Shown here: positions 1-64,000 of the stretch, one piece after another | Numbering within the stretch: the stretch's first letter is position 1 | Layout: each line of letters starts with the position of its first letter | DNA from: an uncultured Anaerolineales bacterium | GTDB lineage: Bacteria > Chloroflexota > Anaerolineae > B4-G1 | DNA: 64,000 nt | Direction: 5' to 3' | NCBI GenBank assembly: GCA_964474655.1 | Contig: CAYYTU010000004.1 | Span: forward strand, 2,563-66,562 | Notes under the pieces: model-generated | The model's input: the letters and a program-made list of their open reading frames with translations, nothing else | Told to the model about the DNA's origin: nothing | The model's database searches: none | Made by a program: the position numbers and the translations under genes

Positions 1-1101
1 CGGGCCCAGCAGGCCAGTGCGCCCATCATCGTCTGACGATGGAGATAAGAGGTCCGCAGTTTCATCTTCTCTCTCCACTGTCGGCGACGGAAGGGGCGTC
101 CAGGTTGGAAAGGGCGTCGGGGAACCAGGCGTGGCAGTGTCCGGCTCTGGCGTGACCGAAGGAGCTACCATCGACGACGTAGCGGAAGGTGTGGCAAGGG
201 GAGTTGCAGGCGGAGCGGTTGTTGTGGACGGAGGAGCAGTTGATTCAGGAGTAGCCGAGGGCGCGGTGGTCTCCATCCCCGCCAAGGGAGTTGGAGTCGG
301 AGGCGTGCCCTCGCCCAGATAGATGGTGTCGGCGGAGATGGCTGTACGTCCGGCAGCATCACGGAACTGAACGTAGACCGTATGCTCGCCCACCTCATCC
401 GGCAAGGTCCAGGAGACGAACGTGGACCACGAGCGCCACGATGCATTCTCAAACTCGGGATCATCGCTGATGCGGATCTCAATCGCCTGGCCCATTTTGC
501 TGGCCCCCTCGCCCGAGGGGCGGGCGTTTTCGTTGGTGAGATGAATGGCGACCTCCGGATCGTCGGTGGTCTCAGCGCCGTCGTTGACGAAGATCGGCAA
601 CACGTTCGGGCGGGCGCCAAAAGTGAGCACGTAAAATTGACGTCCGTCGTCACCGGTGGCGACGCCCACGCCAACTTCTCGATACCGTTCGCTGAGGATA
701 TTCGCGCGGTGTACCGGGTCGTCCAAAAAGAAGGCCAGCGCGTCCTCCGGGTCCCCAGCGCCGGCCCAGAGGTTCTCGTCCACGATTGTTGATTCGTCGT
801 TACGGGTCCAGGCCGCGTAACCAGCCTCCTCGATGCGTTCGTGTTCGTAGCTCCCATCGGAGCCCAGATGGGGATCATCGGGATCGGCAAAGCCATTCGC
901 CGCCAGATCATCAGCGTGACGCTGAGCTGCTTTGCTCAACAACGAGGAGAGGTTGTAGGGCGCCAGGCCTTCATCAAGGCGGGTCTCGTTCACCAGCGAA
1001 AGCCAGGTAACGACGGGCCCTGGCGATTGAGCCTTGCTGGGGATATTCAGCAGGGTAGCGAGACAGGCGAGGAGGCTGACGACGCGCAGAACGTTTCGCA
1101 T
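1..1101 (-). CDS. Secreted CAP/SCP (PR-1-like) domain protein with a Pro/Thr/Ser-rich linker. The C-terminus runs off the window start.
   Basis: Own translation of the minus strand from ATG at 1101: MRNVLRVVSLLACLATLLNIPSKAQS (signal peptide), then LSLVNETRLDEGLAPYNLSSLLSKAAQRHADDLAANGF (CAP-domain signature), then TPPTPTP/ATPESTAPPSTT low-complexity linker. Absent from the ORF track because there is no stop within the window. The track ORFs 17..322(+) and 382..792(+) are its antisense. Confidence 0.65.
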   Translation of the reverse strand, partial: MRNVLRVVSLLACLATLLNIPSKAQSPGPVVTWLSLVNETRLDEGLAPYNLSSLLSKAAQRHADDLAANGFADPDDPHLGSDGSYEHERIEEAGYAAWTRNDESTIVDENLWAGAGDPEDALAFFLDDPVHRANILSERYREVGVGVATGDDGRQFYVLTFGARPNVLPIFVNDGAETTDDPEVAIHLTNENARPSGEGASKMGQAIEIRISDDPEFENASWRSWSTFVSWTLPDEVGEHTVYVQFRDAAGRTAISADTIYLGEGTPPTPTPLAGMETTAPSATPESTAPPSTTTAPPATPLATPSATSSMVAPSVTPEPDTATPGSPTPFPTWTPLPSPTVEREDETADLLSPSSDDDGRTGLLGP

Positions 1102-1153
1102 AGGTAAAATTTTAACACACAGGTGAAAAGGCGCAAGCATCCTCACACCAAGG

Positions 1154-1672
1154 TCACTGGGGCAGAGCGATGAATTCCTGCTGCCAGCAATCCAAAACCG
1201 CTTGAGTGGCACGGAAAGCGAGGGGCGGAAGGCTTCCCGGCGCGAAGAACGCGACACGCTCGACTTCGGGGCCCGGAGCTATCTGCCCACCGACCGGGCG
1301 GGCGCGATAGGCGATAACGATGCTGGCTCCGGCCTCGTGTTCCCGCCCGCCGACGATGTCACACAAAGCGACGATTTCCACCTCTAGCCCGGTCTCCTCG
1401 CAACACTCGCGCACAGCTGCCTCCGCGGGGGCCTCGTCGAAGTCGACAAACCCGCCGGGGAAAGTCCAGAGACCGCGCCCAGGGTTGATTTTCCGACGTA
1501 CCAGGAGAATCTCGCCCTCGTGCTCGACCAGGACGCCCGCAGCGATCTTATGTTCGCGGAAGACGATCCGTTCACAGCGGGGGCAGAAGCGACGCTTGCG
1601 CCCAAAGGCCACGCGATCCTCCAAGGGATGGGCGCAGCGAGGGCAATAGTTCAGTTCCAGAGGCTTCGACAA
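1154..1672 (-). CDS. NUDIX hydrolase with N-terminal Cys4 zinc ribbon (NudC-like NADH pyrophosphatase architecture)
   Basis: CPRCAHPL...CPRCER zinc ribbon, followed by the Nudix box [26 protein letters not shown]. Confidence 0.85.
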
Positions 1673-1683
1673 GCAAGGTCTCC

Positions 1684-2520
1684 TTATCGACGGGTCCGCC
1701 AGGCACGGATGGTAACCAGCATCAGGATGATAGATGTCAGGCCGAGCGTGACTTCCAGCGCGCGCCAGAGCACTATCGGCGGACGATCAACGCGATCAGA
1801 GGCTGCTTCTTCAGTCGTTTCCTCTGGCGCATCTTCCAGCAGCGGCGATGGTGTGACTTCTTCCCTTTCCTCCGCCACCGGAGGAGACGTGGGCAGTGGG
1901 GAAGCGCCAGCTCCGGGCGGCGCTGCTGTCTTCCTGGCCTCAATTGAATCGGCGTCTTGTTCTTCTTCCGTCTTTTCCGCCTCCTCCTCCTCATCCGGGC
2001 TCTCCTGGACAGCGGCCACCGGTGCTTTCTCGGTCGGCGTTACGACGGTCCGTTCGGCTTCGGCCTCAGCGGGCCCCTCGACGGGGGCCGTTTCCATCGC
2101 CATCCGCGGCTCCTCCTGCACCGCCGGGGCGGAAGCCGCCCCTCCCCAACCGATGCCGCCCAGCAGCAGATCGCTGGCGAGGACGACGATGAAGAGCAAG
2201 CTCACAGTGGCGGTGACGGCCGTCAGAATCGGCGCGGTCCAGCCCAACGTCTGCGTTTCTCGTGCCACTGGATGGGGTTGTTCGACCATCGACGGCGAGA
2301 GGATGAAGTTACGCGGCGCCGAGACGGTCGGCAGGTCGCGCGTCATTGTCACGGTGCGACGCAGCGCCTCCAGCTCGCGCTGCAACACGGCATCGCTCGT
2401 CACACGTGCCTCCAGGAGCTCCCGCTCTTGGTCGCTCAGCTCATCATCCAGGTAGGCGGAAAGCAATTCATCGCGCATCTCTTGATCTTTCCTTGCCTGA
2501 GAAAACAAATCCCTCATCAC
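1684..2520 (-). CDS. Single-pass transmembrane anti-sigma factor (RskA-like N-terminal domain)
   Basis: N-terminus [21 protein letters not shown] is typical of the anti-sigma N-terminal domain. It has one TM helix ([18 protein letters not shown]), an acidic/Pro-rich extracytoplasmic tail, and lies immediately downstream of an ECF sigma gene. Confidence 0.75.
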
Positions 2521-2565
2521 CCTATCTCTATTTCCTTACCTACACTACCTTTCACATATACTCAA

Positions 2566-3192
2566 TCAATTCACCGTCTCATCATTTAGACGGTAACCAG
2601 CCGGTAAAAGTTCCCCTCGCGAGCGAAGATAATCGCGCAGTTTGCCCCGTGCCCGCGCCAGGCGCGATTTCACCGTGCCTAGCGGGGCATCGGTTATCTC
2701 GGCGATCTCCTCGTAGCTGTGGCCCTGGACGTCGCAGAGGATCAACGTAATACGCTGGCTGGGGGGCAACGTTTGGATGCCAGCCTGAAGCGCCTGGGCC
2801 ATCTCCTGGCGCTCAGCGTATGCCTCTGGATCTTCGTGCTCACTGGTCAAAGCCACGTTTGCCTCTGGTTCCACCTCGAAGTCCTCAAAGGAGGAGGTGG
2901 GGTGGCGTTTACGACGGCGCAGCTCATCGTAGCAGGTATTGGAGACGATGCGCATCAGCCAGGAGCGAAACGAGCCCGGGCGTTCGCCGCGGAAGCTGTC
3001 GATGTTCTGATAGGCGGATATAAAGGCCTCTTGCGTGGCATCGGACGCCGCGGCCGGATCGCCCATAATGCGATAGGCGAGGTTGTAGACCTGATCCTGG
3101 TAGGAGAGCACTAGTTCATTGAAGGCATCTAGCTTCCCTGCTTGGGCGGCTGCAATCAGGCTTTCTTCGTCCATAGTGCCTGAATTATACAT
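2566..3192 (-). CDS. ECF-type RNA polymerase sigma-70 factor
   Basis: Region 2 (VYNLAYRIMGDPAAASDATQEAFISAY) and region 4 (YEEIAEITDAPLGTVKSRLARAR) signatures. The ATG at 3192 is the likely start; the track shows a TTG at 3195. Confidence 0.9.
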   Translation of the reverse strand: MYNSGTMDEESLIAAAQAGKLDAFNELVLSYQDQVYNLAYRIMGDPAAASDATQEAFISAYQNIDSFRGERPGSFRSWLMRIVSNTCYDELRRRKRHPTSSFEDFEVEPEANVALTSEHEDPEAYAERQEMAQALQAGIQTLPPSQRITLILCDVQGHSYEEIAEITDAPLGTVKSRLARARGKLRDYLRSRGELLPAGYRLNDETVN

Positions 3193-3344
3193 CAAGCATG
3201 CCCACCGTCAACGCATCTAACGCGATTCTGTTCGCTCTTTATGGCAAGCGTGTTATAATTAAGTGTTGCTTTTGTGATTGCTCGGTCGCGCCCGACGACC
3301 GAGACCAAAGAGCAGTGGTTATACTTTTCGAGCAGGGGACGAAC

Positions 3345-3992
3345 ATGAACTTATTTTCTAATCTTTTTGATCCCAACAGGCTCATCACACTGATGATCTT
3401 ATTCCTGACCAGTATGCCAATCCACGAATGGGCCCACGCCTGGGCCGCTTACCAGCTGGGCGACGATACGGCCGCGTTACAGGGCCGTCTGACCATCAAT
3501 CCTCTGGCCCACTTGGACCCGATGGGGACGCTGGCGCTGGTCTTCTTTGGCTTCGGCTGGGGAAAACCGGTGCCTGTCAGCTCCTACCGGCTGGAAGGGG
3601 ATATGCGTCGCAGCATGGCGCTGGTGAGCGTAGCAGGTCCTTTTTCCAACCTTGTATTGGCTATGCTGGCAGCTATCCCCTTCCGGCTTGGCTGGTTGAG
3701 CCTCTCCGGCAACACATCGCCGCTCTTCAGTCCGCAAAGCATTCTGTTCCATTTCATCACGCTCAATCTGGCCTTGATGCTGTTCAATATGATCCCACTA
3801 CCGCCGCTAGACGGCTCACGCCTCTTCGCCTGGCTTTTGCCGAGGCAATGGGCCAGCAGACTGGATCAGCTGGAACGGTTCGGCGGGCCCGCCCTGATGT
3901 TGGTGCTTTACCTGCTGTCGCGATTGGGCGTCCTGGGCGCTGTGATCAGCCCGCTGATGAACTTCATGTTTCGCGCACTGCTCGTCTACTGA
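3345..3992 (+). CDS. Site-2 protease family (peptidase M50) intramembrane zinc metalloprotease, small form without PDZ
   Basis: HEWAHAW (HExxH) inside a TM helix, and MIPLPPLDGSRLF (LDG motif). Start chosen at MNLFSNLF (ATG 3345) rather than the track's 3198. Divergent from the ECF sigma gene. Confidence 0.8.
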   Translation: MNLFSNLFDPNRLITLMILFLTSMPIHEWAHAWAAYQLGDDTAALQGRLTINPLAHLDPMGTLALVFFGFGWGKPVPVSSYRLEGDMRRSMALVSVAGPFSNLVLAMLAAIPFRLGWLSLSGNTSPLFSPQSILFHFITLNLALMLFNMIPLPPLDGSRLFAWLLPRQWASRLDQLERFGGPALMLVLYLLSRLGVLGAVISPLMNFMFRALLVY

Positions 3993-3998
3993 GCCGGG

Positions 3999-4514
3999 AT
4001 GGAGACGATACGGTATCGCGTGGGGCAGTTCCTCCGCGCGGTCACTGCGCGACGTTCGCTTTCGCAGGAAAGCGACAAAATTGAGCAGATGCTCGACGTC
4101 TTGCCCCCTGCAGGGCGCGAATTGTTCTATCGGCAAGCCCCCCAGGACCAACGCCACGCGCTTGACGTGAGCGAAGCGCTTCAGCGGGCCGGATACACCA
4201 GCCCAGACCTCATGGCAGCTGCGTTGCTGCACGACGTGGGAAAGGCCGCCGCGCAACTGCCAGCCTGGATGCGAGGGGTGTTCGTCCTCTCAGAGCAGCT
4301 GGCGCCCGAGATGCTGGGCGATCAATTGCAGGCCCACGAGCCGTTTGACGCTTATGTCGAACACGCCGAGATCGGCGCCGATTGGGCGGAGGAGGCCGGC
4401 TGCTCTCCGCTCACCGTAGATCTGATCCGCCGGCATCAAGAAGACCTGATCAATCCCCACGGCGAGGAGGAGCGATTGCTGGCAGCTCTACAGGCAGCCG
4501 ACCGCCAATGTTAG
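3999..4514 (+). CDS. HD-domain phosphohydrolase family protein
   Basis: LLHDVGK HD motif. Seven nt downstream of the S2P gene, so probably co-transcribed. Confidence 0.6.
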   Translation: METIRYRVGQFLRAVTARRSLSQESDKIEQMLDVLPPAGRELFYRQAPQDQRHALDVSEALQRAGYTSPDLMAAALLHDVGKAAAQLPAWMRGVFVLSEQLAPEMLGDQLQAHEPFDAYVEHAEIGADWAEEAGCSPLTVDLIRRHQEDLINPHGEEERLLAALQAADRQC

Positions 4515-4528
4515 CTCGCGCCGTTAAC

Positions 4529-4684
4529 ACTACAACGAGATTTGGAGCTAAACCAGACTTCCGGAATCTGCTTGCTGGGTCACAAATCGACCCAGGACCT
4601 TCTCTTGGATTGAATAGATAGCCAACTGAATGCAAATTTAGAGACTTCGGAAGTCCATCAGGCCGAAACTTCGTTGTAGTATTA
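4529..4684. repeat. Repeat family A, copy A1. About 156-bp non-coding MITE-like element with 11-bp terminal inverted repeats ACTACAACGAG...CTTCGTTGTAGT.
   Basis: Left end ACTACAACGAG at 4529, right end CGTTGTAGTATTAG at about 4671-4685. Internal palindrome GACTTCGGAAGTC at 4643-4655. The same termini recur at 6952, 12828 and 24935. Confidence 0.7.
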
Positions 4685-4714
4685 GAAAGCGCCAGAAGAA
4701 CCAGGAGTTATGAT

Positions 4715-5728
4715 ATGAGCATCAATCAAGTGACGATTATTGAGACTACTCCGTTCAGTGTCTCCATCGCACTGAAGCTAAAGGAGGAGCATGAAGACCT
4801 GACGATCGTGGGGTATAGCGCCGAAGCCGCGGCGGGTGACCTGGTCCGCGCCCAGGGCGTGTTCGATCGCGTGGAACGAGAGCCAGGCCGGGCCTGTGAG
4901 GAAGCCGACATGGTCATTGTGACCACGCCCCTTGAGGCGATTCGAGAGATGTTCGGTGCTATCGCACCGCACCTCCGACCCGGCTGCCTGATCACAGACA
5001 CCGCCGCGCTTAAGGCCCCTGTGGCGCGCTGGGCTGAGGAGATTCTTCCTCAGAACGCCGAGTTCGTCGGCGGACACGTCCTGCTCAATCCGGTCACCGC
5101 CGACCGTTCCAGCTCCTCAGAGGAACCAGGCCCGGCCCGCGCCGATCTGCTGAAGCACGCGCTCTACTGCTTCACCCCTCTGCCAGAGACCTCCGCTGCC
5201 GCGCTCGATACCTGCTCCAACCTGGCCTGGACGCTGGAAGCCTACCCTTTCTTCATCGACGTCACCGAGCACGATGGTCTGGAGGCCGTTAAGGGCTTGA
5301 CCGAACTGGCAGCGGTGGCGTTGCTACGCTCCACCGTGGACTCCCCGGGTTGGCAAGAGATGCGAAAGTTCGCCGGCGAGCACTTCGCGACCACGACGGC
5401 CACGGTCGAGCGAGCCCGCGAGCGCCAGCAGGCGATCCTCCTCAACCGCGAGCATATCGCCCAGCGCATCGACGTGCTTGTGGAGGAGCTGATGCGCTTG
5501 CGGTCTCTGCTCGTCAGCAACGAGGCCGAGAAGCTGGCCGATGTCCTGCTCCAGGCCGCCGAGGGGCGCGAGCGCTGGGTCCAGGCGCGCCAACAAGGAA
5601 TGTGGGGCGATAAAGAGGCTTTCGATATGGAGAACGCGCCAGGTATGGGCGAAAGGTTTACCCGGATGGTCTTCGGCGGCCTCGGCGCCCGTCTGAAAAA
5701 AGCCGCCGGCCGCGATCAGGACGACTAG
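4715..5728 (+). CDS. Prephenate/arogenate dehydrogenase (TyrA) family protein with degenerate N-terminal dinucleotide-binding motif
   Basis: FVGGHVLLNP aligns with TyrA GGHPMAG. HDGLEAVKGLTELAAVALL aligns with TyrA HD...SHLPH. The N-terminus TIIETTPFSVSIALKL lacks a GxGxxG. Confidence 0.5.
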   Translation: MSINQVTIIETTPFSVSIALKLKEEHEDLTIVGYSAEAAAGDLVRAQGVFDRVEREPGRACEEADMVIVTTPLEAIREMFGAIAPHLRPGCLITDTAALKAPVARWAEEILPQNAEFVGGHVLLNPVTADRSSSSEEPGPARADLLKHALYCFTPLPETSAAALDTCSNLAWTLEAYPFFIDVTEHDGLEAVKGLTELAAVALLRSTVDSPGWQEMRKFAGEHFATTTATVERARERQQAILLNREHIAQRIDVLVEELMRLRSLLVSNEAEKLADVLLQAAEGRERWVQARQQGMWGDKEAFDMENAPGMGERFTRMVFGGLGARLKKAAGRDQDD

Positions 5729-5756
5729 CGTCCCTTCATCGGTTCGATCAAGCGCC

Positions 5757-6950
5757 TTGAGCAAGATATACCGCATCTTGATGATCGCTCCTACGTCCTT
5801 CTTTCTGGATTATGGCTGTCACGTCCGCATCCTGGAGGAGGCACGAGCACTCCAGAAGCTGGGCCATCGAGTGACTATCATCACCTACTATCAGGGCCGC
5901 GACCTGCCGGATCTGGAGATCGTGCGCACCCGCCCCACGCCCTGGCGAGCCGACTACGAGGTGGGGTCCTCGCTCCACAAGATTGCCTTCGACATCCTGC
6001 TCTCCTGGACCGGGATGAAAACCGTCCTGCGACATCGCTTCGACATTGTGCACGGTCATCTACACGAGGGTGCGCTCATCGGCTACGCGCTGAGCCAACT
6101 CCGGGGCCTACCGCTGGTGGCGGATTTCCAGGGCAGTATGACCAGCGAGATGGTCGACCACCACTTCCTTGATCCTGACGGGCTGTGGTACTACTGGGCG
6201 CGGCTGCTGGAGCTGCGCATTGCACAAATGCCGGACGTAATCCTGACCAGCACGCAGATGGCCGCCCATATGCTGGACCAGGAGTTCAACTGCAACGCTC
6301 AACAGATCCATCCGCTGCCCGATTGCGTCAATCTGGACTTCTTCCACCCTCAAGCATCCAGTTCCCAGACGATAACCACGTACCGACGCGCCTTGAAAAT
6401 CCCCCCGGGCAGACCGATAGTGGCTTATTTGGGGCTCCTGGCCGATTATCAGGGCACGCCGCTGCTGGTGGAAGCAGCGCAAATCTTGAAGCAGCGTGGG
6501 CTGGACGTGCACTTTCTGATTATGGGATTCCCCGGCGTCTCGCACTACCAGGCCCTGGCCGCCGAGCTGGGCGTGGTCGACCGGGTCACGTTCACGGGAA
6601 AAGTGCCGTATGAAGAAGCCCCGGCCCACCTGGCGCTGGGCGACATCGCCGTAGCGCCCAAGATATCGGAAACTGAGGGCGCCGGCAAGATCCTCAACTA
6701 CATGGCGATGGAGCTGCCTACCGTTGCCTTCGACACGCCGGTCAGCCGGGAGTATCTGGGCAGCCTGGGCACCTACGCCGCGCCGGCAGGCGATTCGGAG
6801 GCGTTGGCCGACGCCATCGCCAGCCTTCTGGAGGACCCACAACGCTGCATCGACCTGGGCCGACGGTTGCGCCAGCGCGTCAGCCGGCACTTCTCCTGGG
6901 ACCGGGCCGGACGGCACCTTTTGAAGATCTATCAAACGATTCTCAACTAA
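5757..6950 (+). CDS. Glycosyltransferase family 4 (group 1 GT)
   Basis: GT-B GT4 signatures: N-terminal GT4 domain and C-terminal EGAGKILNYMAMELPTVAFD. TTG start at 5757; the alternative ATG at 5781 (MIAPTSFF) is equally plausible. Confidence 0.85.
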   Translation: MSKIYRILMIAPTSFFLDYGCHVRILEEARALQKLGHRVTIITYYQGRDLPDLEIVRTRPTPWRADYEVGSSLHKIAFDILLSWTGMKTVLRHRFDIVHGHLHEGALIGYALSQLRGLPLVADFQGSMTSEMVDHHFLDPDGLWYYWARLLELRIAQMPDVILTSTQMAAHMLDQEFNCNAQQIHPLPDCVNLDFFHPQASSSQTITTYRRALKIPPGRPIVAYLGLLADYQGTPLLVEAAQILKQRGLDVHFLIMGFPGVSHYQALAAELGVVDRVTFTGKVPYEEAPAHLALGDIAVAPKISETEGAGKILNYMAMELPTVAFDTPVSREYLGSLGTYAAPAGDSEALADAIASLLEDPQRCIDLGRRLRQRVSRHFSWDRAGRHLLKIYQTILN

Positions 6951-6951
6951 A

Positions 6952-7092
6952 ACTACAACGAGACTTTGACGAGCCTGTCGGAGGGTGCGATTTTCGCCAG
7001 TCGTCATCCTTCGACAGGCTTCGGCGTGAGCTCGGCCGAACGGTTCAGGATGACTATCGAAGGATCAACGTCGTTGAGATCTCATTGTAGAT
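6952..7092. repeat. Repeat family A, copy A2. Abuts the GT4 stop and carries a 13-bp hairpin module shared with A4.
   Basis: ACTACAACGAG at 6952. Internal stem GAGCCTGTCGGAGG...CCTTCGACAGGCTT. The right end CTCATTGTAGATTG is degenerate. About 90 bp is more than 90 % identical to 24950-25045. Confidence 0.65.
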
Positions 7093-7130
7093 TGACTTCT
7101 CTGCACTTTTTAAATTCTTGAGGAGCAGGG

Positions 7131-7287
7131 GCAAACGGAGCGATTCTAGGGTAGCCCAGACACATTAGATTGCCTACAGTCACGTTTATCGAGCGTATCA
7201 ACCCCAGCTTCGTTTGCCTTGTTCACGCTTTAAGGACGCTCTGTGGTCTTGAGGGCATTTTTGCTGAGCGACTTGCTTCGAAATCCC
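7131..7287 (+). repeat. Repeat family B, copy B1 (about 155-bp non-coding interspersed repeat)
   Basis: GCAAACGGAGCGATTCTAGGGTAGCCCAGACACATTAGATTGCCTACAGTCACG...CTTCGAAATCCC. About 95 % identical to 14339-14493. Internal complementary segments GCAAACGnAGC / GCTTCGTTTGC. Confidence 0.75.
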
Positions 7288-7672
7288 AGCAGAGACTTCG
7301 GAAGTCTTAAGATGTGTGGTTTGCGAACCCAATTTGGAAGCAAAGTGGGGTTATTTTGCATCCAAAATCCTCGACGGTAGACTTCCAAAGTCTGGAGTCG
7401 CTAACGTGACCTTTGACCGCCGGCCAACAAATCGCTTAATTGAATGTCGGGTACGGTTTCTTAAGCAGAATTGAGAGCAAAATGCCTATTCTAAGCCCTG
7501 AGAGGCACGTAGAGCCGCCGAGAACTTTTGTTCTATACAGTTTTTGACGTATTTCTGTCAGCGTGCCCCACAGAACGCGAAATTACAATTATGTATTTTG
7601 CTGAGAAGCGGTCAAACCTAATGCTAAACTGCGAGAGTTAAGTTGTAATACTAACTGGGAGGAGCGTTTTCT

Positions 7673-8488
7673 GTGAAGATAGTCCAACACCTGAAAGAGA
7701 TTTGGCAATATCGAGAGCTGGTCCGTAATCTAGTCGCGCGGGATCTCAAGGTCCGCTACCGCAACTCCGTGCTAGGCGTAGTCTGGTCGTGGGCCAATCC
7801 GCTGCTGATGATGGTGGTTTACACCTTGGTCTTCAATTTCCTGGCCGGGAACGCGAATTTGTCCCACTATCATGTCTTTATCCTGTGTGCCTTGCTGCCC
7901 TGGAACTTCTTCTCCCAGTCAGTGATGGGCGCCATCGGCAGCATCGTCGGCAACGCCCATCTGGTTAAAAAGGTCTATTTCCCCCGGGAGGTGCTTCCCC
8001 TCTCGATCATCTTGTCGAACCTGGTCAATTTTCTGATCGGACTGCCGGTCTTTTTTGGACTGGCTCTGATATCCGGCGCTCCGCTCACGCGCTGGGCGCT
8101 GCTACTGCCGATTCCGATCCTGGTGCAGGTCATCTTCAGCATCGGCATCTGCCTGATCCTCTCCACGCTCAATGTCTTCTACCGCGATACCCAGATCATT
8201 ATGGAAGTCTTGATGATGGCCTGGTTCTTCGTCACGCCCATCTTCTATCCCATCACGCGCGTGCCTCAAGAGGCGGCCATTCGGGGCATCACCTTCAACG
8301 CCCGCCTCTGGCTGCGTCGCTTAAATCCAATGGCCTCTATCATCGCCTCCTACCGCGACTTACTCTACTGGGGGGCGCCAACAGGGCTCGACTTCTTGCT
8401 GCGGACCGCCATCACCGCGTTGATCGTACTGGTCGTGGGCTACCTTATCTTCCTACGCTATAGCCCTCGCTTTGGAGAAGAGGTGTAG
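7673..8488 (+). CDS. ABC-2 type transporter permease (Wzm/TagG/KpsM-like polysaccharide exporter permease)
   Basis: Six-TM ABC-2 signature. The N-terminus WQYRELVRNLVARDLKVRYRNSVLGVVWSWANPLL is characteristic. GTG start preceded by GGGAGGAG. No cognate ATPase gene is adjacent. Confidence 0.85.
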   Translation: MKIVQHLKEIWQYRELVRNLVARDLKVRYRNSVLGVVWSWANPLLMMVVYTLVFNFLAGNANLSHYHVFILCALLPWNFFSQSVMGAIGSIVGNAHLVKKVYFPREVLPLSIILSNLVNFLIGLPVFFGLALISGAPLTRWALLLPIPILVQVIFSIGICLILSTLNVFYRDTQIIMEVLMMAWFFVTPIFYPITRVPQEAAIRGITFNARLWLRRLNPMASIIASYRDLLYWGAPTGLDFLLRTAITALIVLVVGYLIFLRYSPRFGEEV

Positions 8489-8494
8489 ACCAGG

Positions 8495-11053
8495 TTGCCA
8501 GTGAGCACACCCACAAGCGAATCTGGAAGAAGGGAGCGCCGATTCGCCGAGGTGATCGTCTTCTCGCCGGCCAAGGCATCGGAGAAGAAACCAGCCTTCA
8601 CGTACCATATCCCGGACGATCTGAGGAGCCAGCTGGAGGTCGGTTCGCTCGTCGTAGTGCCCTTTGGGCCGCGACGACTCTACGGACTCGTGGTCGCCCT
8701 GGGCGACGAATCACCCGTGCCAGAGACGCGTCCGGTCGGCTCACTGGTCGATCCTCAGCCTGTCCTCACACAGGAACAAATCGCGCTGGCCCGTTGGATA
8801 GCGCACGAATACCTGGCCCCGCTCCACGAATGCTTGGAATTGATGCTGCCGCCGGGATTGGTGGGCCACGCTGACGTACGGGTCAGTCTCCAGCACGACC
8901 GGCTGGAGGAGGCCGCCAACACCGAGGCCCAGGCCAGATTGCTGGCGGTGCTCCAGCGACGCGGGCCGCTGCGCGGCGCTCAGCTCGATCGCGCTCTGTC
9001 CGATATCGACTGGCGCCCGGCTTCCGAGCAGCTGGCTCGCCGGGGGATCGTCAGCCGCGAATCATTCCTGGCTCCGCCCAACGCCTCCCCCAAGCGCGTG
9101 CGCACCGTCCAGCTCGTTCCCTCGGTCGACGAGCAATCTGCGCTGGAAGGCCTGCGCAGCGATCGCTACCCACTCATTCTTGATATGTTACGGGTCGCCG
9201 ATGGGCCGGTGGCCGTCAAGCGGGTCTACGAGGAGACCGACGCCAGCCGCTACCACCTGAACAAGCTGGAGGAGCGCGGTGTGGTCACCTTCGGCAGCCA
9301 GGAGGTCTGGCGTGATCCGCTTTCCGATGTCTTCTTCGTGCCCACGGACCCGCCGCCGCTCACGCCAGACCAGGAGGTGGTCTGGACGGCCATTCGCTCC
9401 GCTGTAAAAGAGCCGGAAAGGAAGCCTGTGCCCTTTCTGCTCCACGGCGTGACCGGCTCCGGCAAGACTGAGATCTACCTCCGCGCCGTGGCCGAGGTTC
9501 TGGAGCAGGGCCAGAAGGCAATCGTACTTGTGCCGGAGATATCGCTGACGCCGCAGACCGTGGCGCGTTTCGCCGGGCGCTTCCCAGATCGCGTCGCCGT
9601 CCTCCACAGCGCTCTCACCGACGGAGAACGTTATGACACCTGGCGTCGCGCCCGAGCTGGCTTGGTCGATATCGTCGTTGGACCGCGCTCGGCGCTCTTC
9701 GCCCCGCTCTCGCCGCTAGGGCTGATCGTGTTGGACGAAGAGCATGACGACAGCTACAAGCAAGAGGCCCCGCGCCCCCGCTACCACGCCCGCGACACGG
9801 CGGTCGAGATGGCTCGCCTGAGCGACGCGACCGTCATCCTGGGTTCCGCCACGCCCAGCCTGGAATCATACCACCGGGCTCGAGAAGAGAAATTTACCTT
9901 GCTGGAGATGCCACGCCGCATTATGGGTCACACCCGCCGTCTGCAAGAGCTCCAGGCCCGTCACCACCTGGCTCATTCGCGCTACCGAGCGCTGACCGAG
10001 GGGGCTGCCGAGGCGCGTTACCTGCCCCTGCCGCCGGTGAAAATCGTCGATCTGCGTGCCGAGCTCCACGCTGGCAATCGCTCTATCTTCAGCCGCGCCC
10101 TCCAGAAGAAGATGGACCAGGCGCTGGAACGAGGGGAACAGGCGATCCTTTTCCTCAACCGGCGGGGGAGCGCCACCTTCATCCTCTGCCGTGATTGTGG
10201 GCACGTGATGGAATGTCCCCGCTGCGACACGCCGCTGACCTATCACGGTCACCAGGACCGTCTGGTCTGCCATCACTGCAACCACCGTGAGCCTCAACCC
10301 AAGCGTTGCCCATCGTGCGGCAGCCGACGCATTCGCTACTTTGGCCTGGGCACTGAGCAGCTGGAAGACGCCGTGCGGAAGCGTTGGCCCGAGGCGCGTC
10401 TGTTGCGCTGGGATAGAGATACGGCCCACACCCACGAGGCTCATACCAATATCATGAATCGCTTCGCCAGCGGCGCGGCCGACGTGCTCGTGGGGACGCA
10501 GATGATCACCAAGGGGCTGGATCTGCCGTTGGTGACCGTGGTGGGTGTCATCTCGGCCGACACGGCGCTCAATTTGCCGGACTTCCGCGCCAGCGAGCGC
10601 ACGTTCCAGCTGTTGGCCCAGGTAGCGGGCCGCGCCGGGCGCGGCCTGTTGGGCGGGCACGTTATCATCCAGACGTACCACCCCGATCATTACGCCGTCG
10701 AGGCCGCTGCCGAGCACGACTACGAGGCCTTTGCCCAGGAAGAGCTGGCTTTCCGCCGCGCGCAAGGCTATCCTCCCTATCGCCGGCTGGCCAAGCTGGT
10801 CTACGAAGATACCGACTTTCACCGCGCCCAGGCCCGCGCCGAGGCACTGGCCCAGGATTTGAGCAAGTTGCTGACGCAACGCCATCTTCCCGCCACGGAC
10901 CTGATGGGGCCTGTGCCGCCTTTCTTCGCCCGGCTGCGGGGACGCTACCGCTGGCAGATCTTGCTGCGACACCCAGATCCCCCAGCGCTCCTTGAGGCAG
11001 TCGATATTCCGCCGGGCTGGCACGTGGAAGTCGACCCAGTCAGCGTCCTGTAG
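8495..11053 (+). CDS. priA: Primosomal protein N' (replication restart helicase PriA)
   Basis: Walker A LHGVTGSGKTEIY, DEEH box, Cys4 zinc-binding CRDCGHVMECPRCDTPLTYH...CHHCNH...CPSCGS, and helicase C domain. TTG start as in the track. Confidence 0.95.
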   Translation: MPVSTPTSESGRRERRFAEVIVFSPAKASEKKPAFTYHIPDDLRSQLEVGSLVVVPFGPRRLYGLVVALGDESPVPETRPVGSLVDPQPVLTQEQIALARWIAHEYLAPLHECLELMLPPGLVGHADVRVSLQHDRLEEAANTEAQARLLAVLQRRGPLRGAQLDRALSDIDWRPASEQLARRGIVSRESFLAPPNASPKRVRTVQLVPSVDEQSALEGLRSDRYPLILDMLRVADGPVAVKRVYEETDASRYHLNKLEERGVVTFGSQEVWRDPLSDVFFVPTDPPPLTPDQEVVWTAIRSAVKEPERKPVPFLLHGVTGSGKTEIYLRAVAEVLEQGQKAIVLVPEISLTPQTVARFAGRFPDRVAVLHSALTDGERYDTWRRARAGLVDIVVGPRSALFAPLSPLGLIVLDEEHDDSYKQEAPRPRYHARDTAVEMARLSDATVILGSATPSLESYHRAREEKFTLLEMPRRIMGHTRRLQELQARHHLAHSRYRALTEGAAEARYLPLPPVKIVDLRAELHAGNRSIFSRALQKKMDQALERGEQAILFLNRRGSATFILCRDCGHVMECPRCDTPLTYHGHQDRLVCHHCNHREPQPKRCPSCGSRRIRYFGLGTEQLEDAVRKRWPEARLLRWDRDTAHTHEAHTNIMNRFASGAADVLVGTQMITKGLDLPLVTVVGVISADTALNLPDFRASERTFQLLAQVAGRAGRGLLGGHVIIQTYHPDHYAVEAAAEHDYEAFAQEELAFRRAQGYPPYRRLAKLVYEDTDFHRAQARAEALAQDLSKLLTQRHLPATDLMGPVPPFFARLRGRYRWQILLRHPDPPALLEAVDIPPGWHVEVDPVSVL

Positions 11054-11297
11054 CGTGGTAGACACAATATGCGTAAGCCTCAGTCCAACTTTGCGTTGGA
11101 GATCCCCACTCTCATCGGGGGAAGGGAAAGAGGCCGCCAGCTCAGCAGTGGCGCCTGAGATTGACATCACGGAGCGATCAAGGTATGCTTCCCCTCATCT
11201 TAATACGATCAGCCTTTGACGCTTGGATCCCTGGAGGGACGAGGGTGAGAATTAAATTCGACAGACGACGTTGGCCCGGCAACGCTCGCAACTGGAC

Positions 11298-12153
11298 GAT
11301 GTTGAGTGCGCTGCTGGTCACTTTGGTAGCAGGTAGCTGCTTGCTCGCCAAGCCGGTGCTAGGGCGCTGGGAAGTGCCCGCAACTAATGGCATTGGCGAT
11401 CAATCTCACTCCTCGGCCCAGAAGGCCATCAGCCTCACGTCGACGCCCACGCCTGTCGCCCGACCGGAGGCAGCGGAGGTCCCGATTCTGATGTACCATT
11501 ATGTCTCTGATCTGCCGGCAGACGCCAACACGTATCGACGCGATCTTACCGTCTCGCCGGAGGCTTTCCGGGCACAGTTGGAGTACCTCAAGGAAGCCGA
11601 TTACCGCACGATCACCCTCACCGATCTCCACCTTCACCTGACAGAGAGCTATCCCCTGCCAGAGAAACCCGTCATCCTCACCTTTGACGACGGCTACCGC
11701 GACGCTTACGAGGTGGTATTTCCGTTATTGTTGGATTATGGGTTCACCGGCACATTTTTCGTGCTCTCCACGCCAGCTCATCACGAGTCACCGGAGTATT
11801 TGACCTGGGATCAGATGAACGAAATGGCCCGAGCCGGTATGTCGATCCAGTCACACGGACGGGACCACGTCGATCTGCGGAATCGTTCCTACGAGTACCT
11901 GGTTTACCAGACGCTGGGTATCCAGGAGGCGATCGAACAACATACAGATATCAAACCGCGCTTCTTCTGCTATCCTGGGGGAAAACGGGACGCCAACGTG
12001 ATTAAGGTGTTGGAGTCGGCCGGCTATTGGGGAGCGGTGACGACTGAATGGGGTCAGACACACACGCGAGAAGACTTCTACGAAATGCCCCGCCTGCGCG
12101 TCCGAGGAACGGGAACGCTGGAGAGCTTCATCAAGATGCTGGAAGGCGACTGA
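11298..12153 (+). CDS. Polysaccharide deacetylase (NodB-homology, CE4) with N-terminal membrane anchor or signal
   Basis: ILTFDDGY and HGRDH NodB motifs. Start chosen at MLSALLVTLVAG (11298). The track's 11161 start adds an Arg-rich, non-protein-like extension. Confidence 0.8.
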
Positions 12154-12178
12154 ACGCCGCTGCACCACATATGTAAAA

Positions 12179-12212
12179 GGCCCGGAGGAATACTCCGGGC
12201 CTTTCCGTGTTT
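12179..12212. terminator. Bidirectional intrinsic terminator between convergent genes
   Basis: GGCCCGGA-ggaatac-TCCGGGCC 8-bp GC stem followed by TTTCCGTGTTT, with an A-run on the other side. Confidence 0.6.
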
Positions 12213-12213
12213 G

Positions 12214-12651
12214 CTAGCGCTCCGGCTCGCAAATGATGATCCTATCGCCCGAACGATCGGTGTGGATATTATACTCTTCTCCCCCTGCCGCAAGAAGCAA
12301 GCGATAACCGGGGGTAATGACCTGGGCATACATCTCTCCCTCTTGAGGGCAGCCTAAGCTGGCATCCGACCACTCGACCGCTTCCATCTCAAGCACCTCA
12401 ATCTCTTGCGGGGAGGCGTCGATCTCAGCCGCCAAGTAAGATACGGCCGCTTCCTCGATCTCCGTGCTCGATTCCGAGCCTGGCACCAATGGGGACACGG
12501 GACTGACATCTGTCTGTGGCACGGGACTTTCTCCTCTGGTGACAGGGGGCGTGAGATCGATCTCCAGAGAGGTCTCCTCCACTCCTTCACAGGCGACCAG
12601 TGCTAATCCGAGCACCAATAACGTCGTCAACATCAAGTGTCTAGCCTTCAT
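12214..12651 (-). CDS. Hypothetical secreted protein or lipoprotein
   Basis: Start at MKARHLMLTTLLVLGLALVAC (signal peptide with Cys), preceded by a strong RBS AAGGAGGTAAAG. No recognisable domain. Confidence 0.55.
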   Translation of the reverse strand: MKARHLMLTTLLVLGLALVACEGVEETSLEIDLTPPVTRGESPVPQTDVSPVSPLVPGSESSTEIEEAAVSYLAAEIDASPQEIEVLEMEAVEWSDASLGCPQEGEMYAQVITPGYRLLLAAGGEEYNIHTDRSGDRIIICEPER

Positions 12652-12827
12652 CTTTACCTCCTTGATTTTATGTACTTTTTTACTGATCCATACACGACTC
12701 ACTAACGGTCCCGGCACGCTCTATGGAGCGCTTAAATCTGCCTGGACAATTTTACTTAACTCCTGCAGTTTAGCGACTTCAGACTTCTGCTCCTCAAAAA
12801 TTTGAAAAGTGCAGGAGTCAAGTTATT

Positions 12828-12947
12828 ACTACAACGGGATTTCAACGGAGTTGATCTCTCGATAGTGATCCTGAACTTATCGAAGGATCACGACTTGGCG
12901 AAGATCGTACCTTTCGACAGGCTCGTCAGAGTCTCGTTGTAGTATTA
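12828..12947. repeat. Repeat family A, copy A3 (120 bp)
   Basis: ACTACAACGGG at 12828 and GTCTCGTTGTAGTATTA at about 12931-12947. Confidence 0.65.
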
Positions 12948-13118
12948 TGGTCAAGATCAGTAAGACACTGATTAGACGCTGATCGACCGGCTTTTGTTCC
13001 GCAAGGCGGTTAAATCCCTCGCTCAAGAGGGACAAGAAAAAGACGAACGCGCAAAGGAGGCGCCAGATGAGCAGCGCGAACCTCAGGAGCGCCAGTCAGG
13101 ACGCTGTGCTGAGTTACA

Positions 13119-14270
13119 TCAAGCAGGTTCGTCTTCGTCTGCTTCGCTCTCCAAAGGTTCCTCAAAGGGCTCAATGGACTCAGCAGGCCCGGCTGCATGG
13201 GTCTCCGTGGGAGGCGGGGGTGGGGTTGGCTCAGGCGGCCTGGCAGGGGAACGATGCAACTGTCCAGGGGTGTAAGGTCTCGTGCCAAACCGGGTGAGCG
13301 CCACAGCACCCAGCCCCAAGAGAATCAAGGCGGTGGTCAACAGCCAGCCCAATGGCGCCAGGCATAAGGCTGCACTCAAGCCCAGGCTGAGCACAGTAAT
13401 AAGCAATGTGCCCAGGCCAGCTGCCCACATCGGCTCCAGGTCGGTGGACGAGGAGCGAAGCGAGCGCAGTAGGCGTCTCCCAACTTCGGCGCCGACGGCG
13501 ACCCAGCCAAACAGGCCGGCCACCCCGACGGCGAGAGCCAACAGTAGGGCCACTGGAGAGAGGCAGATCGTAATCGCCAACGTGACTACCAGGGCCAGCG
13601 CAGCGATCGCAGTCAACAAGCCGATCCCGGCGCTAGGCAGCGGGTCACTGAAGACCGTCTCTCCAACCCGATCTAACTCGCGCGGCCAGATCAGGGCCAC
13701 TAGCCCCCCCATCACGGAGATGACCAGGGCCGTGAACACCCCGCGGATCAGCCTAAGCATCCACTCAAAAGCCCTGCGTACCCCAGAAACGTAGAATGGA
13801 ACCGGCGACGGCGTTGGTTCTGGAGGTCCATTCTCAAAGCGGAAACCACGGAAAGGTAATCCTTCAATGATATCTCCTTCAACGCGCGCTCCCGACTTCC
13901 GCTCAAGATCGCAGTTCAGACCACATACGACGTCGCCGTAGATGTGAGCAGTCTCGTCCAGGCTGATATTGCCGCTCATAACGACCAGATCTGCCTGGAT
14001 CTGGCCATGGACGTTAGCATCGCCGTTCCATATCACGGTGGAACCTTGAACCCAGCTATCGGCTTCCAGGGTGACATCGCCGTTGAAGACGACCAGATCA
14101 CCACCTACCTCTTCGCCTTCCTCCAGCTTATAATCTTCATTCCAAACCACCGTGCCGTCATCGGGCGGAGGTGAGGCATCCGCTTTTACGGAGAGCGCCG
14201 GGAAGAGCAACGCCCCTCCGACCAACAGTAAGACCACAAATGCAGGCAATAATCTTCTCGTGTTATTCAT
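13119..14270 (-). CDS. Membrane protein with extracytoplasmic beta-helical repeat domain (DUF4097 / bactofilin-like 'putative adhesin' type) and polytopic C-terminal TM region
   Basis: Repeats such as DLVVFNGDVTLEADSWVQGSTVIWNGDANVHGQIQADLVVMSGNISL, followed by about six hydrophobic helices. Sits downstream of an ECF sigma/anti-sigma pair, as DUF4097 proteins often do. Confidence 0.6.
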   Translation of the reverse strand: MNNTRRLLPAFVVLLLVGGALLFPALSVKADASPPPDDGTVVWNEDYKLEEGEEVGGDLVVFNGDVTLEADSWVQGSTVIWNGDANVHGQIQADLVVMSGNISLDETAHIYGDVVCGLNCDLERKSGARVEGDIIEGLPFRGFRFENGPPEPTPSPVPFYVSGVRRAFEWMLRLIRGVFTALVISVMGGLVALIWPRELDRVGETVFSDPLPSAGIGLLTAIAALALVVTLAITICLSPVALLLALAVGVAGLFGWVAVGAEVGRRLLRSLRSSSTDLEPMWAAGLGTLLITVLSLGLSAALCLAPLGWLLTTALILLGLGAVALTRFGTRPYTPGQLHRSPARPPEPTPPPPPTETHAAGPAESIEPFEEPLESEADEDEPA

Positions 14271-14338
14271 ACCTCCTCCATAAAATCAGAATAGCGGCTA
14301 ACCTCGTCTCTCAATCGCCAAACACGTCGCTTAAGCGG

Positions 14339-14493
14339 CAAACGAAGCGATTCTAGGGTAGCCCAGACGCATTAGATTGCCTACAGTCACGTTTATCGAG
14401 CGCATCAACCCCAGCTTCGTTTGCCTTGTTCGCGCCTAAGCACGTTCTGTGGCCTTGAGGGCATTTTTGCTGGGCGACCTGCTTCGAAATCCC
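14339..14493 (+). repeat. Repeat family B, copy B2, inserted between the anti-sigma gene and the downstream membrane-protein gene
   Basis: About 95 % identical to B1 (7131-7287). It ends exactly at the stop of the 14494..15018 gene. Confidence 0.75.
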
Positions 14494-15018
14494 TTAAGCA
14501 CACCGCAAGACCCTGATCCAGAGTCCATTGAGCGCCAGGGCCATCAGCGTGCAAGCCAAAAACAACAGCGTCAATGGCAAGGTAAGCGGTCCAATGGAAA
14601 TGACCAGAGCACGCCCCAGCGTATTCAAGAAAGAGATCCCCCGACTGACCATCACCGGGCCAGCGCTCACGAGAGCCGGGATGATGCCCAACGGCTCCAG
14701 CAAGCTCCTGATAGCGCCAGGCAGTACGAGCGACGCCAAAGCAATTGTGCCCAGTGCTAATCCCAGGCTGCCGATGATGGCTCGACTGGTCCGATGGCGA
14801 TGGCGCTCGAGGCGGGTCATCACGCGGACGTGTAGATCAGCCGGCGCCATCGCCATCGGAGCAGTATGGAACAGGCGGTCCACGACTTCCAACTTTTGCC
14901 ACCGGGCGCGACAATCAGCGCACATTCGCAGATGGTCATCCAATTCCAACTGAGCCATCTCACAGAGGCAACCATCAAGTCGCCTCGACATCATCTTATC
15001 GGCTTCTTCACAACGCAT
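14494..15018 (-). CDS. zf-HC2 type transmembrane anti-sigma factor
   Basis: H-x3-C-x2-C-like zinc motif (CLCEM...HLRMCADCR). Two or three TM helices. Overlaps the upstream ECF sigma gene by 11 nt. Confidence 0.8.
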   Translation of the reverse strand: MRCEEADKMMSRRLDGCLCEMAQLELDDHLRMCADCRARWQKLEVVDRLFHTAPMAMAPADLHVRVMTRLERHRHRTSRAIIGSLGLALGTIALASLVLPGAIRSLLEPLGIIPALVSAGPVMVSRGISFLNTLGRALVISIGPLTLPLTLLFLACTLMALALNGLWIRVLRCA

Positions 15019-15571
15019 CGGCTAGATCTCCTTCCAGCAGCTGCGCCAACGAGCGGCGGGCACGATAGAGCCTCGATTTGACTGCGCTGACCGTCAAATC
15101 CAACACCTGCGCGATCTCCTTATAAGAATGATCGTACCAGTAATGGAGCAAGACAGCTGCCCGATCGGTGGGTGAAAGGGTACTCAGCATTCGTTCTATT
15201 CTGGCCTCCCGCTCACGTCGCGTCACCACAGACTCTGGGTTGGGGCTAGCGTTCGTCAGGCGTCCAGGCCGGGCGATCTCTTCTTTGAGCGGGAGCAACG
15301 TCATATGGCGACGTCTCAGCTGGTCAATGCAGTAATGAGACGTGATGGATAGCAACCAGGTGCTGAAAGAGCGTTGCGGATCGTAGCTCTTGAGATGCAT
15401 ATAGGCTCGTATGAAAGCCTCCTGCGCTGCCTCCTCGGCTTCATCCCCATTGCCCAGCATGCGATAAGCCAAGTTGTAGACGGGGTTCTGGTAGGTCTCC
15501 ACCAGGCGACCAAACGCATCCTGGTCACCAGCGCAAGCTGCTTCAACCCACTTCTCCTCGTCAGTTACCAT
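15008..15571 (-). CDS. ECF-type RNA polymerase sigma-70 factor, paralog of 2566..3192
   Basis: VYNLAYRMLGNGDEAEEAAQEAFIRAY (region 2) and YKEIAQVLDLTVSAVKSRLYRARR (region 4). Confidence 0.9.
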   Translation of the reverse strand: MVTDEEKWVEAACAGDQDAFGRLVETYQNPVYNLAYRMLGNGDEAEEAAQEAFIRAYMHLKSYDPQRSFSTWLLSITSHYCIDQLRRRHMTLLPLKEEIARPGRLTNASPNPESVVTRREREARIERMLSTLSPTDRAAVLLHYWYDHSYKEIAQVLDLTVSAVKSRLYRARRSLAQLLEGDLADAL

Positions 15572-15899
15572 ATCTTCCAGGCTCTTTGGGATTTCGCGTG
15601 GTCGATAGCTTGAGATTCCTCAGCGGGGTGTGCCCCCGCATCTGTGTTCGAAGTAATCCTAAACCAGATATGAGACGCGGGTTACAACCCCGATTTGAAC
15701 ACCAAGTAAAGTCCCAGAGAACCATCTTCCATAAAGCGGCGCCACAATGTTTCCTCAGCCTGACATGTTGTTATACGCATTATAATGGATAAAGTTGCAA
15801 TGGAAAGCGATCATTTCTCCATCGGGTGCGATCTGGAAACCTGCCCAGGCTCTGGTATAATTAAAGTGAAAAGCAATCGAAAGAACGGGAAGTGGAATA

Positions 15900-16676
15900 A
15901 TGACAATCCTTATCGGTACCAGTGGCTTCAGCTTCAACGACTGGGTGGGCCCGGTCTACCCTGAGGGCTTGCCGAAGCGTGAGTGGCTTTCCTTTTACGC
16001 TCAGGAATTCTCGACTTGCGAGTTGAATTTCAGCTACTACCGCATCCCCGACGCCAAAACGCTGAGTCAGATAGCGACCAAGGTGCCGCCGGATTTCCTT
16101 TTCTCAATCAAAGCCTTTCGTGGCATCACCCACGAGCGAGAGAATCCAGAACCACTCATAAAAGCGTTTCGAGAAGCCCTTACACCTCTGATCGAGCAAG
16201 ATAAATTGGCCTGCGTGCTAGCCCAGTTCCCCTACTCCTTCCACGCCACCGACGAGAACCGCATCTATCTCAAGCGAGTGCGGGAGGGCTTCGGCGACCT
16301 GCCGGTCGTGGTCGAGTTCCGCTCCCGCGAGTGGATCACCGAGCGCACCTTCGAGGGGCTGCGCAAGCTCGGCTTAGGCTATTGCTGCGTGGACCAACCG
16401 CGGTTCAAGAACCTGGTGCCGCCGATAGCCGTCGCCACCGGGCCAGTGGCCTACGTTCGCTTCCACGGTCGGAACCGCGAAAAGTGGTGGCAACATGACG
16501 AAGCCTGGGAACGGTATAATTACAGCTACTCCGACGAGGAACTACTGGAGTGGACGCCCAAGATTAAGGAATTGGCCGACGAGACGTCGCTCACGCTGGT
16601 CTATATGAACAATCATTGGCAAGGACAAGCGGTGGGTTCCGCCCGCCAGCTGAAATCGTTGATGGCGAATCAATAG
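15900..16676 (+). CDS. DUF72 family protein (YecE-like)
   Basis: N-terminal ILIGTSGFSFNDWVGPVYPEG and RFHGRN motifs typical of DUF72. Confidence 0.85.
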   Translation: MTILIGTSGFSFNDWVGPVYPEGLPKREWLSFYAQEFSTCELNFSYYRIPDAKTLSQIATKVPPDFLFSIKAFRGITHERENPEPLIKAFREALTPLIEQDKLACVLAQFPYSFHATDENRIYLKRVREGFGDLPVVVEFRSREWITERTFEGLRKLGLGYCCVDQPRFKNLVPPIAVATGPVAYVRFHGRNREKWWQHDEAWERYNYSYSDEELLEWTPKIKELADETSLTLVYMNNHWQGQAVGSARQLKSLMANQ

Positions 16677-16796
16677 CCAGTACTCCTCCACCACTGGTTT
16701 ACTTGCGATGTACGGTAAACAATCTATAATTGAACTACCCTTATGCTAAATCGTGGTGAGCAAAAATGACCGCTGCTACGAGAAAACTAGAACGGG

Positions 16797-19310
16797 GTGA
16801 TAACTATGGATAAGTTAATGAAATACTTTACGAACGCAGCAAGACGTGTTTTGAAGTTAGCCCAACAAGAGGCTAAGCGGATGCATCACGTCGAAATTGG
16901 AACCGAACACCTCCTATTGGGCCTTTTACACGAGGACACAGGGGCGGCAAGTCAGGTTTTGCAGCAGCTTGGCTTACAATCAGGCGATATACAGCATTGG
17001 GTTGAAAGACTTAGCACCATCCGACAACGCTCATCATTGATCAATACCGATCCTCAGCTGACTTCCCGCACGCAAAAAGTGCTTGAGATGGCCAAAGAGG
17101 AAGCGCATCAGCGAGGAGATAGACGGATCGACACGCACCACATCCTGCTGGGCCTCATTCGGCAGGACGAAGGGACGGCGATTGAGATTCTCAGCCATCT
17201 GGGCGTCACCGATAACCAGGTACGCCGCTACACGGACCAGGCCCTGCAGCGGCAACCAGTGCTTGCCGGGAGTAAACAACGCCAAACATCGGAAACGCCG
17301 ACTACCAATAAACTGACCATTGATCTGACCGCCTGGGCGCAAGAAGACAAACTGGACCCCGTGATCGGACGCCAGCAAGAGATAGAGCGCGTCATTCAGA
17401 TCCTGGCCCGCCGGACGAAGAACAACCCCGCTCTGATCGGGGAACCAGGGGTGGGCAAGACAGCCATCGTCGAGGGGTTAGCACAGCGAATCATCACCGG
17501 CGAGGTCCCCGAGCCCCTGCTGGACAAACGTCTGCTCCAGTTCGATATCGGCTCGCTGGTGGCCGGGACGATGTATCGGGGGCAGTTTGAGGAGCGGCTC
17601 AAAAAGGTGATTGAGGAGCTCAAAGAGAGCAATAGCATCCTTTTCATCGACGAGGTTCATATGCTTGTCGGCGCCGGATCGGCTGGCTCATCAATGGACG
17701 CCGCCAATATCCTCAAGCCGGCCCTCGCACGAGGTCAGCTCCAGTGCATCGGCGCGACCACAATGGCCGAGTACCGCAAACACATCGAATCCGACGCCGC
17801 TCTGGAGCGGCGGTTCCAACCGATCACAGTTGACGAACCCACGGTCGAGGAGACAATCAAGATCCTGCGCGGCATCCGGGTACCATACGAGCGGCACCAC
17901 CAACTACACATCAGCGATGAAGCGCTAGAGGCCGCCGCCAGGCTATCGGATCGTTATATCACGGGCCGCTACCTGCCGGATAAAGCGATCGACCTGATGG
18001 ACGAAGCCGCGTCCCGCGTGCGAATGTACAAGACCCCTCAGGCCAAAAGCCTGCGCAGCATATTTGCCGATCTCAAAGAGGTACAGAAGGCCAAAGAGAA
18101 AGCCATCAAAGAAAAACAGTACGAAGAAGCTTCTGTACTGCGCGACCAGGAGCTCGATCTCCAGGATGAGCTGCGCACCCTCCGCACCGATAAAGAGGGC
18201 CGATTCTTCGAGAATGGCGGCACTGTCGAATCGGAGGATATCGCAGAAGTGGTCTCTATGTGGACGGGTATCCCTGTGACACAGATGCACGCCGACGAGC
18301 AATCGCGGCTCCTGGAGATGGAAGACGCCATCCACGAGCGGATCGTCGGGCAGGACGAGGCCATCTCGGCCATCGCCAAGGCTGTGCGCCGCGCTCGGGC
18401 CGGTCTGAAGGATCCCCGGCGCCCGATCGGCTCCTTCATCTTCCTTGGGCCCACTGGAGTCGGCAAGACGGAGCTCTCCAAGGCCCTGGCCGAGTTTATG
18501 TTCGGCAGCGAGGACGCATTGCTCCAGCTGGATATGTCCGAGTTTATGGAGCGCCACACGGTATCCCGCCTGGTCGGTGCTCCGCCCGGTTACGTGGGCT
18601 ACGATGACGCTGGACAGCTGACTGAGACTATTCGACGTCGCCCCTACACTATTGTCGTCTTCGACGAAATCGAAAAAGCTCACCAAGAGGCCTTCAATAT
18701 GTTGTTGCAGATTATGGAAGAAGGTCACCTCTCCGACGCTCGTGGGCGAAAAGTGGACTTTTCCAACGCGATCATCATTATGACCTCAAACGTCGGCGCG
18801 GAGATGATTAAACGGAGCACCAGCCTGGGCTTCGCCGCTCCGTCTGGCGATGAGACCGCCCAACGTGATTACGAGGCGATGCGAGAAAACCTGCTTGAGC
18901 AGCTCAAGCGCACCTTCCGCCCCGAGTTCCTGAACCGCGTGGATAACATCGTCGTCTTCCATTCCCTCAGCAAAGAGGACATCGCCAACATCGTCGATCT
19001 AGAGATGGACAAAGTGCGCGAACGGTTGCACGAATCCGATCTACGGATGGAAATGACCGAGGCCACCAAGGACCTGCTGGCTCAAGAAGGCTACAGCGAA
19101 GAATACGGCGCCCGTCCACTGCGCCGTGTGATCCAGGATCGAATTGAGGATGCACTGTCCGATGCTATCTTAACCGGCGAGTTTACCGAGGGCGATACGG
19201 TGCTGGTCGACGTGGAGGAGGACGAGTTCGTGCTCCGTCCGGTGGAAAAGAAAGAAGCGGAAGAAGAGGGGAAAACCGAAGAAAGCGAAGGAGCGTTGGC
19301 GCTCGCCTGA
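16797..19310 (+). CDS. clpC: ATP-dependent Clp protease ATP-binding subunit ClpC (class III Hsp100)
   Basis: Two Clp_N repeats, Walker [19 protein letters not shown] and [19 protein letters not shown], and a short UVR-like middle domain ([25 protein letters not shown]). 837 aa. The ATG at 16806 (MDKLMKYF) is an alternative start. Confidence 0.9.
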
Positions 19311-19364
19311 ACGCTATCTTTGAAGGATCAATCCCGACAAGTTAGCATAACAGCAGAAGAGAGA

Positions 19365-19397
19365 GAAGCCGCCGGTGCATTCGGCGGCTTCTTTTCG
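19365..19397. terminator. Bidirectional intrinsic terminator between clpC (+) and the GT4 gene (-)
   Basis: GAAGCCGCCG-gtgcattc-GGCGGCTTC followed by TTTTCG. Confidence 0.7.
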
Positions 19398-19420
19398 TCT
19401 CTTTACCATACCGACGTCCC

Positions 19421-20635
19421 TCATAGCAACTCCGCGTAAACATGCTCCACCTGGGGCACGATAACCCCCCAATCATAACGCTGCTCGACAAACAAACGTG
19501 CACGTCTACCCAGAGCGGCCCGTCGATCTGGTGCTCCCAGCAGCGAGACGACGGCCTCAGCAAACTCAACCGGCGTATCCGCCAGCAGTAGCTCCTGCCC
19601 GTCGCTCACTGGATACCCCTCCGCCCCCAGGCGCGTGGCGACCACAGGTCGCTCCATCGCCATCGCCTCCAGAAGCTTGAGCCGCGTCCCGCCTCCCACC
19701 CGCAGCGGTGCCACATAGACCGTCGCCCGCGCGATGTGGGGCTGGACTTTCTCTACCCAGCCCGTCAGGGTCACCGCTGGGTCATCCCGCAGCGGGTCCA
19801 GGCGGCGATGAGGACGCTGGCCCACGACGACGAACCGCACGTCGGGTACTTCGGCCTGGATGCGTGGGAGCACGCGCTGGGCAAACCAGAGCACCGCGTC
19901 GACGTTGGGGCGAAAGTCCATCGTGCCGGTGAACACGAGCGTCGGATGAGCACCCGAGGCTACCTGACGAGGGCGATAGACCCGCGTGTCGATGCCGTTG
20001 GGGACGATGGTGACCTCAAGGCCCGGGAGCAGCTGTTCAATCGCCGCGGCGTCCGCCTTGGAGACCGCCAGCACGTGATGGGCGCGGCGGCAGATGTGTG
20101 TCTCATACCGTCGCAGCCGCCGCCATTGGACCAACGAGTAGGCCGCTTGAGGCCAACGGCCCGGCATCCGCAGATCGGTCAAAAAGGCCCGCTTCTGGAG
20201 CAAGTACTCACAGTTATGATCATCGAAGACCACGAACGGAGACGGATGGACGCACGCAACCAGATCCAGGTATGGTCCCATCTCAATACCCTCGATCTGT
20301 AACACGTCGAAGCGCTCTTGCCGCAACCAGTCCACCAGGCGACTTGCATAGCCATCCGATGCCAGCCGTAACGCCATATCGGGTTTGCCGGTGAGAACCA
20401 TATCGCGCAAGCGATCACGCCGGGTCCGCGTCGGCTGAGCCACCAGATCAACCCGCTCACAGGCGTCCAGAAGCGGCGCTTGCGGCTGCGCATTCTGCCC
20501 TGCCGCCCGGAACGAAAGCAAGCTCACCTGATGTCTGGGAGCAAGTCCCTCGATCAAGCCCCAGTTCCTCAACGCAGTTCCCTTATGCGGAGGATAGGGC
20601 ACCTGAGGGGTCAGAAATAAGACTTTCATCCGCAC
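19421..20635 (-). CDS. Glycosyltransferase family 4 (group 1 GT)
   Basis: GT-B fold, C-terminal GT4 E-x7-E region (LKLLEAMAMERPVVATRLG). The N-terminus MKVLFLTPQVPYPPHKGTALRN resembles the EpsH1/PEP-CTERM-associated sugar-transferase type (from memory, not verified). Confidence 0.8.
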   Translation of the reverse strand: MRMKVLFLTPQVPYPPHKGTALRNWGLIEGLAPRHQVSLLSFRAAGQNAQPQAPLLDACERVDLVAQPTRTRRDRLRDMVLTGKPDMALRLASDGYASRLVDWLRQERFDVLQIEGIEMGPYLDLVACVHPSPFVVFDDHNCEYLLQKRAFLTDLRMPGRWPQAAYSLVQWRRLRRYETHICRRAHHVLAVSKADAAAIEQLLPGLEVTIVPNGIDTRVYRPRQVASGAHPTLVFTGTMDFRPNVDAVLWFAQRVLPRIQAEVPDVRFVVVGQRPHRRLDPLRDDPAVTLTGWVEKVQPHIARATVYVAPLRVGGGTRLKLLEAMAMERPVVATRLGAEGYPVSDGQELLLADTPVEFAEAVVSLLGAPDRRAALGRRARLFVEQRYDWGVIVPQVEHVYAELL

Positions 20636-20641
20636 GCTTCC

Positions 20642-21796
20642 TTACTCGCCCGCGAGTTCCCGGTAGACGTTCAGCGTCTCCTGCGCCGTGCGGCTCCAGG
20701 AGAAGCGTGCCGCTTGCGACAGCCCTTCCTCTCGCATCTCAGCTCGCAAAGCTACATCGGTCAAGGCGCGGGTCAGGGCCTGGGCGATATCGTCTGGATC
20801 CTCGGGATCGACCAGCAGGCCAGCCTCGCCCACTACCTCCGGCAGCGAGGCCCGATTGGCGACCACGACTGGCGTGCCACAGGCCATCGCCTCCAGCGCC
20901 GGCAGCCCGAACCCCTCATAGAACGAGGGCGTCGTCAATACACTGGCGGCATTGTAGAGAGCGGGTAGATCCTCGTCAGGCACCTGATGCAAGAATCGCA
21001 GGTGGTCGTGTAGCGACAACTGATCTACGTACTCGAAGATCTCGTCATACAGCCAGCCCTTGCCACCGATCAGAACCAGGGGAGGAGGCGTCACCTCGCC
21101 ATCAAGCAGCGTTCGATAGGCCCTCAACAGACCAGGCACATTCTTGCGCGGCTCCAACGTACCCAGGAAGAGCAGAAAGTCAGCCTCCAGATCGTAACGA
21201 GAGGCTACTGGTTGACATTTCTCCTCCGGCAAGGGGCGAAAGGCCGAATCGGCGGCCAGGTGGACGACTGAAATCTTCTCCTCCGGCATCCTTAGCAGAT
21301 GAACGAGGTCAGACTTGGTGGCGTAAGAATCCGCCAGAATATAGTGCGTATGCTCCACAGCCCACTCGATCTGCTCGTTGTAATAACGGTGGCTCTCGTC
21401 GGTCAAAAACTGAGGGTAGTATAGGAAGTTCAGATCGTGAATGGTGATGACAGAGCGGCGATAGCCAAAGGCTGGGGGGATAAAATCGGGGCTATGGAGC
21501 ACGTCGAGCCCCAGACGGGCGATCTCCACGCTTAACGCCCAGCGTTCCAGCCGATGGTGGCAGGGTGTCCAGCAAGCCACGGGATGGAAGTTGGGGCCCG
21601 GCAGCGGAGGGTCATCGTCCTTGCGACTGTGGAGTACGTAATAATCCGTATCGGCGTCTAACGCGGCCAGAGCATCAAGTAGGTGCTTGACGTAATTGCT
21701 GATACCACCGCGGGTATAATGGTCGATGCGGGCATCGATGCCTATTCGCATAGCTGGCCCCGTTAGGTGTAATGTCTCAAAGAGCGGGAGCTCCAC
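20642..21796 (-). CDS. Glycosyltransferase family 4 (group 1 GT)
   Basis: FYEGFGLPALEAMACGTPVV GT4 catalytic region. Six nt downstream of the preceding GT4 gene. Confidence 0.85.
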   Translation of the reverse strand: MELPLFETLHLTGPAMRIGIDARIDHYTRGGISNYVKHLLDALAALDADTDYYVLHSRKDDDPPLPGPNFHPVACWTPCHHRLERWALSVEIARLGLDVLHSPDFIPPAFGYRRSVITIHDLNFLYYPQFLTDESHRYYNEQIEWAVEHTHYILADSYATKSDLVHLLRMPEEKISVVHLAADSAFRPLPEEKCQPVASRYDLEADFLLFLGTLEPRKNVPGLLRAYRTLLDGEVTPPPLVLIGGKGWLYDEIFEYVDQLSLHDHLRFLHQVPDEDLPALYNAASVLTTPSFYEGFGLPALEAMACGTPVVVANRASLPEVVGEAGLLVDPEDPDDIAQALTRALTDVALRAEMREEGLSQAARFSWSRTAQETLNVYRELAGE

Positions 21797-21829
21797 CGCT
21801 GTGAGGCTGTCGGCGTTGCGACGCCACGC

Positions 21830-23767
21830 TCACACGTCCAGGTTGCGTACCTGTTTGGCGTGGGTCTGGATGAAGTGGCGTCGAGGCGGCACGCTGGAAC
21901 CCATCAGCATGCTGAAGGTCCGATCGGCCGCTGCAGCGTCTTCGATTGTCACGCGCAACAGCGTGCGATTCTCCGGGTTCATCGTCGTCTCCCAAAGCTG
22001 CTCCGGATTCATCTCACCCAACCCCTTGTAACGCTGGAGCGAGACCCGCCGTCCGTCTAGCTCCTGCAAAATTCTCGCCCGCTCCGCCTCCGAGTATGCA
22101 TAATGCTCCTCGCGCCCAGCCTTGATCAAGTAAAGGGGAGGCTGTGCGATGTACAGGTGTCCTTCCTCAATGAGCGGCTGCATATAGCGATAGAAGAAGG
22201 TTAGAAGCAACGTGCGAATGTGAGCGCCGTCGATGTCGGCATCGGTCAGCAGAATCACCCGCCCGTAGCGCAGGCCGTCCAGGCTGAACTGCCCGCCGAC
22301 GCTGGTGCCCAGGGCGGAGATTAGCGCCTGCACCTCCTTGTTCTTGAGGATGCGGTTCAGCCCCGCTCGCTCCGTGTTTAGGATCTTGCCGCGCAGGGGC
22401 AAGATGGCCTGGAAATGCCGATCGCGTCCTTGCTTGGCACTGCCGCCGGCGCTATCTCCCTCCACGATGAAGAGTTCCGAACGCGCCGCTTCCTGCTCCG
22501 AGCAATCGGCCAGCTTGCCCGGCAGGGTCAAGCTTTCCAGCGTGCTCTTGCGGATCACCAGATCACGAGCCTTACGGGCCGCTGCCCGCGCGCGGAAAGA
22601 GGTGAGACACTTGCGGATGATGTTCCGCGCGGCCGCCGACTCTCGCTCCAGAAACTCGGAGAGCGCCCGGGTGACCACCGATTCGACCATCCCTCGTACC
22701 TCGGCGTTCATCAGCTTCACCTTCGTCTGGCTCTCGAACTGGGGGTCCGGGTGCTTGACGCTGACGATGGCCGTCAACCCCTCGCGCACATCCTCGCCGG
22801 AGAAGTTAGGGTCTCTGTCTCTGAGCTTGCCCGTCTTGCGAGCATACTCGTTCATCGTGCGAGTCAATCCAGAACGGAGCCCCGTCAGGTGTGAACCGCC
22901 GTCCACAGTGTGGATCGTGTTGGCGAAGGCATAGATGGACTCGGCGTAAGATTCAGTGTACTGGAGTGCAACCTCAATCCCCACCCCGTCCTCATCCGAC
23001 TGGATATAGATCACCTCATCGTGAAGCACCTCGCGGTTGCGATTAAGATAGCGCACGAATGAAGCGATCCCCCCCTCAAAGTAGAAGGTCATATCCCGCG
23101 GGAAAGGCTGCTCTCGCTCATCGACCAGTCGGATAGAAACCTCGCTGGTGACGAAGGCCATCTCCCGCAATCTTTGCATCAGCGTATCGTAATCAAAATC
23201 CACGTCCTCGAAAATCGTACGGTCAAAGCGGAACGTGACGCGCGTGCCGCGCCCCTCAGCAGCGCCGATATCCTCTACCGGCGTGACGGGGGTTCCCTTT
23301 TCGTACCGCTGGCGGTAGCGGCGACCATCACGGGGGTTATCGATCACCACCTCCAACCACTCGGAGAGCGCATTGACAGCCGCCACACCCACACCGTGCA
23401 GTCCGCCGGAGACCTTGTAGCCGTCTCCACCGAACTTCGCTCCGGAATGGAGGCTCGTCATCACCAGCTCCAGGGTTGAGATGCCCTTTTCTGGATGGCG
23501 GGCGGTGGGAATGCCACGCCCATTATCCGCCACCGTGACCGAGGAATCGGCATGGATGATAATTTCGATGCTGTCACAGAGCCCCACCAGGGCCTCGTCA
23601 ATCGCGTTGTCGACCACCTCGTATACCAGGTGGTGCAACGCCCGCAGATCCGTGCCGCCGACGTACATACCGGGCCGGCGGCGGACGGCTTCCAGTCCCT
23701 CCAATACCTGAACGTCATCCGCTTCGTAACGGCCAATCTGACTCATAGCCCTATGCATCACAATCAC
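21830..23767 (-). CDS. gyrB: DNA gyrase subunit B
   Basis: [43 protein letters not shown] (GHKL ATPase), TOPRIM and C-terminal domains. About 640 aa. GTG start in GTGA overlap with the upstream gene. ATG 23758 or 23746 are alternative starts. Confidence 0.93.
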
Positions 23768-24789
23768 ACATCCCCATCAGTAACTGACGCACGTCCAATC
23801 GCGTCCACCAACCTGTCGCGATAAAACATAAAAATCGCTGCCAATACGCCGCCTGCAATGGCGCCGTTGCCCAGGATACCAACCAACAACAACCACGAAT
23901 CGCCGTCCGGGAGCGACCAAGCGTAGCCCAGGCCCTTGTAAATCACCAATCCCAATCCCACCAACCCTAGCACTGAGGGCAGTTGCGCGTGGCTTAACAC
24001 CACACTTTCCCAGACCGCTTGCACCAGACCGCGCCCCCCGATCAGAATGCTGGGAATCACGAATATCAGGTGGAGCGCCAGGTAGATGGTCAACGCCACC
24101 CCCATTACCCAAACCAACACTCCGATCGGCTCCGCGATCAGCATGGCAATTCCCATCAGCAAAAACCAAAACAAAGCGAATATCGCCCAGATCAGAAGCA
24201 GGCCTACCTCGAATAGTAAGAGGCGAAGTATCTTCCACAGGCCCCTATGCATCCCCCGCGCTTCCTCTGGTCGCTCGGGCTTTTTCTGGCCAATCAACCC
24301 TTCGGCGATCGCCATCCGACTGGCTAACTCGTTGAGGTAGAACCCTCCCAGCACCAGCCCTGCCAAAAGCAATCCCAGCCACCAGGGGATAAAAGTCAAG
24401 ACGCTCGTGATGGAGAAGACACGCGGAGAGCTCAGCGGTGAGACCGGGCCAATATGGTATTGCGCCAGCAGACTGGGCACTTGTACCATCGGTAAGCTGC
24501 CCAGAAGCGAGACCAGGTTAAACTGCTGTCCAAACTCCTCCAACAGCCGAACGGCTTGCGCGGCCTGTTGGGCCATATCTGGATTGGCGGATGCCTGCGC
24601 CTCAAACAGAGCGGAAAATCGCTGCAATAATGGAGCCACCGACAGCCTCGGGCCCAACCAGAGCAAGAGATCCAACAAAGCCGGTACCGCCGCCAGATCC
24701 AGGTTTCGACTCAAAACCTCAAATCCAGCCGTCAAACAACCGATCACCCCGCGGGGAGCGCTCGTCTCTTCTGCTCTTCTTAATTTCAT
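23764..24789 (-). CDS. Hypothetical polytopic membrane protein, translationally coupled to gyrB
   Basis: Multiple hydrophobic helices, no recognisable motif. Four-nt overlap with the gyrB start. Confidence 0.5.
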
Positions 24790-24828
24790 ACGAGCCTATA
24801 TTATACCACGACTTGAAAGGGCGGTAAA

Positions 24829-24863
24829 CCTGTCGGTGCTTTGGAACTGCTCCGTTTGCCCCC
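24829..24863. repeat. Repeat family B, truncated fragment B4
   Basis: CCTGTCGGTGCTTTGGAACTGCTCCGTTTGCCCC matches the B3 terminal module, with an internal deletion. Confidence 0.5.
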
Positions 24864-24934
24864 AATCAGATTGACTTTACCGCGTAGACATCTTGGCGTA
24901 TAATATCGCCTTGCATAGATCATGCAACTTATGA

Positions 24935-25218
24935 CTACAACGAGGCTTTGACGAGCCTCTCGAAGGGTGCGATTTTCGCCAAGTCGTCATCCTTCGACAG
25001 GCTTCGGCGTGAGCTCAGCCGAATGGATCAGGATGACTATCGATTGGACTTTGGACAAAGCTCGCAAGACCTTCCCGAAAGCTTTCAGAAGTGGTGAAGC
25101 TAGCCGAAAACTTTTTAGACTGTTCGTTTCAACTTTCGGGAAGGTTCTCAGCAGAGATCTAAGTTTTATCCAAAGTCCAGTATTGAGAGTCAACTTTGTT
25201 GAAACCTCGTTGTAGCAT
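24935..25218. repeat. Repeat family A, copy A4 (284 bp, the longest copy). Carries the A2-type hairpin module plus an extra AT-rich segment.
   Basis: ACTACAACGAG at 24935 and CCTCGTTGTAGCATTA at 25203-25218. Internal stem GAGCCTCTCGAAGG...CCTTCGACAGGCTT. The track ORFs 24967..25215(+) and 24987..25193(-) lie wholly inside it. Confidence 0.65.
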
Positions 25219-25247
25219 TATGAGATGGTACTAAGGAGGTTATGTTG

Positions 25248-26426
25248 ATGGATCTGTTCGAGAAGTGTCGGGCCTTTACCGAGGCGCGAGAGGCACAAGA
25301 GACGGGCATCTACCCATATTTCATCCCCTTGACCGATAGTGAGGGCACAGAAGTTACCGTGGGCGATCATCGCCTGATTATGATCGGCTCCAACAACTAC
25401 CTGGGGCTGACCACTCACCCCAAAGTTCGGCAAGCTGCGATCAAAGCCACCGAAGAATACGGCACCAGCTGTACCGGGTCGCGGTTCCTCAACGGCACGC
25501 TGGAGTTCCACCTGGAGCTGGAGCGCAATCTGGCAGATTTTATGGGCACAGAAGCGGCGCTGGTCTTCCCCACCGGCTACCAGACTAACGTAGGCACCAT
25601 CTCGTCCCTGGTGGGCCGGCACGATGTCGTGATCACAGACAAGGACGACCACGCCAGTATCGTAGACGGCTGCAAGATGTCCTACGGGACCGTACGACGT
25701 TTCAATCACAACGATATGGACCACCTGGAGCGTGTGCTGGCCCACCTGGATGACGACGTGGGCAAGCTGGTCGTCGTGGATGGCGTCTTCAGCATGGGCG
25801 GCGACCTTGCCCCCCTGCCGGAGATCGTATCACTATGCCAGAAGTACGACGCCCGTCTGATGGTGGACGATGCCCACGCTGTGGGCGTTGTGGGGGGCGG
25901 ACGGGGCACGGCCGCCCACTTTGGCCTCGTCAACGAGGTGGACCTGATTATGGGTACCTTCAGCAAGTCCTTCGCCAGCCTGGGCGGATTCATCGCCGGC
26001 GCCGACGACGTGGTTCATTACGTCCAGCACCACGCTCGTTCCCTGATCTTCAGCGCCAGCATGTCGCCCTCCAACACCGCGGCGGCCCTGGCAGCGCTGG
26101 AGGTGATGCAAGAGGAGCCAGAGCGCATCGAGCGGGTCAACGACATCGCCGAGTACATGCGCACCGAGTACCGCCGGATGGGCTTCAACGTCGGCAACAG
26201 CCAGACCCCTATCATTCCCATCATCATCGGCGACAACGACCTTACCTTTATGACGTGGAAAACACTCTACGAGGCCGGACTCTACACTAACCCTGTCATC
26301 TCCCCGGCGGTGCCCCCGGAGATGTCGCTGCTGCGCACCAGCTACATGGCCACCCACACCGACGAACATCTGGAGCGTGTGTTGGCGACGTTCAAACAAG
26401 TAGGCGACGCTCTGGGTCTGATCTAG
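25248..26426 (+). CDS. Alpha-oxoamine synthase family PLP enzyme, most similar to serine palmitoyltransferase (SPT-like; KBL/BioF family member)
   Basis: GSNNYLGL, GSRFLNGT, DDAHAVGVVGGGRG, and GTFSKSF containing the PLP-lysine. The GTFSKS, GSRxLNGT and C-terminal LLRTSYMATHT motifs resemble Sphingomonas SPT more than E. coli KBL or BioF (comparison from memory). RBS AAGGAGG sits 8 nt upstream of ATG 25248. Confidence 0.8.
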   Translation: MDLFEKCRAFTEAREAQETGIYPYFIPLTDSEGTEVTVGDHRLIMIGSNNYLGLTTHPKVRQAAIKATEEYGTSCTGSRFLNGTLEFHLELERNLADFMGTEAALVFPTGYQTNVGTISSLVGRHDVVITDKDDHASIVDGCKMSYGTVRRFNHNDMDHLERVLAHLDDDVGKLVVVDGVFSMGGDLAPLPEIVSLCQKYDARLMVDDAHAVGVVGGGRGTAAHFGLVNEVDLIMGTFSKSFASLGGFIAGADDVVHYVQHHARSLIFSASMSPSNTAAALAALEVMQEEPERIERVNDIAEYMRTEYRRMGFNVGNSQTPIIPIIIGDNDLTFMTWKTLYEAGLYTNPVISPAVPPEMSLLRTSYMATHTDEHLERVLATFKQVGDALGLI

Positions 26427-26443
26427 CGAATCATCAGGAGGAT

Positions 26444-26683
26444 ATGATGCCGCTTTACGAATACAAATGTTCCGATTGTGAGACGAAGTTCGACGCCCTG
26501 CGGGATATGTCCGAGGCCGATGCCCCGATTGCCTGTCCCCACTGCGGCAGCGAGGAGACGCAGCGGGCCGTCTCGCTCTTCTCCGCCATCGGCAGCGAGG
26601 GCGTTGTGATCGGCGACAATTCTTGCGCCTCCTGCTCGCCGTCGGCATCCTGCGCCACATGTGGAGCCCGCTCGTCGCATTAG
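26444..26683 (+). CDS. FmdB family zinc-ribbon protein
   Basis: MPLYEYKCSDCETKFDAL...CPHCGS, the canonical FmdB N-terminus, plus a Cys-rich tail. RBS CAGGAGGA. Confidence 0.8.
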   Translation: MMPLYEYKCSDCETKFDALRDMSEADAPIACPHCGSEETQRAVSLFSAIGSEGVVIGDNSCASCSPSASCATCGARSSH

Positions 26684-26730
26684 GTGGAAAGAACCAGCCC
26701 TCGATATGCGAGGCAAGGTGAACCATCTCG

Positions 26731-27846
26731 ATGACTGATCAGACCATAACATCGGTCTTCCCGTTTACGGCGATTGTGAACCAGGCGCGTATGAAACGCG
26801 CCCTGATCCTGAACGCGATCCACCCCAAAATCGGCGGCGTGCTGATCCGCGGCGAGCGCGGCACGGCTAAATCCACCGCGGCCCGGGCGCTGGCGGCCCT
26901 ATTGCCAGAAATCGAAGTGGTCGCCGATTGCTCCTTCGGTTGCGACCCCGATCGCCCTTCCACCTGGTGCACCGAATGTCAGGATCGCAGCCAGGGTGAG
27001 AACCCGTTACCACGCGCTCGCCGCCGCACCCAATTCGTGGATCTCCCCGTCAGCGCGACCGAGGACCGGGTCGTGGGCACGCTGGATATCGAGCGGGCCA
27101 TCCAGGAGGGCGAGCGACACTTCGAGCCGGGCGTGCTCGCCGCCGCCAATCGCGGCGTGCTCTACGTGGACGAGGTCAACCTGCTGGACGATCACGTCGT
27201 CGATCTGCTGCTCGACGCGGCCGCGATGGGCGTCAACGTGGTGGAGCGCGAGGGCATCTCCTTCAGCCATCCGGCCCGCTTCATCCTCATCGGCACGATG
27301 AACCCGGAGGAGGGCGATCTGCGCCCGCAGCTGCTCGACCGCTTCGCGCTCTGCGTCGACATTCGGGGTATTCGCGATCCCGACGCGCGAATGCTGATTA
27401 TGGAGCGGAACCTGGCCTTTGATGCGGACCCACAGGCCTTTCGCGCGGCCTGGGCCGGGCGCGAGCAGGAACTCTCCCGTGAGATCGCGCGGGCCCGGCA
27501 GCTGCTACCTGAGATGCAGCACACACGCTCGGATCTGGCTACCATCGCGACGATGATGGCCGATCTGGGCGTCGATGGGCATCGCGCCGATTTGGTGGTG
27601 CTCAAGGCCGCTCGGACGCACGCAGCGTTCGATGGGCGTCGGCACCTGACCGATACCGATATCCTGCTGGCGGCTGAACTGGCGTTGCCGCACCGGCTGA
27701 AGCGCCACCCGCTGGAGGAGACGGAGGTCACGCTAGATGATCTCTCTGAGCGGCTGAACGAAGTCCGCGCCCAGGCCCAGCGTAGCGAGCCGCACGAGGC
27801 AGAGAACAGTGAGCCGGTCGAGGTCGCCGGTAAAAAAAAAGCATAG
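26731..27846 (+). CDS. Mg-chelatase subunit I-like AAA+ ATPase (ChlI/BchI family)
   Basis: FPFTAIVNQARMKRALILNAIHPKIGGVLIRGERGTAKST (Walker A), Walker B VLYVDEVNLL. The ORF ends ...VAGKKKA* inside an A9 run. Confidence 0.9.
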   Translation: MTDQTITSVFPFTAIVNQARMKRALILNAIHPKIGGVLIRGERGTAKSTAARALAALLPEIEVVADCSFGCDPDRPSTWCTECQDRSQGENPLPRARRRTQFVDLPVSATEDRVVGTLDIERAIQEGERHFEPGVLAAANRGVLYVDEVNLLDDHVVDLLLDAAAMGVNVVEREGISFSHPARFILIGTMNPEEGDLRPQLLDRFALCVDIRGIRDPDARMLIMERNLAFDADPQAFRAAWAGREQELSREIARARQLLPEMQHTRSDLATIATMMADLGVDGHRADLVVLKAARTHAAFDGRRHLTDTDILLAAELALPHRLKRHPLEETEVTLDDLSERLNEVRAQAQRSEPHEAENSEPVEVAGKKKA

Positions 27847-27893
27847 CGGCCGATGACGCCGAGCAGGAGCCCTCGGCCGAACCCGAGCGGCCG

Positions 27894-28805
27894 ATGCAAA
27901 GTCCAGCCCAGCAGATCATCCCCCAGTGGCCGTCGTCGGGGCGTTGGTGGGAAGGCGGCGAGCAGACTGCCTTCGGCGAGCCCTTCGATCCTCGTCACCT
28001 GGAGACGCCCCTCGACCGCCTGACCCGCTCCACCGGCGGGCGCCGCAGCGAGACTCGCACCGATCGCAAACGCGGGCGCTACGTCCAATCGCGCCCCTCG
28101 CCGGACGATGCCAGCGACTTGGCCTTCGACGCCACGCTCCGCGCCGCCGCGCCCCACCAGAAAACACGCCAGGAAGATGGCGGCCCGGCCCTGGTGCTGT
28201 ACCCCGCCGACTTTCGCCGCAAGGTGCGCGTGAGCCGCGCGGCCAATCTGATCCTCTTCGTCGTCGATGCCTCCTGGTCGATGGCCGTGGCGGAGCGAAT
28301 GGAGGCCACGAAAGGCGCCGTCGTCTCGCTGCTGACCGACGCCTACCAGCGGCGCGACCGGGTGGGGCTGGTTGTCTTTCAGAAGAACGATGCGCTCGTG
28401 GTGCTGCCGCCCACCAATAGCGTCGCGCTGGCCAAGCGGACGCTGAACGATATCCCCATCGGCGGGAAGACGCCGCTTTCCGCTGGACTAAAAACCTCGT
28501 ACGAGCTCATCACCCGCGAGATCCGTCAACATCCCGATCTCAAGCCGCTGATGGTGCTGCTCACCGACGGAGCGGGCAATGTCTCAATGACAAACCGCCC
28601 GCCGCAGGAAGAGGCTTATCGCATGGCGGAGCTCTTCCCACAGGCCGACATCCGTTCGCTGGTGATCAATATGGAGAACGAGGCCTTCGATCAGGGGCTA
28701 GCGCAGACGTTGGCCGATCATCTGGAGGCGCCGTGCTACACGCTGGCCGACTTGCGGGCTGAGTCGCTGCTGTGGACGGTGCGCGGGGCGCTCGATGAGG
28801 GTTAA
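27894..28805 (+). CDS. ChlD/BchD C-terminal-half-like protein with vWA domain
   Basis: LAFDATLRAAAPHQ and LILFVVDASWSM (MIDAS DxSxS) match the ChlD linker and vWA. The same frame is open upstream through an acidic, Pro-rich stretch to the A9 tract at 27832-27840. Confidence 0.85.
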   Translation: MQSPAQQIIPQWPSSGRWWEGGEQTAFGEPFDPRHLETPLDRLTRSTGGRRSETRTDRKRGRYVQSRPSPDDASDLAFDATLRAAAPHQKTRQEDGGPALVLYPADFRRKVRVSRAANLILFVVDASWSMAVAERMEATKGAVVSLLTDAYQRRDRVGLVVFQKNDALVVLPPTNSVALAKRTLNDIPIGGKTPLSAGLKTSYELITREIRQHPDLKPLMVLLTDGAGNVSMTNRPPQEEAYRMAELFPQADIRSLVINMENEAFDQGLAQTLADHLEAPCYTLADLRAESLLWTVRGALDEG

Positions 28806-28996
28806 GAGCGGCGCGTGTGAGGAGAGCTGGGTGGTCTGATAACTCCAAAAAAGATCCTTGCGAAATCGAGCCGCTGCTGGTGCGGTCGGGAGACCGGACA
28901 GAGCACTTCCTGGGCGTTGTTTGTAGTGCGCGCTTCAGCGCGCTTCTACGGCGATAAATCGCCTACTACGAACACGCCGCCATCTGAGGTGATACA

Positions 28997-29020
28997 CCCC
29001 CGTCTGATTGGGGGCTTTTT
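28997..29020 (+). terminator. Intrinsic terminator downstream of the vWA gene
   Basis: CCCCC-gtctgatt-GGGGG followed by CTTTTT. Confidence 0.6.
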
Positions 29021-29061
29021 CAAAATAGTGGGGTAATGTGATAGCAACGCCGTGGACCCAC

Positions 29062-29892
29062 TTAGAGCAGGTCGTAATTCCGTATCAGGATCTGCTCGAA
29101 GAGCCGGTCGGGCACGATATCCTTGAGCGCGGCGGCCAACTTCTGATCGAAGGAACCGACGCGATAGCGGATCTTGGGCGAGGGATGCTCGATGATGCGC
29201 TCCAGTAGCCGGGCTACGCGCTCTGGCGGGACGCCGTTGCGTTCGTCCTCTTCGATGATGGTCATCATTCGCTCGCAGCTCTCCTCGTAAACGGAGCCTC
29301 GGGCGCCGGCAACCCGGTGGCGGTTGTCGACGAAGGGGGTGCTGATATCGCCCGGTTCGAGCAGCACCACGTCGATGCCGAACGGACGAACCTCCATCCG
29401 CATCGCATCGGTCATCCCCTCCACGGCGAACTTAGTGGCGCTATAGAATGCCTGGAAGGGCAGGGCAATCAACCCGCCGATCGAGCTGACATTCACGATG
29501 AGCCCGCTCCTCCGGGCTCGCATCGCCGGCAGCACGGCCCTACAGACCCGTAGCACGCCGAAGAAATTCGTCTCGAACAAGGCCTTGGCCTCCTCCACGG
29601 TCGTATCCTCCACCGCCCCGGCGATCCCATATCCGGCGTTGTTCACCACCACGTCCAGAACTCCCGCTTCTTGCAGGATGAAGTCCACGCCACGCCGGAC
29701 TGATTCATCGTGATTGACGTCCATCTGGAGCATCGCGACGGAGCCGGGTGTGGATATCTCTGGCGGGAAGGGTGCGCGTCGGCTTGTCCCGAATACCTGA
29801 TAGCCTTGCCGGGCCAGATGCTGGGCGCACGCTTTGCCAATCCCGGAGGACGCGCCGGTGATCAGGATCACTTGGTCACAGGAGTCACTCAT
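29062..29892 (-). CDS. Short-chain dehydrogenase/reductase (SDR) family oxidoreductase
   Basis: TGASSGIG cofactor motif, NNAG, and YSATKFAVEG (YxxxK). Confidence 0.9.
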   Translation of the reverse strand: MSDSCDQVILITGASSGIGKACAQHLARQGYQVFGTSRRAPFPPEISTPGSVAMLQMDVNHDESVRRGVDFILQEAGVLDVVVNNAGYGIAGAVEDTTVEEAKALFETNFFGVLRVCRAVLPAMRARRSGLIVNVSSIGGLIALPFQAFYSATKFAVEGMTDAMRMEVRPFGIDVVLLEPGDISTPFVDNRHRVAGARGSVYEESCERMMTIIEEDERNGVPPERVARLLERIIEHPSPKIRYRVGSFDQKLAAALKDIVPDRLFEQILIRNYDLL

Positions 29893-29929
29893 CGGTTTGC
29901 CTCCGATCTAGGTTCTCTTAACAAGCGAC

Positions 29930-29967
29930 GGGCCGTGCATCCCGAGCTGCGTTGGGATGCACGGCCC
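29930..29967 (-). terminator. Perfect 14-bp hairpin downstream of the csp gene (putative terminator)
   Basis: GGGCCGTGCATCCC-gagctgcgtt-GGGATGCACGGCCC. Only a weak U-tract follows on the minus strand. Confidence 0.4.
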
Positions 29968-30040
29968 GATTGTCGCTCACGACTTACTTACGCCACGTCA
30001 ATCATGGCGCTATGCAGCGAAACGGTCTACTGCCCCTTCG

Positions 30041-30268
30041 CTAGAAGTCGAAGCTCTGTCCCAATGCGACGACGTTGGTCGCTCGCAAGCCCTTGGGGCC
30101 CTCCTCCACGTTGAACTCGACGCGCTGACCTTCGTTCAACGTCCGGAAGCCCGAACCTTCGATCGCGGAGTAATGGACGAAGACATCGTCCCCCCCTTCG
30201 CGCGAGATAAAGCCATAGCCTTTATCATTGCTGAACCACTTGACGGTTCCCGTTTCTTTTTCTGCCAT
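30041..30268 (-). CDS. Cold-shock protein (CspA family)
   Basis: [36 protein letters not shown], with RNP1/RNP2 motifs. Start taken at ATG 30268. Confidence 0.9.
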
Positions 30269-30493
30269 CAGAAACATACTCCTTTAACTAAAATGGTTTT
30301 ATGGGCTGGAGCGGCTAAGAGGGCAGCTACAAAACTACCCAGGTGATGCCAAGCCCAGGTAGCTTCACCACCACAACACTTACCGCTTCCTGCAATAAAA
30401 CTTTACCATGTGACGCTTCAGATGTCAAGCTAATTTCTTGAGGCGAGAGAGGAAACGATTGGCAGTGCGCGGTTCGTCAGGTATAATCTGCTT

Positions 30494-31469
30494 GATGGGT
30501 ATCTCGGTCGTCGCCACGGTGTTGAACGAAGCGCGAAGCTTACCCCGCTTGCTGGACAGCTTATCCGCCCAGATCCGCCAGCCGGACGAGGTGGTCATCT
30601 GTGACGGCGGCTCTACTGACGGCACGCTAGCGTTGCTGGAGGCCGAGGATCGCTTCCCGTTGCGTCTCATCAGCCGACCCGGGGCCAACATCTCACAGGG
30701 TCGCAACGCAGCCATCGCGGCTGCCAAAGGCGAGCTGATCGCAGTGACTGACGCCGGTGTGCGCCTAAGCTCCAACTGGCTGGACGCTCTCGTGACTCCG
30801 CTGGAAAATGACCAGGCGCAAGTGGTGGCCGGCTTCTTCCGGCCCGATCCGCATACCGTCTTTGAGGTCGCCATGGGGGCCACCGTGCTCCCCGAGATGC
30901 GCGATATTCGCCCGGAGCACTTCCTGCCCTCTAGTCGCTCCGTCGCTTTCCGGAAGGCCGCCTGGGTGGCCGTCGGCGGCTATCCTGAGTGGCTCGATTA
31001 TTGCGAGGATCTGATCTTCGATTTCCGCCTGCGCGATTGTTGCGGCCCCTTCGCCTTCGCGCCGGAAGCGTTGGCCTATTTCCGCCCCCGGCCCAGCCTG
31101 CGGGCATTCTTCGTCCAGTATTATCGCTACGCCCGCGGTGACGGCAAGGCCGATCTATGGCGCAAGCGTCATGCCATCCGCTACCTGACGTACCTGATCG
31201 CCACCCCGCTGATCGCCCTCGCCGGCCTGTTGAGGCACCCCGGGTGGTGGGCGCTCTATCTGATCGCCATTCCCGGTATGCTCTGGGTGCCCTGGCGGCG
31301 TCTGACGGGTCTCTGGGATGCTCTTCCTTCTGCGCAAAAGCTAAAGGCGGCGCTGTGGGTACCCGTGATCCGGGTCACGGGCGATGTAGCCAAGATGATC
31401 GGCTATCCGGCTGGTCTATGGTGGCGCTGGCGCCATCGGGACCAGGTGCCAGATTGGCGCGAGCTCTGA
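30494..31469 (+). CDS. Glycosyltransferase family 2 with C-terminal TM helices
   Basis: ISVVATVLNEARSLPRLLDSL...VVICDGGSTDGT (GT2 DxD-type). Start taken at MGISVV. Confidence 0.85.
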
Positions 31470-31471
31470 CG

Positions 31472-31984
31472 GTGAGCTGCTCGCTGAGCGAGCCAGAGGG
31501 GCCTATTTTGGTCAGCGCCTGCTTGTTGGGCATTCCGACGGCCTACAATGGCAGCGCTAACCTTTGCCAGCGCCTGCTGGATCCAGCAGCCCAAGGGCGT
31601 ATCCTACCGATCTGCCCCGAGGTAGCCGGTGGATTGTCGACGCCTCGTCCACCGGCCGAAATCGTCGGCGGTGACGGCGGTGACGTCCTGGATGGACGCG
31701 CCCGCGTGGTGACGATCGACGGAGTAGATATGACCGCAGCCTACGTGGAGGGAGCCCACATAGCGCTCGCAACGACGCAGAGGTACAGCATACAGATGGC
31801 CATTCTCAAGCAGCGTAGCCCCTCGTGCGGCAGCTCGCACATCTACGACGGCACCCACAGCGATCGTCTGGTGCCTGGTCAGGGCGTCGCGGCTGCGCTC
31901 TTGCGACGATACGGTGTGACCGTGAAGGGTGGGGATGGCGTGAGGTATCACCCCCGCTCCGGTTCCAGCGGCAATGAGATGTAG
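31472..31984 (+). CDS. DUF523 (TudS/YbbK-like) family protein
   Basis: ILVSACLLGIPTAYNG...ICPEVAGGLSTPRPPAEI...SPSCGSSHIYDG. GTG start 2 nt after the GT2 stop. The track ORF beginning at 31157 overlaps GT2 out of frame and is rejected. Confidence 0.75.
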   Translation: MSCSLSEPEGPILVSACLLGIPTAYNGSANLCQRLLDPAAQGRILPICPEVAGGLSTPRPPAEIVGGDGGDVLDGRARVVTIDGVDMTAAYVEGAHIALATTQRYSIQMAILKQRSPSCGSSHIYDGTHSDRLVPGQGVAAALLRRYGVTVKGGDGVRYHPRSGSSGNEM

Positions 31985-31994
31985 AAAGTCGTCC

Positions 31995-32300
31995 TTCGCT
32001 CACTTTACTTTCCCCCCAGATTCCCCTCCTGGTGGTCTTCAACGATCTTCTTGACGATCACCAGGCCTAGCCCCGTGCTCTCTTCGCCGCCGGTGCTTTT
32101 CACGCTGGTCGTCTCGAAAGGATGAAAGAGAGCTTGGTCTCATCTTCGGGAATGCCCAGCCCAGTATCCGCCACCACCAGAAGCACCCGCCCATCGCGCT
32201 GCGTGGCCTTGACGGTGACCGTGCTCCTGGAGTGTGGGATATTAACTCCAGCGTCAAGGTCTCGCCTACCCCCGTGGGGCACTTCAATCTCCCGACCACA
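31995..32300 (-). pseudogene. Remnant of a histidine-kinase C-terminus (HATPase_c), frameshifted and lacking the rest of the kinase
   Basis: Minus-strand translation gives ...VTVKATQRDGRVLLVVADTGLGIPEDE, then a frame change, then FETTSVKSTGGEESTGLGLVIVKKIVEDHQEGNLGGK*. No DHp or sensor domain lies upstream. Confidence 0.5.
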
Positions 32301-32504
32301 CGAAAACCCAAAGAGCCGTCGAAGCCCAAACGTGCTCTAATGTCGTACTAATGCCACTCTTATGTTTTTCTGATATACGCACTGTATACTGTGTCCAGTT
32401 GAGTGAGGCATGAGACACGACGATATCTACGTCTGTCGCGTTAGTTGACAGTAGAGCAGATTGCAATTGAAATTGTAGTTAGAGAAACGGATAGGAGGAA
32501 TCAG

Positions 32505-34460
<1,956 letters not shown>

Positions 34461-34525
34461 GCCCACTCTTAGATATAAGCCTTCCGAAGGCGTAACGCCT
34501 TCGGGAGGCTTCTCACCCAAGAGCC

Positions 34526-35170
34526 ATGATGAACAAACGAGTGAAAATACCGATTAAAGTGCGCGGAAAGGCAGCTGTTTCTGATCCGGAAGGAATGGAA
34601 GAAGAGATAATCGCTGAAGCTGAACCGCCGGTCGTAGAATGCGAGCCCGTAGAGATGGATGGAGCCTCACCATCAACGCCACAGCCGTCTTCCCCCGAAA
34701 TGAACAAGGGGGAAGAGGAAAACGGTGAGAAGGGAGAGCAGGAGAAACATCTACAAGAGTGGCGAGATCGGGCGATGCGGCTCCAGGCCGAACAAGAGAA
34801 CTTCCGCAAACGCCAGCGTCGTCTGGCCGAGGAGCGCGTGGAGGCCGATCGCGGGCGCCTGCTGCGTGATTTCTTGCAAGTGATGGATAACCTGGAGCGA
34901 GCGCTGAACGCTGAAAACTCCGACTTCGATAATCTACGTGAAGGCGTCGAGGTGACACAGCGGTCGTTGCATCAGCTGCTCAAGCATGAAGGCGTCAAAC
35001 CGATCAAGGCCAAAGGGCAAAAATTCGATCCCTTCTGGCACGAAGCAGTGAGCACCGTCTCGCACGAGGCCGTCGATACCGAGCCTAACACCATCATTGA
35101 GGTAGTGCAGCCGGGCTATCGTATGGACGGCAAGCTGCTGCGCCCGGCCCGGGTCGTCGTCGCTGCTTGA
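34526..35170 (+). CDS. grpE: Nucleotide exchange factor GrpE
   Basis: RLQAEQENFRKRQRRLAEERVEADRGRLLRDFLQVMDNLERAL and the GrpE C-terminal beta-domain. Confidence 0.9.
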   Translation: MMNKRVKIPIKVRGKAAVSDPEGMEEEIIAEAEPPVVECEPVEMDGASPSTPQPSSPEMNKGEEENGEKGEQEKHLQEWRDRAMRLQAEQENFRKRQRRLAEERVEADRGRLLRDFLQVMDNLERALNAENSDFDNLREGVEVTQRSLHQLLKHEGVKPIKAKGQKFDPFWHEAVSTVSHEAVDTEPNTIIEVVQPGYRMDGKLLRPARVVVAA

Positions 35171-35232
35171 GCGGTCGAGATTCGGTAGGATGTCAGCGCC
35201 TTTCGGCGATCAAGTAATGCGAAGGACAAAGT

Positions 35233-36231
35233 ATGGAGTATAAGGACTATTACGACGTCTTGGGAGTGAGCAAGGACGCCAGCCAGGATGAAATTCGGCG
35301 CGCCTTTCGCAGGTTGGCACGCAAACACCATCCGGACGTCAATCCGGGCGATGGCGAGGCCGAAGAGCGCTTCAAGGAGATTAACGAAGCCTACGAGGTG
35401 CTCTCCGATCCTCAGAAGCGCAGCAAATACGACCGGCTTGGGTCCGACTGGCGCCGCTATCAGCAGGCCGGTGGCCGTCCGGGCGGGTTCAATTGGGGCC
35501 AATGGACGACTGCCTCACCCGGCAGCGGGCCTCAACGCGTCCACGTCCGTCACGGTACGCCGGAGGATCTGGAGGATCTATTCGGCGGCGGGAGCCCCTT
35601 CTCGGACTTCTTCAGCCAGATTTTCGGTGGCATGGGCGTCGATGCTGCAGCCAGAGGCGGCGCGCGGAGCGGCGCACAAGGCGCCGCCGGACCGAGTGGG
35701 TTCCAGTACCAGACACGCCCACGACGGGGCCGAGACTACGAGCAGGAGGTCGAGATCAGCCTGCGAGAGGCCTATCAAGGCACCACGCGCATGATCCAGA
35801 GAAACGGCCGTCGGCTGGAAGTAGAGATTCCCCCAGGCGCGCGTACGGGCACTCGCGTGCGCATCAGCGGCGAGGGGGGGAACGGCGCAGCCGGTGGCGA
35901 ACCGGGCGACCTGTATCTACGTGTCAAAGTGCGCCCTGACGATCGCTTCGAGCGGGAGGGCGATGATCTGCGCGTGACGGTGCCGGTGGACCTGTACACA
36001 GCTGTGCTGGGCGGAGAAGTACACGTGCCTACGATCAACGGTTCCGTTATGCTGAACATTCCCCCCGGCACACAAAACGGACAGGTCTTCCGTCTGCGCG
36101 GTAAGGGGATGCCCTGTCTGCGCCATCCGGACCAGCACGGCGATCTGTACGCCGAGATCGACGTAACCCTTCCCACGGACCTCACCCCTCGCCAGCGGGA
36201 GCTGTTCGAGGATCTACGGAGCATCGCATAG
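35233..36231 (+). CDS. dnaJ: J-domain co-chaperone (DnaJ/CbpA type II: J-domain + G/F region + C-terminal domains, no Cys-rich zinc finger)
   Basis: KDYYDVLGVSKDASQDEIRRAFRRLARKHHPDVN (HPD). Gly-rich region. No CxxCxGxG repeats. Confidence 0.9.
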   Translation: MEYKDYYDVLGVSKDASQDEIRRAFRRLARKHHPDVNPGDGEAEERFKEINEAYEVLSDPQKRSKYDRLGSDWRRYQQAGGRPGGFNWGQWTTASPGSGPQRVHVRHGTPEDLEDLFGGGSPFSDFFSQIFGGMGVDAAARGGARSGAQGAAGPSGFQYQTRPRRGRDYEQEVEISLREAYQGTTRMIQRNGRRLEVEIPPGARTGTRVRISGEGGNGAAGGEPGDLYLRVKVRPDDRFEREGDDLRVTVPVDLYTAVLGGEVHVPTINGSVMLNIPPGTQNGQVFRLRGKGMPCLRHPDQHGDLYAEIDVTLPTDLTPRQRELFEDLRSIA

Positions 36232-36257
36232 GAAAGCGTAGGGAGGAGCGACTGCGC

Positions 36258-36521
36258 ATGGATGAGCGGAAAGAGCTACGTTCGAGGCAAATCAAGCAAG
36301 TTGCCCGGCGGGCTGGCGTGGAAGCGAAGGTTGTGCGCTACTGCGTCGAGGTGGGGTTGGTGGAAGAGACGTTAAACGAGGATGATCTGTGCGAACTGCG
36401 TCGCATCCGCCGCCTGAAAACGCTAGGCGTCAATATGGCCGGGGCGGAGATCATCCTGCGGATGCGCCGCAAGATCGTAGCCCTGCAAACCGAACTGGCG
36501 CGCTTGCGCGCTTCACGTTAG
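36258..36521 (+). CDS. Small MerR-family regulator (HspR/CbpM-like) at the end of the dnaK operon
   Basis: 87 aa. MerR-type HTH remnant ...KTLGVNMAGAEIILRMRRKIVALQ. Position is analogous to hspR or cbpM. Confidence 0.65.
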   Translation: MDERKELRSRQIKQVARRAGVEAKVVRYCVEVGLVEETLNEDDLCELRRIRRLKTLGVNMAGAEIILRMRRKIVALQTELARLRASR

Positions 36522-36571
36522 CCGGCTGCACGCAGGATGAACAACGACGTCGGCTGAGACCAGGAGAGAAG

Positions 36572-37780
36572 ATGGATATGAGGCGAGAAGAAGACAGATC
36601 GAGCAGAAGACGATTGATCGGCGTGATCACGGCAGTCCTGGTGTTGGTGACGATGTTGAGCTGCCAGCTCTCGTCCGATCTGTTGCACGCCACACCGACG
36701 CCCTCTCCGCCGCCGACGCCGACGGCTGGCTCGCCTCGGACGGGCCCCACGCCAGTGCCGGCCGAGCCGGCCAATGTCCTGGAGGCCCAGGTCGAGGCCG
36801 TCTACGATGAGGTCAGTTCAGCCGTGGTCAACATTACCAGCGTCACATATGCCTACGACTTTTTCTTCAACCCGGTGCCGCAGGAGGGAGCTGGCTCCGG
36901 CTTCGTCTACGACCAGGACGGTCACATCATCACCAACTATCACGTGGTGGAAGACGCCGAAGAATTGTCGGTTACGCTGGCCGACGGCGAAAGTTACCCG
37001 GCCGAAATCGTCGGCCAGGACCCGGCCAATGACCTGGCGGTCATCAAGATTGATGCCGAGACGATACCCCCGCCGATCCCGGTGGGCGATTCGGACGGCT
37101 TGCGCGTGGGGCAGTTCGTGGTCGCCATCGGCAACCCCTTTGGGCTGGAACGGACTCTGACGGTTGGCGTGGTCAGCTCGCTGGGACGGGTGATCGAAGG
37201 GCCTGATGGGCGATTCATCGGCGAGGTGATCCAGACCGATGCGGCTATCAACCCCGGCAACTCCGGCGGGCCCCTGCTGGATCTATCGGGGAACGTCATC
37301 GGGGTTAACTCCAAGATCGTCAGCCCCAGCCAAGCCAACGCGGGCATTGGCTTCGCAGTGCCGTCTAACACCATACGGCGCGTGGTGCCCCAGCTGATTG
37401 AGCAGGGGTATTATCCTCATCCCTGGCTTGGTATCCAGTCTCTCTCATTATCGGCTGAGCGAGTGGAGGCATTCCGGGAGGCCGGGATGGAGGTGCCGGT
37501 GGAGCGCGGCGTGCTGGTCGTAGAAGTGATGAGTGAAGGCCCTGCCGCCGAGGCCGGATTGCGGGGCGGCGATAAAATAGTACGGTTTGGCAACTATCGC
37601 GTCCCTGTGGGGGGCGATATCATCACCGCCCTCGACGGCGAACCGGTGGCGGATTTTCAAGACCTCACCGTCTACCTGGAGACCCAGAAGCGCGTGGGGG
37701 ATACCATTGAGGTGACCATCATCCGGGACGGTGAGGAGCAGGTGGTGACGGCGACGCTGGAGGAGCGCCCGGAAAGGTGA
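36572..37780 (+). CDS. htrA: HtrA/DegP-family serine protease (trypsin-like domain + PDZ) with N-terminal membrane anchor
   Basis: TNYHVV (His), D, and GNSGGPLLDLSGNVIGVNS (Ser) catalytic triad context. C-terminal PDZ. Start at MDMRREEDR with RBS CAGGAGAGAA. The track's 36389 start overlaps the MerR gene. Confidence 0.9.
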   Translation: MDMRREEDRSSRRRLIGVITAVLVLVTMLSCQLSSDLLHATPTPSPPPTPTAGSPRTGPTPVPAEPANVLEAQVEAVYDEVSSAVVNITSVTYAYDFFFNPVPQEGAGSGFVYDQDGHIITNYHVVEDAEELSVTLADGESYPAEIVGQDPANDLAVIKIDAETIPPPIPVGDSDGLRVGQFVVAIGNPFGLERTLTVGVVSSLGRVIEGPDGRFIGEVIQTDAAINPGNSGGPLLDLSGNVIGVNSKIVSPSQANAGIGFAVPSNTIRRVVPQLIEQGYYPHPWLGIQSLSLSAERVEAFREAGMEVPVERGVLVVEVMSEGPAAEAGLRGGDKIVRFGNYRVPVGGDIITALDGEPVADFQDLTVYLETQKRVGDTIEVTIIRDGEEQVVTATLEERPER

Positions 37781-37862
37781 CCGTCGCACGTCTTGGCGGG
37801 GGGAGGGCAAAGTGCATCCGACGTCTGAAGACCGGTCGGTAGAAGTCTGGCTGGCTTTTTTC

Positions 37863-37933
37863 TTGACGTCGCCATCCCTTTCGCTATAATATCCTCCGGT
37901 ATGCAAGCGGCCCCATAGGGGGCCGCCTTTGTT
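37863..37933 (+). promoter_or_regulatory. Sigma-70-like promoter (TTGACG-16-TATAAT) followed within 20 nt by a strong GC hairpin and U-rich tail, upstream of prfA
   Basis: -35 at 37863-68, -10 at 37885-90. Hairpin GCGGCCCC-ata-GGGGCCGC at 37907-37925, followed by CTTTGTTT. Confidence 0.45.
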
Positions 37934-37946
37934 TAGGATAGGAGCT

Positions 37947-39023
37947 ATGCTGGAAAAGCTAGAACAAGTCGAAGAGCGATACGAAGAGCTGACCCGTCTG
38001 ATGGCCGATCCTGAGATCGCGCAGGACTATGAGCGCGTGGCAGAGTATGCCAAAGAACGATCTGACCTGGAGGATATCGTCTCAACGTACCGGACATATA
38101 AGGACGTATCCCAGGAGTTAGAAGACACGGAAGCGCTACTCAATGAGGACGTCGAGCCTGATTTCCGCGAGCTGGTCGAAATGGAGGTCGTCCAGCTGGA
38201 AGAGCAGCAAGAGAGCCTGGAGGAGAAACTGAAGCACCTGTTGTTGCCGAAGGACCCCCGCGATTCCAAGGACGTGATTATTGAGATCCGAGCTGGGGCC
38301 GGCGGCGACGAGGCGGGGCTCTTTGCGGCCGATCTCTACCGTATGTACACGCACTATGCGGAGGAGCAGGGCTGGAAGACGGAGCTGCTGAGCGAGCATC
38401 CCACGGGCATCGGGGGCTACAAGGAGGTAATCTTCGGCGTGAAAGGACGCGGAGCCTTCTCTCATCTTAAGTTCGAAAGTGGCGTTCATCGCGTCCAGCG
38501 CGTGCCGGTGACCGAATCGTCTGGACGTATCCATACCTCCACCGCGACTGTGGCTGTTCTCCCAGAGATGGACGCGGTAGAAGTAGATATCAACCCCAGC
38601 GATCTGGAATTCGAGGCCTACGGGGCCTCCGGGCCCGGCGGTCAGCACATGCAGAAGAACGCCACTGCCATTCGCCTCACCCACCACCCCACGGGCATCG
38701 TCGTGGCGTGCGAATCGGAGCGCTCGCAATCCCAGAACAAGGAACGGGCCCTCTCCATCCTCCGGGCGCGACTGTATGAACAGGAACGTAGGAAACGGGA
38801 GCGAGAGCGAGCTGAAGCCCGTAGATCTCAGGTCGGCAGCGGCGACCGCAGTGAGAAGATTCGCACCTATAACTTCCCTCAGAATCGAGTGACCGACCAC
38901 CGCACCGGCACCAGCGTCCACCAGCTGTCAGAAGTCCTGGACGGCGACCTGGAAGAATTTATTGAGGACTTGCAAGCACAAGAACAAGCAGAGCAGCTGG
39001 AGGCCCTGAGTGAAGCCGACTGA
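37947..39023 (+). CDS. prfA: Peptide chain release factor 1
   Basis: GGQ motif (SGPGGQHMQKN), PVT tripeptide (the RF1-type P[AV]T), and N-terminal coiled coil. RBS AGGATAGGAG. Start at MLEKLEQ. Confidence 0.95.
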   Translation: MLEKLEQVEERYEELTRLMADPEIAQDYERVAEYAKERSDLEDIVSTYRTYKDVSQELEDTEALLNEDVEPDFRELVEMEVVQLEEQQESLEEKLKHLLLPKDPRDSKDVIIEIRAGAGGDEAGLFAADLYRMYTHYAEEQGWKTELLSEHPTGIGGYKEVIFGVKGRGAFSHLKFESGVHRVQRVPVTESSGRIHTSTATVAVLPEMDAVEVDINPSDLEFEAYGASGPGGQHMQKNATAIRLTHHPTGIVVACESERSQSQNKERALSILRARLYEQERRKRERERAEARRSQVGSGDRSEKIRTYNFPQNRVTDHRTGTSVHQLSEVLDGDLEEFIEDLQAQEQAEQLEALSEAD

Positions 39024-39049
39024 TACCCGCGCTATCTCCAACTGGCCCA

Positions 39050-39982
39050 ATGATTTGGTCTGAACATTCCCAAGAACGAACGACGTTGCTCAAAGTGGAT
39101 AACGACGAGGATCGCCCTCCACAAACCTCAGTGCTTGATCACAGGCCGACCAAAAGCACGGTCAGGCAGGCTTTGCGGCCGGCCGCTGCGCGTCTCCGTC
39201 CCATCACGAAAACACCTCGCCTTGAGGCCGAAGTGCTTCTGACACACGTTCTAGACACGGCCCGATCCACGCTTTTGGCCCACCCCGAACGGGATCTTTA
39301 TCCCGATCAGGTGGCACAGTATCGCGATCTCGTGGCCCGTCGAGCCTCAAACTACCCTTTGCCTTATCTGACCGGGACATGTGAATTCTACGGTATGGAC
39401 TTCGAGGTCACGCCGGAGGTGATGATCCCGCGTCCGGAGACGGAGACGTTGGTAGAGATGGCCCTGGAGCGCGAACCGGCATCCATCATCGACGTGGGCA
39501 CTGGCTCTGGTTGCATCGCCATCGCTCTGGCAGCCAATCTGCCCACTGCCAGCATCTACGCCATCGATATTTCCTCCGCAGCGCTTGCCGTCGCGCGCCG
39601 CAACGCGGAGCAGTATGGAGTCGAGGATCGCGTGCGGCTGATCGTGGGCGATGTGCTCACGCCGCGCCCCAGCTCGGTCGATCTGATCGTCTCGAATCCC
39701 CCTTATGTCTCTGCCAACGAGTGGTCGACGCTGCCGGATTCGGTGCTCCATCACGAACCACGCCTGGCGCTCGACGGCGGCCCTGATGGACTATCCATCA
39801 TCCGGCAGCTGTTGCTGGAAGCGCAGGGAACGTTGAAGTCCAACGGCAGCTTGTTGATCGAGATCGGCGCCCAGCAGGGTCAAGCAGCGAGGCAACTGGC
39901 TCACACCTACTTCCCCCAGGCCGAGATAGACATCCATCCCGACTTAGCCGGCCGCGATCGAGTGCTGGAGGTGGAGACGTGA
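39050..39982 (+). CDS. prmC: Release-factor glutamine N5-methyltransferase PrmC (HemK)
   Basis: IVSNPPYV (NPPY), SAM-binding IDVGTGSGCIAIALA. A GTG at 39131 is an alternative start. Confidence 0.85.
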   Translation: MIWSEHSQERTTLLKVDNDEDRPPQTSVLDHRPTKSTVRQALRPAAARLRPITKTPRLEAEVLLTHVLDTARSTLLAHPERDLYPDQVAQYRDLVARRASNYPLPYLTGTCEFYGMDFEVTPEVMIPRPETETLVEMALEREPASIIDVGTGSGCIAIALAANLPTASIYAIDISSAALAVARRNAEQYGVEDRVRLIVGDVLTPRPSSVDLIVSNPPYVSANEWSTLPDSVLHHEPRLALDGGPDGLSIIRQLLLEAQGTLKSNGSLLIEIGAQQGQAARQLAHTYFPQAEIDIHPDLAGRDRVLEVET

Positions 39983-40779
39983 TCCAGCTGGTAGCGCTTG
40001 ATCTGGACGGCACGCTGATCGGTGATCAATTCACGATCTCCGACAACGTGTGCCAGGCCGTCGCCGAGGCGCAAGCACACGGTGTCACTGTCACGCTGGC
40101 CACGGGCAGGATGTTCGAATCCACGGTCCCTTTCGCCCGCCGGTTGAACATCACCGCCCCGCTAATTTGTTATCAGGGTGGATTGATCCAGGCGCCGGCA
40201 GCCGAAGGACCGCTCTACCAGGCCACGATGGACCCCGCGCTGGTGCGAGAGGCGCTGGCCTGGCAGATGGAGCGGGGCTGGCACATCGTCATCTATGCCG
40301 ATGATGCCCTCTTCGCCGCCGAACGCCGATATCCAGAGGACTTCTACCGCGAGCTGCTGGGGCAGAACTTCCACTGGGTCGACGACTGGGCCGATGTGTT
40401 GGAGCAACGCCAACCGGTCAAGTTCCTCTTCGTGGCCGAACCATCCGAGGCCGACGTTATTGAGGCTGCGATGCGAGAGCGGTTCGAGGGGCAGATGGAG
40501 ATCGTGCGTTCCCACGCGATGTTCGTCGAGGGAAATCCGCTGGGCGTGTCCAAAGGCGAAGCGCTGCGACGGCTGGCCGATCACCTCGATGTTCCTCAAA
40601 GCCAAGTGATGGCGGTCGGCGATCAGGGCAACGACGTGACGATGATCGAGTGGGCCGGCGTTGGCGTGGCGATGGAGAATGGGAGCGCGGCGGTCAAAGC
40701 GGTGGCCGATTGGGTCGCCCCGCCGCTGAAGGAAGATGGTGCGGCGACAGCTATTCGGCAGTTCGTGCTGGACAGCTGA
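39979..40779 (+). CDS. Cof-type HAD-IIB family phosphatase
   Basis: LVALDLDGTL (motif I), TLATGR, VGDQGNDVTMIEWAG (motif IV). Confidence 0.85.
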   Translation: MIQLVALDLDGTLIGDQFTISDNVCQAVAEAQAHGVTVTLATGRMFESTVPFARRLNITAPLICYQGGLIQAPAAEGPLYQATMDPALVREALAWQMERGWHIVIYADDALFAAERRYPEDFYRELLGQNFHWVDDWADVLEQRQPVKFLFVAEPSEADVIEAAMRERFEGQMEIVRSHAMFVEGNPLGVSKGEALRRLADHLDVPQSQVMAVGDQGNDVTMIEWAGVGVAMENGSAAVKAVADWVAPPLKEDGAATAIRQFVLDS

Positions 40780-40833
40780 CATAGCCCCAGCCCGATATGC
40801 TGAGCAGGCTCATCGTTGTCCTCGGGTAACCCC

Positions 40834-41583
40834 TCAGGCTTTCTTTTCCACAATCAGAAGATGTGAGAGGCCAAAGAGACGTAACGGCGTGTGCTCCAGG
40901 CTATGGGTGATGGTGCGCAGCAGGCGGCCCAGAGCACCTGTACGGGCGATGATGTTATCGTATCCGGGGTAAACCTGGGTATGGTGGAGGACGTGGACAG
41001 CGAGGCCATCGAAGAGCTGCCGGAGGCCGCTCACTGTGTAGGCCCGTACGTGTGGCGCCAACCGGTTCCGCAGTTGCGCGGGGAGCCAGTTGACCAGCGG
41101 CGCGTTGCCAAAGTGGTACTCCCCTCGCCAGAATATGCCGTGCGTCTCGAAGGGATAGAGGCGATTGGGGACGAAGACCACAATCCGCCCGCCGAGGCGC
41201 GTCACCCGCACCATCTCCTCGACGCAGGCCCGGTCATCAGCGACATGCTCCAGCACCTCGTGGGAGAAGACGACATCGAAGGTTCTATTTGGGAAGGGGA
41301 TCTGCTCTCCCAACGCCTCCACCACGCCAGCGGCGCGCCCCAACGCCTCTTGCGCCCGGTCGTGTTCAATCTCTACCCCGTAGACGTGAGGCGTCTCACG
41401 TTGAAAGGCATCGGTGTACATTCCGACGCCGCAACCCACGTCCAGCACGCGCCGGTCAATCAGCTTGACCCAGCGCCGCACCAGCTGGAAGCGCCGCTCT
41501 TGCCCCGCTCGCCAGACGTAGGAGGGGTGCCCACGCGTAGCGGCCTTATCGTTGACCGAATTTGTCTCTTCTCGGCCGCTCAT
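40834..41583 (-). CDS. Class I SAM-dependent methyltransferase
   Basis: VLDVGCGVGMYT motif I. Start taken at internal ATG 41583 to avoid the 80-nt overlap with ubiX implied by the track ORF. Confidence 0.75.
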   Translation of the reverse strand: MSGREETNSVNDKAATRGHPSYVWRAGQERRFQLVRRWVKLIDRRVLDVGCGVGMYTDAFQRETPHVYGVEIEHDRAQEALGRAAGVVEALGEQIPFPNRTFDVVFSHEVLEHVADDRACVEEMVRVTRLGGRIVVFVPNRLYPFETHGIFWRGEYHFGNAPLVNWLPAQLRNRLAPHVRAYTVSGLRQLFDGLAVHVLHHTQVYPGYDNIIARTGALGRLLRTITHSLEHTPLRLFGLSHLLIVEKKA

Positions 41584-41605
41584 ATCAGTTAGCGAGGCTA
41601 TGCGC

Positions 41606-42217
41606 TTATGCGCTCTTGGGGGCCGACGAGGCCGCTGCGTCCACCGCCTCCGCTTCTCCCCAGCGTGTGTAAAGCTGGTTGTCAATCCCCAGACGCGCCA
41701 ATACTCGCCCGACGGTGGCGTCGATCAGATCGGCGATGGACTGAGGCTGTCCGTAAAGGGCTGGAATCGGCGGGAAGATGACCGCGCCGATCTCAGCAGC
41801 GCGCGCCATCAGACGCAGATGGCCCAGGTGGAGCGGGGTTTCACGCACGAGCAGCACCAGGGGACGGCCTTCCTTGAGCGTGACGTCGGCGGCGCGGCTG
41901 ATCAAGTCGGCGGCGTAGGAATTCGCCACGGCTGAGAGCGTCTTGATCGAGCAGGGGGCAATGACCATACCGGCGGTAGCAAAGGAGCCACTGGCGATGG
42001 CAGCGACCAGATCGTCGGGGGCGTGTGCGTGATCGGCCAAGGCCTCGACTTGTTCCGCTGCCCAGCTGGTCTCGTAGGCGATGGTGAGCCGGGCGGGCGC
42101 GCTGATGACGAGATGCGTCTCTACTTCCGGCCGCTCGGCCAGAAGCTCCACCATTCGCACGCCGTAGATGGCCCCGCTGGCCCCAGATATACCGACCACC
42201 AATCGTCTGGATGGCAT
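41606..42217 (-). CDS. ubiX: Flavin prenyltransferase UbiX (Pad1 family)
   Basis: VVGISGASGAIYGVRMVELL and SIKTLSAVANSYAADLISRAADVTLKEGRPLVLLVRETPLH. Confidence 0.9.
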   Translation of the reverse strand: MPSRRLVVGISGASGAIYGVRMVELLAERPEVETHLVISAPARLTIAYETSWAAEQVEALADHAHAPDDLVAAIASGSFATAGMVIAPCSIKTLSAVANSYAADLISRAADVTLKEGRPLVLLVRETPLHLGHLRLMARAAEIGAVIFPPIPALYGQPQSIADLIDATVGRVLARLGIDNQLYTRWGEAEAVDAAASSAPKSA

Positions 42218-42220
42218 ATC

Positions 42221-42931
42221 TCAGCGCTGACCGACGTGGAGCATAATGCTACCCAGGACCAACATCTGGTAGCGCACGTTTTGCCATCCGGCTTGTTCCA
42301 TAGTCGCTTTCATCCCCTCTGGCGTCTGGAAGCTCTGTACAGAGCGAGGCAGGTAGCGATAGGCCGCCGGCTGCCCACTCAGCAGCCCCGTGATACGCGG
42401 CATAACGTCGGCGAAGTAGAAACGGAATAGCGTGCGGAAGACGGGGATGCGGGGCCAGGTCATCTCCAGGCAGACCACACGCCCTCCTCGACGGACTACG
42501 CGGTGCTGCTCGGTCAGGGAGGCTGGCACATCGGGCACGTTCCGCATCACGAAAGCGCTCACCGCCATGTCGAAGTATTCCTCGGGGAATGGAAGACGAG
42601 TGCCGTCGCCTTGCATCCATCGAATCATCTCGCCGCCCGGTTTCTCCCGGCCCAGGCTCATCATCGCTGTCGTGGGGTCAAGCCCGACGATGTTAGCATC
42701 GGGCCAGCGCTCTAACAGGGCTAGCGCCATATCGCCGGTGCCGACGCCCACATCGAGCACTCGCCCCTCCGGCGGCAACTGGGCCGCCTCGGCGGCGACC
42801 TGACGCCAACGCCGATCTTGCCCTAGCGACATCAATCGCCCCAGCGCATCATAATGATCAGCGATATGCCGAAACAGCCGCGGGGTATCGGAGGGATCGG
42901 TATATTCAACCCCTTGTGACCGGGAGCTCAC
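42221..42931 (-). CDS. ubiE: Demethylmenaquinone/ubiquinone C-methyltransferase (UbiE/MenG family)
   Basis: FRHIADHYDALGRLMSLGQDRRWR...VLDVGVGTGD and VLRRGGRVVCLE. Confidence 0.85.
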   Translation of the reverse strand: MSSRSQGVEYTDPSDTPRLFRHIADHYDALGRLMSLGQDRRWRQVAAEAAQLPPEGRVLDVGVGTGDMALALLERWPDANIVGLDPTTAMMSLGREKPGGEMIRWMQGDGTRLPFPEEYFDMAVSAFVMRNVPDVPASLTEQHRVVRRGGRVVCLEMTWPRIPVFRTLFRFYFADVMPRITGLLSGQPAAYRYLPRSVQSFQTPEGMKATMEQAGWQNVRYQMLVLGSIMLHVGQR

Positions 42932-42977
42932 GCCCCACGCTTCCTTTCCGTCGGGGTATCAACACCAGTGGTCTGGA

Positions 42978-43403
42978 TCAGTGACAACTGCAATCGCAAT
43001 CCTTTTCGTCGCCGTGACAATCGCAGGCCTCCACGATAGCCTCAATCTCGACCCGGCCTCCCAGCGGGAGCGCGGCGACCTCCACCGCCGACCGCGCTGG
43101 CGGGCGCTCTGAGAAGAACTCGGCATAAACGGCGTTCATACGGGGAAACTCGTCCATATCCTGCAAAAAGACGGTGACCTTGACCACGTGTTCCAGGCAA
43201 GATCCGCTGGCTTCGATCACGCCTTTCAGGTTTTCCAACGCCTGACGAGTCTGGCTCTCGATATCTGGCCCAGCGAAATCCTTTGTACCAGGGATTAGTC
43301 CCAACTGCCCGGCGCTGAAGACTAGGCTGCCCAGACGTACGCCTTGTGAATAGGGACCAACCGCAGCCGGGGCTTTATCGGTGGCGATGATCTCTTTTTC
43401 CAT
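42978..43403 (-). CDS. RidA/YjgF family reactive-intermediate deaminase with an unusual Cys/His-rich C-terminal tail
   Basis: ATDKAPAAVGPYSQGV...HVVKVTVFLQDMDEF...RSAVEVAALPLGGRVEIEAIV, then CDCHGDEKDCDCSCH. Start at MEKEI (ATG 43403). Confidence 0.85.
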   Translation of the reverse strand: MEKEIIATDKAPAAVGPYSQGVRLGSLVFSAGQLGLIPGTKDFAGPDIESQTRQALENLKGVIEASGSCLEHVVKVTVFLQDMDEFPRMNAVYAEFFSERPPARSAVEVAALPLGGRVEIEAIVEACDCHGDEKDCDCSCH

Positions 43404-43689
43404 CAATGCCTCCTGTTTGAGTCTCAAGTCTGCACCAAAGCGAAAACGTTTTGTGGAGCTGCGGGGATTATAGCCCGCTCGATTTACAGCGTCAACCGCA
43501 AACGGCTCGCTAATAATTTTGTACCAGACCTGCTCACGGCTGGACCTGCACCACCTTAAACCGTTGACCAAGTGAAGTGGAAGAAACGAGTTTTCGGACA
43601 GCCCCGTATTTGGTCAGCGTGTTAGGCATCGCCCCCCCCACAGCTGGAGGCGTGGACTGTCGTCCACGCCGAGCACCACACGAAGTCCC

Positions 43690-43740
43690 AAGCCATACTT
43701 ACTTGGACTTAGGGTGCCTGGGAACTGCTTCGTTTACCCA
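43690..43740. repeat. Repeat family B, truncated fragment B5
   Basis: TAGGGTGCCTGGGAACTGCTTCGTTTACCC matches the B3 terminal module. Confidence 0.45.
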
Positions 43741-43755
43741 GAAACGGGGCCTTAT

Positions 43756-43784
43756 TTGACCGCTTCTATCTCTTAAGGTATAAT
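43756..43784 (+). promoter_or_regulatory. Consensus sigma-70 promoter for rpmH (TTGACC-17-TATAAT)
   Basis: -35 at 43756-61, 17-nt spacer, -10 at 43779-84. A 10-bp leader hairpin CTCCCACGCC...GGCGTGGGAG lies at 43836-43867. Confidence 0.6.
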
Positions 43785-43923
43785 TTACATTCCGACTGTT
43801 GAATTTATGCGAGCGTCTATCCGGGTGTGATCGGGCTCCCACGCCGTTCGAGTTATGGGCGTGGGAGTACATCTGTTAGCTACCGGGTAGCCGTGAGCCT
43901 GTTGAGAGTATGGGGAGGAGAAA

Positions 43924-44100
43924 ATGCCTAAGCGAACATACCAACCCAAGAAACGGAAACGCAAACGAAAACACGGCTTTCGAGCACGTCAGTCGACCAA
44001 AAGCGGACGCAAAATCATCAAGCGTCGACGCAAAAAAGGGCGAAAGCGACTGGCTGTCGGTAAGCGCCAGGCGAAGAAGTGGAACTGGAAGGAGAAGTAA
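43924..44100 (+). CDS. rpmH: 50S ribosomal protein L34 with a 13-aa basic C-terminal extension
   Basis: [45 protein letters not shown] is canonical L34. It continues [25 protein letters not shown]. Absent from the track because it is under 60 aa. Confidence 0.85.
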
Positions 44101-44196
44101 TCCCTTGCCGCTGCTTTATGCCGATAAAGGGGTAAAGCAGCGGTCAGCTCAGAGAGCGCCACTCGCGCTAAATCGGGTGCGGTACGTCCAGATTGA

Positions 44197-44535
44197 ATGG
44201 AGCGACGAATTCGGCTACGGCGGGCGGGCGATGTCCAGCAGGTGTACGAGGAGGGCCATTCTTGGGCTCACCCGTTGCTGGTGCTCATCGCTCGTCCCAG
44301 TGAACTCGAGTTCAGCCGCGTGGGCGTCACGGCCAGCCGAAAGGTAGGAAATGCTGTGGAACGTAATCGAGCTAAACGCCTTCTGCGTGAGGCAGCACGT
44401 CATCTTTATCCGCAGTTTGAAGCTGCTGGACAAGATATCGTGTTGATAGCGCGGCCTCAAATCGTGGGGGTAAAGGAACCAGCAGTTGAAGAAGCACTCT
44501 CCACCTTGCTGGATCGAGCTGGATTGTGCGCCTAG
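44197..44535 (+). CDS. rnpA: Ribonuclease P protein component
   Basis: [15 protein letters not shown]...[26 protein letters not shown], the RNR motif region. Confidence 0.85.
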
Positions 44536-44536
44536 T

Positions 44537-44857
44537 ATGTTGAACTGGAAAAGATCAGGCGAAACGGGATTGAACCTCAACGGTAGCCTCCACGCAACTG
44601 ACAAGGACCCCACACAAGATTATAGAGGGCCGAAAGCCATTCTGCTGGGGGTCATTCGTCTCTACCAGATAACCCTGTCGCGTCTGCTCCCTCCGGCGTG
44701 TCGCTTTACCCCTTCCTGTTCTCAATATAGTTACGAGGCCATCGCCCGCCACGGCGCTATACGTGGCATAGGGCTGGCCATCAAACGAATTACTCGCTGC
44801 CATCCGTTTAACCCGGGTGGCTATGACCCTGTGCCTGACTTGGAGGAGGATACGTAA
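44537..44857 (+). CDS. yidD: Membrane protein insertion efficiency factor YidD
   Basis: [36 protein letters not shown]...[15 protein letters not shown] 1 nt after the rnpA stop. Confidence 0.85.
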
Positions 44858-45991
44858 TTGAATCGTCTTTGGACGCGACGCTGGCCCCCCTTACTGACGG
44901 TGTTGGCCGCGCTACTTTTCGTCACCAGTGGCTGTGCTGGAGGCGCTGCCAGAGCCTCGAGCTGGACCGGTATGACCATTGCAGGAGAGATGATCTACGC
45001 TGCAGATTTGCAACAGGTCATCGCGCTGGATACAGAGGACGGCCAGCCGGTCTGGACATTCCCCAACAACCAACAAGATGACGACCGTGGCATGTTTTAC
45101 GTCACGCCGACCGTGGGCGAAGGGCTGGTGATTGGAGCTTCTCAGCTATCCTCGGGCGGTATCATCAGCCAACAAGATGATATTATTTGGGCGTTGGATA
45201 TAGAGACTGGCGAAGAGGTCTGGCGTTTCGAGGATGCCTCGGGGCGCTACGTCGAGGGCGGTGTTTTGAGCGACGGGCTCTTCGTCATTGGCAATGATGA
45301 TGGCAACATCTACGCGCTGGACGTCGAAAGCGGAACGCTCAGATGGACCTTCAAAACCGGTAACAGCGTATGGGCCACCCCTCTCATTGCCGATGACACC
45401 GTCTACGTGGGCTCAATGGATAGACGTTTCTACGCCCTTACGCTGGACGACGGACAAAAAAAGTGGGATTTCGCCACTAAAGGCGCTTTCGCTGGAACGC
45501 CGGCCTTGCTCGACGGGACGCTTTACATCGGCGCCTTCGACGACACCCTATACGCCTTGGATGCGGCCACCGGGGAAGAAGAATGGCAGATCCAAGGTGC
45601 TAACTGGTTCTGGGGTAGCCCCGCGATTGACGACGACACAATCTACGCCGTCGACGTGGATGGCAACGTCTACGCTCTCGCTGCAACAAGTGGCGAGGAA
45701 CGCTGGCGAGAAGCCCTTGAGACGCCAGTGCGGGCCGGAGCAGTGTTGTCCGACGATGGAAGTCGTCTGTTCATAGGCTCCGAAGACGGCACGCTCTACA
45801 CGCTGGATGCCGCCAACGGCTCTCTGATGTGGCGAAACGAGAGTGAGGGGCGCGTCCTTTCGAGCCCGGTCGTGAGCGGTTCGACAGTTTACAAACCGCT
45901 TATCTATGGGCCACATCGCATCATTGCGCTCCATATCGACAATGGTCGCGAGCTGTGGGCCTATCCACAGGTAGAGGAAGAGCAGGAGTAG
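44858..45991 (+). CDS. PQQ-repeat beta-propeller protein with signal peptide ending in Cys (possible lipoprotein; BamB/YfgL-like fold)
   Basis: About eight repeats of the type DG.L/VYAL/VD..TG...W.F. Signal peptide ...LLFVTSGC. TTG start immediately after the yidD stop. Confidence 0.8.
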   Translation: MNRLWTRRWPPLLTVLAALLFVTSGCAGGAARASSWTGMTIAGEMIYAADLQQVIALDTEDGQPVWTFPNNQQDDDRGMFYVTPTVGEGLVIGASQLSSGGIISQQDDIIWALDIETGEEVWRFEDASGRYVEGGVLSDGLFVIGNDDGNIYALDVESGTLRWTFKTGNSVWATPLIADDTVYVGSMDRRFYALTLDDGQKKWDFATKGAFAGTPALLDGTLYIGAFDDTLYALDAATGEEEWQIQGANWFWGSPAIDDDTIYAVDVDGNVYALAATSGEERWREALETPVRAGAVLSDDGSRLFIGSEDGTLYTLDAANGSLMWRNESEGRVLSSPVVSGSTVYKPLIYGPHRIIALHIDNGRELWAYPQVEEEQE

Positions 45992-46000
45992 AAACCACCA

Positions 46001-46780
46001 GTGTTTGATTTTATAGCCTATCCCTTAGCTAACTTGTTGCTTCTTTTTTACAACTTTCTGGGCCACCAAACGGTCGTCGCCATCGCCGTGCTGACGATTC
46101 TGATCCGACTTCTCATCTTGCCCTTGACGCTAGGCCAACAACGATCAGCACAGAAGATGCGCGAGCTACAACCAGAGATCGACAAACTGCGCGAAAAATA
46201 TAGCGACAATCAGGAGAAACTGGCCGAGGAGCAAATGAAACTCTGGCGAGAGGCCGGGGTAAACCCAGCGGGTGGGTGCCTGCCAGTCCTGATCCAGCTA
46301 CCGATTATGATCGGACTCTATCGGGCCATCACTTACTGCGTGCCATCCACCCCTTTGCAGCTGTTCCAATTCTCCCAAAATATCTACAAATGGCTACCGG
46401 GCATCGAAGGGTTGGTACCGTTGCAAAGCACATTCCTGGGCGTAGACCTGGGCCAGCCGCCCAGCCCCGACCAATGGTGGTCATACGCGCTACCGTTGCT
46501 GGCCTTCGTCACCTCCTGGCTACAGCAAAAGATGTTGAGCCCCACGATGTCCGGAGGCTCCGGCGATGGACAGTCGCAGACAGAGATGATGACCCAACAG
46601 ATGCAGATTATGATGCCCTTGATGTTCGGGTTCATCGCCCTCCAATATGCAACCGGGCTCTCCTTTTACTTCATCATCTCCAACCTGGTGGGGATAGCGC
46701 AATACTACTTCATCAATAACTCACAAGAGGAAAGCCCTTCTGATCCAAAACCGCAGCGGCGAAAGCCTCCCAAGCAATAG
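46001..46780 (+). CDS. yidC: Membrane protein insertase YidC/Oxa1 (short form)
   Basis: GCLPVLIQLPIMIGLYRAI and the C-terminal YYFISNLVGIAQ. 259 aa, five TM. GTG start. Confidence 0.9.
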   Translation: MFDFIAYPLANLLLLFYNFLGHQTVVAIAVLTILIRLLILPLTLGQQRSAQKMRELQPEIDKLREKYSDNQEKLAEEQMKLWREAGVNPAGGCLPVLIQLPIMIGLYRAITYCVPSTPLQLFQFSQNIYKWLPGIEGLVPLQSTFLGVDLGQPPSPDQWWSYALPLLAFVTSWLQQKMLSPTMSGGSGDGQSQTEMMTQQMQIMMPLMFGFIALQYATGLSFYFIISNLVGIAQYYFINNSQEESPSDPKPQRRKPPKQ

Positions 46781-46912
46781 ATCACTCCCCGAAACGGCCC
46801 CCAGCCTCGCAGGGAGCTAACCCAGTTCGCTCGGGGGCCTCAGCTGAAAGATTTTTTCGGCAATAGATTCATTATTGATTCGCGTTGAGCGATTGTCGGA
46901 GGAGAACAGTCG

Positions 46913-47809
46913 ATGGTAAACAAAGAACGAGTGATAGAGACAGCGGGTAAAGACGTAGAATCGGCAATCAGCACCGGCCTGGCACAGCTTGGCGTTGAGC
47001 GCGATGACGTCGAGATCGAAGTGCTGGATGAGGGCCGGCAAGGTATGTTCGGCATCGGGGCCCGGGCGGCCCGCGTGCGCCTGACGACCACGGTTTCCAA
47101 AGAGCCCAAGTCAGAGCCGTCCCCTATGCCGGAAGAGCCGGAACCCCCAGCAGAGCCCAAGAAGCCCAAGAAGCCAAAGAAACCGCCGGAACCGACGAAG
47201 ACGAAGCCGCCAGAACCGGAGCCGGAGCCAGCGCCGAGCGGACCAGAAGAGGTCGAGGAGATCGAACCCGCGCCCCACAAACCAGAAAAACCGGTCCAGC
47301 CAGCTTCCCAGCCCGAACCTTCTGTCTCCGATGCCGTGGAACGCGAGGTGGTCTATGGCGTGACGGAAGATCTACTAGCGATTATGGATATGGAAAACGC
47401 GCAGATCCACGTTGAGCGCGCCGAGCCCGGCCCCAACGACAGCAAGGTGCCACCGTGGGAGATCGACGTGCGCGGCTCCGGCACCGACGCGCTGATCGGC
47501 CACCACGGTGAGACACTCGACGCTTTCCAGCGCATCATACGGCTGATCGTCGGGCGCGAGATGAGATCGTGGGTCCACCTCGTCGTGGACGTGCAGGGGT
47601 ACAAAGAGGAGCGAGCCGAAAAGCTACGCGCCCTCGCCTATCGGATGGCGAACCAGGCCGTCGATAGCGAGCGCACTGTGGTGCTGGAACCTATGCCGCC
47701 CCACGAGCGCCGGGTGATCCATGTCGCGCTGTACGACGATTCCCGGGTGACCACCGAGAGCATCGGCGAGGGCGATCGACGTCGCGTCACCATCACCTCC
47801 AAGCGATGA
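46913..47809 (+). CDS. jag: Jag/KhpB (SpoIIIJ-associated) RNA-binding protein with Jag_N, KH and R3H domains and a Pro/Glu/Lys-rich insert
   Basis: N-terminal VIETAGKDVESAISTGLAQLGV. C-terminal R3H region VLEPMPPHERRVIHVAL. Confidence 0.85.
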   Translation: MVNKERVIETAGKDVESAISTGLAQLGVERDDVEIEVLDEGRQGMFGIGARAARVRLTTTVSKEPKSEPSPMPEEPEPPAEPKKPKKPKKPPEPTKTKPPEPEPEPAPSGPEEVEEIEPAPHKPEKPVQPASQPEPSVSDAVEREVVYGVTEDLLAIMDMENAQIHVERAEPGPNDSKVPPWEIDVRGSGTDALIGHHGETLDAFQRIIRLIVGREMRSWVHLVVDVQGYKEERAEKLRALAYRMANQAVDSERTVVLEPMPPHERRVIHVALYDDSRVTTESIGEGDRRRVTITSKR

Positions 47810-47842
47810 GCGCACAGACCGTGACGGGGGCGAGCAATCTTT

Positions 47843-48781
47843 ATGGTCGCGTTAGACTACCTTGTCATTGGTCACATCACGAAAGACATTGAAGCCCTGG
47901 ATTCGAGGAAACGGTGGGCTGACTCCAGGGCTAAAGCCGGATCGAAGCCTCCCGCCCGCGTGACTACTTTCAAGGGGCTCGGCGGGACTGCTTTGTACGC
48001 TGCCCGAACCGCGCACGCTTTGGGATGCCGCGTCGGCGTCATCACCAGCGCCCGTCCCGAGCTCGATCTGCGGGCAACGTTGAACGAGGCGCTGGTCGTC
48101 TGCGTCCCCGCCGCCGAAACAACCATCTTCGAGAACCGCTACACCGACAGCGGTCGACGCCAGCTCCTGCACAGCGTCGCAGAAACACTGACGCCGGCTG
48201 CAGTGCCGGTCGATTGGAATCCCACCATCGTCCATCTGGGCCCGGTGGCCCGGGAGTGCGACCCGTCACTCATTGAGGCTTTCGCGGACGCCTTTCTCGG
48301 CCTCACACTCCAGGGCTGGCTGCGCCACTGGGATCAGGACGGACACATCTATCCGCACGAGGAGGAGGCGGCGGTGGAAAAGATGCTCCCACAAGCCGAC
48401 GCCGTAGTGGTGAGCGAGGAAGACGTGGACGGCGATCGGGCGATGGTTGAGCGCTACGCCTCACAGACACATCTCCTGGTCCTGACTCAGGGGGAGAGAG
48501 GCTGCACGGTCTACACCGCCGGTCAAAAGCATAACATACCCGTCTCGCGCGTAGAAGAGGCCAATCCGACCGGTGCCGGTGACATTTTCGCCGCTGCTTT
48601 CTTCGTCAAAATGGAGCGCGGGGGAGATCCCTGGCAAGCTGCACGCTTCGCCAACTGCATTGCTTCGCGCTCAGTGACCCGTTGGGGGCCGCTGGCAAGC
48701 CCCCCCAGACACGAAGAGATCGCTCGCTGCGAGCAAATCGCCGAAGAGAAAGCCTATGCCCCATATTTACGCACTGGCTAA
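47843..48781 (+). CDS. PfkB-family carbohydrate/nucleoside kinase
   Basis: DPTGAGDIFAAAF (PfkB signature 2). Confidence 0.8.
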   Translation: MVALDYLVIGHITKDIEALDSRKRWADSRAKAGSKPPARVTTFKGLGGTALYAARTAHALGCRVGVITSARPELDLRATLNEALVVCVPAAETTIFENRYTDSGRRQLLHSVAETLTPAAVPVDWNPTIVHLGPVARECDPSLIEAFADAFLGLTLQGWLRHWDQDGHIYPHEEEAAVEKMLPQADAVVVSEEDVDGDRAMVERYASQTHLLVLTQGERGCTVYTAGQKHNIPVSRVEEANPTGAGDIFAAAFFVKMERGGDPWQAARFANCIASRSVTRWGPLASPPRHEEIARCEQIAEEKAYAPYLRTG

Positions 48782-49562
48782 CCAAAAAGGCGGCGTCGGT
48801 AAGACGACCACCGCGATCAACGTGGGGGCCTATCTGGCCGAATGGGGCTCGCGGGTCCTGCTGATCGACATCGACCCTCAGGCCAATGCCACATCCTCTC
48901 TCGGCATCGACAAGCGAGCAGTCTCGTCCTCCATCTACGACGTGCTAGTGCAGGAGCTACCACTCAAGCGCATCGTGCAACCAACCGAGCAAGCGCTTCT
49001 GGACATCGCCCCCTCCACGCCAGAGCTGGCCGGAGCCACCGTCGAGATGGTCGATCTGCCCGACCGCGAGTATCGCCTCCACCAAGCCCTGGAGGATCTG
49101 GGACCAGGTTACGACTACGTATTGATCGATTGCCCCCCCAGCCTGGGCATTCTGACGGTGAACGGCCTCACAGCGGCCCAGAGCGGCGTGATTATCCCGG
49201 TCCAATGTGAGTATCTGGCATTGGAGGGGCTTTCTCAGCTGGCGCGTACGATCCGCTTGGTGCGCCAGTCCCTCAACCCCGATCTGAAATTGCGTGGGCT
49301 GGTGATGACGATGTACGACGCGCGCACGAACCTCTCACAACAGGTAGTCGAGGAAGCACAGCGGTACTTCCCCGATCGTGTCTTCGAGACCATCATTCCG
49401 CGCAACGTGCGGCTGAGCGAAGCGCCCAGCTTCGGCGTACCGGTGATGGTCCACGCCCCCAGTTCGACGGGCGCCCAGGCCTACGCCGAGCTGGCCCGCG
49501 AGCTGGTAGATAGCGAAGAAGCATCCCAGCATCAACACGAGGGGCAACATGTCGCCACGTAA
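48756..49562 (+). CDS. parA: Chromosome partitioning ATPase ParA/Soj
   Basis: IYALANQKGGVGKTTTAINVGAYLA (deviant Walker A), DIDPQANATS. Confidence 0.9.
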   Translation: MPHIYALANQKGGVGKTTTAINVGAYLAEWGSRVLLIDIDPQANATSSLGIDKRAVSSSIYDVLVQELPLKRIVQPTEQALLDIAPSTPELAGATVEMVDLPDREYRLHQALEDLGPGYDYVLIDCPPSLGILTVNGLTAAQSGVIIPVQCEYLALEGLSQLARTIRLVRQSLNPDLKLRGLVMTMYDARTNLSQQVVEEAQRYFPDRVFETIIPRNVRLSEAPSFGVPVMVHAPSSTGAQAYAELARELVDSEEASQHQHEGQHVAT

Positions 49563-50406
49563 GAGAGGTTTGGGTAGAGGGCTGGAGTCACTGATCCCCG
49601 CCGAGGACGGCGAGACGTCTCGTGGTGTGTTGGAGGTCGCTCTTGCCTCGATCGCGCCTAACCCCCACCAGCCGCGTTCCCCGATTCGAGAACAGGATCT
49701 GCTCGAGCTGGCGGCCTCGATCGAGGAGCATGGCATCATACAGCCCCTCGTAGTCACCGAGGCGCCCGATGGCTACCAATTGATCGCTGGCGAACGACGT
49801 TGGCGAGCGGCGCGGGTAGCCGGTCTATCCACCGTGCCAGTGCTGGTGAAAGACGTCGCCCCCAGCGAGATGTTGGAGCTGGCCCTGGTGGAGAACCTCC
49901 AGCGCTCTGACCTCAACCCGCTGGAGGAGGCGATGGCCTACGAGCAGCTCGCTGACGAGTTTGGCCTCACGCAGAAGGAGATCGCGCAACGGGTGAGCAA
50001 AAGCCGCACGGCGATCACCAACACGCTGCGCCTTCTGAAGGCGGCCCGGCCCGTGCGCGAGGCCTTGCTGGAAGAGAGAATCAGCGAGGGACACGCACGG
50101 GCAATCCTGGGCCTGGAACAGCCGGAGGCCCAGGCGGCAGCGCTCAAGACGGTGCTCAAACGAAACCTGAACGTGCGCCAGACGGAGGCGCTGGTCCGTA
50201 AACTTCTGGGCCGCCAGCAGGAGAAGCAGAAACGCACCCCCCAGCGCTCGCCGGAGGTTGAAGCGCTGGAGAACCGCTTCCGCGAGTCACTGGGCACCAA
50301 GGTGCGACTAAAGCGAAAGGATAAGGGCGGACGGCTGGTCATCTACTTTTATTCCGACGAGGAGTTAGAAGCGCTTTACGACCAGATTGTTGGCGATGAG
50401 CTATGA
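49549..50406 (+). CDS. parB: Chromosome partitioning protein ParB/Spo0J
   Basis: IQPLVV...LIAGERRWRAARVAGL (ParB box), HTH. Confidence 0.9.
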   Translation: MSPRKRGLGRGLESLIPAEDGETSRGVLEVALASIAPNPHQPRSPIREQDLLELAASIEEHGIIQPLVVTEAPDGYQLIAGERRWRAARVAGLSTVPVLVKDVAPSEMLELALVENLQRSDLNPLEEAMAYEQLADEFGLTQKEIAQRVSKSRTAITNTLRLLKAARPVREALLEERISEGHARAILGLEQPEAQAAALKTVLKRNLNVRQTEALVRKLLGRQQEKQKRTPQRSPEVEALENRFRESLGTKVRLKRKDKGGRLVIYFYSDEELEALYDQIVGDEL

Positions 50407-50426
50407 GTGGAGGAGAGAATCTGATG

Positions 50427-50819
50427 GAGAAGATCAAGCGCTACGAGGACGTCGTCGCCGCTATTCAAGAACGGTCGCGGGAGGGGAAGCTGCGTTGCGG
50501 CAACGCCTTCCGCGTCGCGGAGGAATTGAACGTGACGCCGCTGGACGTGGGAAGAGCTGCCGACGCGATCGACGTTCGGCTCAGCCATTGTCAGCTGGGG
50601 TTGTTCGGCTACAACGGCGAGGAACGCATCATCCAGCCAGCCGAGGAAGTGCCTGCGGAGGTAGAGCAGGCTATCGACGAGGGATTGGTGCTGGGACGCC
50701 TGCCGTGCGCTGTAGCGTGGGCCATAGCCCAGCGGTTCGACCTGCGCAAGCCGGATGTAGCCAACGTCGCCGAGCGGCTCGACATTCACATCGGACAGTG
50801 CCAGCTGGGCGCGTTCTGA
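50427..50819 (+). CDS. Hypothetical small protein made of two tandem roughly 55-aa repeats, each ending in a C-Q-L-G-x-F motif
   Basis: Repeat 1 LRCGNAFRVAEELNVTPLDVGRAADAIDVRLSHCQLGLFG. Repeat 2 LPCAVAWAIAQRFDLRKPDVANVAERLDIHIGQCQLGAF. RBS GGAGGAGAG. ATGA overlap of the upstream ATG with the parB stop. Confidence 0.5.
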   Translation, partial: EKIKRYEDVVAAIQERSREGKLRCGNAFRVAEELNVTPLDVGRAADAIDVRLSHCQLGLFGYNGEERIIQPAEEVPAEVEQAIDEGLVLGRLPCAVAWAIAQRFDLRKPDVANVAERLDIHIGQCQLGAF

Positions 50820-50896
50820 GCGACGCCGGAAGCGGGAAAAACGGATGCCGGGTGCCACAATGGCCCGGCTTTGTGCTTTTTATAAGAGGAGAAGCG

Positions 50897-51475
50897 ATGC
50901 CCACCACAGGGAGAGATGACCGCCGCGCTGCGTTGGGACAGATTGCGGAGGAAATCCGACGATGTACGCTCTGCAAGCTGCATCAGGAGCGCACACAGGC
51001 GGTACCCGGTACAGGGCCGGCCGACGCCGACATCTTCTTCCTGGGCGAGGGGCCCGGCGCCAAAGAGGATGAGGAAGGCCGCCCCTTTGTCGGCGCGTCG
51101 GGCTCGTTCCTGGATGAGCTGCTGGCGAGCATTGAGATGGACCGCGAGAAAGTTTTTATCACCAACGTGGTCAAGTGCCGCCCACCGGGCAATCGGGATC
51201 CGCATGTGGCCGAGGTGCGCGCATGCACCGCCTATCTGAACCGTCAGCTGAGCATCATCCAACCCCAGTTGATCGTCACGCTGGGACGCTTCGCAATGAA
51301 CACCTTCTTCTCCGACGGGCGTATTTCAGAGATTCACGGTCAGCCTCGGCGCATGGATGATATGCTCTATCTGCCGCTCTACCATCCGGCGGCGGCGCTC
51401 TACCGTGGTTCGCTGCGGGGTGTGGTCAAGGAGGACTTTCAGCGCATCCCAGAGCTGCTAGAAGCGGTTTCTTGA
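50897..51475 (+). CDS. Uracil-DNA glycosylase, family 4 (thermophile-type, Fe-S)
   Basis: FLGEGPGAKEDEEGRPFVGASG, and Cys residues at the N- and C-terminal positions typical of family 4. RBS AAGAGGAGAAG. Confidence 0.85.
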   Translation: MPTTGRDDRRAALGQIAEEIRRCTLCKLHQERTQAVPGTGPADADIFFLGEGPGAKEDEEGRPFVGASGSFLDELLASIEMDREKVFITNVVKCRPPGNRDPHVAEVRACTAYLNRQLSIIQPQLIVTLGRFAMNTFFSDGRISEIHGQPRRMDDMLYLPLYHPAAALYRGSLRGVVKEDFQRIPELLEAVS

Positions 51476-51826
51476 TCAGGCGGTCTCAATCCGATCCAGC
51501 GCAAACGGGATGTCGCTGGGGATCGCCAGAGCCTCATGGCCGCAGTTGGGGCAGGTGGCGGCCTCCTCGTCGCTCTCGAAGCGCAGCCCACAGCAATTCC
51601 AGCAGATGAATCGATGCGGCCCAGCTTCGATGACGATCTCGGCATCCTCAGCCGGTGTGCCTGCGCTCACCTCCTGCAGTAAGCATCGTAAGTCGTCCTC
51701 TTCTCCTTGAGACCAGCCATAGATCACAAAATCGAGCGCTGTGATTCGCCTGGCGTCCTGGGAGCGCGCCTGCGCCAGGGCCTGATTGAGCAGCGCTTCT
51801 ACTTTTTCCTCTTTGCTGATTGCCAA
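51476..51826 (-). CDS. HypA/HybF-like zinc-finger protein (lacks the N-terminal MHE nickel site)
   Basis: ...ICWNCCGLRFESDEEAATCPNCGHEA (CxxC...CxxC) at the C-terminus. 116 aa. Confidence 0.55.
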   Translation of the reverse strand: MAISKEEKVEALLNQALAQARSQDARRITALDFVIYGWSQGEEDDLRCLLQEVSAGTPAEDAEIVIEAGPHRFICWNCCGLRFESDEEAATCPNCGHEALAIPSDIPFALDRIETA

Positions 51827-51860
51827 TCACGTCTCCTTCCAGATCATCCGTCGAGCGAGG

Positions 51861-52922
51861 CTACCATTCCACGGTGCAGCCCAGCCCCGGCACGTCGGTG
51901 GCGATAAGCCAACCCTCCTCCAAGCGGAAGCCCGGCACGGTCGGATCGCCGATCAGATCGAAGTGACCGTCGAGGTCGCCGTATTGGACGTTGGGGCTGC
52001 TGAGTGCAAAACTCAGCCCGGCCGCGATGAGCAGCGCCGGCTCGTTGACGCAGCTGACCATCGTGGACATCCGGGCTGTGCGGGCGATGGTGTCAATCTG
52101 ACGGGCGCAACGCAAACCGCCACAGGCTGCGAGTTTGACGCTCATCCCATCGGCGGCCCGCTGCGCCGCGACCTCCAGGGCCGAAGGCGGTTGTAACACG
52201 CTCTCGTCGGCCAAAATCGGCACCGGGCTGCGCCGGGTGACGTCGCGCAGGGCCTCCAGGTCATCGGCCGGGGTGGGTTGCTCCAGCATCTCCAGCTTCC
52301 CGGCCAGGGCGCGGGCCACGTCCAACGCTTGCTGGACGGTGTAACCCTGGTCGGCGTCCAGGCGCAAGGTGAGGCGCGGCAACGCATCGCGGATGGCCCG
52401 CACACGTCGCACGTCCTGTTCTGGGTCGAGCCCGCCCTTGATTTTGAGGATGCGGAAGCCCTGTCGGGCGCGGTCTTGCGCCCTTATGACGGATTCCTTC
52501 ACCGAAGCAATACCAATCGTGATCGAGGTCTGTATCCGGTGACGGTATCCCCCCAAAATCCGATGGAGCGGCATACCAGCGGATAGGCCCAACAAATCGT
52601 GAAACGCAAGATCGAAGGCACAGAGCGCTGAGGGCGCCCCGGTGGTCAATTGGGCTAGCTCGTCGAGGGCATATTCAGTATTCAGGGGATTCAGATCAAG
52701 CGCGCGGTTCGCGCAGGACTGGCATGCCGCGACGACCTTCTCCTTCGTCTCACCGGTGATGGCCGGGTCGAAGGCCGCACACCCCCAGGCCACTTTTCCA
52801 TCGGAGGTCTCAATCCGGATGAAGACCACTGTCACACTGTCGATCTCGGAATGGTAGGCTGTGCGGTAAGGCACGCGCAGCGACAATTCCATCGGCGTGA
52901 TTTCTACGTCTGTGATTTGCAT
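51861..52922 (-). CDS. Enolase-superfamily enzyme (mandelate racemase/muconate lactonizing family; dipeptide epimerase or OSBS-like)
   Basis: KIKGG (KxK), LRLDADQG, EQP, and ILADES metal-ligand motifs. Confidence 0.8.
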   Translation of the reverse strand: MQITDVEITPMELSLRVPYRTAYHSEIDSVTVVFIRIETSDGKVAWGCAAFDPAITGETKEKVVAACQSCANRALDLNPLNTEYALDELAQLTTGAPSALCAFDLAFHDLLGLSAGMPLHRILGGYRHRIQTSITIGIASVKESVIRAQDRARQGFRILKIKGGLDPEQDVRRVRAIRDALPRLTLRLDADQGYTVQQALDVARALAGKLEMLEQPTPADDLEALRDVTRRSPVPILADESVLQPPSALEVAAQRAADGMSVKLAACGGLRCARQIDTIARTARMSTMVSCVNEPALLIAAGLSFALSSPNVQYGDLDGHFDLIGDPTVPGFRLEEGWLIATDVPGLGCTVEW

Positions 52923-52995
52923 TCAACCTCCTTGCCATAACTTTTAAGCGCTCTACCGTCAGAGGATAGCACCAATTGGGATCTGCGACAAGCTG

Positions 52996-54486
52996 TTACC
53001 GCCGCTCCACGGTGATTATTGAGGGCACGGTGGTGTGGGAATCGAGTTTAAGCTCAACCACACCGGCATTCAGCCAGAGCCCTGTGGAGGAGCCGCCGTC
53101 TAGGTTGAGCGCGACGTCGATATCCAGCGCCAGGTCAGGCCGGGCCAGGAATACGGCCAGCGCGTGGAGGCTGAGCGTGCCACGCGGCGCGACGATTAAG
53201 AGGACGTTCCCCGCACAATCCTGAGCCACAACGGTACGCCGTGCCGTGGCACCGTCATCGGCGTCGGCGGGAAAGCCCATCTCGCCGCCGGGCTTGACCA
53301 GCACGGGGAAGGAGACCAGCGCCTCCGACAACGGTTCGGCGGGGTTGTAAGATCGCTCGCGCAACCAACGCACACTGACTTGCTGATCAGCTGTGACGGC
53401 GAACATGCCCGCAAAGTCGCCAAAGGGCTCCCCGTAGCGCTGCCCGCCGCTGATGAGCAGCCCTAACGTCTCTTTCCCCCGCTCATTTTCCGGGGCGAAA
53501 TAGCCGCCGTTAACCACCAGCAAAGCCGAGGTGGTCTCGGCCCACGCCAAGACCGAACGCGGTTCGCTGGGGTTGTAGCGAACGCGAAAGTGTACTTGAG
53601 ACGGGTCCAGCCGCAAGATACGAAGCCGCTCCACATGCTGCTCCTGGGGATCGCTGCTTTCGGCGCTGACGTCGAGTTCACGATATTCGACCCCCGCCTC
53701 CAACGCCTGCCAGCCGGTGTCCGGAAGCGACGGCGCCTCGTAATCATCATGGGCCAGGAGCGTCAGACGGTCGCTGTGGAACCTTACGGCCTCCACGCCG
53801 GCCTCGCCGGGCAGGGGGCCGACGATAGCCAAGTCACGCATCGCCCGCTCGACGTGGAGATCGACGGGGAGAAGTGATCGCACCAGGGTGCGTTCATCGG
53901 GCAGGGCGTAAAACGTCTCATCCAGCACAATAGCTTCCAGATGGAGATCGAGCCCCGCTGCCTCTTGAGTCAACAAAACCCCCATCCGCCGCCAGCGCAG
54001 GCCTAAATTGACGTCGGCGTAGAGAACCAGGCCGCCCGGTTGGAGATCAACCGTCAAATCGCGAAACCGGCTTGCTGTGCTTTCGGGGAGCCCCTCGCGG
54101 CGCCAAAGCTCGTTGAGGCGCGTCTCGGACAGTGTGAACAGATAGGTGCTTTGTCCCTGGGCCTGGCTTTCGTAAGCGCCAGCGTTGACCATCGCGGTGC
54201 GACCAAGGGCCGTCACGCCGTCCGTCGTACCATCCAGACGAAGTGGCGCGGTGAGCCAGGTCGGCAGGAGCAACTCTACTTGATCAAGGGATGGAGCATC
54301 CAACATCAACGGGGCTAACGGCGGGGGCAACACACCTTCGAAGCTTTCCACACGTTCAAGGTTCAGGACGCCAATCAATAGGCGAGGGGCAGCGTTGAGG
54401 CCCAGCAGCACGAAGGCCATGCAAAGTGACAGTGGTAACCCAACCACCAGGATGGCGGTCAGGATCTTACGGCGTCGTTCTGGCAT
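52996..54486 (-). CDS. Membrane-anchored phosphodiester glycosidase family (DUF2233) protein
   Basis: C-terminal LVVNGGYF...RTVVAQDCAGNVLLIV...ALNLDGGSST. Start taken at MPERRRKILTAILVVG. Confidence 0.7.
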   Translation of the reverse strand: MPERRRKILTAILVVGLPLSLCMAFVLLGLNAAPRLLIGVLNLERVESFEGVLPPPLAPLMLDAPSLDQVELLLPTWLTAPLRLDGTTDGVTALGRTAMVNAGAYESQAQGQSTYLFTLSETRLNELWRREGLPESTASRFRDLTVDLQPGGLVLYADVNLGLRWRRMGVLLTQEAAGLDLHLEAIVLDETFYALPDERTLVRSLLPVDLHVERAMRDLAIVGPLPGEAGVEAVRFHSDRLTLLAHDDYEAPSLPDTGWQALEAGVEYRELDVSAESSDPQEQHVERLRILRLDPSQVHFRVRYNPSEPRSVLAWAETTSALLVVNGGYFAPENERGKETLGLLISGGQRYGEPFGDFAGMFAVTADQQVSVRWLRERSYNPAEPLSEALVSFPVLVKPGGEMGFPADADDGATARRTVVAQDCAGNVLLIVAPRGTLSLHALAVFLARPDLALDIDVALNLDGGSSTGLWLNAGVVELKLDSHTTVPSIITVERR

Positions 54487-54568
54487 CAGCACCCGATTCT
54501 CGCTTGAAAGGCAAGACGTCTTGGCATGGGGAGGTAATCTATCACAATGGGGAGGATCTGGCAAATCA

Positions 54569-54725
54569 GGATTTTCGAAGCGGATCGTCTGCGAAGGCGC
54601 CCTCAGTGCTACAGAGTGTGCTCAGATGCGAACAAGGCAAACAAAGCTGGGGTTGATACGCTCGGTAGACGCGCCTGTCGGCAATCTAATGCGTCTAGGG
54701 TGCTTGGGAACTGTTTCGTTTGCCC
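54569..54725 (-). repeat. Repeat family B, copy B3 (reverse orientation, about 80 % identical to B1/B2)
   Basis: Reverse complement aligns with B1 along the whole length. The terminal module is AGGGTGCTTGGGAACTGTTTCGTTTGCCC. Confidence 0.65.
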
Positions 54726-54738
54726 AGTCATAGGTAAC

Positions 54739-54772
54739 GAAAAACCGCACGGTCTGCGGATAAACCGTGCGG
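54739..54772 (-). terminator. Intrinsic terminator of the cold-shock gene (minus strand)
   Basis: Minus strand CCGCACGGT-ttatccgcag-ACCGTGCGG followed by TTTTTCG. Confidence 0.7.
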
Positions 54773-54803
54773 TCGTCTATCGTCCCTTAAACGAGGCGGG
54801 TGT

Positions 54804-55136
54804 TTAGAACCAGCCGACGTCTTCTTCTAGAGACTTCACCTTGGCAGCGCGTGGGCCTTTGTCGCTCTGCTCAATGGAGAACTCAACGCGATCTCCTTCA
54901 TTCAGGGAACGGAAGCCGCCCCCTTCAATAGCTGAGTAGTGAACGAATACGTCTTCACCGTTATCACGGGAGATGAAGCCGTAGCCCTTGGGATTACTGA
55001 ACCACTTGACTGTCCCGGTTATGCGGTCGCTTTCTTCGGTCGTTTCTTCTTCGACTTCTGCCTCGACCACGGTTTCTTCTTCGGCTTCTGCCTGGACTTC
55101 CATCTCTACATTTTCTTGTTCTTCTGTTTCAAACAT
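54804..55136 (-). CDS. Cold-shock-domain protein with a roughly 40-aa highly acidic N-terminal extension
   Basis: N-terminal [35 protein letters not shown], then [31 protein letters not shown]. Confidence 0.85.
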
Positions 55137-55445
55137 TCTAGCTTTTTGCTCCTTTATTCTGCTAACTTAAGTATACATCTTACAGAGAGCGAGCCGAAAT
55201 AAAAAGACCACCCAGCATCCGCAAGCCCAGGTAGCCTCCAATTTGTTCGACTACAGCTCACTTCATACTACGAATAACATGATAACAGGTTTGGAATAAA
55301 AGTCAAATGAGGAAGAGGGAGTCGTAGCAGGGTCCACAATCTCCTGGAGGCCCAGCAGGCTATCTGTGATGGAAAACCGCATCTCTATATGCGCGTGACG
55401 ATGTAGGGGTGCTTTCCGTAGCCGACGACTTCTTTGCCGCGGATG

Positions 55446-55874
55446 TCACCAGACTTCAGGGGGTGGGGTGTATTGCCTTCGTCGCTTCTTCCGACCATGA
55501 CGACGCTTATTTTCCAGCCGCCTGCGCTCCGAGGCTGCGGTGGGCTTCGTCCGCCGGCGCGTCTTGGGCTTCTGCGATGCTCTTCGGATCATAGCCACCA
55601 ATCGATCCAGCGCGGCCTGCCGATTGCGAGTCTGTGAGCGATGATTGCTGGCTTCAATGAGCAACTCACCTTCCTTGGTCATTCGATTCCCGGCGAGGTT
55701 GACCAGCCGATCTCGGACCCGCTCAGGCAAGCCAGCGTTGGTCACGTCGAAGCGCAGCTGGACTGCAGTGGCCGCGGTGTTGACTTTCTGGCCGCCCGGA
55801 CCTGAAGAGCGCGTGAAGTTGACGTCGATGGCGCTTTCGTCGATGCTGACGTTGTGAGTGATCTGAATCATCAT
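55446..55874 (-). CDS. arfB: Alternative ribosome-rescue factor ArfB (peptidyl-tRNA hydrolase, class I RF family)
   Basis: SSGPGGQKVNTAATAVQLRFD (GGQ) plus the Arg/Lys-rich C-terminal tail. Confidence 0.85.
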   Translation of the reverse strand: MMIQITHNVSIDESAIDVNFTRSSGPGGQKVNTAATAVQLRFDVTNAGLPERVRDRLVNLAGNRMTKEGELLIEASNHRSQTRNRQAALDRLVAMIRRASQKPKTRRRTKPTAASERRRLENKRRHGRKKRRRQYTPPPEVW

Positions 55875-56037
55875 TCCTTGCCCTGTCTATTTGTTAGTCC
55901 CGAAATATGGTAACACGCTCGAATGGAACGTCAAACTGGTCCGTACTGCACAGGATCGGTTCACCCCGATCCCTCAATGTGATAGCATCCTCTCCACGTA
56001 AGCCCACGGGGGGAGCAGATTTTCCCAGCGCTTTCTC

Positions 56038-56637
56038 CTATTCCCACACAAGCGCCTGCTCAGACACAACGTGCACGGGCTCATCGTAACCGCGCACCCA
56101 TAACCCTACCTGGCCTGAAAGCGTCGTCTCATCCTCGACGGTGACGGCATATTCATTGTTGATGGTGAAGCGACAGGCCGCGCCTGTGCAACTCACGCGC
56201 AGGCGGTTGGCCTGCTGCCCGCGCCGGATGTGAGGGAACTGTTGCCAGGCGACCAACTCGGTCGCCCGCTGGCCCTCGACTCGCAGCACAGCGTAATATC
56301 CATCGCCGCCGACGGCGAAGGTGTAGTAATGCTCGGCATCCTGGGCGCGATAGATCAGGCCGTAGCCGTAGAAACCCGAATTCGGCCCGCTGACCGGACG
56401 GGCGATCACCTCGAATGTGAAATCGCGTCCAGTTTCTCCCAACAGCGCCACTGTCGTCTCACCTGGGGCAGATCGCAACGACCGGGGGAGCCCGGTCGGC
56501 GTCCAATCGGGCGGCCCGGACGGACGCGGATCATTCCAGCCCAGCGTCAGAGCCGCGATCAAGACCAGCGCTATCGCCAACACCAGCCCAATCAGCGCCA
56601 ATACGCCTCGCCAGAACCAAGCGGCTTTCTCGATCAT
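56038..56637 (-). CDS. Hypothetical N-terminally anchored membrane protein
   Basis: One TM helix (ALIGLVLAIALVLIAAL). No recognisable motif. 16 nt downstream of the Nramp gene. Confidence 0.5.
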   Translation of the reverse strand: MIEKAAWFWRGVLALIGLVLAIALVLIAALTLGWNDPRPSGPPDWTPTGLPRSLRSAPGETTVALLGETGRDFTFEVIARPVSGPNSGFYGYGLIYRAQDAEHYYTFAVGGDGYYAVLRVEGQRATELVAWQQFPHIRRGQQANRLRVSCTGAACRFTINNEYAVTVEDETTLSGQVGLWVRGYDEPVHVVSEQALVWE

Positions 56638-56653
56638 CGGGCTGGTCCAGAAC

Positions 56654-57895
56654 CTAGGACAGAAGCGGCGAGAGCAATAGGGCGATCATCGCCATGCCGA
56701 TCAGACCGGTCAGGCCCCAGGCGAGGGCGTTTTGAAAACGAGAGTTGGTCCACTCATTCATCACTTGCTGATCGTTGACGATCTTCAGCACCAGGACCAG
56801 CAGCACCGGCAGCAAGATAGCGTTCAGCGACTGGGAGAGCCACATCAGCGGGAAGAGCGGCAATCCGGGGATGAGCACCACCAGCACGCTGAGAACGATG
56901 ATGCTGCCGTACAGGCCGTAGAAGATAGGGGCCTCGGAGGCGCGATTGTCCAGCCCGCGCTCCCAGCCGAAGGCCTCGCAGAGCGCGTAAGTGGTGGAAA
57001 GGGGCAGTACCGAGGCCGCCAGCAGCGAGGCGCCCAGCAGCCCGGCGGAGAAGAGATAGCGCGCCCACGGGCCCACCAACGGCTCCAGGGCCAGGGCGGC
57101 CTGCTCGGCGCTTTCCACCCGTACGCCGTGGACGTAGAGTGCGGCCGCGGTGCAGATTACGATGAAGGCCGAGACCACGTTACCCCAGGCCGCGCCGCCC
57201 ATCACGTCTATCTTGGTATAGCGATAGTGCTCCATCGTGATCCCCTTATCGGCCACGGAGGCCTGCATATAGACGAAGGCCCAGGGCGTGATAGTGGTGC
57301 CTATGGTGGCCAGCACCGCCAGGATGTAGTTGGGATCGCTCCTGAAGGTGGGCACGAGGGCGTTGCGCAGCACGTCGCCCCAGGCTGGCCCGATGGCGAA
57401 GGCGGTGACGATGTAGCTGAGCGCCGAGAGGCAGAGCACCAGCAGAATTTTCTCCACGCGCTTGTACGATCCTCGAAGCACCACATAGGACACGCCCAGC
57501 GCGGCCAGGGGCACGGCGACGTAGCGGCTGAGGCCCAAAAGCTCCATGCCCGCCGCAATGCCGGCAAACTGGGCCACGGTGGTGCCCAGGTTCGCCAGCA
57601 GCAGGGAGAACATGGCGAAGGTCGTTATGCGCACCCCGAACTGCTCGCGGATCAGGTCGGCGGCCCCCTTGCCGGTCACCGCGCCCATGCGGGCGGCGAT
57701 CTCCTGGATGATGATTTCGCCCACGGTGACCAACACGATCAGCCACAGGAAACGATAGCCATACGTAGAGCCGGCCATCGAGTAGGTGGCGATGCCAGGG
57801 GCGTCGTTATCGGCGCTGGCGGTGATCAAGCCGGGGCCGAGGATGCTCAGGTAGAAGCCGATGCGGCGCAGCCAGTTCTGTAGTCGAAATTTCAT
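56654..57895 (-). CDS. mntH: NRAMP-family divalent metal (Mn2+/Fe2+) transporter
   Basis: Eleven or so TM helices. The N-terminal GPGLITASADNDAPGIATY aligns with the Nramp DPGN region. Confidence 0.9.
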   Translation of the reverse strand: MKFRLQNWLRRIGFYLSILGPGLITASADNDAPGIATYSMAGSTYGYRFLWLIVLVTVGEIIIQEIAARMGAVTGKGAADLIREQFGVRITTFAMFSLLLANLGTTVAQFAGIAAGMELLGLSRYVAVPLAALGVSYVVLRGSYKRVEKILLVLCLSALSYIVTAFAIGPAWGDVLRNALVPTFRSDPNYILAVLATIGTTITPWAFVYMQASVADKGITMEHYRYTKIDVMGGAAWGNVVSAFIVICTAAALYVHGVRVESAEQAALALEPLVGPWARYLFSAGLLGASLLAASVLPLSTTYALCEAFGWERGLDNRASEAPIFYGLYGSIIVLSVLVVLIPGLPLFPLMWLSQSLNAILLPVLLVLVLKIVNDQQVMNEWTNSRFQNALAWGLTGLIGMAMIALLLSPLLS

Positions 57896-57913
57896 CGTTG
57901 TGGCCTCCTTGGG

Positions 57914-59176
57914 TCAGAAAAAGCGGGGGATGCGTTTCTTCCAGGCCGTGGGCAGCACGGCGTCGATGGCGTCGTCCACGGTCACGATGCCCAGCAACTC
58001 GGCGCTCTCCTCGTCCACCACGGGGACGGCCAGCAGATCGTACTTGGCAACCAGATAAGCTACTTCCTCCTGGGAGGTGTAAGGAGTGACTGTGACGGGC
58101 TCCTTCTCGCTCCACTCGTCCAGCGGGGCATCCAGGGGCGCCATGACGAGGTCCCGCAGGCTGATAATGCCGTAGAGGCGTCTTTCCTCGTCGGTCAGGT
58201 AGACGTAGGGCATCACCTCGTCCTCCTGGGCCTCCCGTGAATGGCGCAGGTAGTCGAGGGCCTCGCCAACAGTTAGCTGGTGGGGGACGCGCACGAACTC
58301 GGTGGTCATAATCCCGCCGGCCGAGTCGACCGGGTAGCGCAGGAGGTCCTGCACGTCCTCGGCGTCCTCCTCCTCCATCAGGCTCAGCAGTTCCGCGCTG
58401 GCCTGATCGGATAGGCCGGCCAGCAGATCGGCGGCCTCATCGGGATCCATCTCCTCCAGGATGTCGGCGGCTCGTTCCGGAGGCATGTGCGAGAGCACGC
58501 TGACCTGCATATCCATCGGGCTCTCCTCCAGCGTGTCGGCCAGCGCCTCGTCGCTCAATGTGGTGACCAGCGCCTCGGAGGTATGACGATCCAGGTCGTT
58601 GAGAATGGCGGCGATGTCGGCCGGAGGCAGGCGGGTGATCTTCTCGCGCGAGACCTGGAGGCGCAGCGGTTCGTCCTGGTGCAGCGGGGCCACGTCCTCC
58701 CAGGGGATGACGCCGGAGGGCAGGGATCGTCCCAGTTTGTTGGCAACAGTGCGCACCGGCTTTTCCAGCCCCAGGCGTCGCAGGAGCCCCAGCCCGCCCA
58801 CGTCCACGCCGGTGAGACAGAACTGATCGCGCACCCGCATCATCTGGAGGTCGTTCACCCGTACCACGCGACGTCCCTCGGTGTCCACGATCTGGCGATC
58901 CAGAACCTGATCGAGCAGCCAGAGTTCGTCGCCCTGCGGCTCATAAGTCCGAATCTCGTTCTGGGGAATCTTCAGGTTGATGGTGGGGTAGAGGGCACTG
59001 ACCTGGTCGGCGGGGATGAAGTGTGTCTCGGAATCGCCATCGCGCATAGCCAGCGCCCGCAGAGGGGGATAGGGCTGACCAGGAGCCCCAACCAGGACGT
59101 CGATACACTTTCCGACCGGCAAGCTCCAGGCATCCCAGATCTGCTTATCCTGCAATTGACTTACGTACAGCATCAT
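57914..59176 (-). CDS. Soluble MgtE-N + tandem CBS domain protein (MgtE cytoplasmic module without the transporter TM domain), with N-terminal PRC-barrel-like region
   Basis: MgtE_N acidic helices (LSDEALADTLEESPMDMQVSVLSHMPPERAADILEEMDPDEAADLLAGL) and a CBS pair. Ends ...WKKRIPRFF with no TM segment. Start at MMLYVSQ. Confidence 0.7.
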   Translation of the reverse strand: MMLYVSQLQDKQIWDAWSLPVGKCIDVLVGAPGQPYPPLRALAMRDGDSETHFIPADQVSALYPTINLKIPQNEIRTYEPQGDELWLLDQVLDRQIVDTEGRRVVRVNDLQMMRVRDQFCLTGVDVGGLGLLRRLGLEKPVRTVANKLGRSLPSGVIPWEDVAPLHQDEPLRLQVSREKITRLPPADIAAILNDLDRHTSEALVTTLSDEALADTLEESPMDMQVSVLSHMPPERAADILEEMDPDEAADLLAGLSDQASAELLSLMEEEDAEDVQDLLRYPVDSAGGIMTTEFVRVPHQLTVGEALDYLRHSREAQEDEVMPYVYLTDEERRLYGIISLRDLVMAPLDAPLDEWSEKEPVTVTPYTSQEEVAYLVAKYDLLAVPVVDEESAELLGIVTVDDAIDAVLPTAWKKRIPRFF

Positions 59177-60227
59177 CGCCTCCTTGGTCTTGTGGCATCT
59201 TTTGAGCCGGAAAGCAGCCGACACGCAAAAAGGCCGCAGAATGAACTGTGGCCTTGACCATACCAGACCTCAGAGGCCAGGCGCTTAGATCATTCCACGG
59301 ATGTGTCCGCAGAACTGCCTTCACAAGATGGTCTCTCGGATTGTTCGTCCATATAAACGCATGTAACGAGACCGGCCCGATTCGTCCAGCCGTGAGCCAG
59401 GGGTTTAGGGATGCGCGTGACTTGGTGGTCTGCTTATCTTCTTTAGCAGCCCGCACTCGATCATAGACCGCCTGACCGACGACGCCGTCACGCACAATAT
59501 CCACGCGCTGACGCGGCATCCCCTCGAAGTCGAAGGACGGGGGTCAACCCGCAGGATCGAGCCCATCGTCCCAGATAGCGATCAACGGCGATAACAGCTG
59601 CTTCCCCGACGATCATTCATCCAACTCTTGCCCTCCTGTAGGGCATTAACACTAGCATAAAATGTAATAACCTGCAATATGTCGTGTACTACATCAGGTA
59701 GACGTCGGGAGCAACAGGCTGCGGGTTGCGGCTGCGCAGGGCCCGGTCGATAGCCTCTTTGCCGCGGGCCAGGCGAGCTCACTCGGCGGGGCTGTAGCCG
59801 GCGGTGGTCTCATCGAAAGCTGTGATGCGGGGCGGCTCGGTGGGCGCCGGCAAACCGGGGAAGTCCGGATCCTCCGGACGGTGTCGGGCGGTTGTGGTCG
59901 CTGCCTCGACTACGCCTCCAGCCCAGTCTCGGTCAGGTCGTTGGACGTAGCCACGCCCACCCGCTGGCCCAGGGCAGCGCGCACGACCAGGTGGTGATTC
60001 GCTCCCGCCACGTGCTGATGGATGGCGTTGTTGGCGAAGCGCATCAGCTGCTCGTCCAGCCCCAACAGCACTGCCTCGGTCTCATCGGCAGACGAGAGAG
60101 CAAGGGTTTGTTGGAGCAGCGCCTTCGTTCGGCTATGACCTAGCATTGGTATCTCCTGGTATGAGTCACAAAACGTAACGCCTATCGCGTATGGCGTAAA
60201 ACGTGTTGCATCCTCTCGACGTTTCAC
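59145..60227 (-). pseudogene. Degraded TldD/PmbA-family metallopeptidase gene (fragments in at least two frames)
   Basis: 59910..60227 encodes ...LMRFANNAIHQHVAGANHHLVVRAALGQRVGVATSNDL (PmbA/TldD N-terminal pattern). After an in-frame TAG the neighbouring frame continues AVVEAATTARHRPEDPDFPGLPAP... The ORF 59145..59519 carries DIVRDGVVGQAVYDRVRAAK, a C-terminal-like segment. Confidence 0.45.
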
Positions 60228-60230
60228 GCT

Positions 60231-61469
60231 TTACTCTCGCGCTTGCTCGTACACCCGCCCGAATTCCTCCACGTAAAACCTGGTCACCTCTGGATCGTGG
60301 ACGATGAGCACGTTCTCATCGTTCCTCTCTTCGGCGCTGGCGGTAAAGTTGTAGGAGCCTGTGATCACCGTCTCGTCGTCGATGATGATCACCTTGTGGT
60401 GCATGATATAGGGATTGCCGTCGGAGAGCACTTCAGCGATCTGCTTTCGTAGCCGGTCGTACTGGCTGTAGCTGCTTTCCAGGTTACGCTTCTCCATCAC
60501 GCCCTGCACAATCACGCCGGCCTCCGAGCGCTCGATCATCGCGTCGGCGATCTCCTCGCTGGTGAAGACGAAGGCCATAAAGCGGATGCGGTGCTGAGCA
60601 GATTCGATAGCCTGGATAATCGCCGTCGCTGTGTCATCTTCAGGCGCGAAGTAGTTCTCCACTTCGACCTGACGTTCCTGATCTGCTTCGGCTACTCCGT
60701 TCGCTTGGGATTCGACGGTGATGAGCACCCGCGGATGGGGCGTGTTGGACGGTGAAGAGGGACCGAACTCCCTTTCCAACATCTCCTCAAACTCGACGGT
60801 GTAGTTCTCCGCCAGCGCGGGAGAGGCGATCAAGATGGCGTTGTTATTATTGCGATAGGTGCCATTCGCAGTCATATTCCATGACCCGGTCCAGACCCAT
60901 TGCTCATCGATGACGACAAACTTGTTATGCATCAAGCCACTTTGGCGCTTATCCTCGATGACGGGGATGCCAGCCCGCTCCAGCTCGACCAGGGTCTCCT
61001 CGTTGGTCGAGACCGTATCGCTTTCAGTGACCATCCTCACTCGCACGCCGCGCTCCTCGGCCGCGATCAACGCCTCGGCGACGCTCTCCAGATCGAAGTC
61101 GTAAGCTACAAGATCGATGGTGCTTTTCGTTTGATCGATCAGCGCGGACAGATCCTCGCCCAGGCCGCCGTAGCGATCTACCTCCTCGTCCGGGTAGCGT
61201 GGCTGGGTAAAGTAGACGTGGCTCCACTCGCCGCTTACGTGCTCCCTTGCCGCGCCATCCAGCAGAAAATCCAACCCGACGCAGGCTACTTGCAGAAGCA
61301 AAAGCAGGAGCAATGCGCCGCGCGCGAATAACGAGCTCCAGTTGTCCGACGTATCTCTATGCACCGCTATTATCCTCCGGAGATTCCTCCGCTTCGATCT
61401 GCCCCAGCAACGCGCGTACGCCTGCGGCTTGCTCGTCCGGGACACGCTGACCGACCACCCGATTGACAT
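60231..61469 (-). CDS. Phospholipase D-family protein with two HKD motifs and an N-terminal TM helix (cardiolipin-synthase/PLD-like)
   Basis: MHNKFVVIDEQWVWTGSWNMT and MHHKVIIIDDETVITGSYNFT. The start is uncertain and probably internal to the track ORF. Confidence 0.8.
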   Translation of the reverse strand: MSIGWSVSVSRTSKPQAYARCWGRSKRRNLRRIIAVHRDTSDNWSSLFARGALLLLLLLQVACVGLDFLLDGAAREHVSGEWSHVYFTQPRYPDEEVDRYGGLGEDLSALIDQTKSTIDLVAYDFDLESVAEALIAAEERGVRVRMVTESDTVSTNEETLVELERAGIPVIEDKRQSGLMHNKFVVIDEQWVWTGSWNMTANGTYRNNNNAILIASPALAENYTVEFEEMLEREFGPSSPSNTPHPRVLITVESQANGVAEADQERQVEVENYFAPEDDTATAIIQAIESAQHRIRFMAFVFTSEEIADAMIERSEAGVIVQGVMEKRNLESSYSQYDRLRKQIAEVLSDGNPYIMHHKVIIIDDETVITGSYNFTASAEERNDENVLIVHDPEVTRFYVEEFGRVYEQARE

Positions 61470-61667
61470 GCCTCATAGCCCAACGGATGAGCGCGAGGTG
61501 ATCGTCACGCACCGTTGACGGGATCGTTGTCTGTTCTGCCACCGCCTCCGCCCGCTTGGCGGCCCACTCGAGCAACATAGTGGCTGCCTCGTCGACCAGA
61601 TCGGCGGTCAGGCTCTCATCCTCCAGGATGCGCTCGACCGCGCGGCGAGATTCTGAATCGTTCATAG
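61357..61667 (-). CDS. Hypothetical small protein
   Basis: ORF only, no motif. Start guessed at MNDSESRR. Overlaps the annotated PLD start region. Confidence 0.3.
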
Positions 61668-61769
61668 CCTCCTCCCTTGCTTGAGCAGGTAGTATAGCCC
61701 AGTCGGCGCGGAGCGCAAGCACAAGATCCGAGCCGATGAGAACCTGGGACGTGCCTCTTCCCACTCCAC

Positions 61770-61811
61770 GTTTCACGTGAAACGCGGCCCGCGAGACGTT
61801 TCACGTGAAAC
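61770..61811. promoter_or_regulatory. Two copies of the perfect 14-bp palindrome GTTTCACGTGAAAC, 28 bp apart, upstream of the pncB promoter (candidate operator)
   Basis: 61770-61783 and 61798-61811. TTGACC-16-TATAAT lies at 61834-61861. A half-site ACGTTTCACG also occurs at 60222-60231. Confidence 0.55.
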
Positions 61812-61920
61812 AAGCCCTGCCGGGGGCGTTGCCTTGACCAGCCCCTAAGGAGGAGTATAATTTCCGGTGCAGATTGGCATCAGGAAGCGCTATCCGGTTA
61901 ATCGTCTTGGAGGTAATCTT

Positions 61921-63489
61921 ATGAATACGTCAGAACGAGAGACAGCTGAAGGTATTCTGTTCACCGACCAGTATCAACTCACGATGGCCCAACTCTATTA
62001 CCGTATGGGGCTCCACGAAAAAGAAGTCCAGTTCGACCATTTCTTCCGCGATTATCCGGACTATGGCGGGCACAAGGCCGGCTACTGCGTCAACGCCGGG
62101 TTGGAGTGGCTGCTGGATTGGATGGACGGCGCCCACTTCCGCGCTCAGGACATCGACTATTTGCGCCAGCAGACCGGGCGCACCGGTTCTCGCATCTTCG
62201 ACGACGATTTTCTGAACTGGCTGGAGACGAACGGCTCCTTCGACGGCATCACGATGCGCGCCATTCCAGAGGGCCGCGTCGTCCATCCTAATGTCCCTTT
62301 GACCGTCGTTCAGGGACCGATGGCGATGGCGCAGATCCTGGAGACCTCGCTGCTCAATCATCTCAACTACCAGGTTCTGATCGCCACCAAAGCCGCGCGG
62401 ATCCACCAGAGCGGGCAAGGGCAACTGCTGCTAGAGTTCGGGCTGCGTCGCGGGCACGATAAGGGCGCCAACGCCGGAGCCCGGGCAGCTCTCATCGGCG
62501 GGGCTGACTTCACTTCCAACGTGGGCGCCTCGCATGTGTTGGGCTATCCGCCCAAGGGCACGCACGCCCACAGCATGGTGCAGGTATTTATGGCTCTGGG
62601 GGAAGGTGAGCTGGAGGCCTTCCGTGCCTACGCCGACGTCTACCCCGACGATTGTCTGCTGCTGGTCGATACCATCGACACGTTGGAGAGCGGCATCCCC
62701 AACGCCATCAAGGTCTTTGAGGAGCTGCGACGCCAGGGACACGAACCGCTCGGCATCCGGCTCGACTCCGGCGACCTGGCCTACCTCAGCATCCAGGCCG
62801 CCCGTATGCTCAACGAGGCCGGCTTCCCAGAGACGTCAATCGTGCTATCCAACAACCTGGATGAACTCGCCATCTGGCAGATTCTGACCCAGATTCAAGA
62901 GGAGGCGCCACGCTACGGGCTCGACCCCGATCATCTCGTCAACCGCCTGGTCTACGGCGTCGGTACGCGCCTGATCACCTCCTGGGGCGAGCCGGCGCTG
63001 GGCGGCGTCTACAAGCTGGTCGCCGTGCGCGATGGCGGCGCCTGGCAGCCGGCGATCAAGATCTCCGAATCGGCGGAGAAGACGCCCAACCCGGGCCACA
63101 AGCACGTCTGGCGCGTGTACGACCAGCGCAGCAAGGCCACAGCCGACCTGCTCAGCCTTGACGATGAGGACCCGCGGGAAATGGACGAGATCGTTCTGCG
63201 ACACCCCACGGAACGGACCAAGCACCGCAAGCTGACGCGCAACGAGATCACCCAGATCGAGCCTCTGCTGGTGGACGTGTTGCGCGATGGTGAACTGGTC
63301 TACGACTGCCCCCCGATTGAGACGATGCGAGAGCGTCGTCGCCACGACGTCGCCCGGCTCGACCCCGGCGTCAAGCGACTGCTCAACCCCCACATCTACC
63401 ATGTCTCCCTGACGCAGCACTTGTGGAACCTGAAGCAGGAGCTGATCGAGACGGCCCTGGCGAACAGTCAGCCCGACGACGGGCGTTAA
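61921..63489 (+). CDS. pncB: Nicotinate phosphoribosyltransferase
   Basis: [37 protein letters not shown]...VGTRL. Start at MNTSERE. Confidence 0.9.
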
Positions 63490-63623
63490 GACGCGGAAAC
63501 GGTATCGTAACAGATTTGCAACACACAAGCGCAGCGTTTACGCTATAATAATGGCGCAGTGCCTGGGGGCGAACCGTCCCGCCCCGGTTCGTTCTCAGGC
63601 AATTGCTTGAATCTCTTCCAGTA

Positions 63624-63658
63624 ATGCCCGGCGCCAAAACGCCGGGCATTTGCCTTTT
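63624..63658 (+). terminator. Intrinsic terminator downstream of pncB
   Basis: ATGCCCGGCG-ccaaaa-CGCCGGGCAT followed by TTGCCTTTT. Confidence 0.7.
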
Positions 63659-63685
63659 CCTCCCCACTCTGATATAGTCCCCGTG

Positions 63686-64000
63686 ATGAACGAGCAACTC
63701 AAGGGCACGGTCGAGCGCGTGACGTATTATAACGAGGAGAACGGCTACTCCGTCATCCGCCTCAATGTTGAGGACCGTTCCGATCTGGTGACTGTCGTCG
63801 GCAATCTGCCGGAGGTTCAGCCCGGCGAAAGCTTGCGCCTGGAAGGCCGATGGACGAAGCATCCCAAGTACGGACGCCAGTTCAAGGCCGAGTGGTGTGA
63901 GCAGGTTCTCCCGGCCACCGTCGAGGGCATCAAGGCCTACCTGGGTTCTGGAATGATCAAAGGCGTCGGGCCGGTGACCGCCAAACGAATCGTCCAGCGC
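63686..64000 (+). CDS. recD2: RecD2-type ATP-dependent DNA helicase (RecD/YrrC family), N-terminal part. Continues past the window end.
   Basis: MNEQLKGTVERVTYYNEENGYSVIRLNVEDRSDLVTVVGNLPEVQPGESLRLEGRWTKHPKYGRQFKAEWCEQVLPATVEGIKAYLGSGMIKGVGPVTAKRIV, the canonical RecD2 N-terminal domains. Confidence 0.8.
   Translation, partial: MNEQLKGTVERVTYYNEENGYSVIRLNVEDRSDLVTVVGNLPEVQPGESLRLEGRWTKHPKYGRQFKAEWCEQVLPATVEGIKAYLGSGMIKGVGPVTAKRIVQR

Follow-up and report, generated by a model that had tools for sequence, protein, structure and literature searches.

Four short non-coding elements in the genome of an uncultured Anaerolineales bacterium (Chloroflexota) probably belong to one family of non-autonomous DNA elements that are MITE-like and specific to this lineage, referred to here as family A. 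The best reading of this family is that of an ordinary, decaying set of MITE-like elements with terminal inverted repeats, i.e., of a kind already known. All four copies occur in a 21-kb part of the 64-kb window (the whole stretch of DNA analysed, 64,000 nucleotides in length), and one of them is inverted. They are repeated, bounded by inverted ends, non-coding and present in both orientations; they have flanking direct repeats and empty orthologous sites, and one copy carries another element nested within it. It is these properties (the flanking repeats being of a TA/TTAW type), together with the ending of same-organism contigs at repeat edges, that support the MITE-like reading. A first-pass annotation of the same DNA had left the choice between a MITE-like and a REP-like mobile repeat; the inverted ends, the lack of coding sequence and the empty sites support the former, and the size of the unit and the anatomy of its GTAG motif speak against the latter.

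Table 1. Family A elements and the modules nested in or adjoining them (positions within the window).
Element	Position	Strand	Description
A1	4529-4684	.	156 nt; ends ACTACAACGAGATTT (left) and AAACTTCGTTGTAGTATTA (right); inverted repeat of 19 nt, 84%
A2	6952-7092	+	141 nt; from type-1 end (ACTACAACGAGACTTTGACGAGCC) to type-2 end (TCAACGTCGTTGAGATCTCATTGTAGA); right end decayed
A3	12828-12947	-	120-nt inverted copy of the A2/A4 type; about 25 nt of the interior gone
A4	24934-25220	+	287-nt copy of the A2 type carrying a nested insert; TTAT at either flank
E (nested palindromic insert in A4)	25045-25179	.	135 nt; perfect 11-bp inverted ends TGGACTTTGGA / TCCAAAGTCCA
C	12754-12823	.	70 nt; inverted ends ACTTAACTCCTGCAG...GTGCAGGAGTCAAGT; type-2 end of A3 lies 4 nt away
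Half copy of C	7093-7128	.	beside the type-2 end of A2; 28 nt, 93%; repeat B1 directly after

The elements do occur where the first-pass annotation had put them, and each lies between genes, as it had claimed. A1 is found between a gene for an HD-domain protein (stop at 4514) and one for prephenate dehydrogenase (start at 4715), A2 begins 1 nt past the TAA stop codon (6948-6950) of a GT4 glycosyltransferase gene, A3 lies between two minus-strand genes, and A4 ends about 21-27 nt ahead of the start codon of an aminotransferase gene, with a promoter-like site (24876-24904) upstream of the element. The claimed lack of coding capacity holds as well: no internal ORF of these elements, which measure 120-287 nt, is longer than 82 amino acids (in A4), and the six reading frames of A2, used as protein queries also with a view to picking up copies mis-called as ORFs, had no homologues among 5.8 billion proteins, this being a weak test for segments of less than 50 amino acids. 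The GC content of the elements is 44-53%, as opposed to about 60% for the window.

The ends of family A follow an approximate consensus, ACTACAACGAGRYTYT, with the 11-nt core ACTACAACGAG, and pairing between them is possible over about 19 bp. With up to one mismatch allowed, this core matches nine times in the window against 0.6 times expected, a number that none of 100 shuffles reached; seven of the nine matches are element ends, and the eighth end (the right one of A2) differs from the core at two positions. Similarly, a 15-mer (TAATACTACAACGAG) with up to three mismatches allowed matches seven ends and nothing else (0.3 expected). The inverted repeats were earlier described as perfect over 11 bp, which proved too strict: in none of the four copies do the two ends pair at 11 of 11 positions. 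The core carries 0-2 mismatches per end (it reads TTCGTTGTAGT at the right end of A1, CTCATTGTAGA, with two mismatches, at that of A2, ACTACAACGGG at the left end of A3 and CTCGTTGTAGC at the right end of A4), and the repeat as a whole is an imperfect one of 16-19 nt. The interiors consist of hairpins. The other two matches to the core (at 8648 and 21374) fall within coding sequence, at chance level, and were rejected as element ends; a possible relic of a right end at 7651-7663 (GTTGTAATACTAA) has mismatches at 5 of 15 positions and was left out of the count.

As far as the interiors are concerned, A2, the reverse complement of A3 and A4 are homologous from end to end (nhmmer E-values of 1e-12 to 1e-27; 102-166 bits with model R1). 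The module common to A2 and A4, previously put at more than 90% identity, extends over 110 nt at 93.6%, and A3 matches these two, in inverted orientation, along 64 nt at 89% and 48 nt at 83% identity (nhmmer E-value of 3e-18). A1 and A3 had both been thought to share the termini only. This is true of A1, whose interior is unrelated to those of A2-A4 and which has nothing but the ends, of roughly 15 nt, in common with them (model R1 finds it weakly, with 20 bits), whereas A3, although inverted, belongs to the A2/A4 family in full. The palindrome of A1 (16 nt at 4640-4655) does recur after repeat B1, at 7291-7306. A4 owes its length to the second palindromic element, E, nested within it; this insert is missing at the corresponding point of A2 and A3.

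At least ten Anaerolineales relatives share the conserved gene order g3198-HD-PDH-GT4-ABC2-PriA, with HD-PDH and GT4-ABC2 spacers that measure 17-125 nt and are free of A sequence. Here they measure 200 and 722 nt, respectively, the GT4-ABC2 spacer of L003, the closest relative, being 18 nt long and that of the others about 20-70 nt. In L003, the PriA of which is 84% identical, the site orthologous to that of A3 is also without the element. Since the same junctions of the relatives are short and devoid of A sequence, A1, A2 and A3 are, on sequence comparison, lineage-specific insertions, the relatives being different species and not strains, so that the exact empty-site junctions are beyond reconstruction. 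Over 1.36 Mb of the relatives' loci, nhmmer, motif counting and a covariance model gave chance-level matches only. Furthermore, same-organism short-read contigs from Logan (99.98% identical) break off at 7560 and at 12815, both of them repeat edges, with contigs L001 and L002 ending at 12815, within C; that contigs end at such edges hints at more copies of family A.

Exact scans covered two collections from which the source genome is absent: that of GTDB representative genomes for the type-1 end (22 specified bases) returned no matches, and that of JGI metagenomes (21 specified bases) returned no copy and a single chance match in phage-like coding sequence. In a plasmid collection, blastn gave no match to family A. 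No autonomous IS with family A ends was found in the window, and these ends are absent from the 1.36 Mb of relatives' sequence. Nor did the 57 window ORFs scanned contain any transposase or integrase domain (i.e., no Y1 transposase, RAYT gene or integrase), which fits a non-autonomous element. Nothing relevant was found in the literature on the motif and on MITEs in Anaerolineae; as far as the literature searched goes, family A would be the first catalogued repeat family of such kind in this abundant but uncultured lineage.

One nucleotide outside the core, 4-nt direct repeats accompany A3 and A4 (TTAT/TTAT in both) and A1 (TTAA/TTAG), with a simulated P of about 4e-4, and the flanks of A2 show no clear duplication; TA occupies positions -4/-3 in seven of the eight element ends. 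The nucleotide(s) separating the core from the direct repeat are not mirrored from one end to the other. The right-hand ATTA is constant, so that the ‘duplication’ could also consist of element sequence combined with a preference for TTA targets. If the MITE-like reading is correct, family A would have spread by transposition, its mobility being provided by a partner transposase with its gene in another part of the genome. This would most likely be a DDE enzyme, from a family with TA or TTAW as its target, that bound both ends and placed the copies at A+T-rich, TA-containing sites in short spacers beside stop codons and ribosome-binding sites. The DDE families targeting TA or YTAR-like sites (IS630/Tc1-mariner and the IS5 group in the family tables of ISfinder) are a candidate lead, and family A is like them in having TA at a fixed distance outside its ends and flanks reading TTAT, TTAA, TTAG and CTAA. 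However, its outermost bases disagree with the ends typical of IS630/Tc1-mariner and of the IS5 group, any duplication would, judging from four copies, be of 2, 3 or 4 bp, and no transposase was found in the window.

Similar elements are known from other bacteria, e.g., Correia/NEMIS from Neisseria, ERIC/YPAL from Yersinia, RUP from Streptococcus and Nezha from cyanobacteria. Bacterial MITEs are non-coding, 70-300 bp long and bounded by terminal inverted repeats; they occupy TA-containing targets beside coding regions in both orientations, are co-transcribed, fold as long hairpins, vary by internal deletion or nesting and are restricted to particular lineages (PMC3733652). Family A resembles them in size, inverted ends, orientations, TA-containing targets, folding, internal variation and lineage restriction. 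It shows, however, no similarity in sequence to these elements, its host is an uncultured Anaerolineales bacterium, only four copies are seen, and its perfectly conserved core, of 11 nt (about 16-19 nt when imperfect), is shorter than the 15-30 bp usual in MITEs.

The divergence of 6-11% between the copies, their decayed ends, the internal deletion of A3 and the insertion nested in A4 suggest that most of them are probably old and immobile. Because they lie in operons or 5′ leaders, they are probably co-transcribed with their neighbours, and their transcripts would form long hairpins, possibly changing the stability or processing of the mRNA. Together with modules B, C and E, family A turns tight operon spacers of about 20 nt into spacers of over 700 nt, and its position beside stop codons and ribosome-binding sites may alter the expression of the priA, tyrA-like and aminotransferase genes. 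It coincides with the ends of same-organism short-read contigs and may help explain assembly breaks there, and its copies could be used as strain markers. The importance of all this is modest, and the current understanding of mobile DNA is left unchallenged by family A.

It could be argued that family A consists, instead, of functional structured RNAs, either cis-acting elements of mRNA stability or processing or multicopy small RNAs with a common terminal stem, the structure of which is under selection. This possibility, which the first-pass annotation had raised for small RNAs, we consider unlikely, even though the predicted folds are very stable, with z-scores of -3 to -8.5 (-54.2 kcal/mol and z of -4.9 for A1, -63.3 and -5.8 for A2, -119.5 and -8.5 for A4), all orientable copies (A2, A3 and A4; n=3) point along local transcription, and A4 stands between a promoter-like site and the gene downstream of it. 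The terminal stem, of about 19 bp, shows one compensatory change from A-U to G-C, and a second such change is seen in an internal 7-bp helix. These two double changes hint at selection on structure, and not solely at transposase binding, but they do not reach significance: in the covariance check suggested earlier, carried out on the three alignable copies, 59 of 500 shuffles did as well. Moreover, the stabler strand is not the same in A2 and A3, hence there is no consistent strand signal, and neither a terminator-like T-run nor a promoter of their own was found in the elements; a reading as intrinsic terminators was likewise rejected on their anatomy. Rfam gave no match to the whole window at the gathering score and no relevant one to the A1/A2 and A4 regions at E≤10. 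The genes downstream of the copies have unrelated functions, a decayed end, a deletion and a nested insert are all tolerated, and the relatives lack the elements both at the orthologous sites and throughout 1.36 Mb of their sequence, which is not what would be expected of a conserved RNA function.

Alternatively, an HUH tyrosine transposase, and not a DDE enzyme, could have moved the elements in the form of single-stranded hairpins, in the manner of REPIN/RAYT or ‘TIRtron’/TIRYT systems or as derivatives of IS200/IS605, which we regard as improbable. A whole element is indeed a long imperfect hairpin with further hairpins just within each end, the ends contain GTAG/CTAC and keep their pairing by compensatory changes, and the palindromic modules B, C and E in the same intergenic gaps are reminiscent of REP/BIME clusters. 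The association of moderately abundant inverted-repeat families with RAYT-like genes (Di Nocera et al. 2013, PMC3733652) also counts in favor of such movement. Like GTAG-tagged REPs/REPINs and RAYT/TIRYT repeats, family A is intergenic, palindromic and often clustered with other repeats, and it shares with them a location between unidirectional genes, plausible transcription and GTAG at the ends (PMC3733652). Nevertheless, its units are of 120-290 nt, compared to the 20-40 nt of REPs, it has flanking direct repeats, and no RAYT gene is present in the window. Its GTAG/CTAC is base-paired within the terminal stem with opposite polarity, since on its own strand GTAG follows the hairpin on the 3′ side and the adjacent hairpin is thus on the opposite side, whereas the GTAG-tagged REPs have an unpaired 5′ tag; given this size and this anatomy, a GTAG-tagged REP or REPIN was rejected. 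IS200/IS605 elements have only subterminal hairpins, with neither terminal inverted repeats nor target duplication, so the distinct inverted ends and the direct repeats flanking the elements here speak against a palindrome-associated element derived from them as well. The 57 ORFs scanned are without a Y1 transposase domain, and GGGGWSAS, common to several TIRYT repeats, is missing from family A. In a wider version, just as improbable, family A and modules B, C and E would be the Chloroflexota counterpart of REPIN/BIME systems, spread by an HUH (RAYT/TIRYT-like) transposase and later co-opted as co-transcribed elements of RNA stability or processing. If true, this would account for the fact that the ends have stayed paired and that A2, A3 and A4 are oriented with transcription.

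Finally, it is very hard to believe that the ends common to the elements serve protein binding or site-specific recombination (e.g., as integron attC-like sites or operator palindromes) and are not transposon ends, even with a conserved small palindrome (TCAAC-N3-GTTGA) in the type-2 end and with AAC...GTT in the ends, as in the R″ (RYYYAAC) and R′ (GTTRRRY) boxes of attC sites, which share one orientation in a cassette array beside intI. CTACAAC and GTTGTAG match these boxes at 5 of 7 positions only, the copies lie 2-12 kb apart in both orientations (one being inverted) with conserved housekeeping operons between them (priA, gyrB, clpC-like) and no cassette array, their neighbours have no common function and the window has no integrase, all of which made us reject an integron attC site.

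Returning to the MITE-like elements and their surroundings, element C, beside family A, may be separate from it. The half copy of C is placed and oriented relative to A2 just as C is relative to A3.

Family A is a real repeat family, though an ordinary one, and most likely consists of non-autonomous, MITE-like elements, one of the readings proposed in the first-pass annotation. What is shown is the repetition itself, the inverted ends, the insertion relative to related genomes, the flanking repeats and the nesting. The four elements lie where that annotation had placed them. The motif ACTACAACGAG, with at most one mismatch, occurs nine times in the window against 0.6 expected, a count that no shuffle attains, and seven of these matches are ends of A elements; the eighth end, the right one of A2, is found at two mismatches. 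The matches at 8648 and 21374 were rejected as further ends, being inside coding sequence and compatible with chance. Allowing up to three mismatches, the longer motif TAATACTACAACGAG finds seven ends and nothing else in the window. The terminal inverted repeat, earlier described as perfect, is so in the consensus only, since one end of every copy carries one or two mismatches. In addition, A2-type elements are asymmetric, with a type-1 end (ACTACAACGAGRCTYTGACGAGCCT, then a long hairpin) and a type-2 end (ACTACAACGRGRTYTCAAC-N3-GTTGA), and A1 is type-2-like at both ends.

Repeats and associated features in the window; flanks of A elements are 4-nt sequences one nt outside the core (left / right)
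Feature	Position	Strand	Length	Flanks, ends or context
A1	4529-4684		156 nt	TTAA / TTAG
A2	6952-7092			CTAA / decayed
A3	12828-12947			TTAT / TTAT (direct repeat)
A4	24934-25220			TTAT / TTAT (direct repeat)
E	25045-25179			nested in A4
B1 (family B)	7127-7290	+	about 160 nt	
Family B	14334-14493	+		
Family B	54599-54727	-		
Family B fragment	24835-24861			
Family B fragment	43710-43741			
C	12754-12823		70 nt	inverted ends ACTTRACTCCTGCA...TGCAGGAGTYAAGT
Half copy of C	7093-7128			adjoins A2 type-2 end
AGAGACTTCGGAAGTCT	4640-4655		16 nt	palindrome in A1
AGAGACTTCGGAAGTCT	7291-7306		16 nt	recurrence
Inverted pair	7412-7442 / 7586-7616		31 nt	71%
Promoter-like site	24876-24904			TTTACC-17-TATAAT
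GTTTCACGTGAAAC, two copies	61770-61811			15-nt perfect inverted arms
csp paralogue	30072-30254			
csp paralogue	54838-55020			

A2 and A4 are 93.6% identical over 110 nt, in agreement with the common module of more than 90% identity reported earlier. The companion claim, that A1 and A3 share only the termini, holds for A1, which has about 15 nt at each end in common with the family, apart from a palindrome that does recur after B1 as had been noted; it is wrong for A3, since this is a reverse-complement copy of the A2/A4 element (64 nt at 89% and 48 nt at 83%) from whose interior about 25 nt are missing. A4 owes its length to E, a 135-nt palindromic element with perfect 11-bp ends of its own (TGGACTTTGGA), nested at a position that A2 and A3 run through without a break. 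This insert, together with the 6-11% divergence, the decayed right end of A2 and the deletion in A3, indicates that the copies are old and mostly inactive, present-day mobility being conjectural.

At least ten Anaerolineales relatives, whose loci were fetched around PriA, share the gene order g3198-HD-PDH-GT4-ABC2-PriA. The spacer between the HD-domain and prephenate dehydrogenase genes is 200 nt in the window, most of it A1, against 17 to about 125 nt in the relatives, and that between the GT4 glycosyltransferase and ABC2 genes is 722 nt (6951-7672), where the closest relative's locus (L003) has 18 nt and other relatives have about 20-70 nt. L003 also carries the orthologous 143-aa gene without A3 and its neighbour C upstream, and keeps the adjoining sequence AAGACACTGATTAGACG. 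No family-A sequence or terminal motif rises above chance in 1.36 Mb of relatives' loci, a covariance model finds none in relatives (479 kb, window and closest relatives), and neither GTDB representative genomes nor JGI metagenomes contain a true match to the type-1 end; the sole metagenome match to it (JGI contig JAAOEI010009819.1, 2175-2197) falls on a phage-like contig, within a Gln/Ala-rich ORF of 421 aa, and is attributed to chance, unrelated to family A. The literature searched does not describe a comparable family from this lineage. Two Logan contigs (SRR7048227 and SRR7048228), 99.98% identical to the window, span exactly 7560-12815, their ends falling inside repeat-filled spacers, one of them 13 nt from A3. 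A de Bruijn assembler stops at multi-copy sequence, and the breaks are consistent with such sequence at those sites, which is suggestive, not proof.

TA occupies positions -4/-3, outward from the core, in seven of the eight ends. When 4-mers are drawn from intergenic DNA of the window, the probability that two or more of the four elements match perfectly at one of three offsets is about 4e-4. The flanks indicate one of two things: a short target-site duplication at a TTAW-like target, or a TA/TTA preference with a conserved right-end ATTA. Four copies cannot separate the two; in either case insertion by a transposase is favoured over locally evolved regulatory sequence. Such an enzyme would be encoded elsewhere (no transposase, integrase or Y1-transposase domain is present among the 57 window ORFs scanned), would most likely be a DDE enzyme with a TA-containing target recognising roughly 16-19 bp of the ends, and would have placed the copies in A+T-rich spacers adjacent to stop codons and ribosome-binding sites. 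IS630-like (TA) or IS5-group-like (YTAR) targeting would be a candidate mode.

In every copy, folding gives a closing terminal stem with internal hairpins, at energies well under those of mononucleotide shuffles (-44 to -120 kcal/mol; z -4.3 to -8.5, better strand). In the consensus of A2, reverse-complemented A3 and A4 without its insert, the terminal stem extends to about 19 bp and shows a compensatory double change (A-U to G-C in A4), with a second in a 7-bp helix, GTSATCC/GGATSAC. Of 500 shuffles, 59 equal these two changes in three sequences, and structure conservation is therefore not demonstrated; nor is there a consistent RNA-strand signal, since the more stable strand runs from type 1 to type 2 in A2 and A4 and is the opposite one in A3. 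Family A matches no Rfam family, and no intrinsic-terminator-like site coincides with an element. To judge from their placement, A4 between a promoter-like site and the downstream gene and A1, A2 and A3 between co-directional genes, co-transcription with neighbouring genes is likely, and RNA-level effects may be supposed. The REP-like option is not supported, the units being far longer than GTAG-tagged REP/REPIN sequences and GTAG being paired and lying on the other side of the neighbouring hairpin from where such REPs carry it. Inverted ends and flanking repeats speak against an IS200/IS605-type element, and a poor box fit, with no cassette array or integrase in the window, against an attC site. 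The closest functional analogues of these MITE-like elements are bacterial MITEs such as Correia/NEMIS, ERIC, RUP and Nezha (their properties being summarised in PMC3733652), to which they are unrelated in sequence.

Other small palindromic families (B, C and E) have gathered at the same landing sites. Copies of B, about 160 nt long, 80-93% identical and in both orientations, are closed by a 12-bp stem, GGCAAACGAAGC...GCTTCGTTTGCC, and match nothing in Rfam. One of the fragments is located 75 nt upstream of A4, and B1 directly adjoins the A2/C block. A full or half C stands beside the type-2 end of A3 and likewise that of A2, with the relative orientation unchanged; either A prefers insertion beside C or the two formerly moved together. 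The GT4-ABC2 spacer is a stack of A2, half C, B1, AGAGACTTCGGAAGTCT and a further inverted pair; position 7560, where the Logan contigs from the same organism end, falls within that pair.

The window comes from the chromosome of an uncultured member of the Anaerolineales/Anaerolineae (Chloroflexota), with about 60% G+C. One database protein (NCBI and Logan) matches its PriA at 100% identity and the next relative at 84%, named relatives at 66-78% being Anaerolineae or Anaerolineales MAGs, and the scanned ORFs are housekeeping genes, such as priA, gyrB, a Clp-type ATPase gene, dnaK-grpE-dnaJ, yidC, jag, parA, parB and prfA. With gyrB, yidC, jag, parA and parB at about 21800-50400 and cumulative GC skew turning at about 30-32 kb (minimum near 30000-32000), a chromosomal replication origin is probably close; the four A copies are all found to the same side of that turn. 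The GTTTCACGTGAAAC pair, about 55-100 nt upstream of a nicotinate phosphoribosyltransferase gene (61867), looks like a candidate paired operator for a regulator of NAD metabolism. Two cold-shock protein paralogues (csp) share about 70% DNA identity, and after the second come a terminator-like hairpin and, next, repeat B3.

Follow-up and report, generated by a model that had tools for sequence, protein, structure and literature searches.

Repeat family B of the window (the whole stretch of 64,000 nt from an uncultured Anaerolineales bacterium that was analysed) is best read as a MITE, a non-coding, non-autonomous DNA transposon of ca. 157 bp, and we give this reading a probability of about 90%. 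It is based on the 5-bp target duplications, the empty sites, the combination of terminal and internal repeats with the lack of a reading frame, and the assemblies of the same strain that break inside copies as expected of a multi-copy repeat. The duplications, the empty sites, the absence of a reading frame and the multi-copy behaviour, like the repetition itself and the boundaries of the copies, are observed directly. Mobilisation probably takes place in trans by a DDE-type transposase: an enzyme encoded elsewhere would cut and paste, or copy, the element, and its 5-bp staggered target cuts would leave a 5-bp duplication flanking every insertion.

Three full copies (B1, B2 and B3) and two solo ends were found in the window (Table 1), and searching it with profiles of the left end and of the right end rendered no further copies. 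The three full copies reported in an earlier note on this DNA are real, with boundaries that differ in our analysis by at most 3 nt, and all the copies are intergenic, as it had stated. Its value of about 95% identity between B1 and B2 is slightly high, since BLAST gives 92.5% over 161 columns, with 95% and 91% in two gapless blocks, and a value of 91.9% was also obtained. For B3, in opposite orientation and given there as about 80% identical, BLAST gives 76-78% and the gapless arms 80-81%. A distance of 7.2 kb separates B1 from B2, and all three full copies fall inside 48 kb. The L001 copy is 91% identical to both B1 and B2. B1 and B2 are products of a recent burst, and B3 is an older copy representing a second subfamily. 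The terminal module of B3, which had been matched to two fragments, corresponds to the 27-nt sequence GGGCAAACGRAGCAGTTCCNAAGCACC, located on the minus strand at both fragments and at 54699-54725, the latter being the 5' end of B3; by chance no occurrence would be expected in the window, against the three observed. The fragments had been taken for truncated copies. They do exist, but their similarity to the family stops at 27-30 nt, beyond which it is not higher than in shuffled controls, so that they are not degenerate full copies: they are solo left ends, remnants of older copies.

Table 1. Positions of the family B copies, their internal and terminal repeats, and the flanking target-site duplications
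Feature	Position	Strand	Description
B1	7129-7287	+	159 bp, full-length; inside a copy of the adjoining A repeat; neighbours (Pfam) a GT4 glycosyltransferase gene on one side and an ABC-2 transporter gene on the other
B2	14336-14493	+	158 bp, full-length; lies antisense within the operon of ECF sigma, anti-sigma and DUF8173 genes
B3	54569-54725	-	157 bp, full-length, second subfamily; cold-shock gene terminator (54774-54743) on one side, promoter-like TTGCCA-17-TAGATT (54564-54536) of a NAGPA-domain gene on the other
Solo left end, frag1	24835-24861	-	27 nt, between divergent promoters
Solo left end, frag2	43713-43739	-	27-30 nt, at the rpmH (ribosomal protein L34) promoter
Internal inverted copy of left end, B1	7206-7218	+	AGCTTCGTTTGCC
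Internal inverted copy of left end, B2	14413-14425		equivalent of the B1 copy
Internal inverted copy of left end, B3	54636-54648		equivalent of the B1 copy
Right terminal repeat, B1	7275-7287	+	GCTTCGAAATCCC
Duplication, B1	7124-7128 and 7288-7292		AGCAG/AGCAG
Duplication, B2	14331-14335 and 14494-14498		TTAAG/TTAAG
Duplication, B3	54726-54730 and 54564-54568	-	TGACT/TGATT, 4/5 identical
Duplication, L001			TCTAA/TCTAA
Duplication, L005			AATTG/AATTG
Duplication, L006			CGATG/TGATA

Full copies measure 147-159 bp across the family. The unit starts with the left end (GGGCAAACGAAGC...), carries an inverted copy of this end ca. 65 nt inward, and is completed by a 65-nt extension closed by a right end of degenerate sequence (...GCTTCGAAATCCC); a short form of 91 nt, comprising only the left end and the internal repeat, exists in a relative. 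Sequence is invariant at both ends and in the internal inverted copy, which belongs to a block, AACCCCAGCTT.GTTTGCCTTGTT, found unchanged in all copies, while the remainder drifts. The tips are GGG or GGGG, and both ends of all copies conform to GGG-N4-CGAAGY (9/13), probably constituting short imperfect terminal inverted repeats, the similarity between left and right ends being limited to ca. 13-20 nt and single-copy alignments not rising above shuffled controls except for L006. The reverse complement of the B1 right repeat, GGGATTTCGAAGC, shares with the left end, GGGCAAACGGAGC, the GGG tip and also the CGAAGC block, except for an A-to-G change private to B1; in L006, a C to T change is found at the same position in both ends. 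No coding frame is open in all the copies, and stops are present in all six frames of B1, B2, L001 and L006.

A single boundary rule, [G/C]GGCAAACG...TTCGAAAnnCC, was used for all copies, and the 5 nt on each side were compared in six full ones, B1, B2 and B3 as well as L001, L005 and L006, which come from other metagenomic organisms. Direct repeats of 5 bp flank all six, four of them perfect, one with 4/5 and one with 3/5 matching positions. The chance probability of four perfect 5-mers in six copies is of the order of 1e-11, and the copies with an imperfect pair are among the most divergent. The right copy of the B2 duplication overlaps the anti-sigma stop codon TAA (minus strand).

Inspection of orthologous loci, which the earlier note had proposed, rendered empty sites for B2 (in L008) and for B3 (in L010 and L013). 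The flanking proteins of the relative in which both sites are empty are 68-70% identical to those of the window. B2 is located within the minus-strand ECF sigma operon, between the stop of the zf-HC2 anti-sigma gene (14494) and the start of the next gene (14270), the interval previously described. The same order of sigma, anti-sigma and DUF8173 genes is found in L008, with a gap of 35 nt from the anti-sigma stop to the next start and no element; the anti-sigma C-termini of L008 and the window align, and the insertion point of B2 is exactly the anti-sigma stop codon. Regarding B3, L010 and the window share ca. 97% identity over the 3' end of csp and its terminator as far as the junction, which reads ...TATAACT/TGCCAG... 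in L010 and ...TATGACT[B3]TGATT/TGCCAG... in the window, so that a single TAACT runs directly into TGCCAG in L010 where the window has B3 and the duplicated pentamer. Also, a paralogous copy of the A repeat (12787-12947, reverse complement) is continuous across the point at which B1 interrupts A1.

Beyond the window, copies were found in one MAG and in five metagenome or SRA-derived contigs. A scan of genome contigs for the pattern CATTAGATTGCC...ATCAACCCCAGC rendered a single locus; one Anaerolineales MAG carries a copy, and apart from its copy L001 has nothing in common with the window. Of the metagenome scans, one rendered no copies and another four true ones, on four contigs of one JGI metagenome, and the candidates L002 and L007 turned out to be chance matches in coding DNA. 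No copies were found in scans of viral contigs, nor did a BLAST search against 72,556 plasmids give any match. Short-read assemblies of the same strain begin inside B2 (L009) and inside B3 (L011 and L012), and the contigs L003, L004 and L023 terminate inside a copy; assemblies that break in this way indicate the behaviour of a multi-copy repeat.

Recent mobilisation or gene conversion had been suggested from the resemblance of B1 to B2. Mobilisation is borne out by the 5-bp duplications, the two empty sites and the unrelated loci occupied in other organisms, whereas gene conversion is not needed and would leave the flanking duplications unexplained. More generally, it is hardly credible that the copies spread through the duplication of segments or through gene conversion, or that the element is of the REP/REPIN type and owes its movement to a RAYT (IS200-like) enzyme. 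This would fit the near identity of B1 and B2 and the intergenic location and partly palindromic nature of the element, but the sequences flanking different copies show no relationship even next to the element boundaries, every copy is bordered by a 5-bp duplication of its own, and such origins are already contradicted by the duplications and the empty sites. As to the enzyme that would mobilise the MITE, no autonomous element with matching GGGGCAAACGAAGC-type ends was found in the window, the plasmids or the viral contigs. The only transposase near any copy belongs to an ISAzo13-family IS beside the L004 copy, whose terminal repeats are unrelated to those of family B and which was therefore discarded as the parent. 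No transposase or resolvase genes are found next to the solo ends, the neighbours of which are gyrB, glycosyltransferases, RidA, UbiE and a flavoprotein.

The internally complementary segments from which a long hairpin had been predicted, GGCAAACGAAGC / GCTTCGTTTGCC, are present in every copy and can form a 13-bp stem enclosing ca. 65 nt, but this stem consists of the left terminal repeat and its internal inverted copy. Compensatory double changes are absent from the main stem, so that a recognition sequence for the transposase, present in repeated form, is a better reading of it than an RNA fold under selection. The covariation score was 0.214 vs. 0.187 after shuffling, with 19 of 500 shuffles scoring as high, and the evidence that an RNA structure is conserved is weak. 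It is very unlikely that the copies are in the first place structured RNAs, as sRNA genes or as a cis-regulatory leader or attenuator, conserved for their RNA function instead of having been spread by transposition. Such a function could be consistent with the stem common to all copies, with the one-sided stem changes that on the unit strand lead to G-U pairs four times and to a mismatch once (five changes only), with a small hairpin (GCAUUUUUGC to GCGYYUUCGC) that bears one compensatory change, and with the high sequence identity between organisms. However, covariation is only marginally above that of shuffled sequences, no conserved promoter is located upstream of the copies and no terminator inside or after them, their orientation to the flanking genes varies (B2 is antisense and B3 is sense), and the target duplications and empty sites would be left unexplained. 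Moreover, Rfam 15 gave nothing meaningful, whether for the whole window at the gathering threshold or, at permissive thresholds, for the rpmH leader, the A repeat and the family copies with their relatives. No tRNA or tmRNA genes are present in the window. A role of B2 as a transcriptional attenuator or RNA processing site, as had also been suggested, is not supported by anything found here: a terminator-like site is lacking in every copy and B2 is antisense to the operon.

It could also be the case that the element is a Tn3-family derivative (TIME-like) mobilised by a Tn3-type TnpA transposase, which we regard as rather unlikely. Tips of the GGG(G) type together with a 5-bp target duplication are found in Tn3-family ends, TIMEs and MICs, and five of the six duplicated pentamers of family B are AT-rich relative to the 60% G+C genome. 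A TTAG/ATAG motif ca. 40 nt from the left tip resembles the inner TAAG of Tn3-family repeats. On the other hand, the similarity between the ends covers the ca. 13-20 nt mentioned above and not 38, no 38-bp Tn3-type repeat is detectable, and no match was obtained in the plasmids, where Tn3 relatives abound. Other IS families, such as IS701/ISAba11, IS1380 and ISH3, also give duplications of 4-5 bp. The close spacing of B1, B2 and B3 is likewise at odds with TIMEs, which are usually single-copy, a feature ascribed to Tn3-family transposition immunity (PMC4133298).

Ends of the family are repeatedly found a short distance (4-16 nt) upstream of a -35 box whose promoter faces outward. A spacing of 14 nt separates the tip of frag1 from the downstream TTTACC-17-TATAAT (24876-24904, + strand), and one of 16 nt the tip of frag2 from the downstream rpmH promoter, TTGACC-17-TATAAT (43756-43784, + strand), and left tips are found 14-16 nt upstream of outward sigma-70-like promoters also in L003, L013, L005 and L006. 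Related elements are present at the rpmH promoter in L003, L013 and L023 too, in the latter with the right end and not the left one, and this promoter has been hit independently at least twice. A comparable promoter was not found at B2, at the left end of B3, at L001 or at L004. It is possible, as a tentative proposal with the odds against it, that the B family picks its targets by promoter, integrating in a narrow band of ca. 4-16 bp (in most cases 12-16 bp) upstream of a sigma-70-type -35 hexamer, usually with the left end facing the promoter and with repeated hits at the same promoter; this would reflect promoter-directed target selection or, alternatively, selective retention of the left end as an upstream promoter module, the pattern of distances being a statistical one over about ten sites. 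If it is a matter of target choice, the insertion of a bacterial DNA transposon would here be guided by promoters, which would be unusual. Co-option of the left end, perhaps of the whole element, as a promoter-upstream regulatory module (e.g., an activator-binding or UP-like site at ca. -50 to -75) appears improbable to us. It would account for the survival of solo left ends beside strong promoters, and it would agree with the six left tips at 14-16 nt, with the ca. 90% likeness of the 27-nt solo ends in the midst of intergenic DNA that cannot be aligned, and with the GAA-N4-TTC dyad that is read directly in the left-end module. However, young copies with intact duplications (L005 and L006) show the same spacing already, which points to target choice rather than to long-term selection; L023 bears the opposite end at the same promoter; several copies are devoid of such a promoter, in what is a small sample; and we know of no protein that binds the left-end module.

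As a MITE, family B is ordinary biology, one more family of its kind. It appears to be new, and our literature search rendered no described MITE for the uncultured Anaerolineae (Chloroflexota) lineage that hosts it. Its practical relevance is that it breaks short-read assemblies of uncultured Anaerolineae genomes and so affects the quality of MAGs, while the insertion of B2 at an anti-sigma stop codon and that of a copy between a terminator and a promoter represent natural experiments on operon expression.

The closest parallel to the promoter spacing, in behaviour only, is found in eukaryotic retrotransposons such as Ty3, Ty1 and the Dictyostelium TRE5-A, which are guided by Pol III factors to a set distance upstream of transcription units and show a narrow distance to the promoter and repeated hits at the same one; family B, in contrast, is a bacterial DNA element whose targeting is so far a statistical pattern at about ten sites. 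The ERIC/IRU sequences of enterobacteria are imperfect palindromes of ca. 127-150 bp that lie in transcribed intergenic regions in either orientation and are well conserved between species at different loci, in all of which, including size, family B is alike. To our knowledge, neither a target duplication nor a defined transposition mechanism has been demonstrated for ERIC, whereas in family B both the 5-bp duplications and the empty sites are clear. It has in common with TIMEs and the mobile insertion cassettes of the Tn3 family the G-rich tips (GGG/GGGG), the 5-bp duplications, the tendency to AT-rich targets, the solo ends and, probably, non-autonomous mobilisation in trans, the tips, duplication and solo inverted repeats having been described for Tn3-family ends, TIMEs and MICs (PMC4337579, PMC4133298). 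TIMEs, however, are 262 bp long with repeats of 38-40 bp clearly homologous to Tn3-family ends (PMC4133298, PMC4337579), whereas in family B the repeats span ca. 13-20 nt, homology to Tn3 is not detectable, and three copies are found within 48 kb. REPs are palindromes of 20-40 bp, paired in REPINs, that are not known to have target duplications (PMC3733652). The family B unit differs from REP/REPIN sequences in its 157 bp and its 5-bp duplications. Among bacterial MITEs, Correia/CREE of Neisseria and RUP of Streptococcus pneumoniae duplicate TA. MITEAba12 of Acinetobacter (PMC6382973) duplicates 9 bp. Family B is unrelated in sequence to these three and duplicates 5 bp without a fixed target sequence, and its terminal repeats are unusually weak for a MITE, while its interior carries an almost perfect inverted copy of the left end. 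In common with bacterial MITEs, it is small and non-coding, has probable terminal inverted repeats and a duplication of fixed length, is dispersed in many intergenic copies in either orientation, can fold when co-transcribed, and exists also as solo ends and length variants.

Three full copies of family B, an interspersed repeat of about 157 bp, had been claimed from the sequence in an earlier note, and they are real: a repeat search and a self-BLAST of the window recovered them, and a three-way alignment concurs. Self-BLAST gave 92.5% identity between B1 and B2 over 161 aligned columns, and 76-78% between either of these and B3, which is in reverse orientation. All copies are indeed intergenic (neighbours, assigned by Pfam, are in the table), each carries the complementary 12-mers GGCAAACGAAGC / GCTTCGTTTGCC, and B2 lies antisense to the sigma, anti-sigma and DUF8173 genes because these are on the minus strand. 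The terminal module GGGCAAACGRAGCAGTTCCNAAGCACC also held up, with three matches in the window at up to 2 mismatches (the 5' end of B3, frag1 and frag2), all three on the minus strand, where none is expected by chance. Since the alignment of frag1 and frag2 with the full copies exceeds shuffled controls for the first 27-30 nt only, both are, by this measure, solo left ends of family B; elsewhere the window has neither a right-end motif nor another left end. Its G+C content is 60%, it lacks tRNA genes, and it matches no Rfam family at gathering thresholds. In its RidA-rpmH intergenic region, a run of eight C lies beside a GC-rich hairpin (GGCGTGGAC...GTCCACGCC), and the same-strain Logan contig L011 stops at this site.

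Family B copies, solo ends and other features of the window and related contigs (full copies under a uniform boundary rule; promoter-like sequences with their offset from the left tip)
Feature	Location	Strand	Flanks, left/right (match)	Promoter-like sequence (offset)	Context
B1	7129-7287	+	AGCAG/AGCAG (5/5)	TTAAAA-18-TACAAT (15 nt)	GT4 glycosyltransferase gene / ABC-2 transporter gene; promoter-like sequence points into gene 3' end, probably no real promoter
B2	14336-14493	+	TTAAG/TTAAG (5/5)		zf-HC2 anti-sigma gene / DUF8173/bactofilin-like gene, downstream of ECF sigma gene
B3	54569-54725	-	TGACT/TGATT (4/5)		cold-shock gene / NAGPA-domain gene, same sense as both
L001 copy	476-633		TCTAA/TCTAA (5/5)		
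L005 copy			AATTG/AATTG (5/5)	TTGGTT-16-TAGAAT (14 nt)	weaker match, 8/12
L006 copy			CGATG/TGATA (3/5)	TTGCTC-16-TATAAT (14 nt)	
L003 copy				TTGACC-16-TATAAT (15 nt)	rpmH promoter
frag1	24835-24861	-		TTTACC-17-TATAAT (14 nt)	upstream of aminotransferase leader
frag2	43713-43739	-		TTGACC-17-TATAAT (16 nt)	rpmH promoter
Short form	L013:9455-9545				
A repeat, A1	6948-7128	+			
A repeat, A2	12787-12947	-			
A repeat, third copy	24934-25043	+			closing stem to about 25217
Small hairpins	7291-7305, 7381-7395				
Divergent promoters	24823-24904				
Gene next to minus-strand divergent promoter	23764-24789				
Cold-shock paralogues	30072-30254, 54838-55020				
Eight-C run	43636-43643				
rpmH leader	43785-43923; L013:9585-9726				
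Mandelate racemase-family gene	51861-52922	-			353 aa
ISAzo13-family IS	L004:86-1432				

Evidence for mobility comes from the flanks and from empty sites. Duplications were scored with an identical boundary definition in the six full copies, taking five bases outside each end; the imperfect pairs are those of B3 and L006, both among the most diverged copies. The flanking pentamers differ from copy to copy and are therefore target duplications rather than a recombination core. A comparison of orthologous loci, as the earlier note had proposed, found relatives without the element at both loci compared. For B2, homologues of the adjoining DUF8173 gene led to contig L008 (orthologue 70% identical), where the order is sigma, anti-sigma, 35 nt, DUF8173; the anti-sigma C-termini align (...LRCA-stop), and the anti-sigma stop codon is the exact point at which the window has B2 and one pentamer. 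For B3, homologues of the adjoining NAGPA gene led to L010, in which the 3' end and terminator of the cold-shock gene are about 97% identical to the window as far as ...GGTTTTTCGTT, and the locus reads GTTTATAACT/TGCCAGCTG versus ACCTATGACT-B3-TGATT/TGCCAGATCC in the window. On this alignment the L010 site is cleanly empty, with the pentamer present once, and L013, a 20-kb syntenic contig of the same relative, also lacks the element there. A paralogous check is provided by A2, a copy of the second repeat family A, which is uninterrupted where B1 is inserted in and splits A1, although A1 holds about 95 nt besides B1 at this interruption.

Some other features of these loci can be recorded. The high identity of the cold-shock gene 3' end and terminator is found next to proteins only 68-70% identical to those of the relative, and the window contains two cold-shock-domain paralogues with about 70% identical DNA. 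A mandelate racemase/muconate-lactonising-enzyme family gene between NAGPA and hypA is missing from the otherwise syntenic contigs L010, L013 and L015 of the close relative, and represents therefore a gene-sized insertion or deletion.

When the six full copies are aligned, the columns without any variation form three blocks: a left-end block (GGCAAACG), a central one (AACCCCAGCTT.GTTTGCCTTGTT) and a right-end block (CTTCGAAA). Three parts make up the element. The first is the left end, GGGCAAACGAAGC, continued by subfamily-specific sequence; the second comprises about 65 variable nt, with a hairpin that L006 has lost; the third is the inverted left-end copy, located in the most conserved (middle) block, together with 65 nt of 3' sequence that ends with GCTTCGAAATCCC. 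The motif GGG-N4-CGAAGY is common to both ends in inverted orientation, L006 having the same C-to-T change in both, and no reading frame is open across all copies. In the close relative there is also a short form of 91 nt, with GGGCAAACGAAGCC and GGCTTCGATTGCC as its boundaries; this suggests to us that the long form corresponds to it with an added extension, which acquired a weaker right end of its own. Short-read (Logan) assemblies of the window's own strain start inside B2 (L009) and B3 (L011, L012), and contigs L003, L004 and L023 terminate within a copy, which is the behaviour of a multi-copy repeat.

The duplications, the empty sites and the nature of the sequence, in combination, identify family B as a MITE, a non-autonomous DNA transposon, and the earlier core reading of a recently mobilised interspersed repeat was right. 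From the duplications we infer that it is mobilised in trans by an enzyme cutting the target with a 5-bp stagger.

A degenerate pattern fitting B1, B2 and B3 rendered one locus among 185,579 species-representative genomes, L001, in an uncultured Anaerolineales MAG; L001 has no sequence in common with the window apart from the element. A first metagenome pattern search gave no match; a second pattern, drawn from the most conserved block, gave four true, more diverged copies in one JGI metagenome (L003-L006), as well as two chance matches in coding DNA (L002, L007). Nothing was found in viral contigs by pattern scans or in plasmids. Pairwise identities are 91-92% among B1, B2 and L001, 73-76% between B3 and these three, 67-75% between L005 and the other full copies, and 60-66% for L006.

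At several sites a sigma-70-like promoter starts 14-16 nt outward from the left tip. With a match defined as at least 9/12 and offsets of 13-17, a window picked after the data had been seen, 5 of 10 tips have one, against a background of 0.15% of all window positions and 0.6% in ten intergenic regions (P of about 2e-9 to 2e-12, for which the post-hoc offsets call for a discount, albeit not one that large). No such promoter is found at the left ends of B2, B3, L001 and L004. In L005 a solo left end lay 14 nt from the promoter first, and a full copy was later inserted at the same pentamer. At the rpmH promoter, the window, L003 and L013 each have a left end, whereas the end in L023 is a right one, at a distance of 12 nt from the -35 box, and its opposite orientation makes it an independent event; no family B end occurs at this promoter in the more distant relatives L018, L019 and L021. 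A promoter-like site lies 4 nt from the B3 right end, and it has a counterpart at the empty locus of the relative (TTGCCA-17-TAAATT in L010, read by eye in the alignment). The L005, rpmH and B3 cases argue that the regularity mirrors where the element lands. With about ten sites, it may reflect target choice, guided by promoter-bound proteins or by UP-element DNA that is AT-rich or bent; alternatively, copies may be retained selectively, either at a safe site or through co-option of the left end.

Back-to-back divergent promoters, both TTTACC/TATAAT with 17-nt spacers, flank the solo left end frag1, and just 10 nt separate the minus-strand promoter from the ATG of gene 23764-24789, a distance suggestive of a leaderless mRNA. 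In the rpmH (L34) 5' leader, GCGTCTATCC is followed by a hairpin, CTCCCACGCC-N(10-13)-GGCGTGGGAG, also found in L013, L018, L021 and L023 and kept in Anaerolineae relatives with rnpA proteins only 76-89% identical. The leader could serve r-protein autoregulation; Rfam gave no match to it at E values as high as 5. The A repeat (copies 72-94% identical) is found immediately after a stop codon or promoter, upstream of co-oriented genes, has the inverted repeat ACTACAACGAG / CTCGTTGTAG as its closing stem, and its third copy occupies the aminotransferase 5' UTR after the TTTACC-17-TATAAT promoter. Family A has no Rfam match and could represent either a leader RNA or a second mobile repeat. Just downstream of B1, about 75 nt lie between two small hairpins of nearly the same sequence, AGACTTCGGAAGTCT and AGACTTCCAAAGTCT; A2 lacks this segment, which may therefore be another small insertion, one whose ends are duplicated.

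The attenuator or processing role proposed for B2 is unsupported. RNAalifold folds the unit strand into a 13-bp stem (left end and internal copy) plus some small hairpins, and the opposite strand differently. In the main stem eight pairs are unvarying, three vary one-sidedly (G-C or A-U to G-U), two are mismatched in one sequence each, and there are no double changes; one small hairpin has an A-U to G-C switch dividing two clades. The covariation score was 0.214 versus 0.187 for shuffled alignments, 19 of 500 shuffles being equally high; such weak support for a selected RNA fold is expected where both stem arms are conserved protein-recognition sequence. No terminator-like site was found within or just after any copy, nor any promoter belonging to the element itself.

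The parent transposase was not found in the window, plasmids or viral contigs. The window spans the parAB-jag-yidC-rnpA-rpmH-gyrB region, and the solo ends have housekeeping genes as neighbours (gyrB, glycosyltransferases, RidA, UbiE, flavoprotein). An ISAzo13-family IS (PF07592 DDE transposase, 426 aa) lies 40 nt from the B copy in the JGI metagenome contig L004, and was rejected as parent, its imperfect terminal repeats of about 30 nt being unrelated to the B ends. Duplications of 4-5 bp are also made by DDE families other than Tn3. Descent from the Tn3 family is rather unlikely: G-rich tips (GGG/GGGG in family B), a 5-bp duplication and solo ends are shared with published Tn3-family ends, MICs and TIMEs (PMC4337579; PMC4133298), but the B ends are alike over only about 13-20 nt versus 38 in that family, and plasmid records gave no match. 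Moreover, the presence of three copies in 48 kb, with 7.2 kb between B1 and B2, fits poorly with Tn3-type immunity and with TIMEs, which are usually single-copy (PMC4133298).

Family B is thus a new family, in uncultured Anaerolineae, of a well-known kind of element, the bacterial MITE. Its members duplicate 5 bp of the target and have weak terminal repeats as well as an inverted left end in their interior, and both long and short forms occur, as do solo ends; promoter-proximal insertion is the sole trait that could lift the family above the routine. Like other MITEs, the element would fold when co-transcribed.

Follow-up and report, generated by a model that had tools for sequence, protein, structure and literature searches.

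Gene content of the locus

The 64-kb stretch of DNA analysed here (the window) contains a gene for an alpha-oxoamine synthase (AOS) that is predicted to be a serine palmitoyltransferase (SPT). This gene and the FmdB zinc-ribbon gene that follows it both lie at the coordinates given in an earlier annotation made from the letters alone (the sequence-only reading). A ChlI/ChlD-like pair comes next, and further genes are found beyond a terminator-like hairpin (Table 1).

Table 1. Genes and other features at the synthase locus, in window coordinates
Feature	Coordinates	Strand	Details
Alpha-oxoamine synthase, predicted serine palmitoyltransferase (SPT)	25248..26426	+	392 aa; PLP lysine K240
FmdB-family zinc ribbon	26447..26683	+	78 aa (79 aa from alternative start 26444); 20 nt after synthase stop
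ChlI-like AAA+ ATPase	26731..27846	+	371 aa; 47-nt gap
ChlD-like vWA protein	27894..28805	+	303 aa; 47-nt gap; ends co-directional run
Terminator-like hairpin with T-run	28997..29014	+	between convergent ChlD and SDR genes; consensus scan only
Short-chain dehydrogenase (SDR), weak candidate for 3-ketosphinganine reductase	29062..29892	-	276 aa
Cold-shock-domain protein	30041..30277	-	PF00313, 102 bits; between SDR and GT2
GT2 glycosyltransferase, C-terminal membrane region	30438..31469	+	PF00535, 74 bits

In the ORF listing, the longest frame at the synthase is 25242..26426 (394 aa). Translation almost certainly begins with the ATG at 25248, because AAGGAGG lies 8 nt upstream of it and because the identical database protein P0001, like most homologs, has 392 aa; the sequence-only reading had counted 393. 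Upstream of the gene (24700..25300), Rfam returned no match. A riboswitch considered for this region was rejected accordingly, and the strong structure present there is a dispersed palindromic repeat.

The product of the small downstream gene matches the FmdB profiles TIGR02605 (67.1 bits; cut-off 31.3) and PF09723 (59.5 bits; cut-off 34.4). It has an N-terminal CxxC...CxxC arrangement, with the ribbon sequence YKCSDCE...CPHCGS, and a tail rich in Cys and Ser. Comparison with a close relative revealed 4, 6 and 23 substitutions at the first, second and third codon positions, respectively, and since these are mainly third-position changes, the ORF is coding on the + strand. It is probably co-transcribed with the synthase gene.

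The ChlI-like protein scores 515 bits against TIGR02442 (cut-off 779) and 431 bits against TIGR02030 (cut-off 467), while the ChlD-like protein matches the C-terminal half of TIGR02442 (268 bits) and Pfam VWA_2/VWA. In the relative L001, ChlI and ChlD are fused into a single protein of 687 aa that exceeds the TIGR02442 cut-off; in the window they form a split pair. Membership of the two proteins in the lipid pathway is improbable and was rejected as unsupported, since they come after the synthase in no more than 12–13 of 87 loci, all from closer relatives. This looks like lineage-specific synteny.

The SDR gene, located 2.6 kb 3′ of the synthase on the opposite strand, had been overlooked in the sequence-only reading. 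The cold-shock-domain gene next to it has the same position in L001 and L096 and was not assigned to the pathway. The GT2 gene, which neighbors the SDR gene also in L001, L027 and L096, has a secondary match to PF13506 (GT21, the ceramide glucosyltransferase family) at 22.6 bits (gathering score 21.7). This match is marginal, and the idea that GT2 glycosylates ceramide is kept as speculation only.

Relationship of the synthase to characterized enzymes

The synthase matches PF00155 (aminotransferase class I/II) with 193.5 bits and belongs to the AOS family of fold-type I PLP enzymes. Its residues H135, D207, H210, K240 and R363 align with H138, D210, H213, K244 and R367 of Sphingobacterium multivorum SPT (SmSPT), and the same catalytic His/Asp/His/Lys/Arg set is aligned in every reference AOS. 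All three motifs singled out in the sequence-only reading are present, namely GTFSKSF, which contains the PLP lysine K240, GSRFLNGT (residues 77–84) and LLRTSYMATHT.

Among NCBIfam models, the best family for the synthase is NF047600 (SerpalmtaseCFB), with 538.8 bits and a lead of 141 bits over the next. The models that follow are BioF/Kbl-related (397.3), SPT-beta (396.2), BioF (392.5), KBL (364.6), ALAS (256.5) and CqsA (213.3). Because 538.8 bits is less than the equivalog cut-off of 640, the protein is not filed under NF047600, and NCBI's rule would not call it an SPT; the synthase of the relative L085 (564.8 bits) is likewise under 640. The window protein also stays below the curated cut-offs for BioF (TIGR00858, 392.5 versus 426.45 bits), for KBL (NF005394, 364.6 versus 460; TIGR01822, 293.2 versus 493) and for TIGR01825. 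Among PDB chains, the best match is SmSPT (3a2b/8guh), with 423 bits and 48% identity. The next best is Thermus BioF/KBL (285 bits), followed by the Sphingomonas SPTs (276–279), KBL (228–245) and BioF (about 201). A structure model of the synthase derived from 26 homologs (78–96% identity) was poor, with a mean pLDDT of 53.3 and a pTM of 0.47.

Motifs and active-site residues point in the same direction as the profiles. The window protein has both the SPT-type glycine loop, GSR-x-(L/A)-NGT with Asn, and the GTFSKS lysine motif; it lacks the KBL-type counterparts, SVRFICGT and GTLGKAL, and differs from the BioF type as well. Within the compared set, Asn82 of the GSRFLNGT loop is found only in characterized SPTs and in sequences grouping with them, the corresponding position being Cys in KBL, Ser or Cys in BioF, Ser in ALAS and Ala in ThAOS. 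Moreover, N49, G77, S78, R79, F80, L81, N82, H135, S182, D207, A209, H210, T237, S239, K240, F268 and R363 are all identical to their counterparts in SmSPT (N52 through R367), for which the residue roles are taken from PMC10196870.

In a neighbor-joining tree of a small reference set (25 sequences, 390 columns, 300 bootstraps), the Chloroflexota synthases formed a clade with 100% bootstrap support. This clade grouped with SmSPT, the S. wittichii SPT and the ACP-linked Roseomonas SPT at only 72%, a value that rose to 93% once a Bacteroides plasmid paralog was included, and KBL, ThAOS, BioF and HemA (ALAS) were all outside the SPT-containing clade. Tree placement had been set beforehand as a test, and the synthase was placed with the characterized SPTs rather than inside the KBL or BioF clades. 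Profiles, structures, residues and tree all agree with the main contention of the sequence-only reading, namely that neither KBL nor BioF is as near to this AONS-family enzyme as bacterial SPT. As judged by sequence, the synthase is closest to the Bacteroidota-type SPT.

Alternatively, the protein may be a long-chain synthase of the SPT clade that prefers a non-serine amino acid (glycine, alanine, lysine or cysteate) and makes a 1-deoxy, lysine-derived or sulfonated base. SmSPT itself takes alanine and glycine at low efficiency (PMC10196870), but all residues that contact serine in SmSPT, directly or via water, are identical in the window synthase. The missed SPT cut-off would suit such an enzyme, and so would the fact that sulfonolipid (capnine) synthesis likewise pairs an AOS with an SDR, as outlined in PMC11211663. 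Yet cysteate acyltransferases (7U7H and 28EH, compared by bit score only and absent from the tree) reach 228–232 bits against 423 for SmSPT, and the SDR family linked to the synthase in relatives resembles the sphinganine-forming 3-ketosphinganine reductase (KDSR). Ding et al. (2024, ISME J, PMC11334938) link Anaerolineae by correlation to Gly-Cer and Lys-Cer besides Cer, and raise the possibility that Spt acts on further amino acids. Taking these points together, we regard a preference for an amino acid other than serine as unlikely.

Relatives and their gene neighborhoods

Relatives of the synthase with 64–84% identity are encoded in at least 478 species genomes, of which the best 80 are nearly all Anaerolineae and come from across orders. 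The gene is single-copy and core-like, without a biosynthetic cluster around it. Relative to its counterpart in L096 (a 96%-identical relative), it carries 18, 4 and 136 substitutions at the three codon positions. Such mostly third-position substitutions, together with 64–84% identity across orders, indicate strong constraint. The nearest relative found outside Chloroflexota (52% identity) is plasmid-borne in Priestia megaterium, where its gene neighbors encode a methyltransferase and an acyltransferase. Because of this plasmid-borne relative, and because Bacillota are not known as sphingolipid makers, the subfamily may include other specificities.

The adjacency of FmdB and synthase genes is conserved: of 71 species-level loci, 28 have an FmdB gene no more than 600 bp from the synthase and on its strand (downstream in 20, upstream in 8). 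Thirteen of 81 species-level loci carry a KDSR-like SDR close to the synthase; in 9 of these the two genes are immediate neighbors on one strand, 18–168 bp apart. This SDR family, named '3-dehydrosphinganine reductase' by JGI, shares 37–43% identity with human KDSR, the PPDTDTP motif included.

In the window, the SDR at 29062..29892 occupies the slot taken by the KDSR-like SDR in L001, L011, L029 and L030, and L096 has the same SDR type there as the window. Its best NCBIfam match is NF049977 (KdsR; 311.2 bits, cut-off 400), ahead of PRK06182 (274 bits, cut-off 305). However, its identity to the relatives' KDSR-like type is just 35%, and its family is broad, with 60–62% identity to archaeal and 41–47% to rhizobial SDRs. 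Since the family also occurs in archaea and rhizobia, the window SDR is a weak candidate for the reductase of the host pathway. PDB searches with both SDR types returned generic SDRs only, because no KDSR structure is known.

Scans with Pfam and NCBIfam detected no ACP domain among the scanned ORFs neighboring the synthase. Neither the window nor the 80 related species loci yielded a dedicated ACP in a tblastn search with the Roseomonas spt-linked ACP, although the power of such a search is limited with proteins as short and divergent as ACPs. Scans at the Pfam/NCBIfam level of the larger ORFs of the 64-kb window revealed no bCerS-type ceramide synthase, CerR or acyltransferase candidates, and about 2.4 kb beyond the left end of the window held nothing relevant.

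We also considered a housekeeping role, in which the protein would be a KBL, a BioF or a Thermus-like bifunctional enzyme of biotin or threonine metabolism, and its SPT-like features would reflect shared ancestry only. Although a bioF-model score of 392.5 bits (cut-off 426) and 40% identity to the Thermus enzyme could be read in this way, the protein is below the cut-offs of BioF, both KBL models and TIGR01825, its loop and lysine motifs are SPT-type, and KBL, ThAOS and BioF are outside its clade. Very wide and strong conservation in the class and an origin-proximal housekeeping neighborhood would fit a housekeeping enzyme too, but the recurrent neighbor is a KDSR-like reductase, and tdh and bio genes are missing from the vicinity both in the window and in the 80 related species loci. 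The sequence-only reading had already pointed out that no bioA, bioD, bioB or tdh is adjacent; the same holds across the larger ORFs of the 64-kb window (Pfam/NCBIfam). BioB and BioD had no matches in the window or the 80 related loci, where only two BioA-like aminotransferases were present, both distant, several kb away. Tdh-like ADHs beside the synthase in L058, L085 and L086 were examined as a possible sign of KBL and rejected, being far under the Tdh cut-offs (137–152 bits in L058 and L085 versus 380 and 458). A housekeeping role is therefore very improbable.

Least likely of all is that the synthase makes a specialized amino-ketone natural product or signal rather than a membrane lipid, like some stand-alone or plasmid-borne AOS enzymes: the AOS family does include CqsA and other secondary-metabolite enzymes, and the plasmid-borne Priestia homolog does sit beside tailoring-type genes, but the window gene is of the single-copy, core-like kind described above, conserved across orders without a biosynthetic cluster, and CqsA-type models give it the lowest scores.

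Predicted pathway and comparison with known systems

We conclude that 25248..26426, from an uncultured Anaerolineae bacterium (Chloroflexota), probably encodes a soluble, stand-alone bacterial SPT of the Bacteroidota (Sphingobacterium) type, which would start sphingolipid synthesis. Family membership, closest relatives, conserved residues and gene linkage could be established for the synthase directly; we infer that it takes serine and an acyl thioester, which SDR serves as reductase in the host genome and all later steps, and model the proposed steps on established AOS/SPT chemistry. PLP would be bound to K240 as a Schiff base. L-serine would displace K240, with H135 anchoring the serine carboxylate and with the G77-S78 loop and N49 arranging the water network around the serine. 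A long-chain acyl thioester, probably acyl-CoA, would then bind, and a decarboxylative Claisen condensation would yield 3-ketodihydrosphingosine. An NADPH-dependent SDR would reduce this product, giving a long-chain base of the sphinganine type. For many relatives the reducing SDR would be the eukaryote-type KDSR encoded beside the synthase, and here it is possibly the SDR at 29062..29892. N-acylation of the long-chain base by a further enzyme would give ceramide.

A broader scheme can be drawn for Anaerolineae, although we hold it to be doubtful. Synthase and FmdB would constitute an old conserved module of two genes, with FmdB acting as a dedicated regulator, a small subunit or a membrane-targeting factor. 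The route would be a reduce-first one, as in eukaryotes and Bacteroides, and would employ a eukaryote-type KDSR; in some lineages, including the host, this KDSR would have been replaced in its slot by an unrelated SDR. Two features did not turn up in the literature searched: in relatives, the synthase is frequently paired in operon-like fashion with a 3-ketosphinganine reductase of eukaryotic type, and in many lineages an FmdB zinc-ribbon gene adjoins it.

In digesters and anoxic sediments, as in the deep Black Sea, Anaerolineae rank with the most abundant bacteria. If the synthase is a working SPT, bacterial ceramides in the environment would have a major source in Anaerolineae, which is what Ding et al. 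had proposed on the basis of metagenomes. According to that paper (PMC11334938), 38 phyla have Spt-like genes, with 218 MAGs of Chloroflexota among the carriers, the Chloroflexota Spt-like proteins are in a clade with known SPTs, and Anaerolineae abundance correlates with ceramides in the deep Black Sea. Given such a spread over 38 phyla, the view expressed in the sequence-only reading, that sphingolipid-type bases are uncommon outside a few bacterial groups, is outdated. The literature searched contained no Anaerolineae isolate shown to contain sphingolipids and no culture-based evidence of sphingolipids in Chloroflexota. The SPT prediction is credible but not new, as Ding et al. already flagged such genes across Chloroflexota; for the window gene, the outcome is a functional prediction of an ordinary, well-supported kind and does not amount to a discovery.

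KBL, BioF and the Thermus bifunctional AONS/KBL (1FC4, 1BS0, 7POA) share the fold-type I family and the catalytic set with the synthase, but they are 32–40% identical to it, have different loop and lysine motifs and lie outside its clade. ACP-dependent SPTs of Alpha-, Beta- and Gammaproteobacteria (Sphingomonas, Caulobacter; 2JG2, 2X8U; NF047603, NF047599) have the reaction class, the Asn loop and the tree clade in common with it, yet their identity to the window synthase is only about 38%. In addition, their spt genes have an acyl-CoA synthetase gene and one for a dedicated ACP as neighbors (PMC9386255; Roseomonas locus), whereas no ACP was detected in the window or the 80 related species loci.

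The 'clade B' Chloroflexota Spt-like proteins of Ding et al. come from the same class, Anaerolineae, and led to the same SPT-homolog inference as the window. Only bCerS and CerR served as pathway markers in their search, and KDSR-like or FmdB linkages are not mentioned in the text consulted (PMC11334938). The SDR beside the synthase in relatives resembles the eukaryotic KDSR/FVT1/TSC10, whereas the window SDR has Bacteroides BT_0972 (KdsR, NF049977; PMC9278070) as its best profile. In relatives of the window synthase, its gene is linked both to the FmdB gene and to a KDSR-like SDR of eukaryotic type; for Bacteroides, the studies consulted found no SPT-linked KDSR.

The S. multivorum SPT (3A2B, 8GUH; NF047600) resembles the window synthase in its length of about 395 aa, in being soluble and stand-alone and in having no ACP partner gene. 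The hosts belong to different phyla, Bacteroidota for the S. multivorum SPT type and Chloroflexota for the window. M271 of SmSPT is replaced by Ile in the window, a position at which SmSPT uses only the backbone. The two proteins have the same GSRFLNGT and GTFSKS motifs, the same YxYF N-terminal motif and the same set of PLP- and substrate-contacting residues.

Gene organization around the synthase

The alpha-oxoamine synthase (AOS) gene, a predicted serine palmitoyltransferase (SPT), occupies a 394-codon frame. Its start is likely the ATG at 25248, since this codon lies 8 nt past AAGGAGG and would yield a 392-aa product, the length of an identical database protein and of most homologs. All three motifs named in the sequence-only reading (GTFSKSF, GSRFLNGT and LLRTSYMATHT) were found in the translation. 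The gene order described there, the synthase followed by an FmdB gene and a ChlI/ChlD-like pair (26447..28805), was likewise confirmed. The four genes look like one transcription unit, with a gap of 20 nt between the synthase stop and the FmdB gene.

Housekeeping genes in the window include gyrB, clpB, dnaK-grpE-dnaJ, prfA, prmC, yidC, jag, parA and parB. The presence of gyrB, yidC, jag, parA and parB, together with dnaA directly 5′ of the synthase homolog in a related locus (L001), places the synthase in an origin-proximal core region. In the window, two genes encode the ChlI-like and ChlD-like proteins (26731..28805); in L001 both are fused into a single 687-aa protein that exceeds the cut-off of TIGR02442, 'putative cobaltochelatase'. 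There is no CobN/ChlH-size ORF in the window, and the pair therefore appears to be orphan.

Features of the window and of related loci (locus given where not the window)
Feature	Coordinates	Strand	Remarks
Repeat, 150 nt	4530..4679
Copy of part of the 281-nt element	6952..~7090
Second dispersed repeat	7127..7287; 14334..14493		intergenic, ~160 nt
CTACAACGAR, further site	12933..12942
gyrB, yidC, jag, parA, parB	21830..23767; 46001..50406
Polytopic membrane protein, 341 aa	23764..24789	-	divergent from synthase; conserved in L096
Intergenic region, 458 bp	24790..25247
Promoter-like site	24876..24904		~340 nt 5′ of synthase
Repeat, 281 nt	24935..25215		directly 5′ of synthase start
Synthase frame	25242..26426	+
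FmdB-family zinc ribbon, 78 aa	26447..26683	+	TIGR02605, 67.1 bits (cut-off 31.3)
ChlI-like AAA+ gene	26731..27846	+	47-nt gap before
ChlD/vWA-like gene	27894..28805	+	47-nt gap before
Terminator-like hairpin	28997..29014		3′ of ChlD-like gene
Short-chain dehydrogenase (SDR)	29062..29892	-
GT2 glycosyltransferase	30438..31469	+	syntenic with SDR in several relatives
dnaA, L001	7831..9213
ChlI/ChlD fusion, L001	12773..14836
~270-aa protein, L001	11610..12443	-
~270-aa protein, L006	11739..12545	-
Zinc ADH, L058	11263..12489	-
Zinc ADH, L085	11837..13063	-
Synthase homolog, Priestia plasmid, L087	8001..9215
TldD/PmbA gene, 488 aa, L096	5608..7074

The 281-nt element has 14-nt inverted ends (CTACAACGAGGCTT / AAACCTCGTTGTAG) with nested inverted repeats inside; folded as RNA it reaches -121 kcal/mol (z = -8.5 versus shuffles), and it had no match in Rfam. 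The same 14-nt ends bound the 150-nt element, positions 6952..7060 are 94–95% identical to 24934..25043, and the 10-mer CTACAACGAR occurs 6 times versus 0.17 expected. The element looks like a member of a MITE- or REP-like family of dispersed palindromic repeats. A second dispersed repeat, its two copies 91–95% identical, is unrelated to the CTACAACGAG element. In the close relative L096, which is without the 281-nt repeat segment, a TldD/PmbA gene lies between a 342-aa membrane protein and the synthase; its counterpart in the window is only the 458-bp intergenic region with the repeat. The two loci thus differ by an insertion or deletion that falls precisely in the synthase promoter region. 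The divergent membrane protein had no family match; its gene shares 4 nt with gyrB, stop against start, suggesting translational coupling.

Affiliation of the synthase within the AOS family

In comparisons with NCBIfam, the synthase scored below the curated cut-offs of all eight families tabulated. This includes the top family, NF047600, so that the synthase is not filed under that equivalog.

NCBIfam scores of the synthase
Family	Bits	Cut-off
NF047600, SPT of CFB group	538.8	640
TIGR01825, BioF/Kbl-related	397.3	535.4
SPT-beta	396.2	500
BioF	392.5	426.45
KBL	364.6	460
SPT-alpha	326.6	670
ALAS	256.5	338.55
CqsA	213.3	428

Among all solved structures, the best match was Sphingobacterium multivorum SPT (SmSPT; 423 bits), followed by the Thermus bifunctional AONS/KBL (ThAOS; 285 bits), Sphingomonas SPT chains (276–279 bits), KBL chains (228–245 bits), cysteate acyltransferase chains (228–232 bits) and a BioF chain (about 201 bits). 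Over the trimmed alignment, the synthase shared 48% identity with SmSPT, 40% with ThAOS, and 33% and 32% with the E. coli enzymes KBL and BioF, respectively. A structure model of the synthase, built from an alignment of little diversity, was poor (pLDDT 53).

We also built the tree suggested by the sequence-only reading, with SPT, KBL, BioF and ALAS references (neighbor-joining, 25 sequences, 390 columns, Kimura distances, 300 bootstraps). SmSPT, S. wittichii SPT and ThAOS were transcribed from PDB alignments; E. coli Kbl and BioF, Ralstonia and Parabacteroides Kbl, Ruegeria HemA and Azospirillum BioF (from a bio operon) came from annotated records, and a Roseomonas AOS from a lipid gene cluster, where it adjoins an ACP, was added. 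The Chloroflexota sequences formed one clade with 100% support. This clade joined the two characterized SPTs, the Roseomonas enzyme and a Priestia plasmid homolog with 72% support, only moderate for the key node of a small distance tree, and with 93% once a Bacteroides plasmid paralog was counted in. KBL with ThAOS, BioF and HemA fell outside.

Residue roles are known from SmSPT crystal structures (PMC10196870). Synthase residues N49, G77-S78-R79-F80-L81-N82, H135, S182, D207, A209, H210, T237, S239, K240, F268 and R363 are identical to SmSPT N52, G80...N85, H138, S185, D210, A212, H213, T241, S243, K244, F272 and R367, respectively. The sole mismatch in the set compared is I267 for SmSPT M271, of which the backbone carbonyl alone is used (PMC10196870). 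Within our reference set, characterized SPTs and sequences grouping with them are alone in having Asn in the GSR-x-L-NGT loop; the position holds Cys in KBL, Ser or Cys in BioF, Ser in ALAS and Ala in ThAOS. Similarly, the lysine motif is GTFSKS in the SPT group versus GTLGKA in KBL. The proposal that the synthase is nearer to bacterial SPT than to KBL or BioF is thus supported by the top profile, the top structure, the tree and both motifs.

Synthase homologs at ~80% identity number in the hundreds, those named being Anaerolineae or Chloroflexi MAGs. When a single genome was scanned for each species, 478 genomes were seen to encode a relative; the best 80 of these (64–84% identity) were Anaerolineales, Thermoflexales, Caldilineae and Ardenticatenales MAGs and two labeled Dictyoglomota. 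Against a relative of 85% nucleotide identity, substitutions by codon position were 18/4/136, indicating strong purifying selection.

Outside Chloroflexota, the nearest homolog found shares 52% identity and is encoded on a mobilizable Priestia megaterium plasmid (NZ_CP137804.1). It has an SPT-type loop, GSRFLNGS, and its neighbors encode a methyltransferase, a YvaD-family protein and a membrane protein of the acyltransferase family. Its host, related to Bacillus, was not an expected carrier of an SPT-like gene. The plasmid homolog shows that the synthase subfamily is not confined to organisms known to make sphingolipids.

Taken as a whole, we consider it likely that the synthase is an SPT. An enzyme of the same clade, which also holds the Roseomonas and Priestia proteins, but with another amino-acid specificity is unlikely, the active-site residues being those of SmSPT with one exception. 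A housekeeping KBL or BioF role is highly improbable; the synthase does score against both profiles, below their cut-offs, and Pfam and NCBIfam scans of the larger ORFs of the whole 64-kb window found no bioA, bioB, bioD or tdh; the sequence-only reading had noted that none is adjacent. BioB, BioD and ACP had no matches in any of the 81 species-level loci compared. A specialized-metabolite role is the least probable.

Conserved neighbors and candidate reductases

Context was compared across 81 species-level loci, 71 of which had enough flank for the FmdB count. The FmdB gene was the commonest neighbor (same strand, within 600 bp, in 28/71 loci). It lies 3′ of the synthase in 20 and 5′ in 8, and thus the linkage is kept even where gene order has changed. 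ChlI/ChlD genes come after the synthase in closer relatives alone (12–13/87 loci), and we regard this as lineage-specific synteny.

The next informative neighbor, in 13/81 loci, is an SDR resembling eukaryotic 3-ketosphinganine reductase (KDSR), a family named '3-dehydrosphinganine reductase' by JGI. Nine of the 13 have it immediately beside the synthase, in the same orientation and 18–168 bp away; in L007 its start lies 12 bp past the synthase stop. It shares a PPDTDTP motif and 37–43% identity over 210–276 residues with human KDSR, a comparison that serves as a lead and not as a test.

In L001, L011, L029 and L030 the KDSR-like gene follows ChlD on the opposite strand. The same slot in the window and in the 96%-identical L096 holds a different SDR that shares only 35% identity with the KDSR-like type; this is suggestive of replacement in place. 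Its best NCBIfam match is the Bacteroides 3-ketodihydrosphingosine reductase KdsR (NF049977; 311.2 bits, cut-off 400), a model presumably built around BT_0972 (PMC9278070), followed by PRK06182 (274 bits, cut-off 305). The family is broad, with 60–62% identical proteins in Archaeoglobus and Thermoplasmatales and 41–47% identical 'oxidoreductases' in rhizobia. Assignment of this SDR as a 3-ketosphinganine reductase would therefore be a weak one. The GT2 glycosyltransferase has a marginal secondary match to GT21, the ceramide-glucosyltransferase family (22.6 bits, gathering score 21.7); a role in ceramide glucosylation might be speculated from this match.

Two other neighbors were observed in relatives. 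A ~270-aa protein with one N-terminal membrane helix directly follows the synthase–FmdB pair on the opposite strand in 15–20 loci; it has no Pfam or NCBIfam match and is absent from the window. A 408-aa zinc ADH lies just 3′ of the homolog in L058, L085 and L086. For the proteins of L058 and L085, which were scanned, Tdh was the best family, and their 137–152 bits against cut-offs of 380 and 458 rule them out as threonine dehydrogenases. This ADH may offer another way of reducing the keto product, or may have no part in the pathway.

Proposed function and relation to earlier work

The synthase is most likely a soluble PLP enzyme that stands alone and belongs to the Bacteroidota type of SPT. 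Its family, nearest relatives, conserved residues and gene linkage are shown by the comparisons above, from which we infer the substrates, the reductase acting in this genome and every later step as follows. Serine would replace K240 to form the external aldimine, held by H135 and a loop/water network. A long-chain acyl thioester would then bind, probably acyl-CoA because there is no partner ACP gene, and decarboxylative condensation would give 3-ketodihydrosphingosine. This product would be reduced by an NADPH-dependent SDR, the adjacent KDSR-like enzyme in relatives and possibly the SDR at 29062..29892 here. N-acylation would follow; no ceramide synthase candidate was visible in the 64 kb read.

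In our literature search, neither culture nor enzyme evidence for SPT or sphingolipids in Chloroflexota turned up, nor did any mention of a KDSR-type reductase from this phylum. Ding et al. (2024, ISME J, PMC11334938) queried Black Sea metagenomes with known sequences of Spt, bCerS and CerR; their tree comprised 2666 representatives, and they reported Spt-like proteins from 38 phyla in 1271 MAGs, including 218 Chloroflexota MAGs. In that study, Marinisomatota and Anaerolineae correlated with deep-water Cer, Gly-Cer and Lys-Cer. A sediment follow-up repeated the Spt-like result and asked for culture work (PMC12619533). The synthase gene is one of a set, numbering in the hundreds, of Spt-like genes that metagenome-scale work had already predicted for Anaerolineae. 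To these predictions our analysis makes modest additions: the frequent operon-like pairing of the synthase with a eukaryote-type KDSR-like reductase in relatives, the apparent in-place swap of that reductase for another SDR in the window lineage, and a conserved yet unexplained FmdB partner gene.

Follow-up and report, generated by a model that had tools for sequence, protein, structure and literature searches.

A conserved run of nine A's in a Chloroflexota chlD-type gene, a probable site of programmed slippage giving two proteins

In a 64,000-nucleotide stretch of Chloroflexota DNA, analysed at its full length and called the window below, an open reading frame for a ChlI-type AAA+ ATPase ends just behind a run of nine A's, and the coding sequence of a ChlD-type vWA domain continues in the −1 frame. 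Gene calling turns this into two neighbouring ORFs, and the question is whether they are two genes, one gene broken by a miscounted or mutated base, or one gene that is read in two ways. An earlier note on this DNA had left the choice between programmed recoding and an indel in the homopolymer. Recoding is supported by ortholog conservation and by a documented gene family, and the homopolymer error is rejected. We conclude that positions 26731–28805 are very probably one chlD-type gene, encoding a TIGR02442-like medium subunit and belonging to the fs-chlD recoding family, from which two proteins would be made by programmed slippage.

All features of the locus lie on the plus strand. The zero-frame ORF (26731–27846) encodes a short product of 371 aa with the Walker A motif GERGTAKST at 26851–26877, the Walker B motif VLYVDEVN at 27157–27180, an arginine-finger region at 27322–27345 and sensor 2 at 27577–27597. 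Its C-terminus reads ...VAGKKKA and then stop, and the DNA there is ...gccGGT AAA AAA AAA GCA TAG cgg.... The sequence bears out the claims of nine A's at 27832–27840 and of an in-phase A_AAA_AAA heptamer within them, and the zero-frame TAG (27844–27846) stands one codon past the run. Also as claimed, the −1 frame is open from the run through the linker, the ChlD-type region and the MIDAS motif FVVDASWSM; it reads KK-SIAADDAEQEPSAEPERPMQSPAQQ... and is stop-free up to a TAA at 28803–28805. An acidic, proline-rich linker, SIAADDAEQEPSAEPERPMQSPAQQI, occupies 27840–27917 of this frame; its homolog in fused orthologs is the linker read in their zero frame. The ChlD-type C-terminal region with its vWA/integrin-I domain follows at 27918–28805 and carries the conserved IPQWPSxGRWWEGG, LAFDATLRAAAPHQ at 28119–28160, the MIDAS core DASWS at 28266–28280, GGKTPL at 28461–28478 and LLTDGAGN at 28557–28580. 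Joined by a −1 shift, the conceptual fusion is 691 aa long.

Where the frames can be joined is narrowly set. A scan of the reading frames places a TAA at 27831–27833 of the −1 frame, built with the T that precedes the run. As this stop shuts the vWA frame on its 5' side, the frames are joinable only at 27834–27843, inside and just after the run. The frame overlap is thus just 10 nt in the window gene, and likewise in many split-type orthologs. In the +1 frame a TGA (27854–27856) lies four codons past the run, and a net +1 shift, from A8 or A11 transcripts, would therefore also end as the short form.

The family assignment treats the two halves as parts of one protein. By Pfam, the first ORF holds AAA_lid_2, Mg_chelatase and AAA_5, and the second holds VWA_2 and VWA. 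The NCBIfam model TIGR02442, "putative cobaltochelatase", is matched by the fusion at 797.0 bits against a curated cutoff of 779.45, over model positions 1–640 of 641. Each half alone stays below the cutoff, the first ORF with 515 bits (residues 1–345) and the second with 268 bits (the C-terminal region, positions 386–640), and the fusion thus has the full-length ChlD/BchD-like architecture that had been claimed for it. Among known structures, the first ORF matches ChlI (6l8d, E = 2e-103) and the C-terminal region the integrin-I domain of BchD (2x31_A, E = 1e-19). The equivalog cutoffs of the chlorophyll-type families are missed, at 444.5 against 499.55 bits for TIGR02031 (BchD/ChlD) and 431.4 against 466.95 for TIGR02030 (BchI/ChlI); the gene product is related to the chlorophyll-type BchD/ChlD and BchI/ChlI subunits, but it is not a member of either. 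Both halves are under purifying selection in the ortholog alignment. Invariant in 73 orthologs are the AAA+ motifs Walker A GERGT[A/G]KST, Walker B DE, NPEEG, RPQLLDRF and GHRxD, and the vWA motifs DASWS of the MIDAS, GGKTPL and TDG. The Walker A motif has Ala in place of the canonical Gly in 62 of these 73.

The run is rare in its surroundings. The window has a G+C content of 60% and an expectation of approximately 0.05 A9 runs per strand, and the run at 27832–27840 is its sole run of eight or more A's or T's. AAA is the lysine codon in just 33% of cases in its genes. Across an ortholog set of 78 Chloroflexota loci, the window included, which are not phylogenetically independent as counts, the poly-A run is kept in 76 (69 with A9, 6 with A10 and 1 with A7). 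In 832 kb of ortholog loci there are 75 A or T runs of nine or more, every one of them at the AAA+/vWA junction. Because the run sits in codon phases 0, 1 and 2 in different orthologs, it is the nucleotides that are conserved and not a KKK peptide. Among the best 120 database matches, all of which are fused proteins (650–768 aa), KK(K) is found at the junction in 117.

The same loci show which part of the junction varies. The gene is split in 46, as in the window, and forms a single continuous ORF in 32. The window gene shares its −1 arrangement and its run with 45 further genomes, which come from many separate assemblies. All 46 split genes keep the run, 40 of them (window included) as an exact A9, and so do 30 of the 32 fused genes, 29 of them with A9. 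Split and fused genes differ by a 1-nt-type indel in the short spacer 3' of the run, not in run length. The state follows clades rather than being random, with at least 12 switches that came about by indels next to the run rather than within it. The earlier note had taken uninterrupted orthologs as a sign that would favour a simple homopolymer error; such orthologs exist, but they strengthen the recoding reading instead, because the run is kept in them and it is a spacer indel that sets them apart.

Past the run, the vWA frame is the best-scoring one and its first 18 codons are conserved as protein in 45 of the 46 split genes; the ortholog alignment that the earlier note had proposed finds both the run and the out-of-frame linker conserved. 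Its claim of a single ChlD-like coding unit hidden behind two ORFs is upheld by this conservation, by the TIGR02442 match of the fusion and by the 45 genomes with the same −1 arrangement. The two other frames close early, at a median of 1 and of 4–6 codons past the run in split and fused genes, compared with background medians of 22–32. Of the 46 split genes, 41 have their zero-frame stop 0–3 codons past the run (0–16 overall), and 21 of the 30 fused genes that keep the run carry in their +1 frame the TAG that serves as this stop in the window gene. The +1-frame TAG could be a relic of recent switches rather than a selected feature.

Proteins of the TIGR02442 type work with a CobN large subunit, and their gene commonly lies near cobN or B12 genes, a description that draws in part on Rodionov 2003 as cited in later literature. 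The window gene lacks this setting: no cobN or other large-subunit gene was found in the window or in the ortholog surroundings. The largest ORF of the window is 852 aa, and its two largest encode PriA and a Clp ATPase, in agreement with the earlier observation of no chlH or cobN nearby; the window also holds no second chlI copy. Within 6 kb of 80 orthologs no CobN was found, and a CobN-domain check of the eight largest neighbouring ORFs (904–1124 aa) found none either. The large ORFs there include TPR/Wzy, PMT_2, PBP1, histidine kinases and a DNA methylase. An Rfam scan of the window and six loci returned nothing at the gathering score, hence no cobalamin riboswitch, and no neighbouring gene family that might encode a partner adjoins in more than 15 of the 78 loci.

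For the expression of the locus, we propose that a single promoter leads to two proteins through programmed slippage at the A9. Without a slip, translation would stop at the TAG at 27844 and give the 371-aa ChlI-type AAA+ ATPase, the equivalent of a small subunit. With a net −1 shift within the run, it would give the 691-aa product, in which the AAA+ module is joined by the acidic linker to the vWA/MIDAS domain, the equivalent of a medium subunit. RNA polymerase would slip on the T9 template and add one A in a substantial share of transcripts, and these A10 mRNAs would be translated normally into the long form. Transcripts with A8 or A11 would still yield the short form, as the third frame stops after four codons. 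What the sequences show directly is the anatomy of the locus, a run conserved as nucleotides, a linker that is coding in the −1 frame and motifs that are intact; we infer that both products are made, in some ratio, and that the polymerase rather than the ribosome slips. The full statement, with one gene, two products and RNA-polymerase slippage at the A9 as the main route, is in our estimate about evenly balanced between right and wrong.

The closest precedent for this route is dnaX of Thermus thermophilus, in which tau and gamma arise by transcriptional slippage at an A9 and slipped transcripts have been demonstrated (Larsen et al. 2000, as summarized in PMC5009743). Nine A's is a run length at which bacterial RNA polymerase slips efficiently (Atkins 2016, PMC5009743). 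Thermus dnaX and the two-ORF dnaX of Chlorobi, as described in PMC3711429, share with the window gene a sense-strand run of A9–A10, nearby stops in both alternative frames, and a short and a long product that have a common N-terminal ATPase module and co-assemble; which product is the zero-frame one varies between relatives. The marks of a Thermus dnaX-type site, a run of about nine or more in coding sequence and early stops in both frames other than that of the long product, are present in the window gene. The protein family and the complex are unrelated to those of dnaX, and the slipped transcripts that were demonstrated for Thermus dnaX are a prediction for the window gene. Database proteins showed no junction of the slipped type, a result that has no bearing on whether such transcripts occur.

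The same two products would result if the ribosome slipped. In a −1 programmed ribosomal frameshift, two Lys-tRNAs on A_AAA_AAA would each move back by one base, with an efficiency raised by the long run and by the stop close to it. We consider this a serious contender, although one that we would on balance expect to prove wrong. From sequence alone it is equally possible, since any A9 holds an in-phase A_AAA_AAA, and this heptamer is present in every ortholog with the run, in all phase variants. One split ortholog (L055) retains an A7 only, exactly the in-phase heptamer, at which polymerase slippage should be weak. The stop within 0–3 codons of the run in most split genes would suit a slipping ribosome. 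In a distant subclade (L058–L080) a stable hairpin, GGGGCC...GGCCCC, lies 3' of the run, with z values as low as −4.7; this counts against the polymerase route. The published descriptions of fs-chlD and the reporter assays with chelatase cassettes are framed as ribosomal frameshifting.

On the other side, the window's own subclade has no conserved structure at 5–9 nt and no positioned SD-like element. The 90 nt 3' of the run in the window fold no better than shuffled sequences (z = −0.82). Over the 76 loci with the run the mean z is −0.54, and the 14% below −2 belong mostly to the distant subclade; no consistent hairpin at the canonical spacing of 5–9 nt was found across loci. SD-like tetramers upstream are scattered from −25 to −4 without a strong positional peak and are absent in 30 of the 76 loci. 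The run exceeds the heptamer by at least two A's in 75 of 76 loci, irrespective of phase, which we count for the polymerase. A strictly −1 mechanism does not call for retention of the run, with stops close by in both alternative frames, through at least 12 changes of the default frame, and we count this for the polymerase too, together with early stops laid out as in Thermus thermophilus dnaX. In E. coli reporters with homologous chelatase cassettes, frameshifting of 10, 40 and 63% was measured for runs of 7, 9 and 11 A's (Antonov 2013, PMC3711429), a climb with run length that we also count for the polymerase; as described there, the assays do not separate polymerase from ribosomal slippage (PMC3711429). 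As there is no conserved stimulatory structure or SD-like motif, we lean, short of proof, towards polymerase slippage of the Thermus dnaX kind over purely ribosomal frameshifting.

The dnaX gene of Escherichia coli makes a −1 ribosomal frameshift at A_AAA_AAG with the help of an upstream SD and a downstream hairpin. Like the window gene, it combines a slippery heptamer of lysine codons with two products, one short and one long. Its site consists of seven slippery bases that end in G and has two defined stimulators, whereas in the window gene the A's number nine and the search for conserved stimulators found none.

Two ordinary adjacent genes are very improbable. Under this reading a stand-alone ChlI-type ATPase would be followed by a vWA protein with its own start at ATG 27894, perhaps translationally coupled, and the run would be incidental. 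The ATG exists, inside the linker, and is the likely choice of an annotator for the second start; mechanical ORF calling from it gives a 303-aa ORF, and separate ChlI and ChlD gene pairs are known in other phyla according to the account in Kuznetsov 2022 (PMC9227772). But a vWA-only product would be without the AAA+ module that defines ChlD, as its 268 bits against a cutoff of 779 reflect. Moreover, the codons from the run to the ATG are conserved as vWA-frame protein in all but one of the split genes and are homologous to the in-frame linker of the fused orthologs. The methionine of this ATG is not conserved, 18 of the 46 split genes lack any ATG, GTG or TTG ahead of the conserved PxW motif, an SD-preceded start is seen in 4 only, and the run is missing from none.

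Still less probable is an artefact or decay, that is, a homopolymer miscount of a true A10, or a pseudogene made by a frameshift mutation. Homopolymers are error-prone and one extra A would restore a single ORF, but the arrangement recurs in too regular a form: in the 45 other genomes, with A9 in most split genes, with A9 in the fused orthologs too, which differ in the spacer and not in the run, with a clade-structured state and with the catalytic motifs of both halves invariant in 73 orthologs. The readings as sequencing error, pseudogene and two independent genes were rejected because of the pattern of run, split and fused states across the 78 loci, with its spacer indels, and because of the early stops in both non-vWA frames. 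Equally remote is phase variation at the DNA level, in which replication slippage would alter the run length within a population and switch the gene heritably between split and fused; an A9 is slippery for DNA polymerase too and relatives show both states, but the state is independent of run length (A9 in 40 of 46 split and 29 of 30 fused genes), the frames differ by a 1-nt spacer indel, and the protein database holds no near-identical fused variant, no KKK-S-[IV]-A junction and no exact copy of the protein from an independent assembly, the best match being 79% identical.

Recoding is already documented in the chlD family, with reporter data, and the window gene is a well-supported new example of it, not a new phenomenon. 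The frameshifted chlD recoding family is reportedly also treated by Antonov 2020 (MBE). In the fs-chlD, or magnesium-chelatase fs-genes, as described in PMC3711429 and PMC5009743, a ChlI-like AAA+ ORF overlaps a −1 ORF for the ChlD linker and vWA domain, with poly-A or A_AAA_AAR in the overlap. [quoted passage not shown] The window gene shares the order of an AAA+ ORF and a −1 linker and vWA domain, the frame overlap (27834–27843) with an A-rich site inside it, the conservation of the shift site beyond the needs of the protein, and the fused homologs (32 of the 77 other loci). It differs in two respects. The published cases are, in these accounts, mostly cobalamin producers with cobN, such as Pseudomonas, Burkholderia, Delftia and methanogens, and a potential downstream RNA structure is described as usual but not obligatory (PMC3711429, PMC5009743); here neither cobN, in the window or near the orthologs, nor a conserved structure was found.

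A nearer match comes from "stage 1" genomes of Anaerolineae and Spirochaeta, among them Brevefilum fermentans, Anaerolinea thermophila and Levilinea, which carry a −1 fs-chlD and are reported to have no chlorophyll pathway, no B12 pathway and no large subunit, the function of fs-chlD being stated as unknown (Kuznetsov, Milenkin and Antonov 2022, PMC9227772). In phylum and class, the Anaerolineae among them agree with the closest orthologs of the window gene. That account takes the signal as ribosomal frameshifting, and the loss of frameshifting as following a chlI duplication; the retention of the run in continuous-ORF orthologs and the repeated switching of the default frame are not described in the text of PMC9227772 available to us. 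We tentatively propose, at a little short of an even chance, that the A9 of this Anaerolineae-centred clade is a frame-agnostic transcriptional-slippage switch, which yields the short and the long product no matter which one the zero frame encodes, and whose default 1-nt indels in the spacer have flipped 12 times or more with the run and the stops kept, for a ChlI/ChlD-like pair that works without a large subunit of the CobN/ChlH type. If true, such a pair implies a function other than that of the known chelatases.

As to annotation, the pair of called ORFs ought to be entered as a single recoded chlD-type gene with two products; kept apart, they make the vWA half an apparent orphan and give the impression that a medium subunit is missing. 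The comparative pattern, in which the run persists in split and fused genes alike, the default frame flips repeatedly and both other frames stop early, offers a concrete and cheap test of polymerase against ribosome for the whole family. For the organisms, the window gene poses the same puzzle as was published for ChlI/ChlD-like pairs in such genomes, with no large subunit or tetrapyrrole gene nearby, and it gives the recoding family, through which the ratio of two co-assembling subunits is set, a well-supported member from Chloroflexota.

In the window, the zero-frame ORF for a ChlI-type AAA+ ATPase (ORF1, 26731-27846, 371 aa, C-terminus VAGKKKA) ends GGT AAA AAA AAA GCA TAG on inspection of the sequence, the A9 run occupying 27832-27840 and the stop codon 27844-27846. 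The -1 frame, which carries the linker and vWA domain (ORF2), is shut upstream by a TAA at 27831-27833, for which the T preceding the run supplies the first base, and is then stop-free from 27834 to a TAA at 28803-28805. Its translation reads, in order, KK-SIAADDAEQEPSAEPERPMQSPAQQIIPQWPSSGRWWEGG..., LAFDATLRAAAPHQ and FVVDASWSM. The run is not a chance occurrence, given that the window has a G+C content of 60% and no other A/T run of 8 or more, that only about 0.05 A9 runs per strand would be expected by chance, and that just 33% of Lys codons in the genes of the window are AAA.

ORF1 has the Pfam domains AAA_lid_2, Mg_chelatase and AAA_5, and ORF2 has VWA_2 and VWA. Joined by a -1 shift, the 691-aa fusion covers model positions 1-640 of 641 in NCBIfam TIGR02442 (“putative cobaltochelatase”) and scores 797.0 bits (curated cutoff 779.45), compared with 515 for ORF1 alone and 268 for ORF2 alone. 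For chlorophyll-type BchD/ChlD and BchI/ChlI, the fusion stays under the equivalog cutoffs (444.5 vs 499.55 and 431.4 vs 466.95, respectively). Residues 5-331 match the solved ChlI/BchI structures 6l8d, 8osf and 1g8p (E down to 2e-103) and the BchD integrin-I domain (solved structure 2x31_A) is matched by residues 506-646. Together with the end-to-end TIGR02442 match, these similarities identify ORF1 and ORF2 as a single ChlD-type gene. The earlier note had proposed such a single coding unit, and its description of the junction and the -1 frame matches the window sequence exactly. The Walker A and B and sensor motifs, the Arg-finger region and every MIDAS element are invariant across 73 orthologs. 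Within Walker A (26851-26877, GERGTAKST) an Ala replaces the Gly of the P-loop consensus GxxxxGK[ST], as it does in 62 of the 73 orthologs, the remaining 11 having Gly; any effect on ATPase activity could be of interest because one AAA+ module serves both the 371-aa and the 691-aa product.

An ortholog scan with one genome per species yielded 80 loci, all from Chloroflexota and mostly from Anaerolineae/Anaerolineales metagenome-assembled genomes, with 61-78% identity to the window in the vWA half. Both halves are present in 77 loci, of which 45 share the split arrangement of the window (vWA half in frame -1) and 32 form a single continuous ORF (fused). A poly-A run of at least 7 is found in 76 of 78 loci with the window counted (A9 exactly in 69, A10 in six, A7 in one), and continuous-ORF orthologs retain it at the same place, for example GGT AAA AAA AAA GGG GTA GGG in the fused locus L002. 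The run is absent only from two fused loci, L018 (ggtaagcgggag, 5960-6010) and L036 (gggaaaaagaagccc, 1430-1510), and from none of the 46 split genes, as expected if the split vWA half depends on it. Across 832 kb of loci, all 75 A/T runs of 9 or more lie at the junction on the sense strand, and at the protein level KK or KKK occurs there in 117 of 120 fused database homologs. As the run sits in codon phase 0, 1 or 2 depending on the locus (KKK, EKKT or VKKK), the conserved element is the nucleotide run and not the peptide. One locus (L072:5465-5532) has an additional frame break within the ChlI half, where tblastn segments pass from frame 1 to frame 2; the likely cause is an assembly error or decay of this copy.

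The run is exactly A9 in 40/46 split genes and in 29/30 fused genes with a run, and the frame difference between the two states lies in the spacer that separates the run from a conserved TAG (A9-GCA-TAG in the window vs A9-GGGG-TAG in L002). By parsimony on an approximate neighbour-joining tree of 73 taxa, built from the concatenated halves, at least 12 changes between split and fused are needed. A deep Promineifilaceae/Ardenticatenaceae-like group is entirely split on this tree, and the window's own group is mixed, with both states among its nearest relatives.

Both frames other than that of the vWA domain close early, at medians of 1 and 4-6 codons, compared with 22-32 codons from random positions in the same genes. 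In split genes the zero-frame stop, nearly always TAG, lies 0-16 codons past the run (0-3 codons in 41/46), and the median distance to the +1-frame stop is 4 codons. Fused genes have their -1-frame stop 3-17 codons past the run (all TGA except one TAA) and, in 21/30, their +1-frame stop within 0-2 codons. The TAG of the 27844-27846 site persists in the +1 frame in 21/30 fused genes and overlaps the [IV]-A codons of the vWA frame. This layout is the same as in Thermus thermophilus dnaX, in which an A9 run is followed by stops in both non-zero frames (PMC5009743).

The stimulators typical of efficient bacterial -1 frameshifting are not conserved. The 90 nt past the run fold no better than shuffled sequences (z = -0.82 in the window, mean z = -0.54 across 76 loci), and upstream SD-like tetramers show no strong positional peak and are absent in 30/76 loci. 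In addition, 75/76 runs exceed the in-phase heptamer by at least two A's, the default frame varies among the loci, an argument from which Antonov et al. 2013 inferred transcriptional realignment in transposases (PMC3711429), and reporter cassettes of magnesium-chelatase fs-genes frameshift more in E. coli the longer the run (63% with 11 A's, 40% with 9 and 10% with 7; PMC3711429). Taken together, these features make RNA-polymerase slippage the favoured main route: A10 transcripts would give the long form in the window, and fused genes would produce short forms from A10 or A11 transcripts. Slippage of the ribosome by -1 on A_AAA_AAA may contribute, given that L055 keeps only seven in-phase A's, a distant subclade has a strong downstream hairpin and the literature presents the family as ribosomal frameshifting, although the missing conserved stimulators and the surplus A's argue against it. 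The hairpin, GGGGCC(G)...(C)GGCCCC with z down to -4.7, occurs about 25-60 nt 3' of the run in the Promineifilaceae/Ardenticatenaceae-like subclade (L058-L080; e.g. L059:5995-6055 and L062:6004-6064) and not in the window's subclade. Its start is more distant from the run than is usual for classical frameshift stimulators, and a conserved G-A-E...E-A-G-P peptide may explain it instead. Polymerase and ribosomal slippage give the same junction peptide, GKKKSIAADD.

By either route, comparison of the linkers indicates that translation proceeds in the -1 frame from the run on. Just past the run, the -1 frame of split genes encodes a linker homologous to the one that fused genes encode in the zero frame, as in the alignments of the window (SIAADDAEQEPSAEPERPMQSP) with L005 (EVATEAPDDDASAERSRPMQSP) and of L004 (SVAGETGDEESPHEQREVAREP) with L006 (GVSGETDDEQPPPDRSEVMREP). 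When the 18 codons past the run are scored against fused linkers, the vWA frame is best in 45/46 split genes, with a mean of 39 compared with 20 for each other frame. In 18/46 split genes the stretch from the run to the conserved PxW motif contains no ATG, GTG or TTG, an SD-like motif precedes a start there in only 4/46, and the Met at 27894 of the window is not conserved among orthologs. An assembly error, a pseudogene and two independent genes are ruled out by the linker homology, frame scores, scarcity of starts and invariant catalytic and MIDAS motifs together. Of the two explanations in the earlier note, recoding is supported and a homopolymer error is rejected.

The window covers a chromosomal region of housekeeping type (its genes include PriA, Clp ATPase, GyrB, glycosyltransferases, aminotransferase, a small Zn-ribbon protein, SDR, cold-shock protein, DnaK, HtrA, NAPRTase and Nramp). 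As previously claimed, neither cobN nor chlH is found in its 64 kb; nor is a second chlI, and none of the large ORFs flanking the 80 orthologs at up to 6 kb contains a CobN-type domain. An Rfam scan of 1-64000 yields no family at its gathering score, and hence no tRNA, cobalamin riboswitch or other known RNA is detected. No neighbour is conserved, each gene family being adjacent in at most 15/78 loci. The Zn-ribbon gene (Zn_ribbon_8, FmdB-like, 26444-26683), on the same strand 47 nt upstream of the chlD-type gene, is present in 19/80 loci, all close relatives, so its adjacency is probably local synteny only. Two minus-strand genes are direct neighbours, one for an Nramp-family transporter (56654-57895) and one for an MgtE_N and CBS protein without the MgtE membrane domain (57914-59224); the two may form a regulator-transporter pair for divalent metals. 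A 275-aa ORF (31157-31984) overlaps the 3' end of a glycosyltransferase gene (30438-31469) by about 310 nt in another frame and has no tblastn counterpart in the 80 loci.

Recoding of chlD-type genes is already known. Antonov et al. 2013 described a magnesium-chelatase fs-gene cluster with a -1 shift at poly-A in Pseudomonas, Burkholderia, Delftia, Herpetosiphon (Chloroflexi), Methanocaldococcus and Methanococcus, annotated as two adjacent genes with fused homologs elsewhere (PMC3711429), and Atkins et al. 2016 devote a section to the frameshifted chelatase family (PMC5009743). [quoted passage not shown] Some of these genomes lack the chlorophyll pathway, the B12 pathway and any large subunit, and the locus context here, with no large-subunit gene nearby, is the same as their “stage 1” Anaerolineae genotype, to which that paper assigns no function (PMC9227772). 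With recoding documented for the gene family and in the same bacterial class, the window gene is a further example and not a new phenomenon. By analogy with ChlI/ChlD and BchI/BchD, the short and long products probably assemble as a mixed AAA+/vWA complex. The A9 run kept in continuous-ORF orthologs, the repeated switching of the default frame and the close stops in both other frames may go beyond the literature available to us, and together they fit a frame-agnostic slippage switch that is probably transcriptional.
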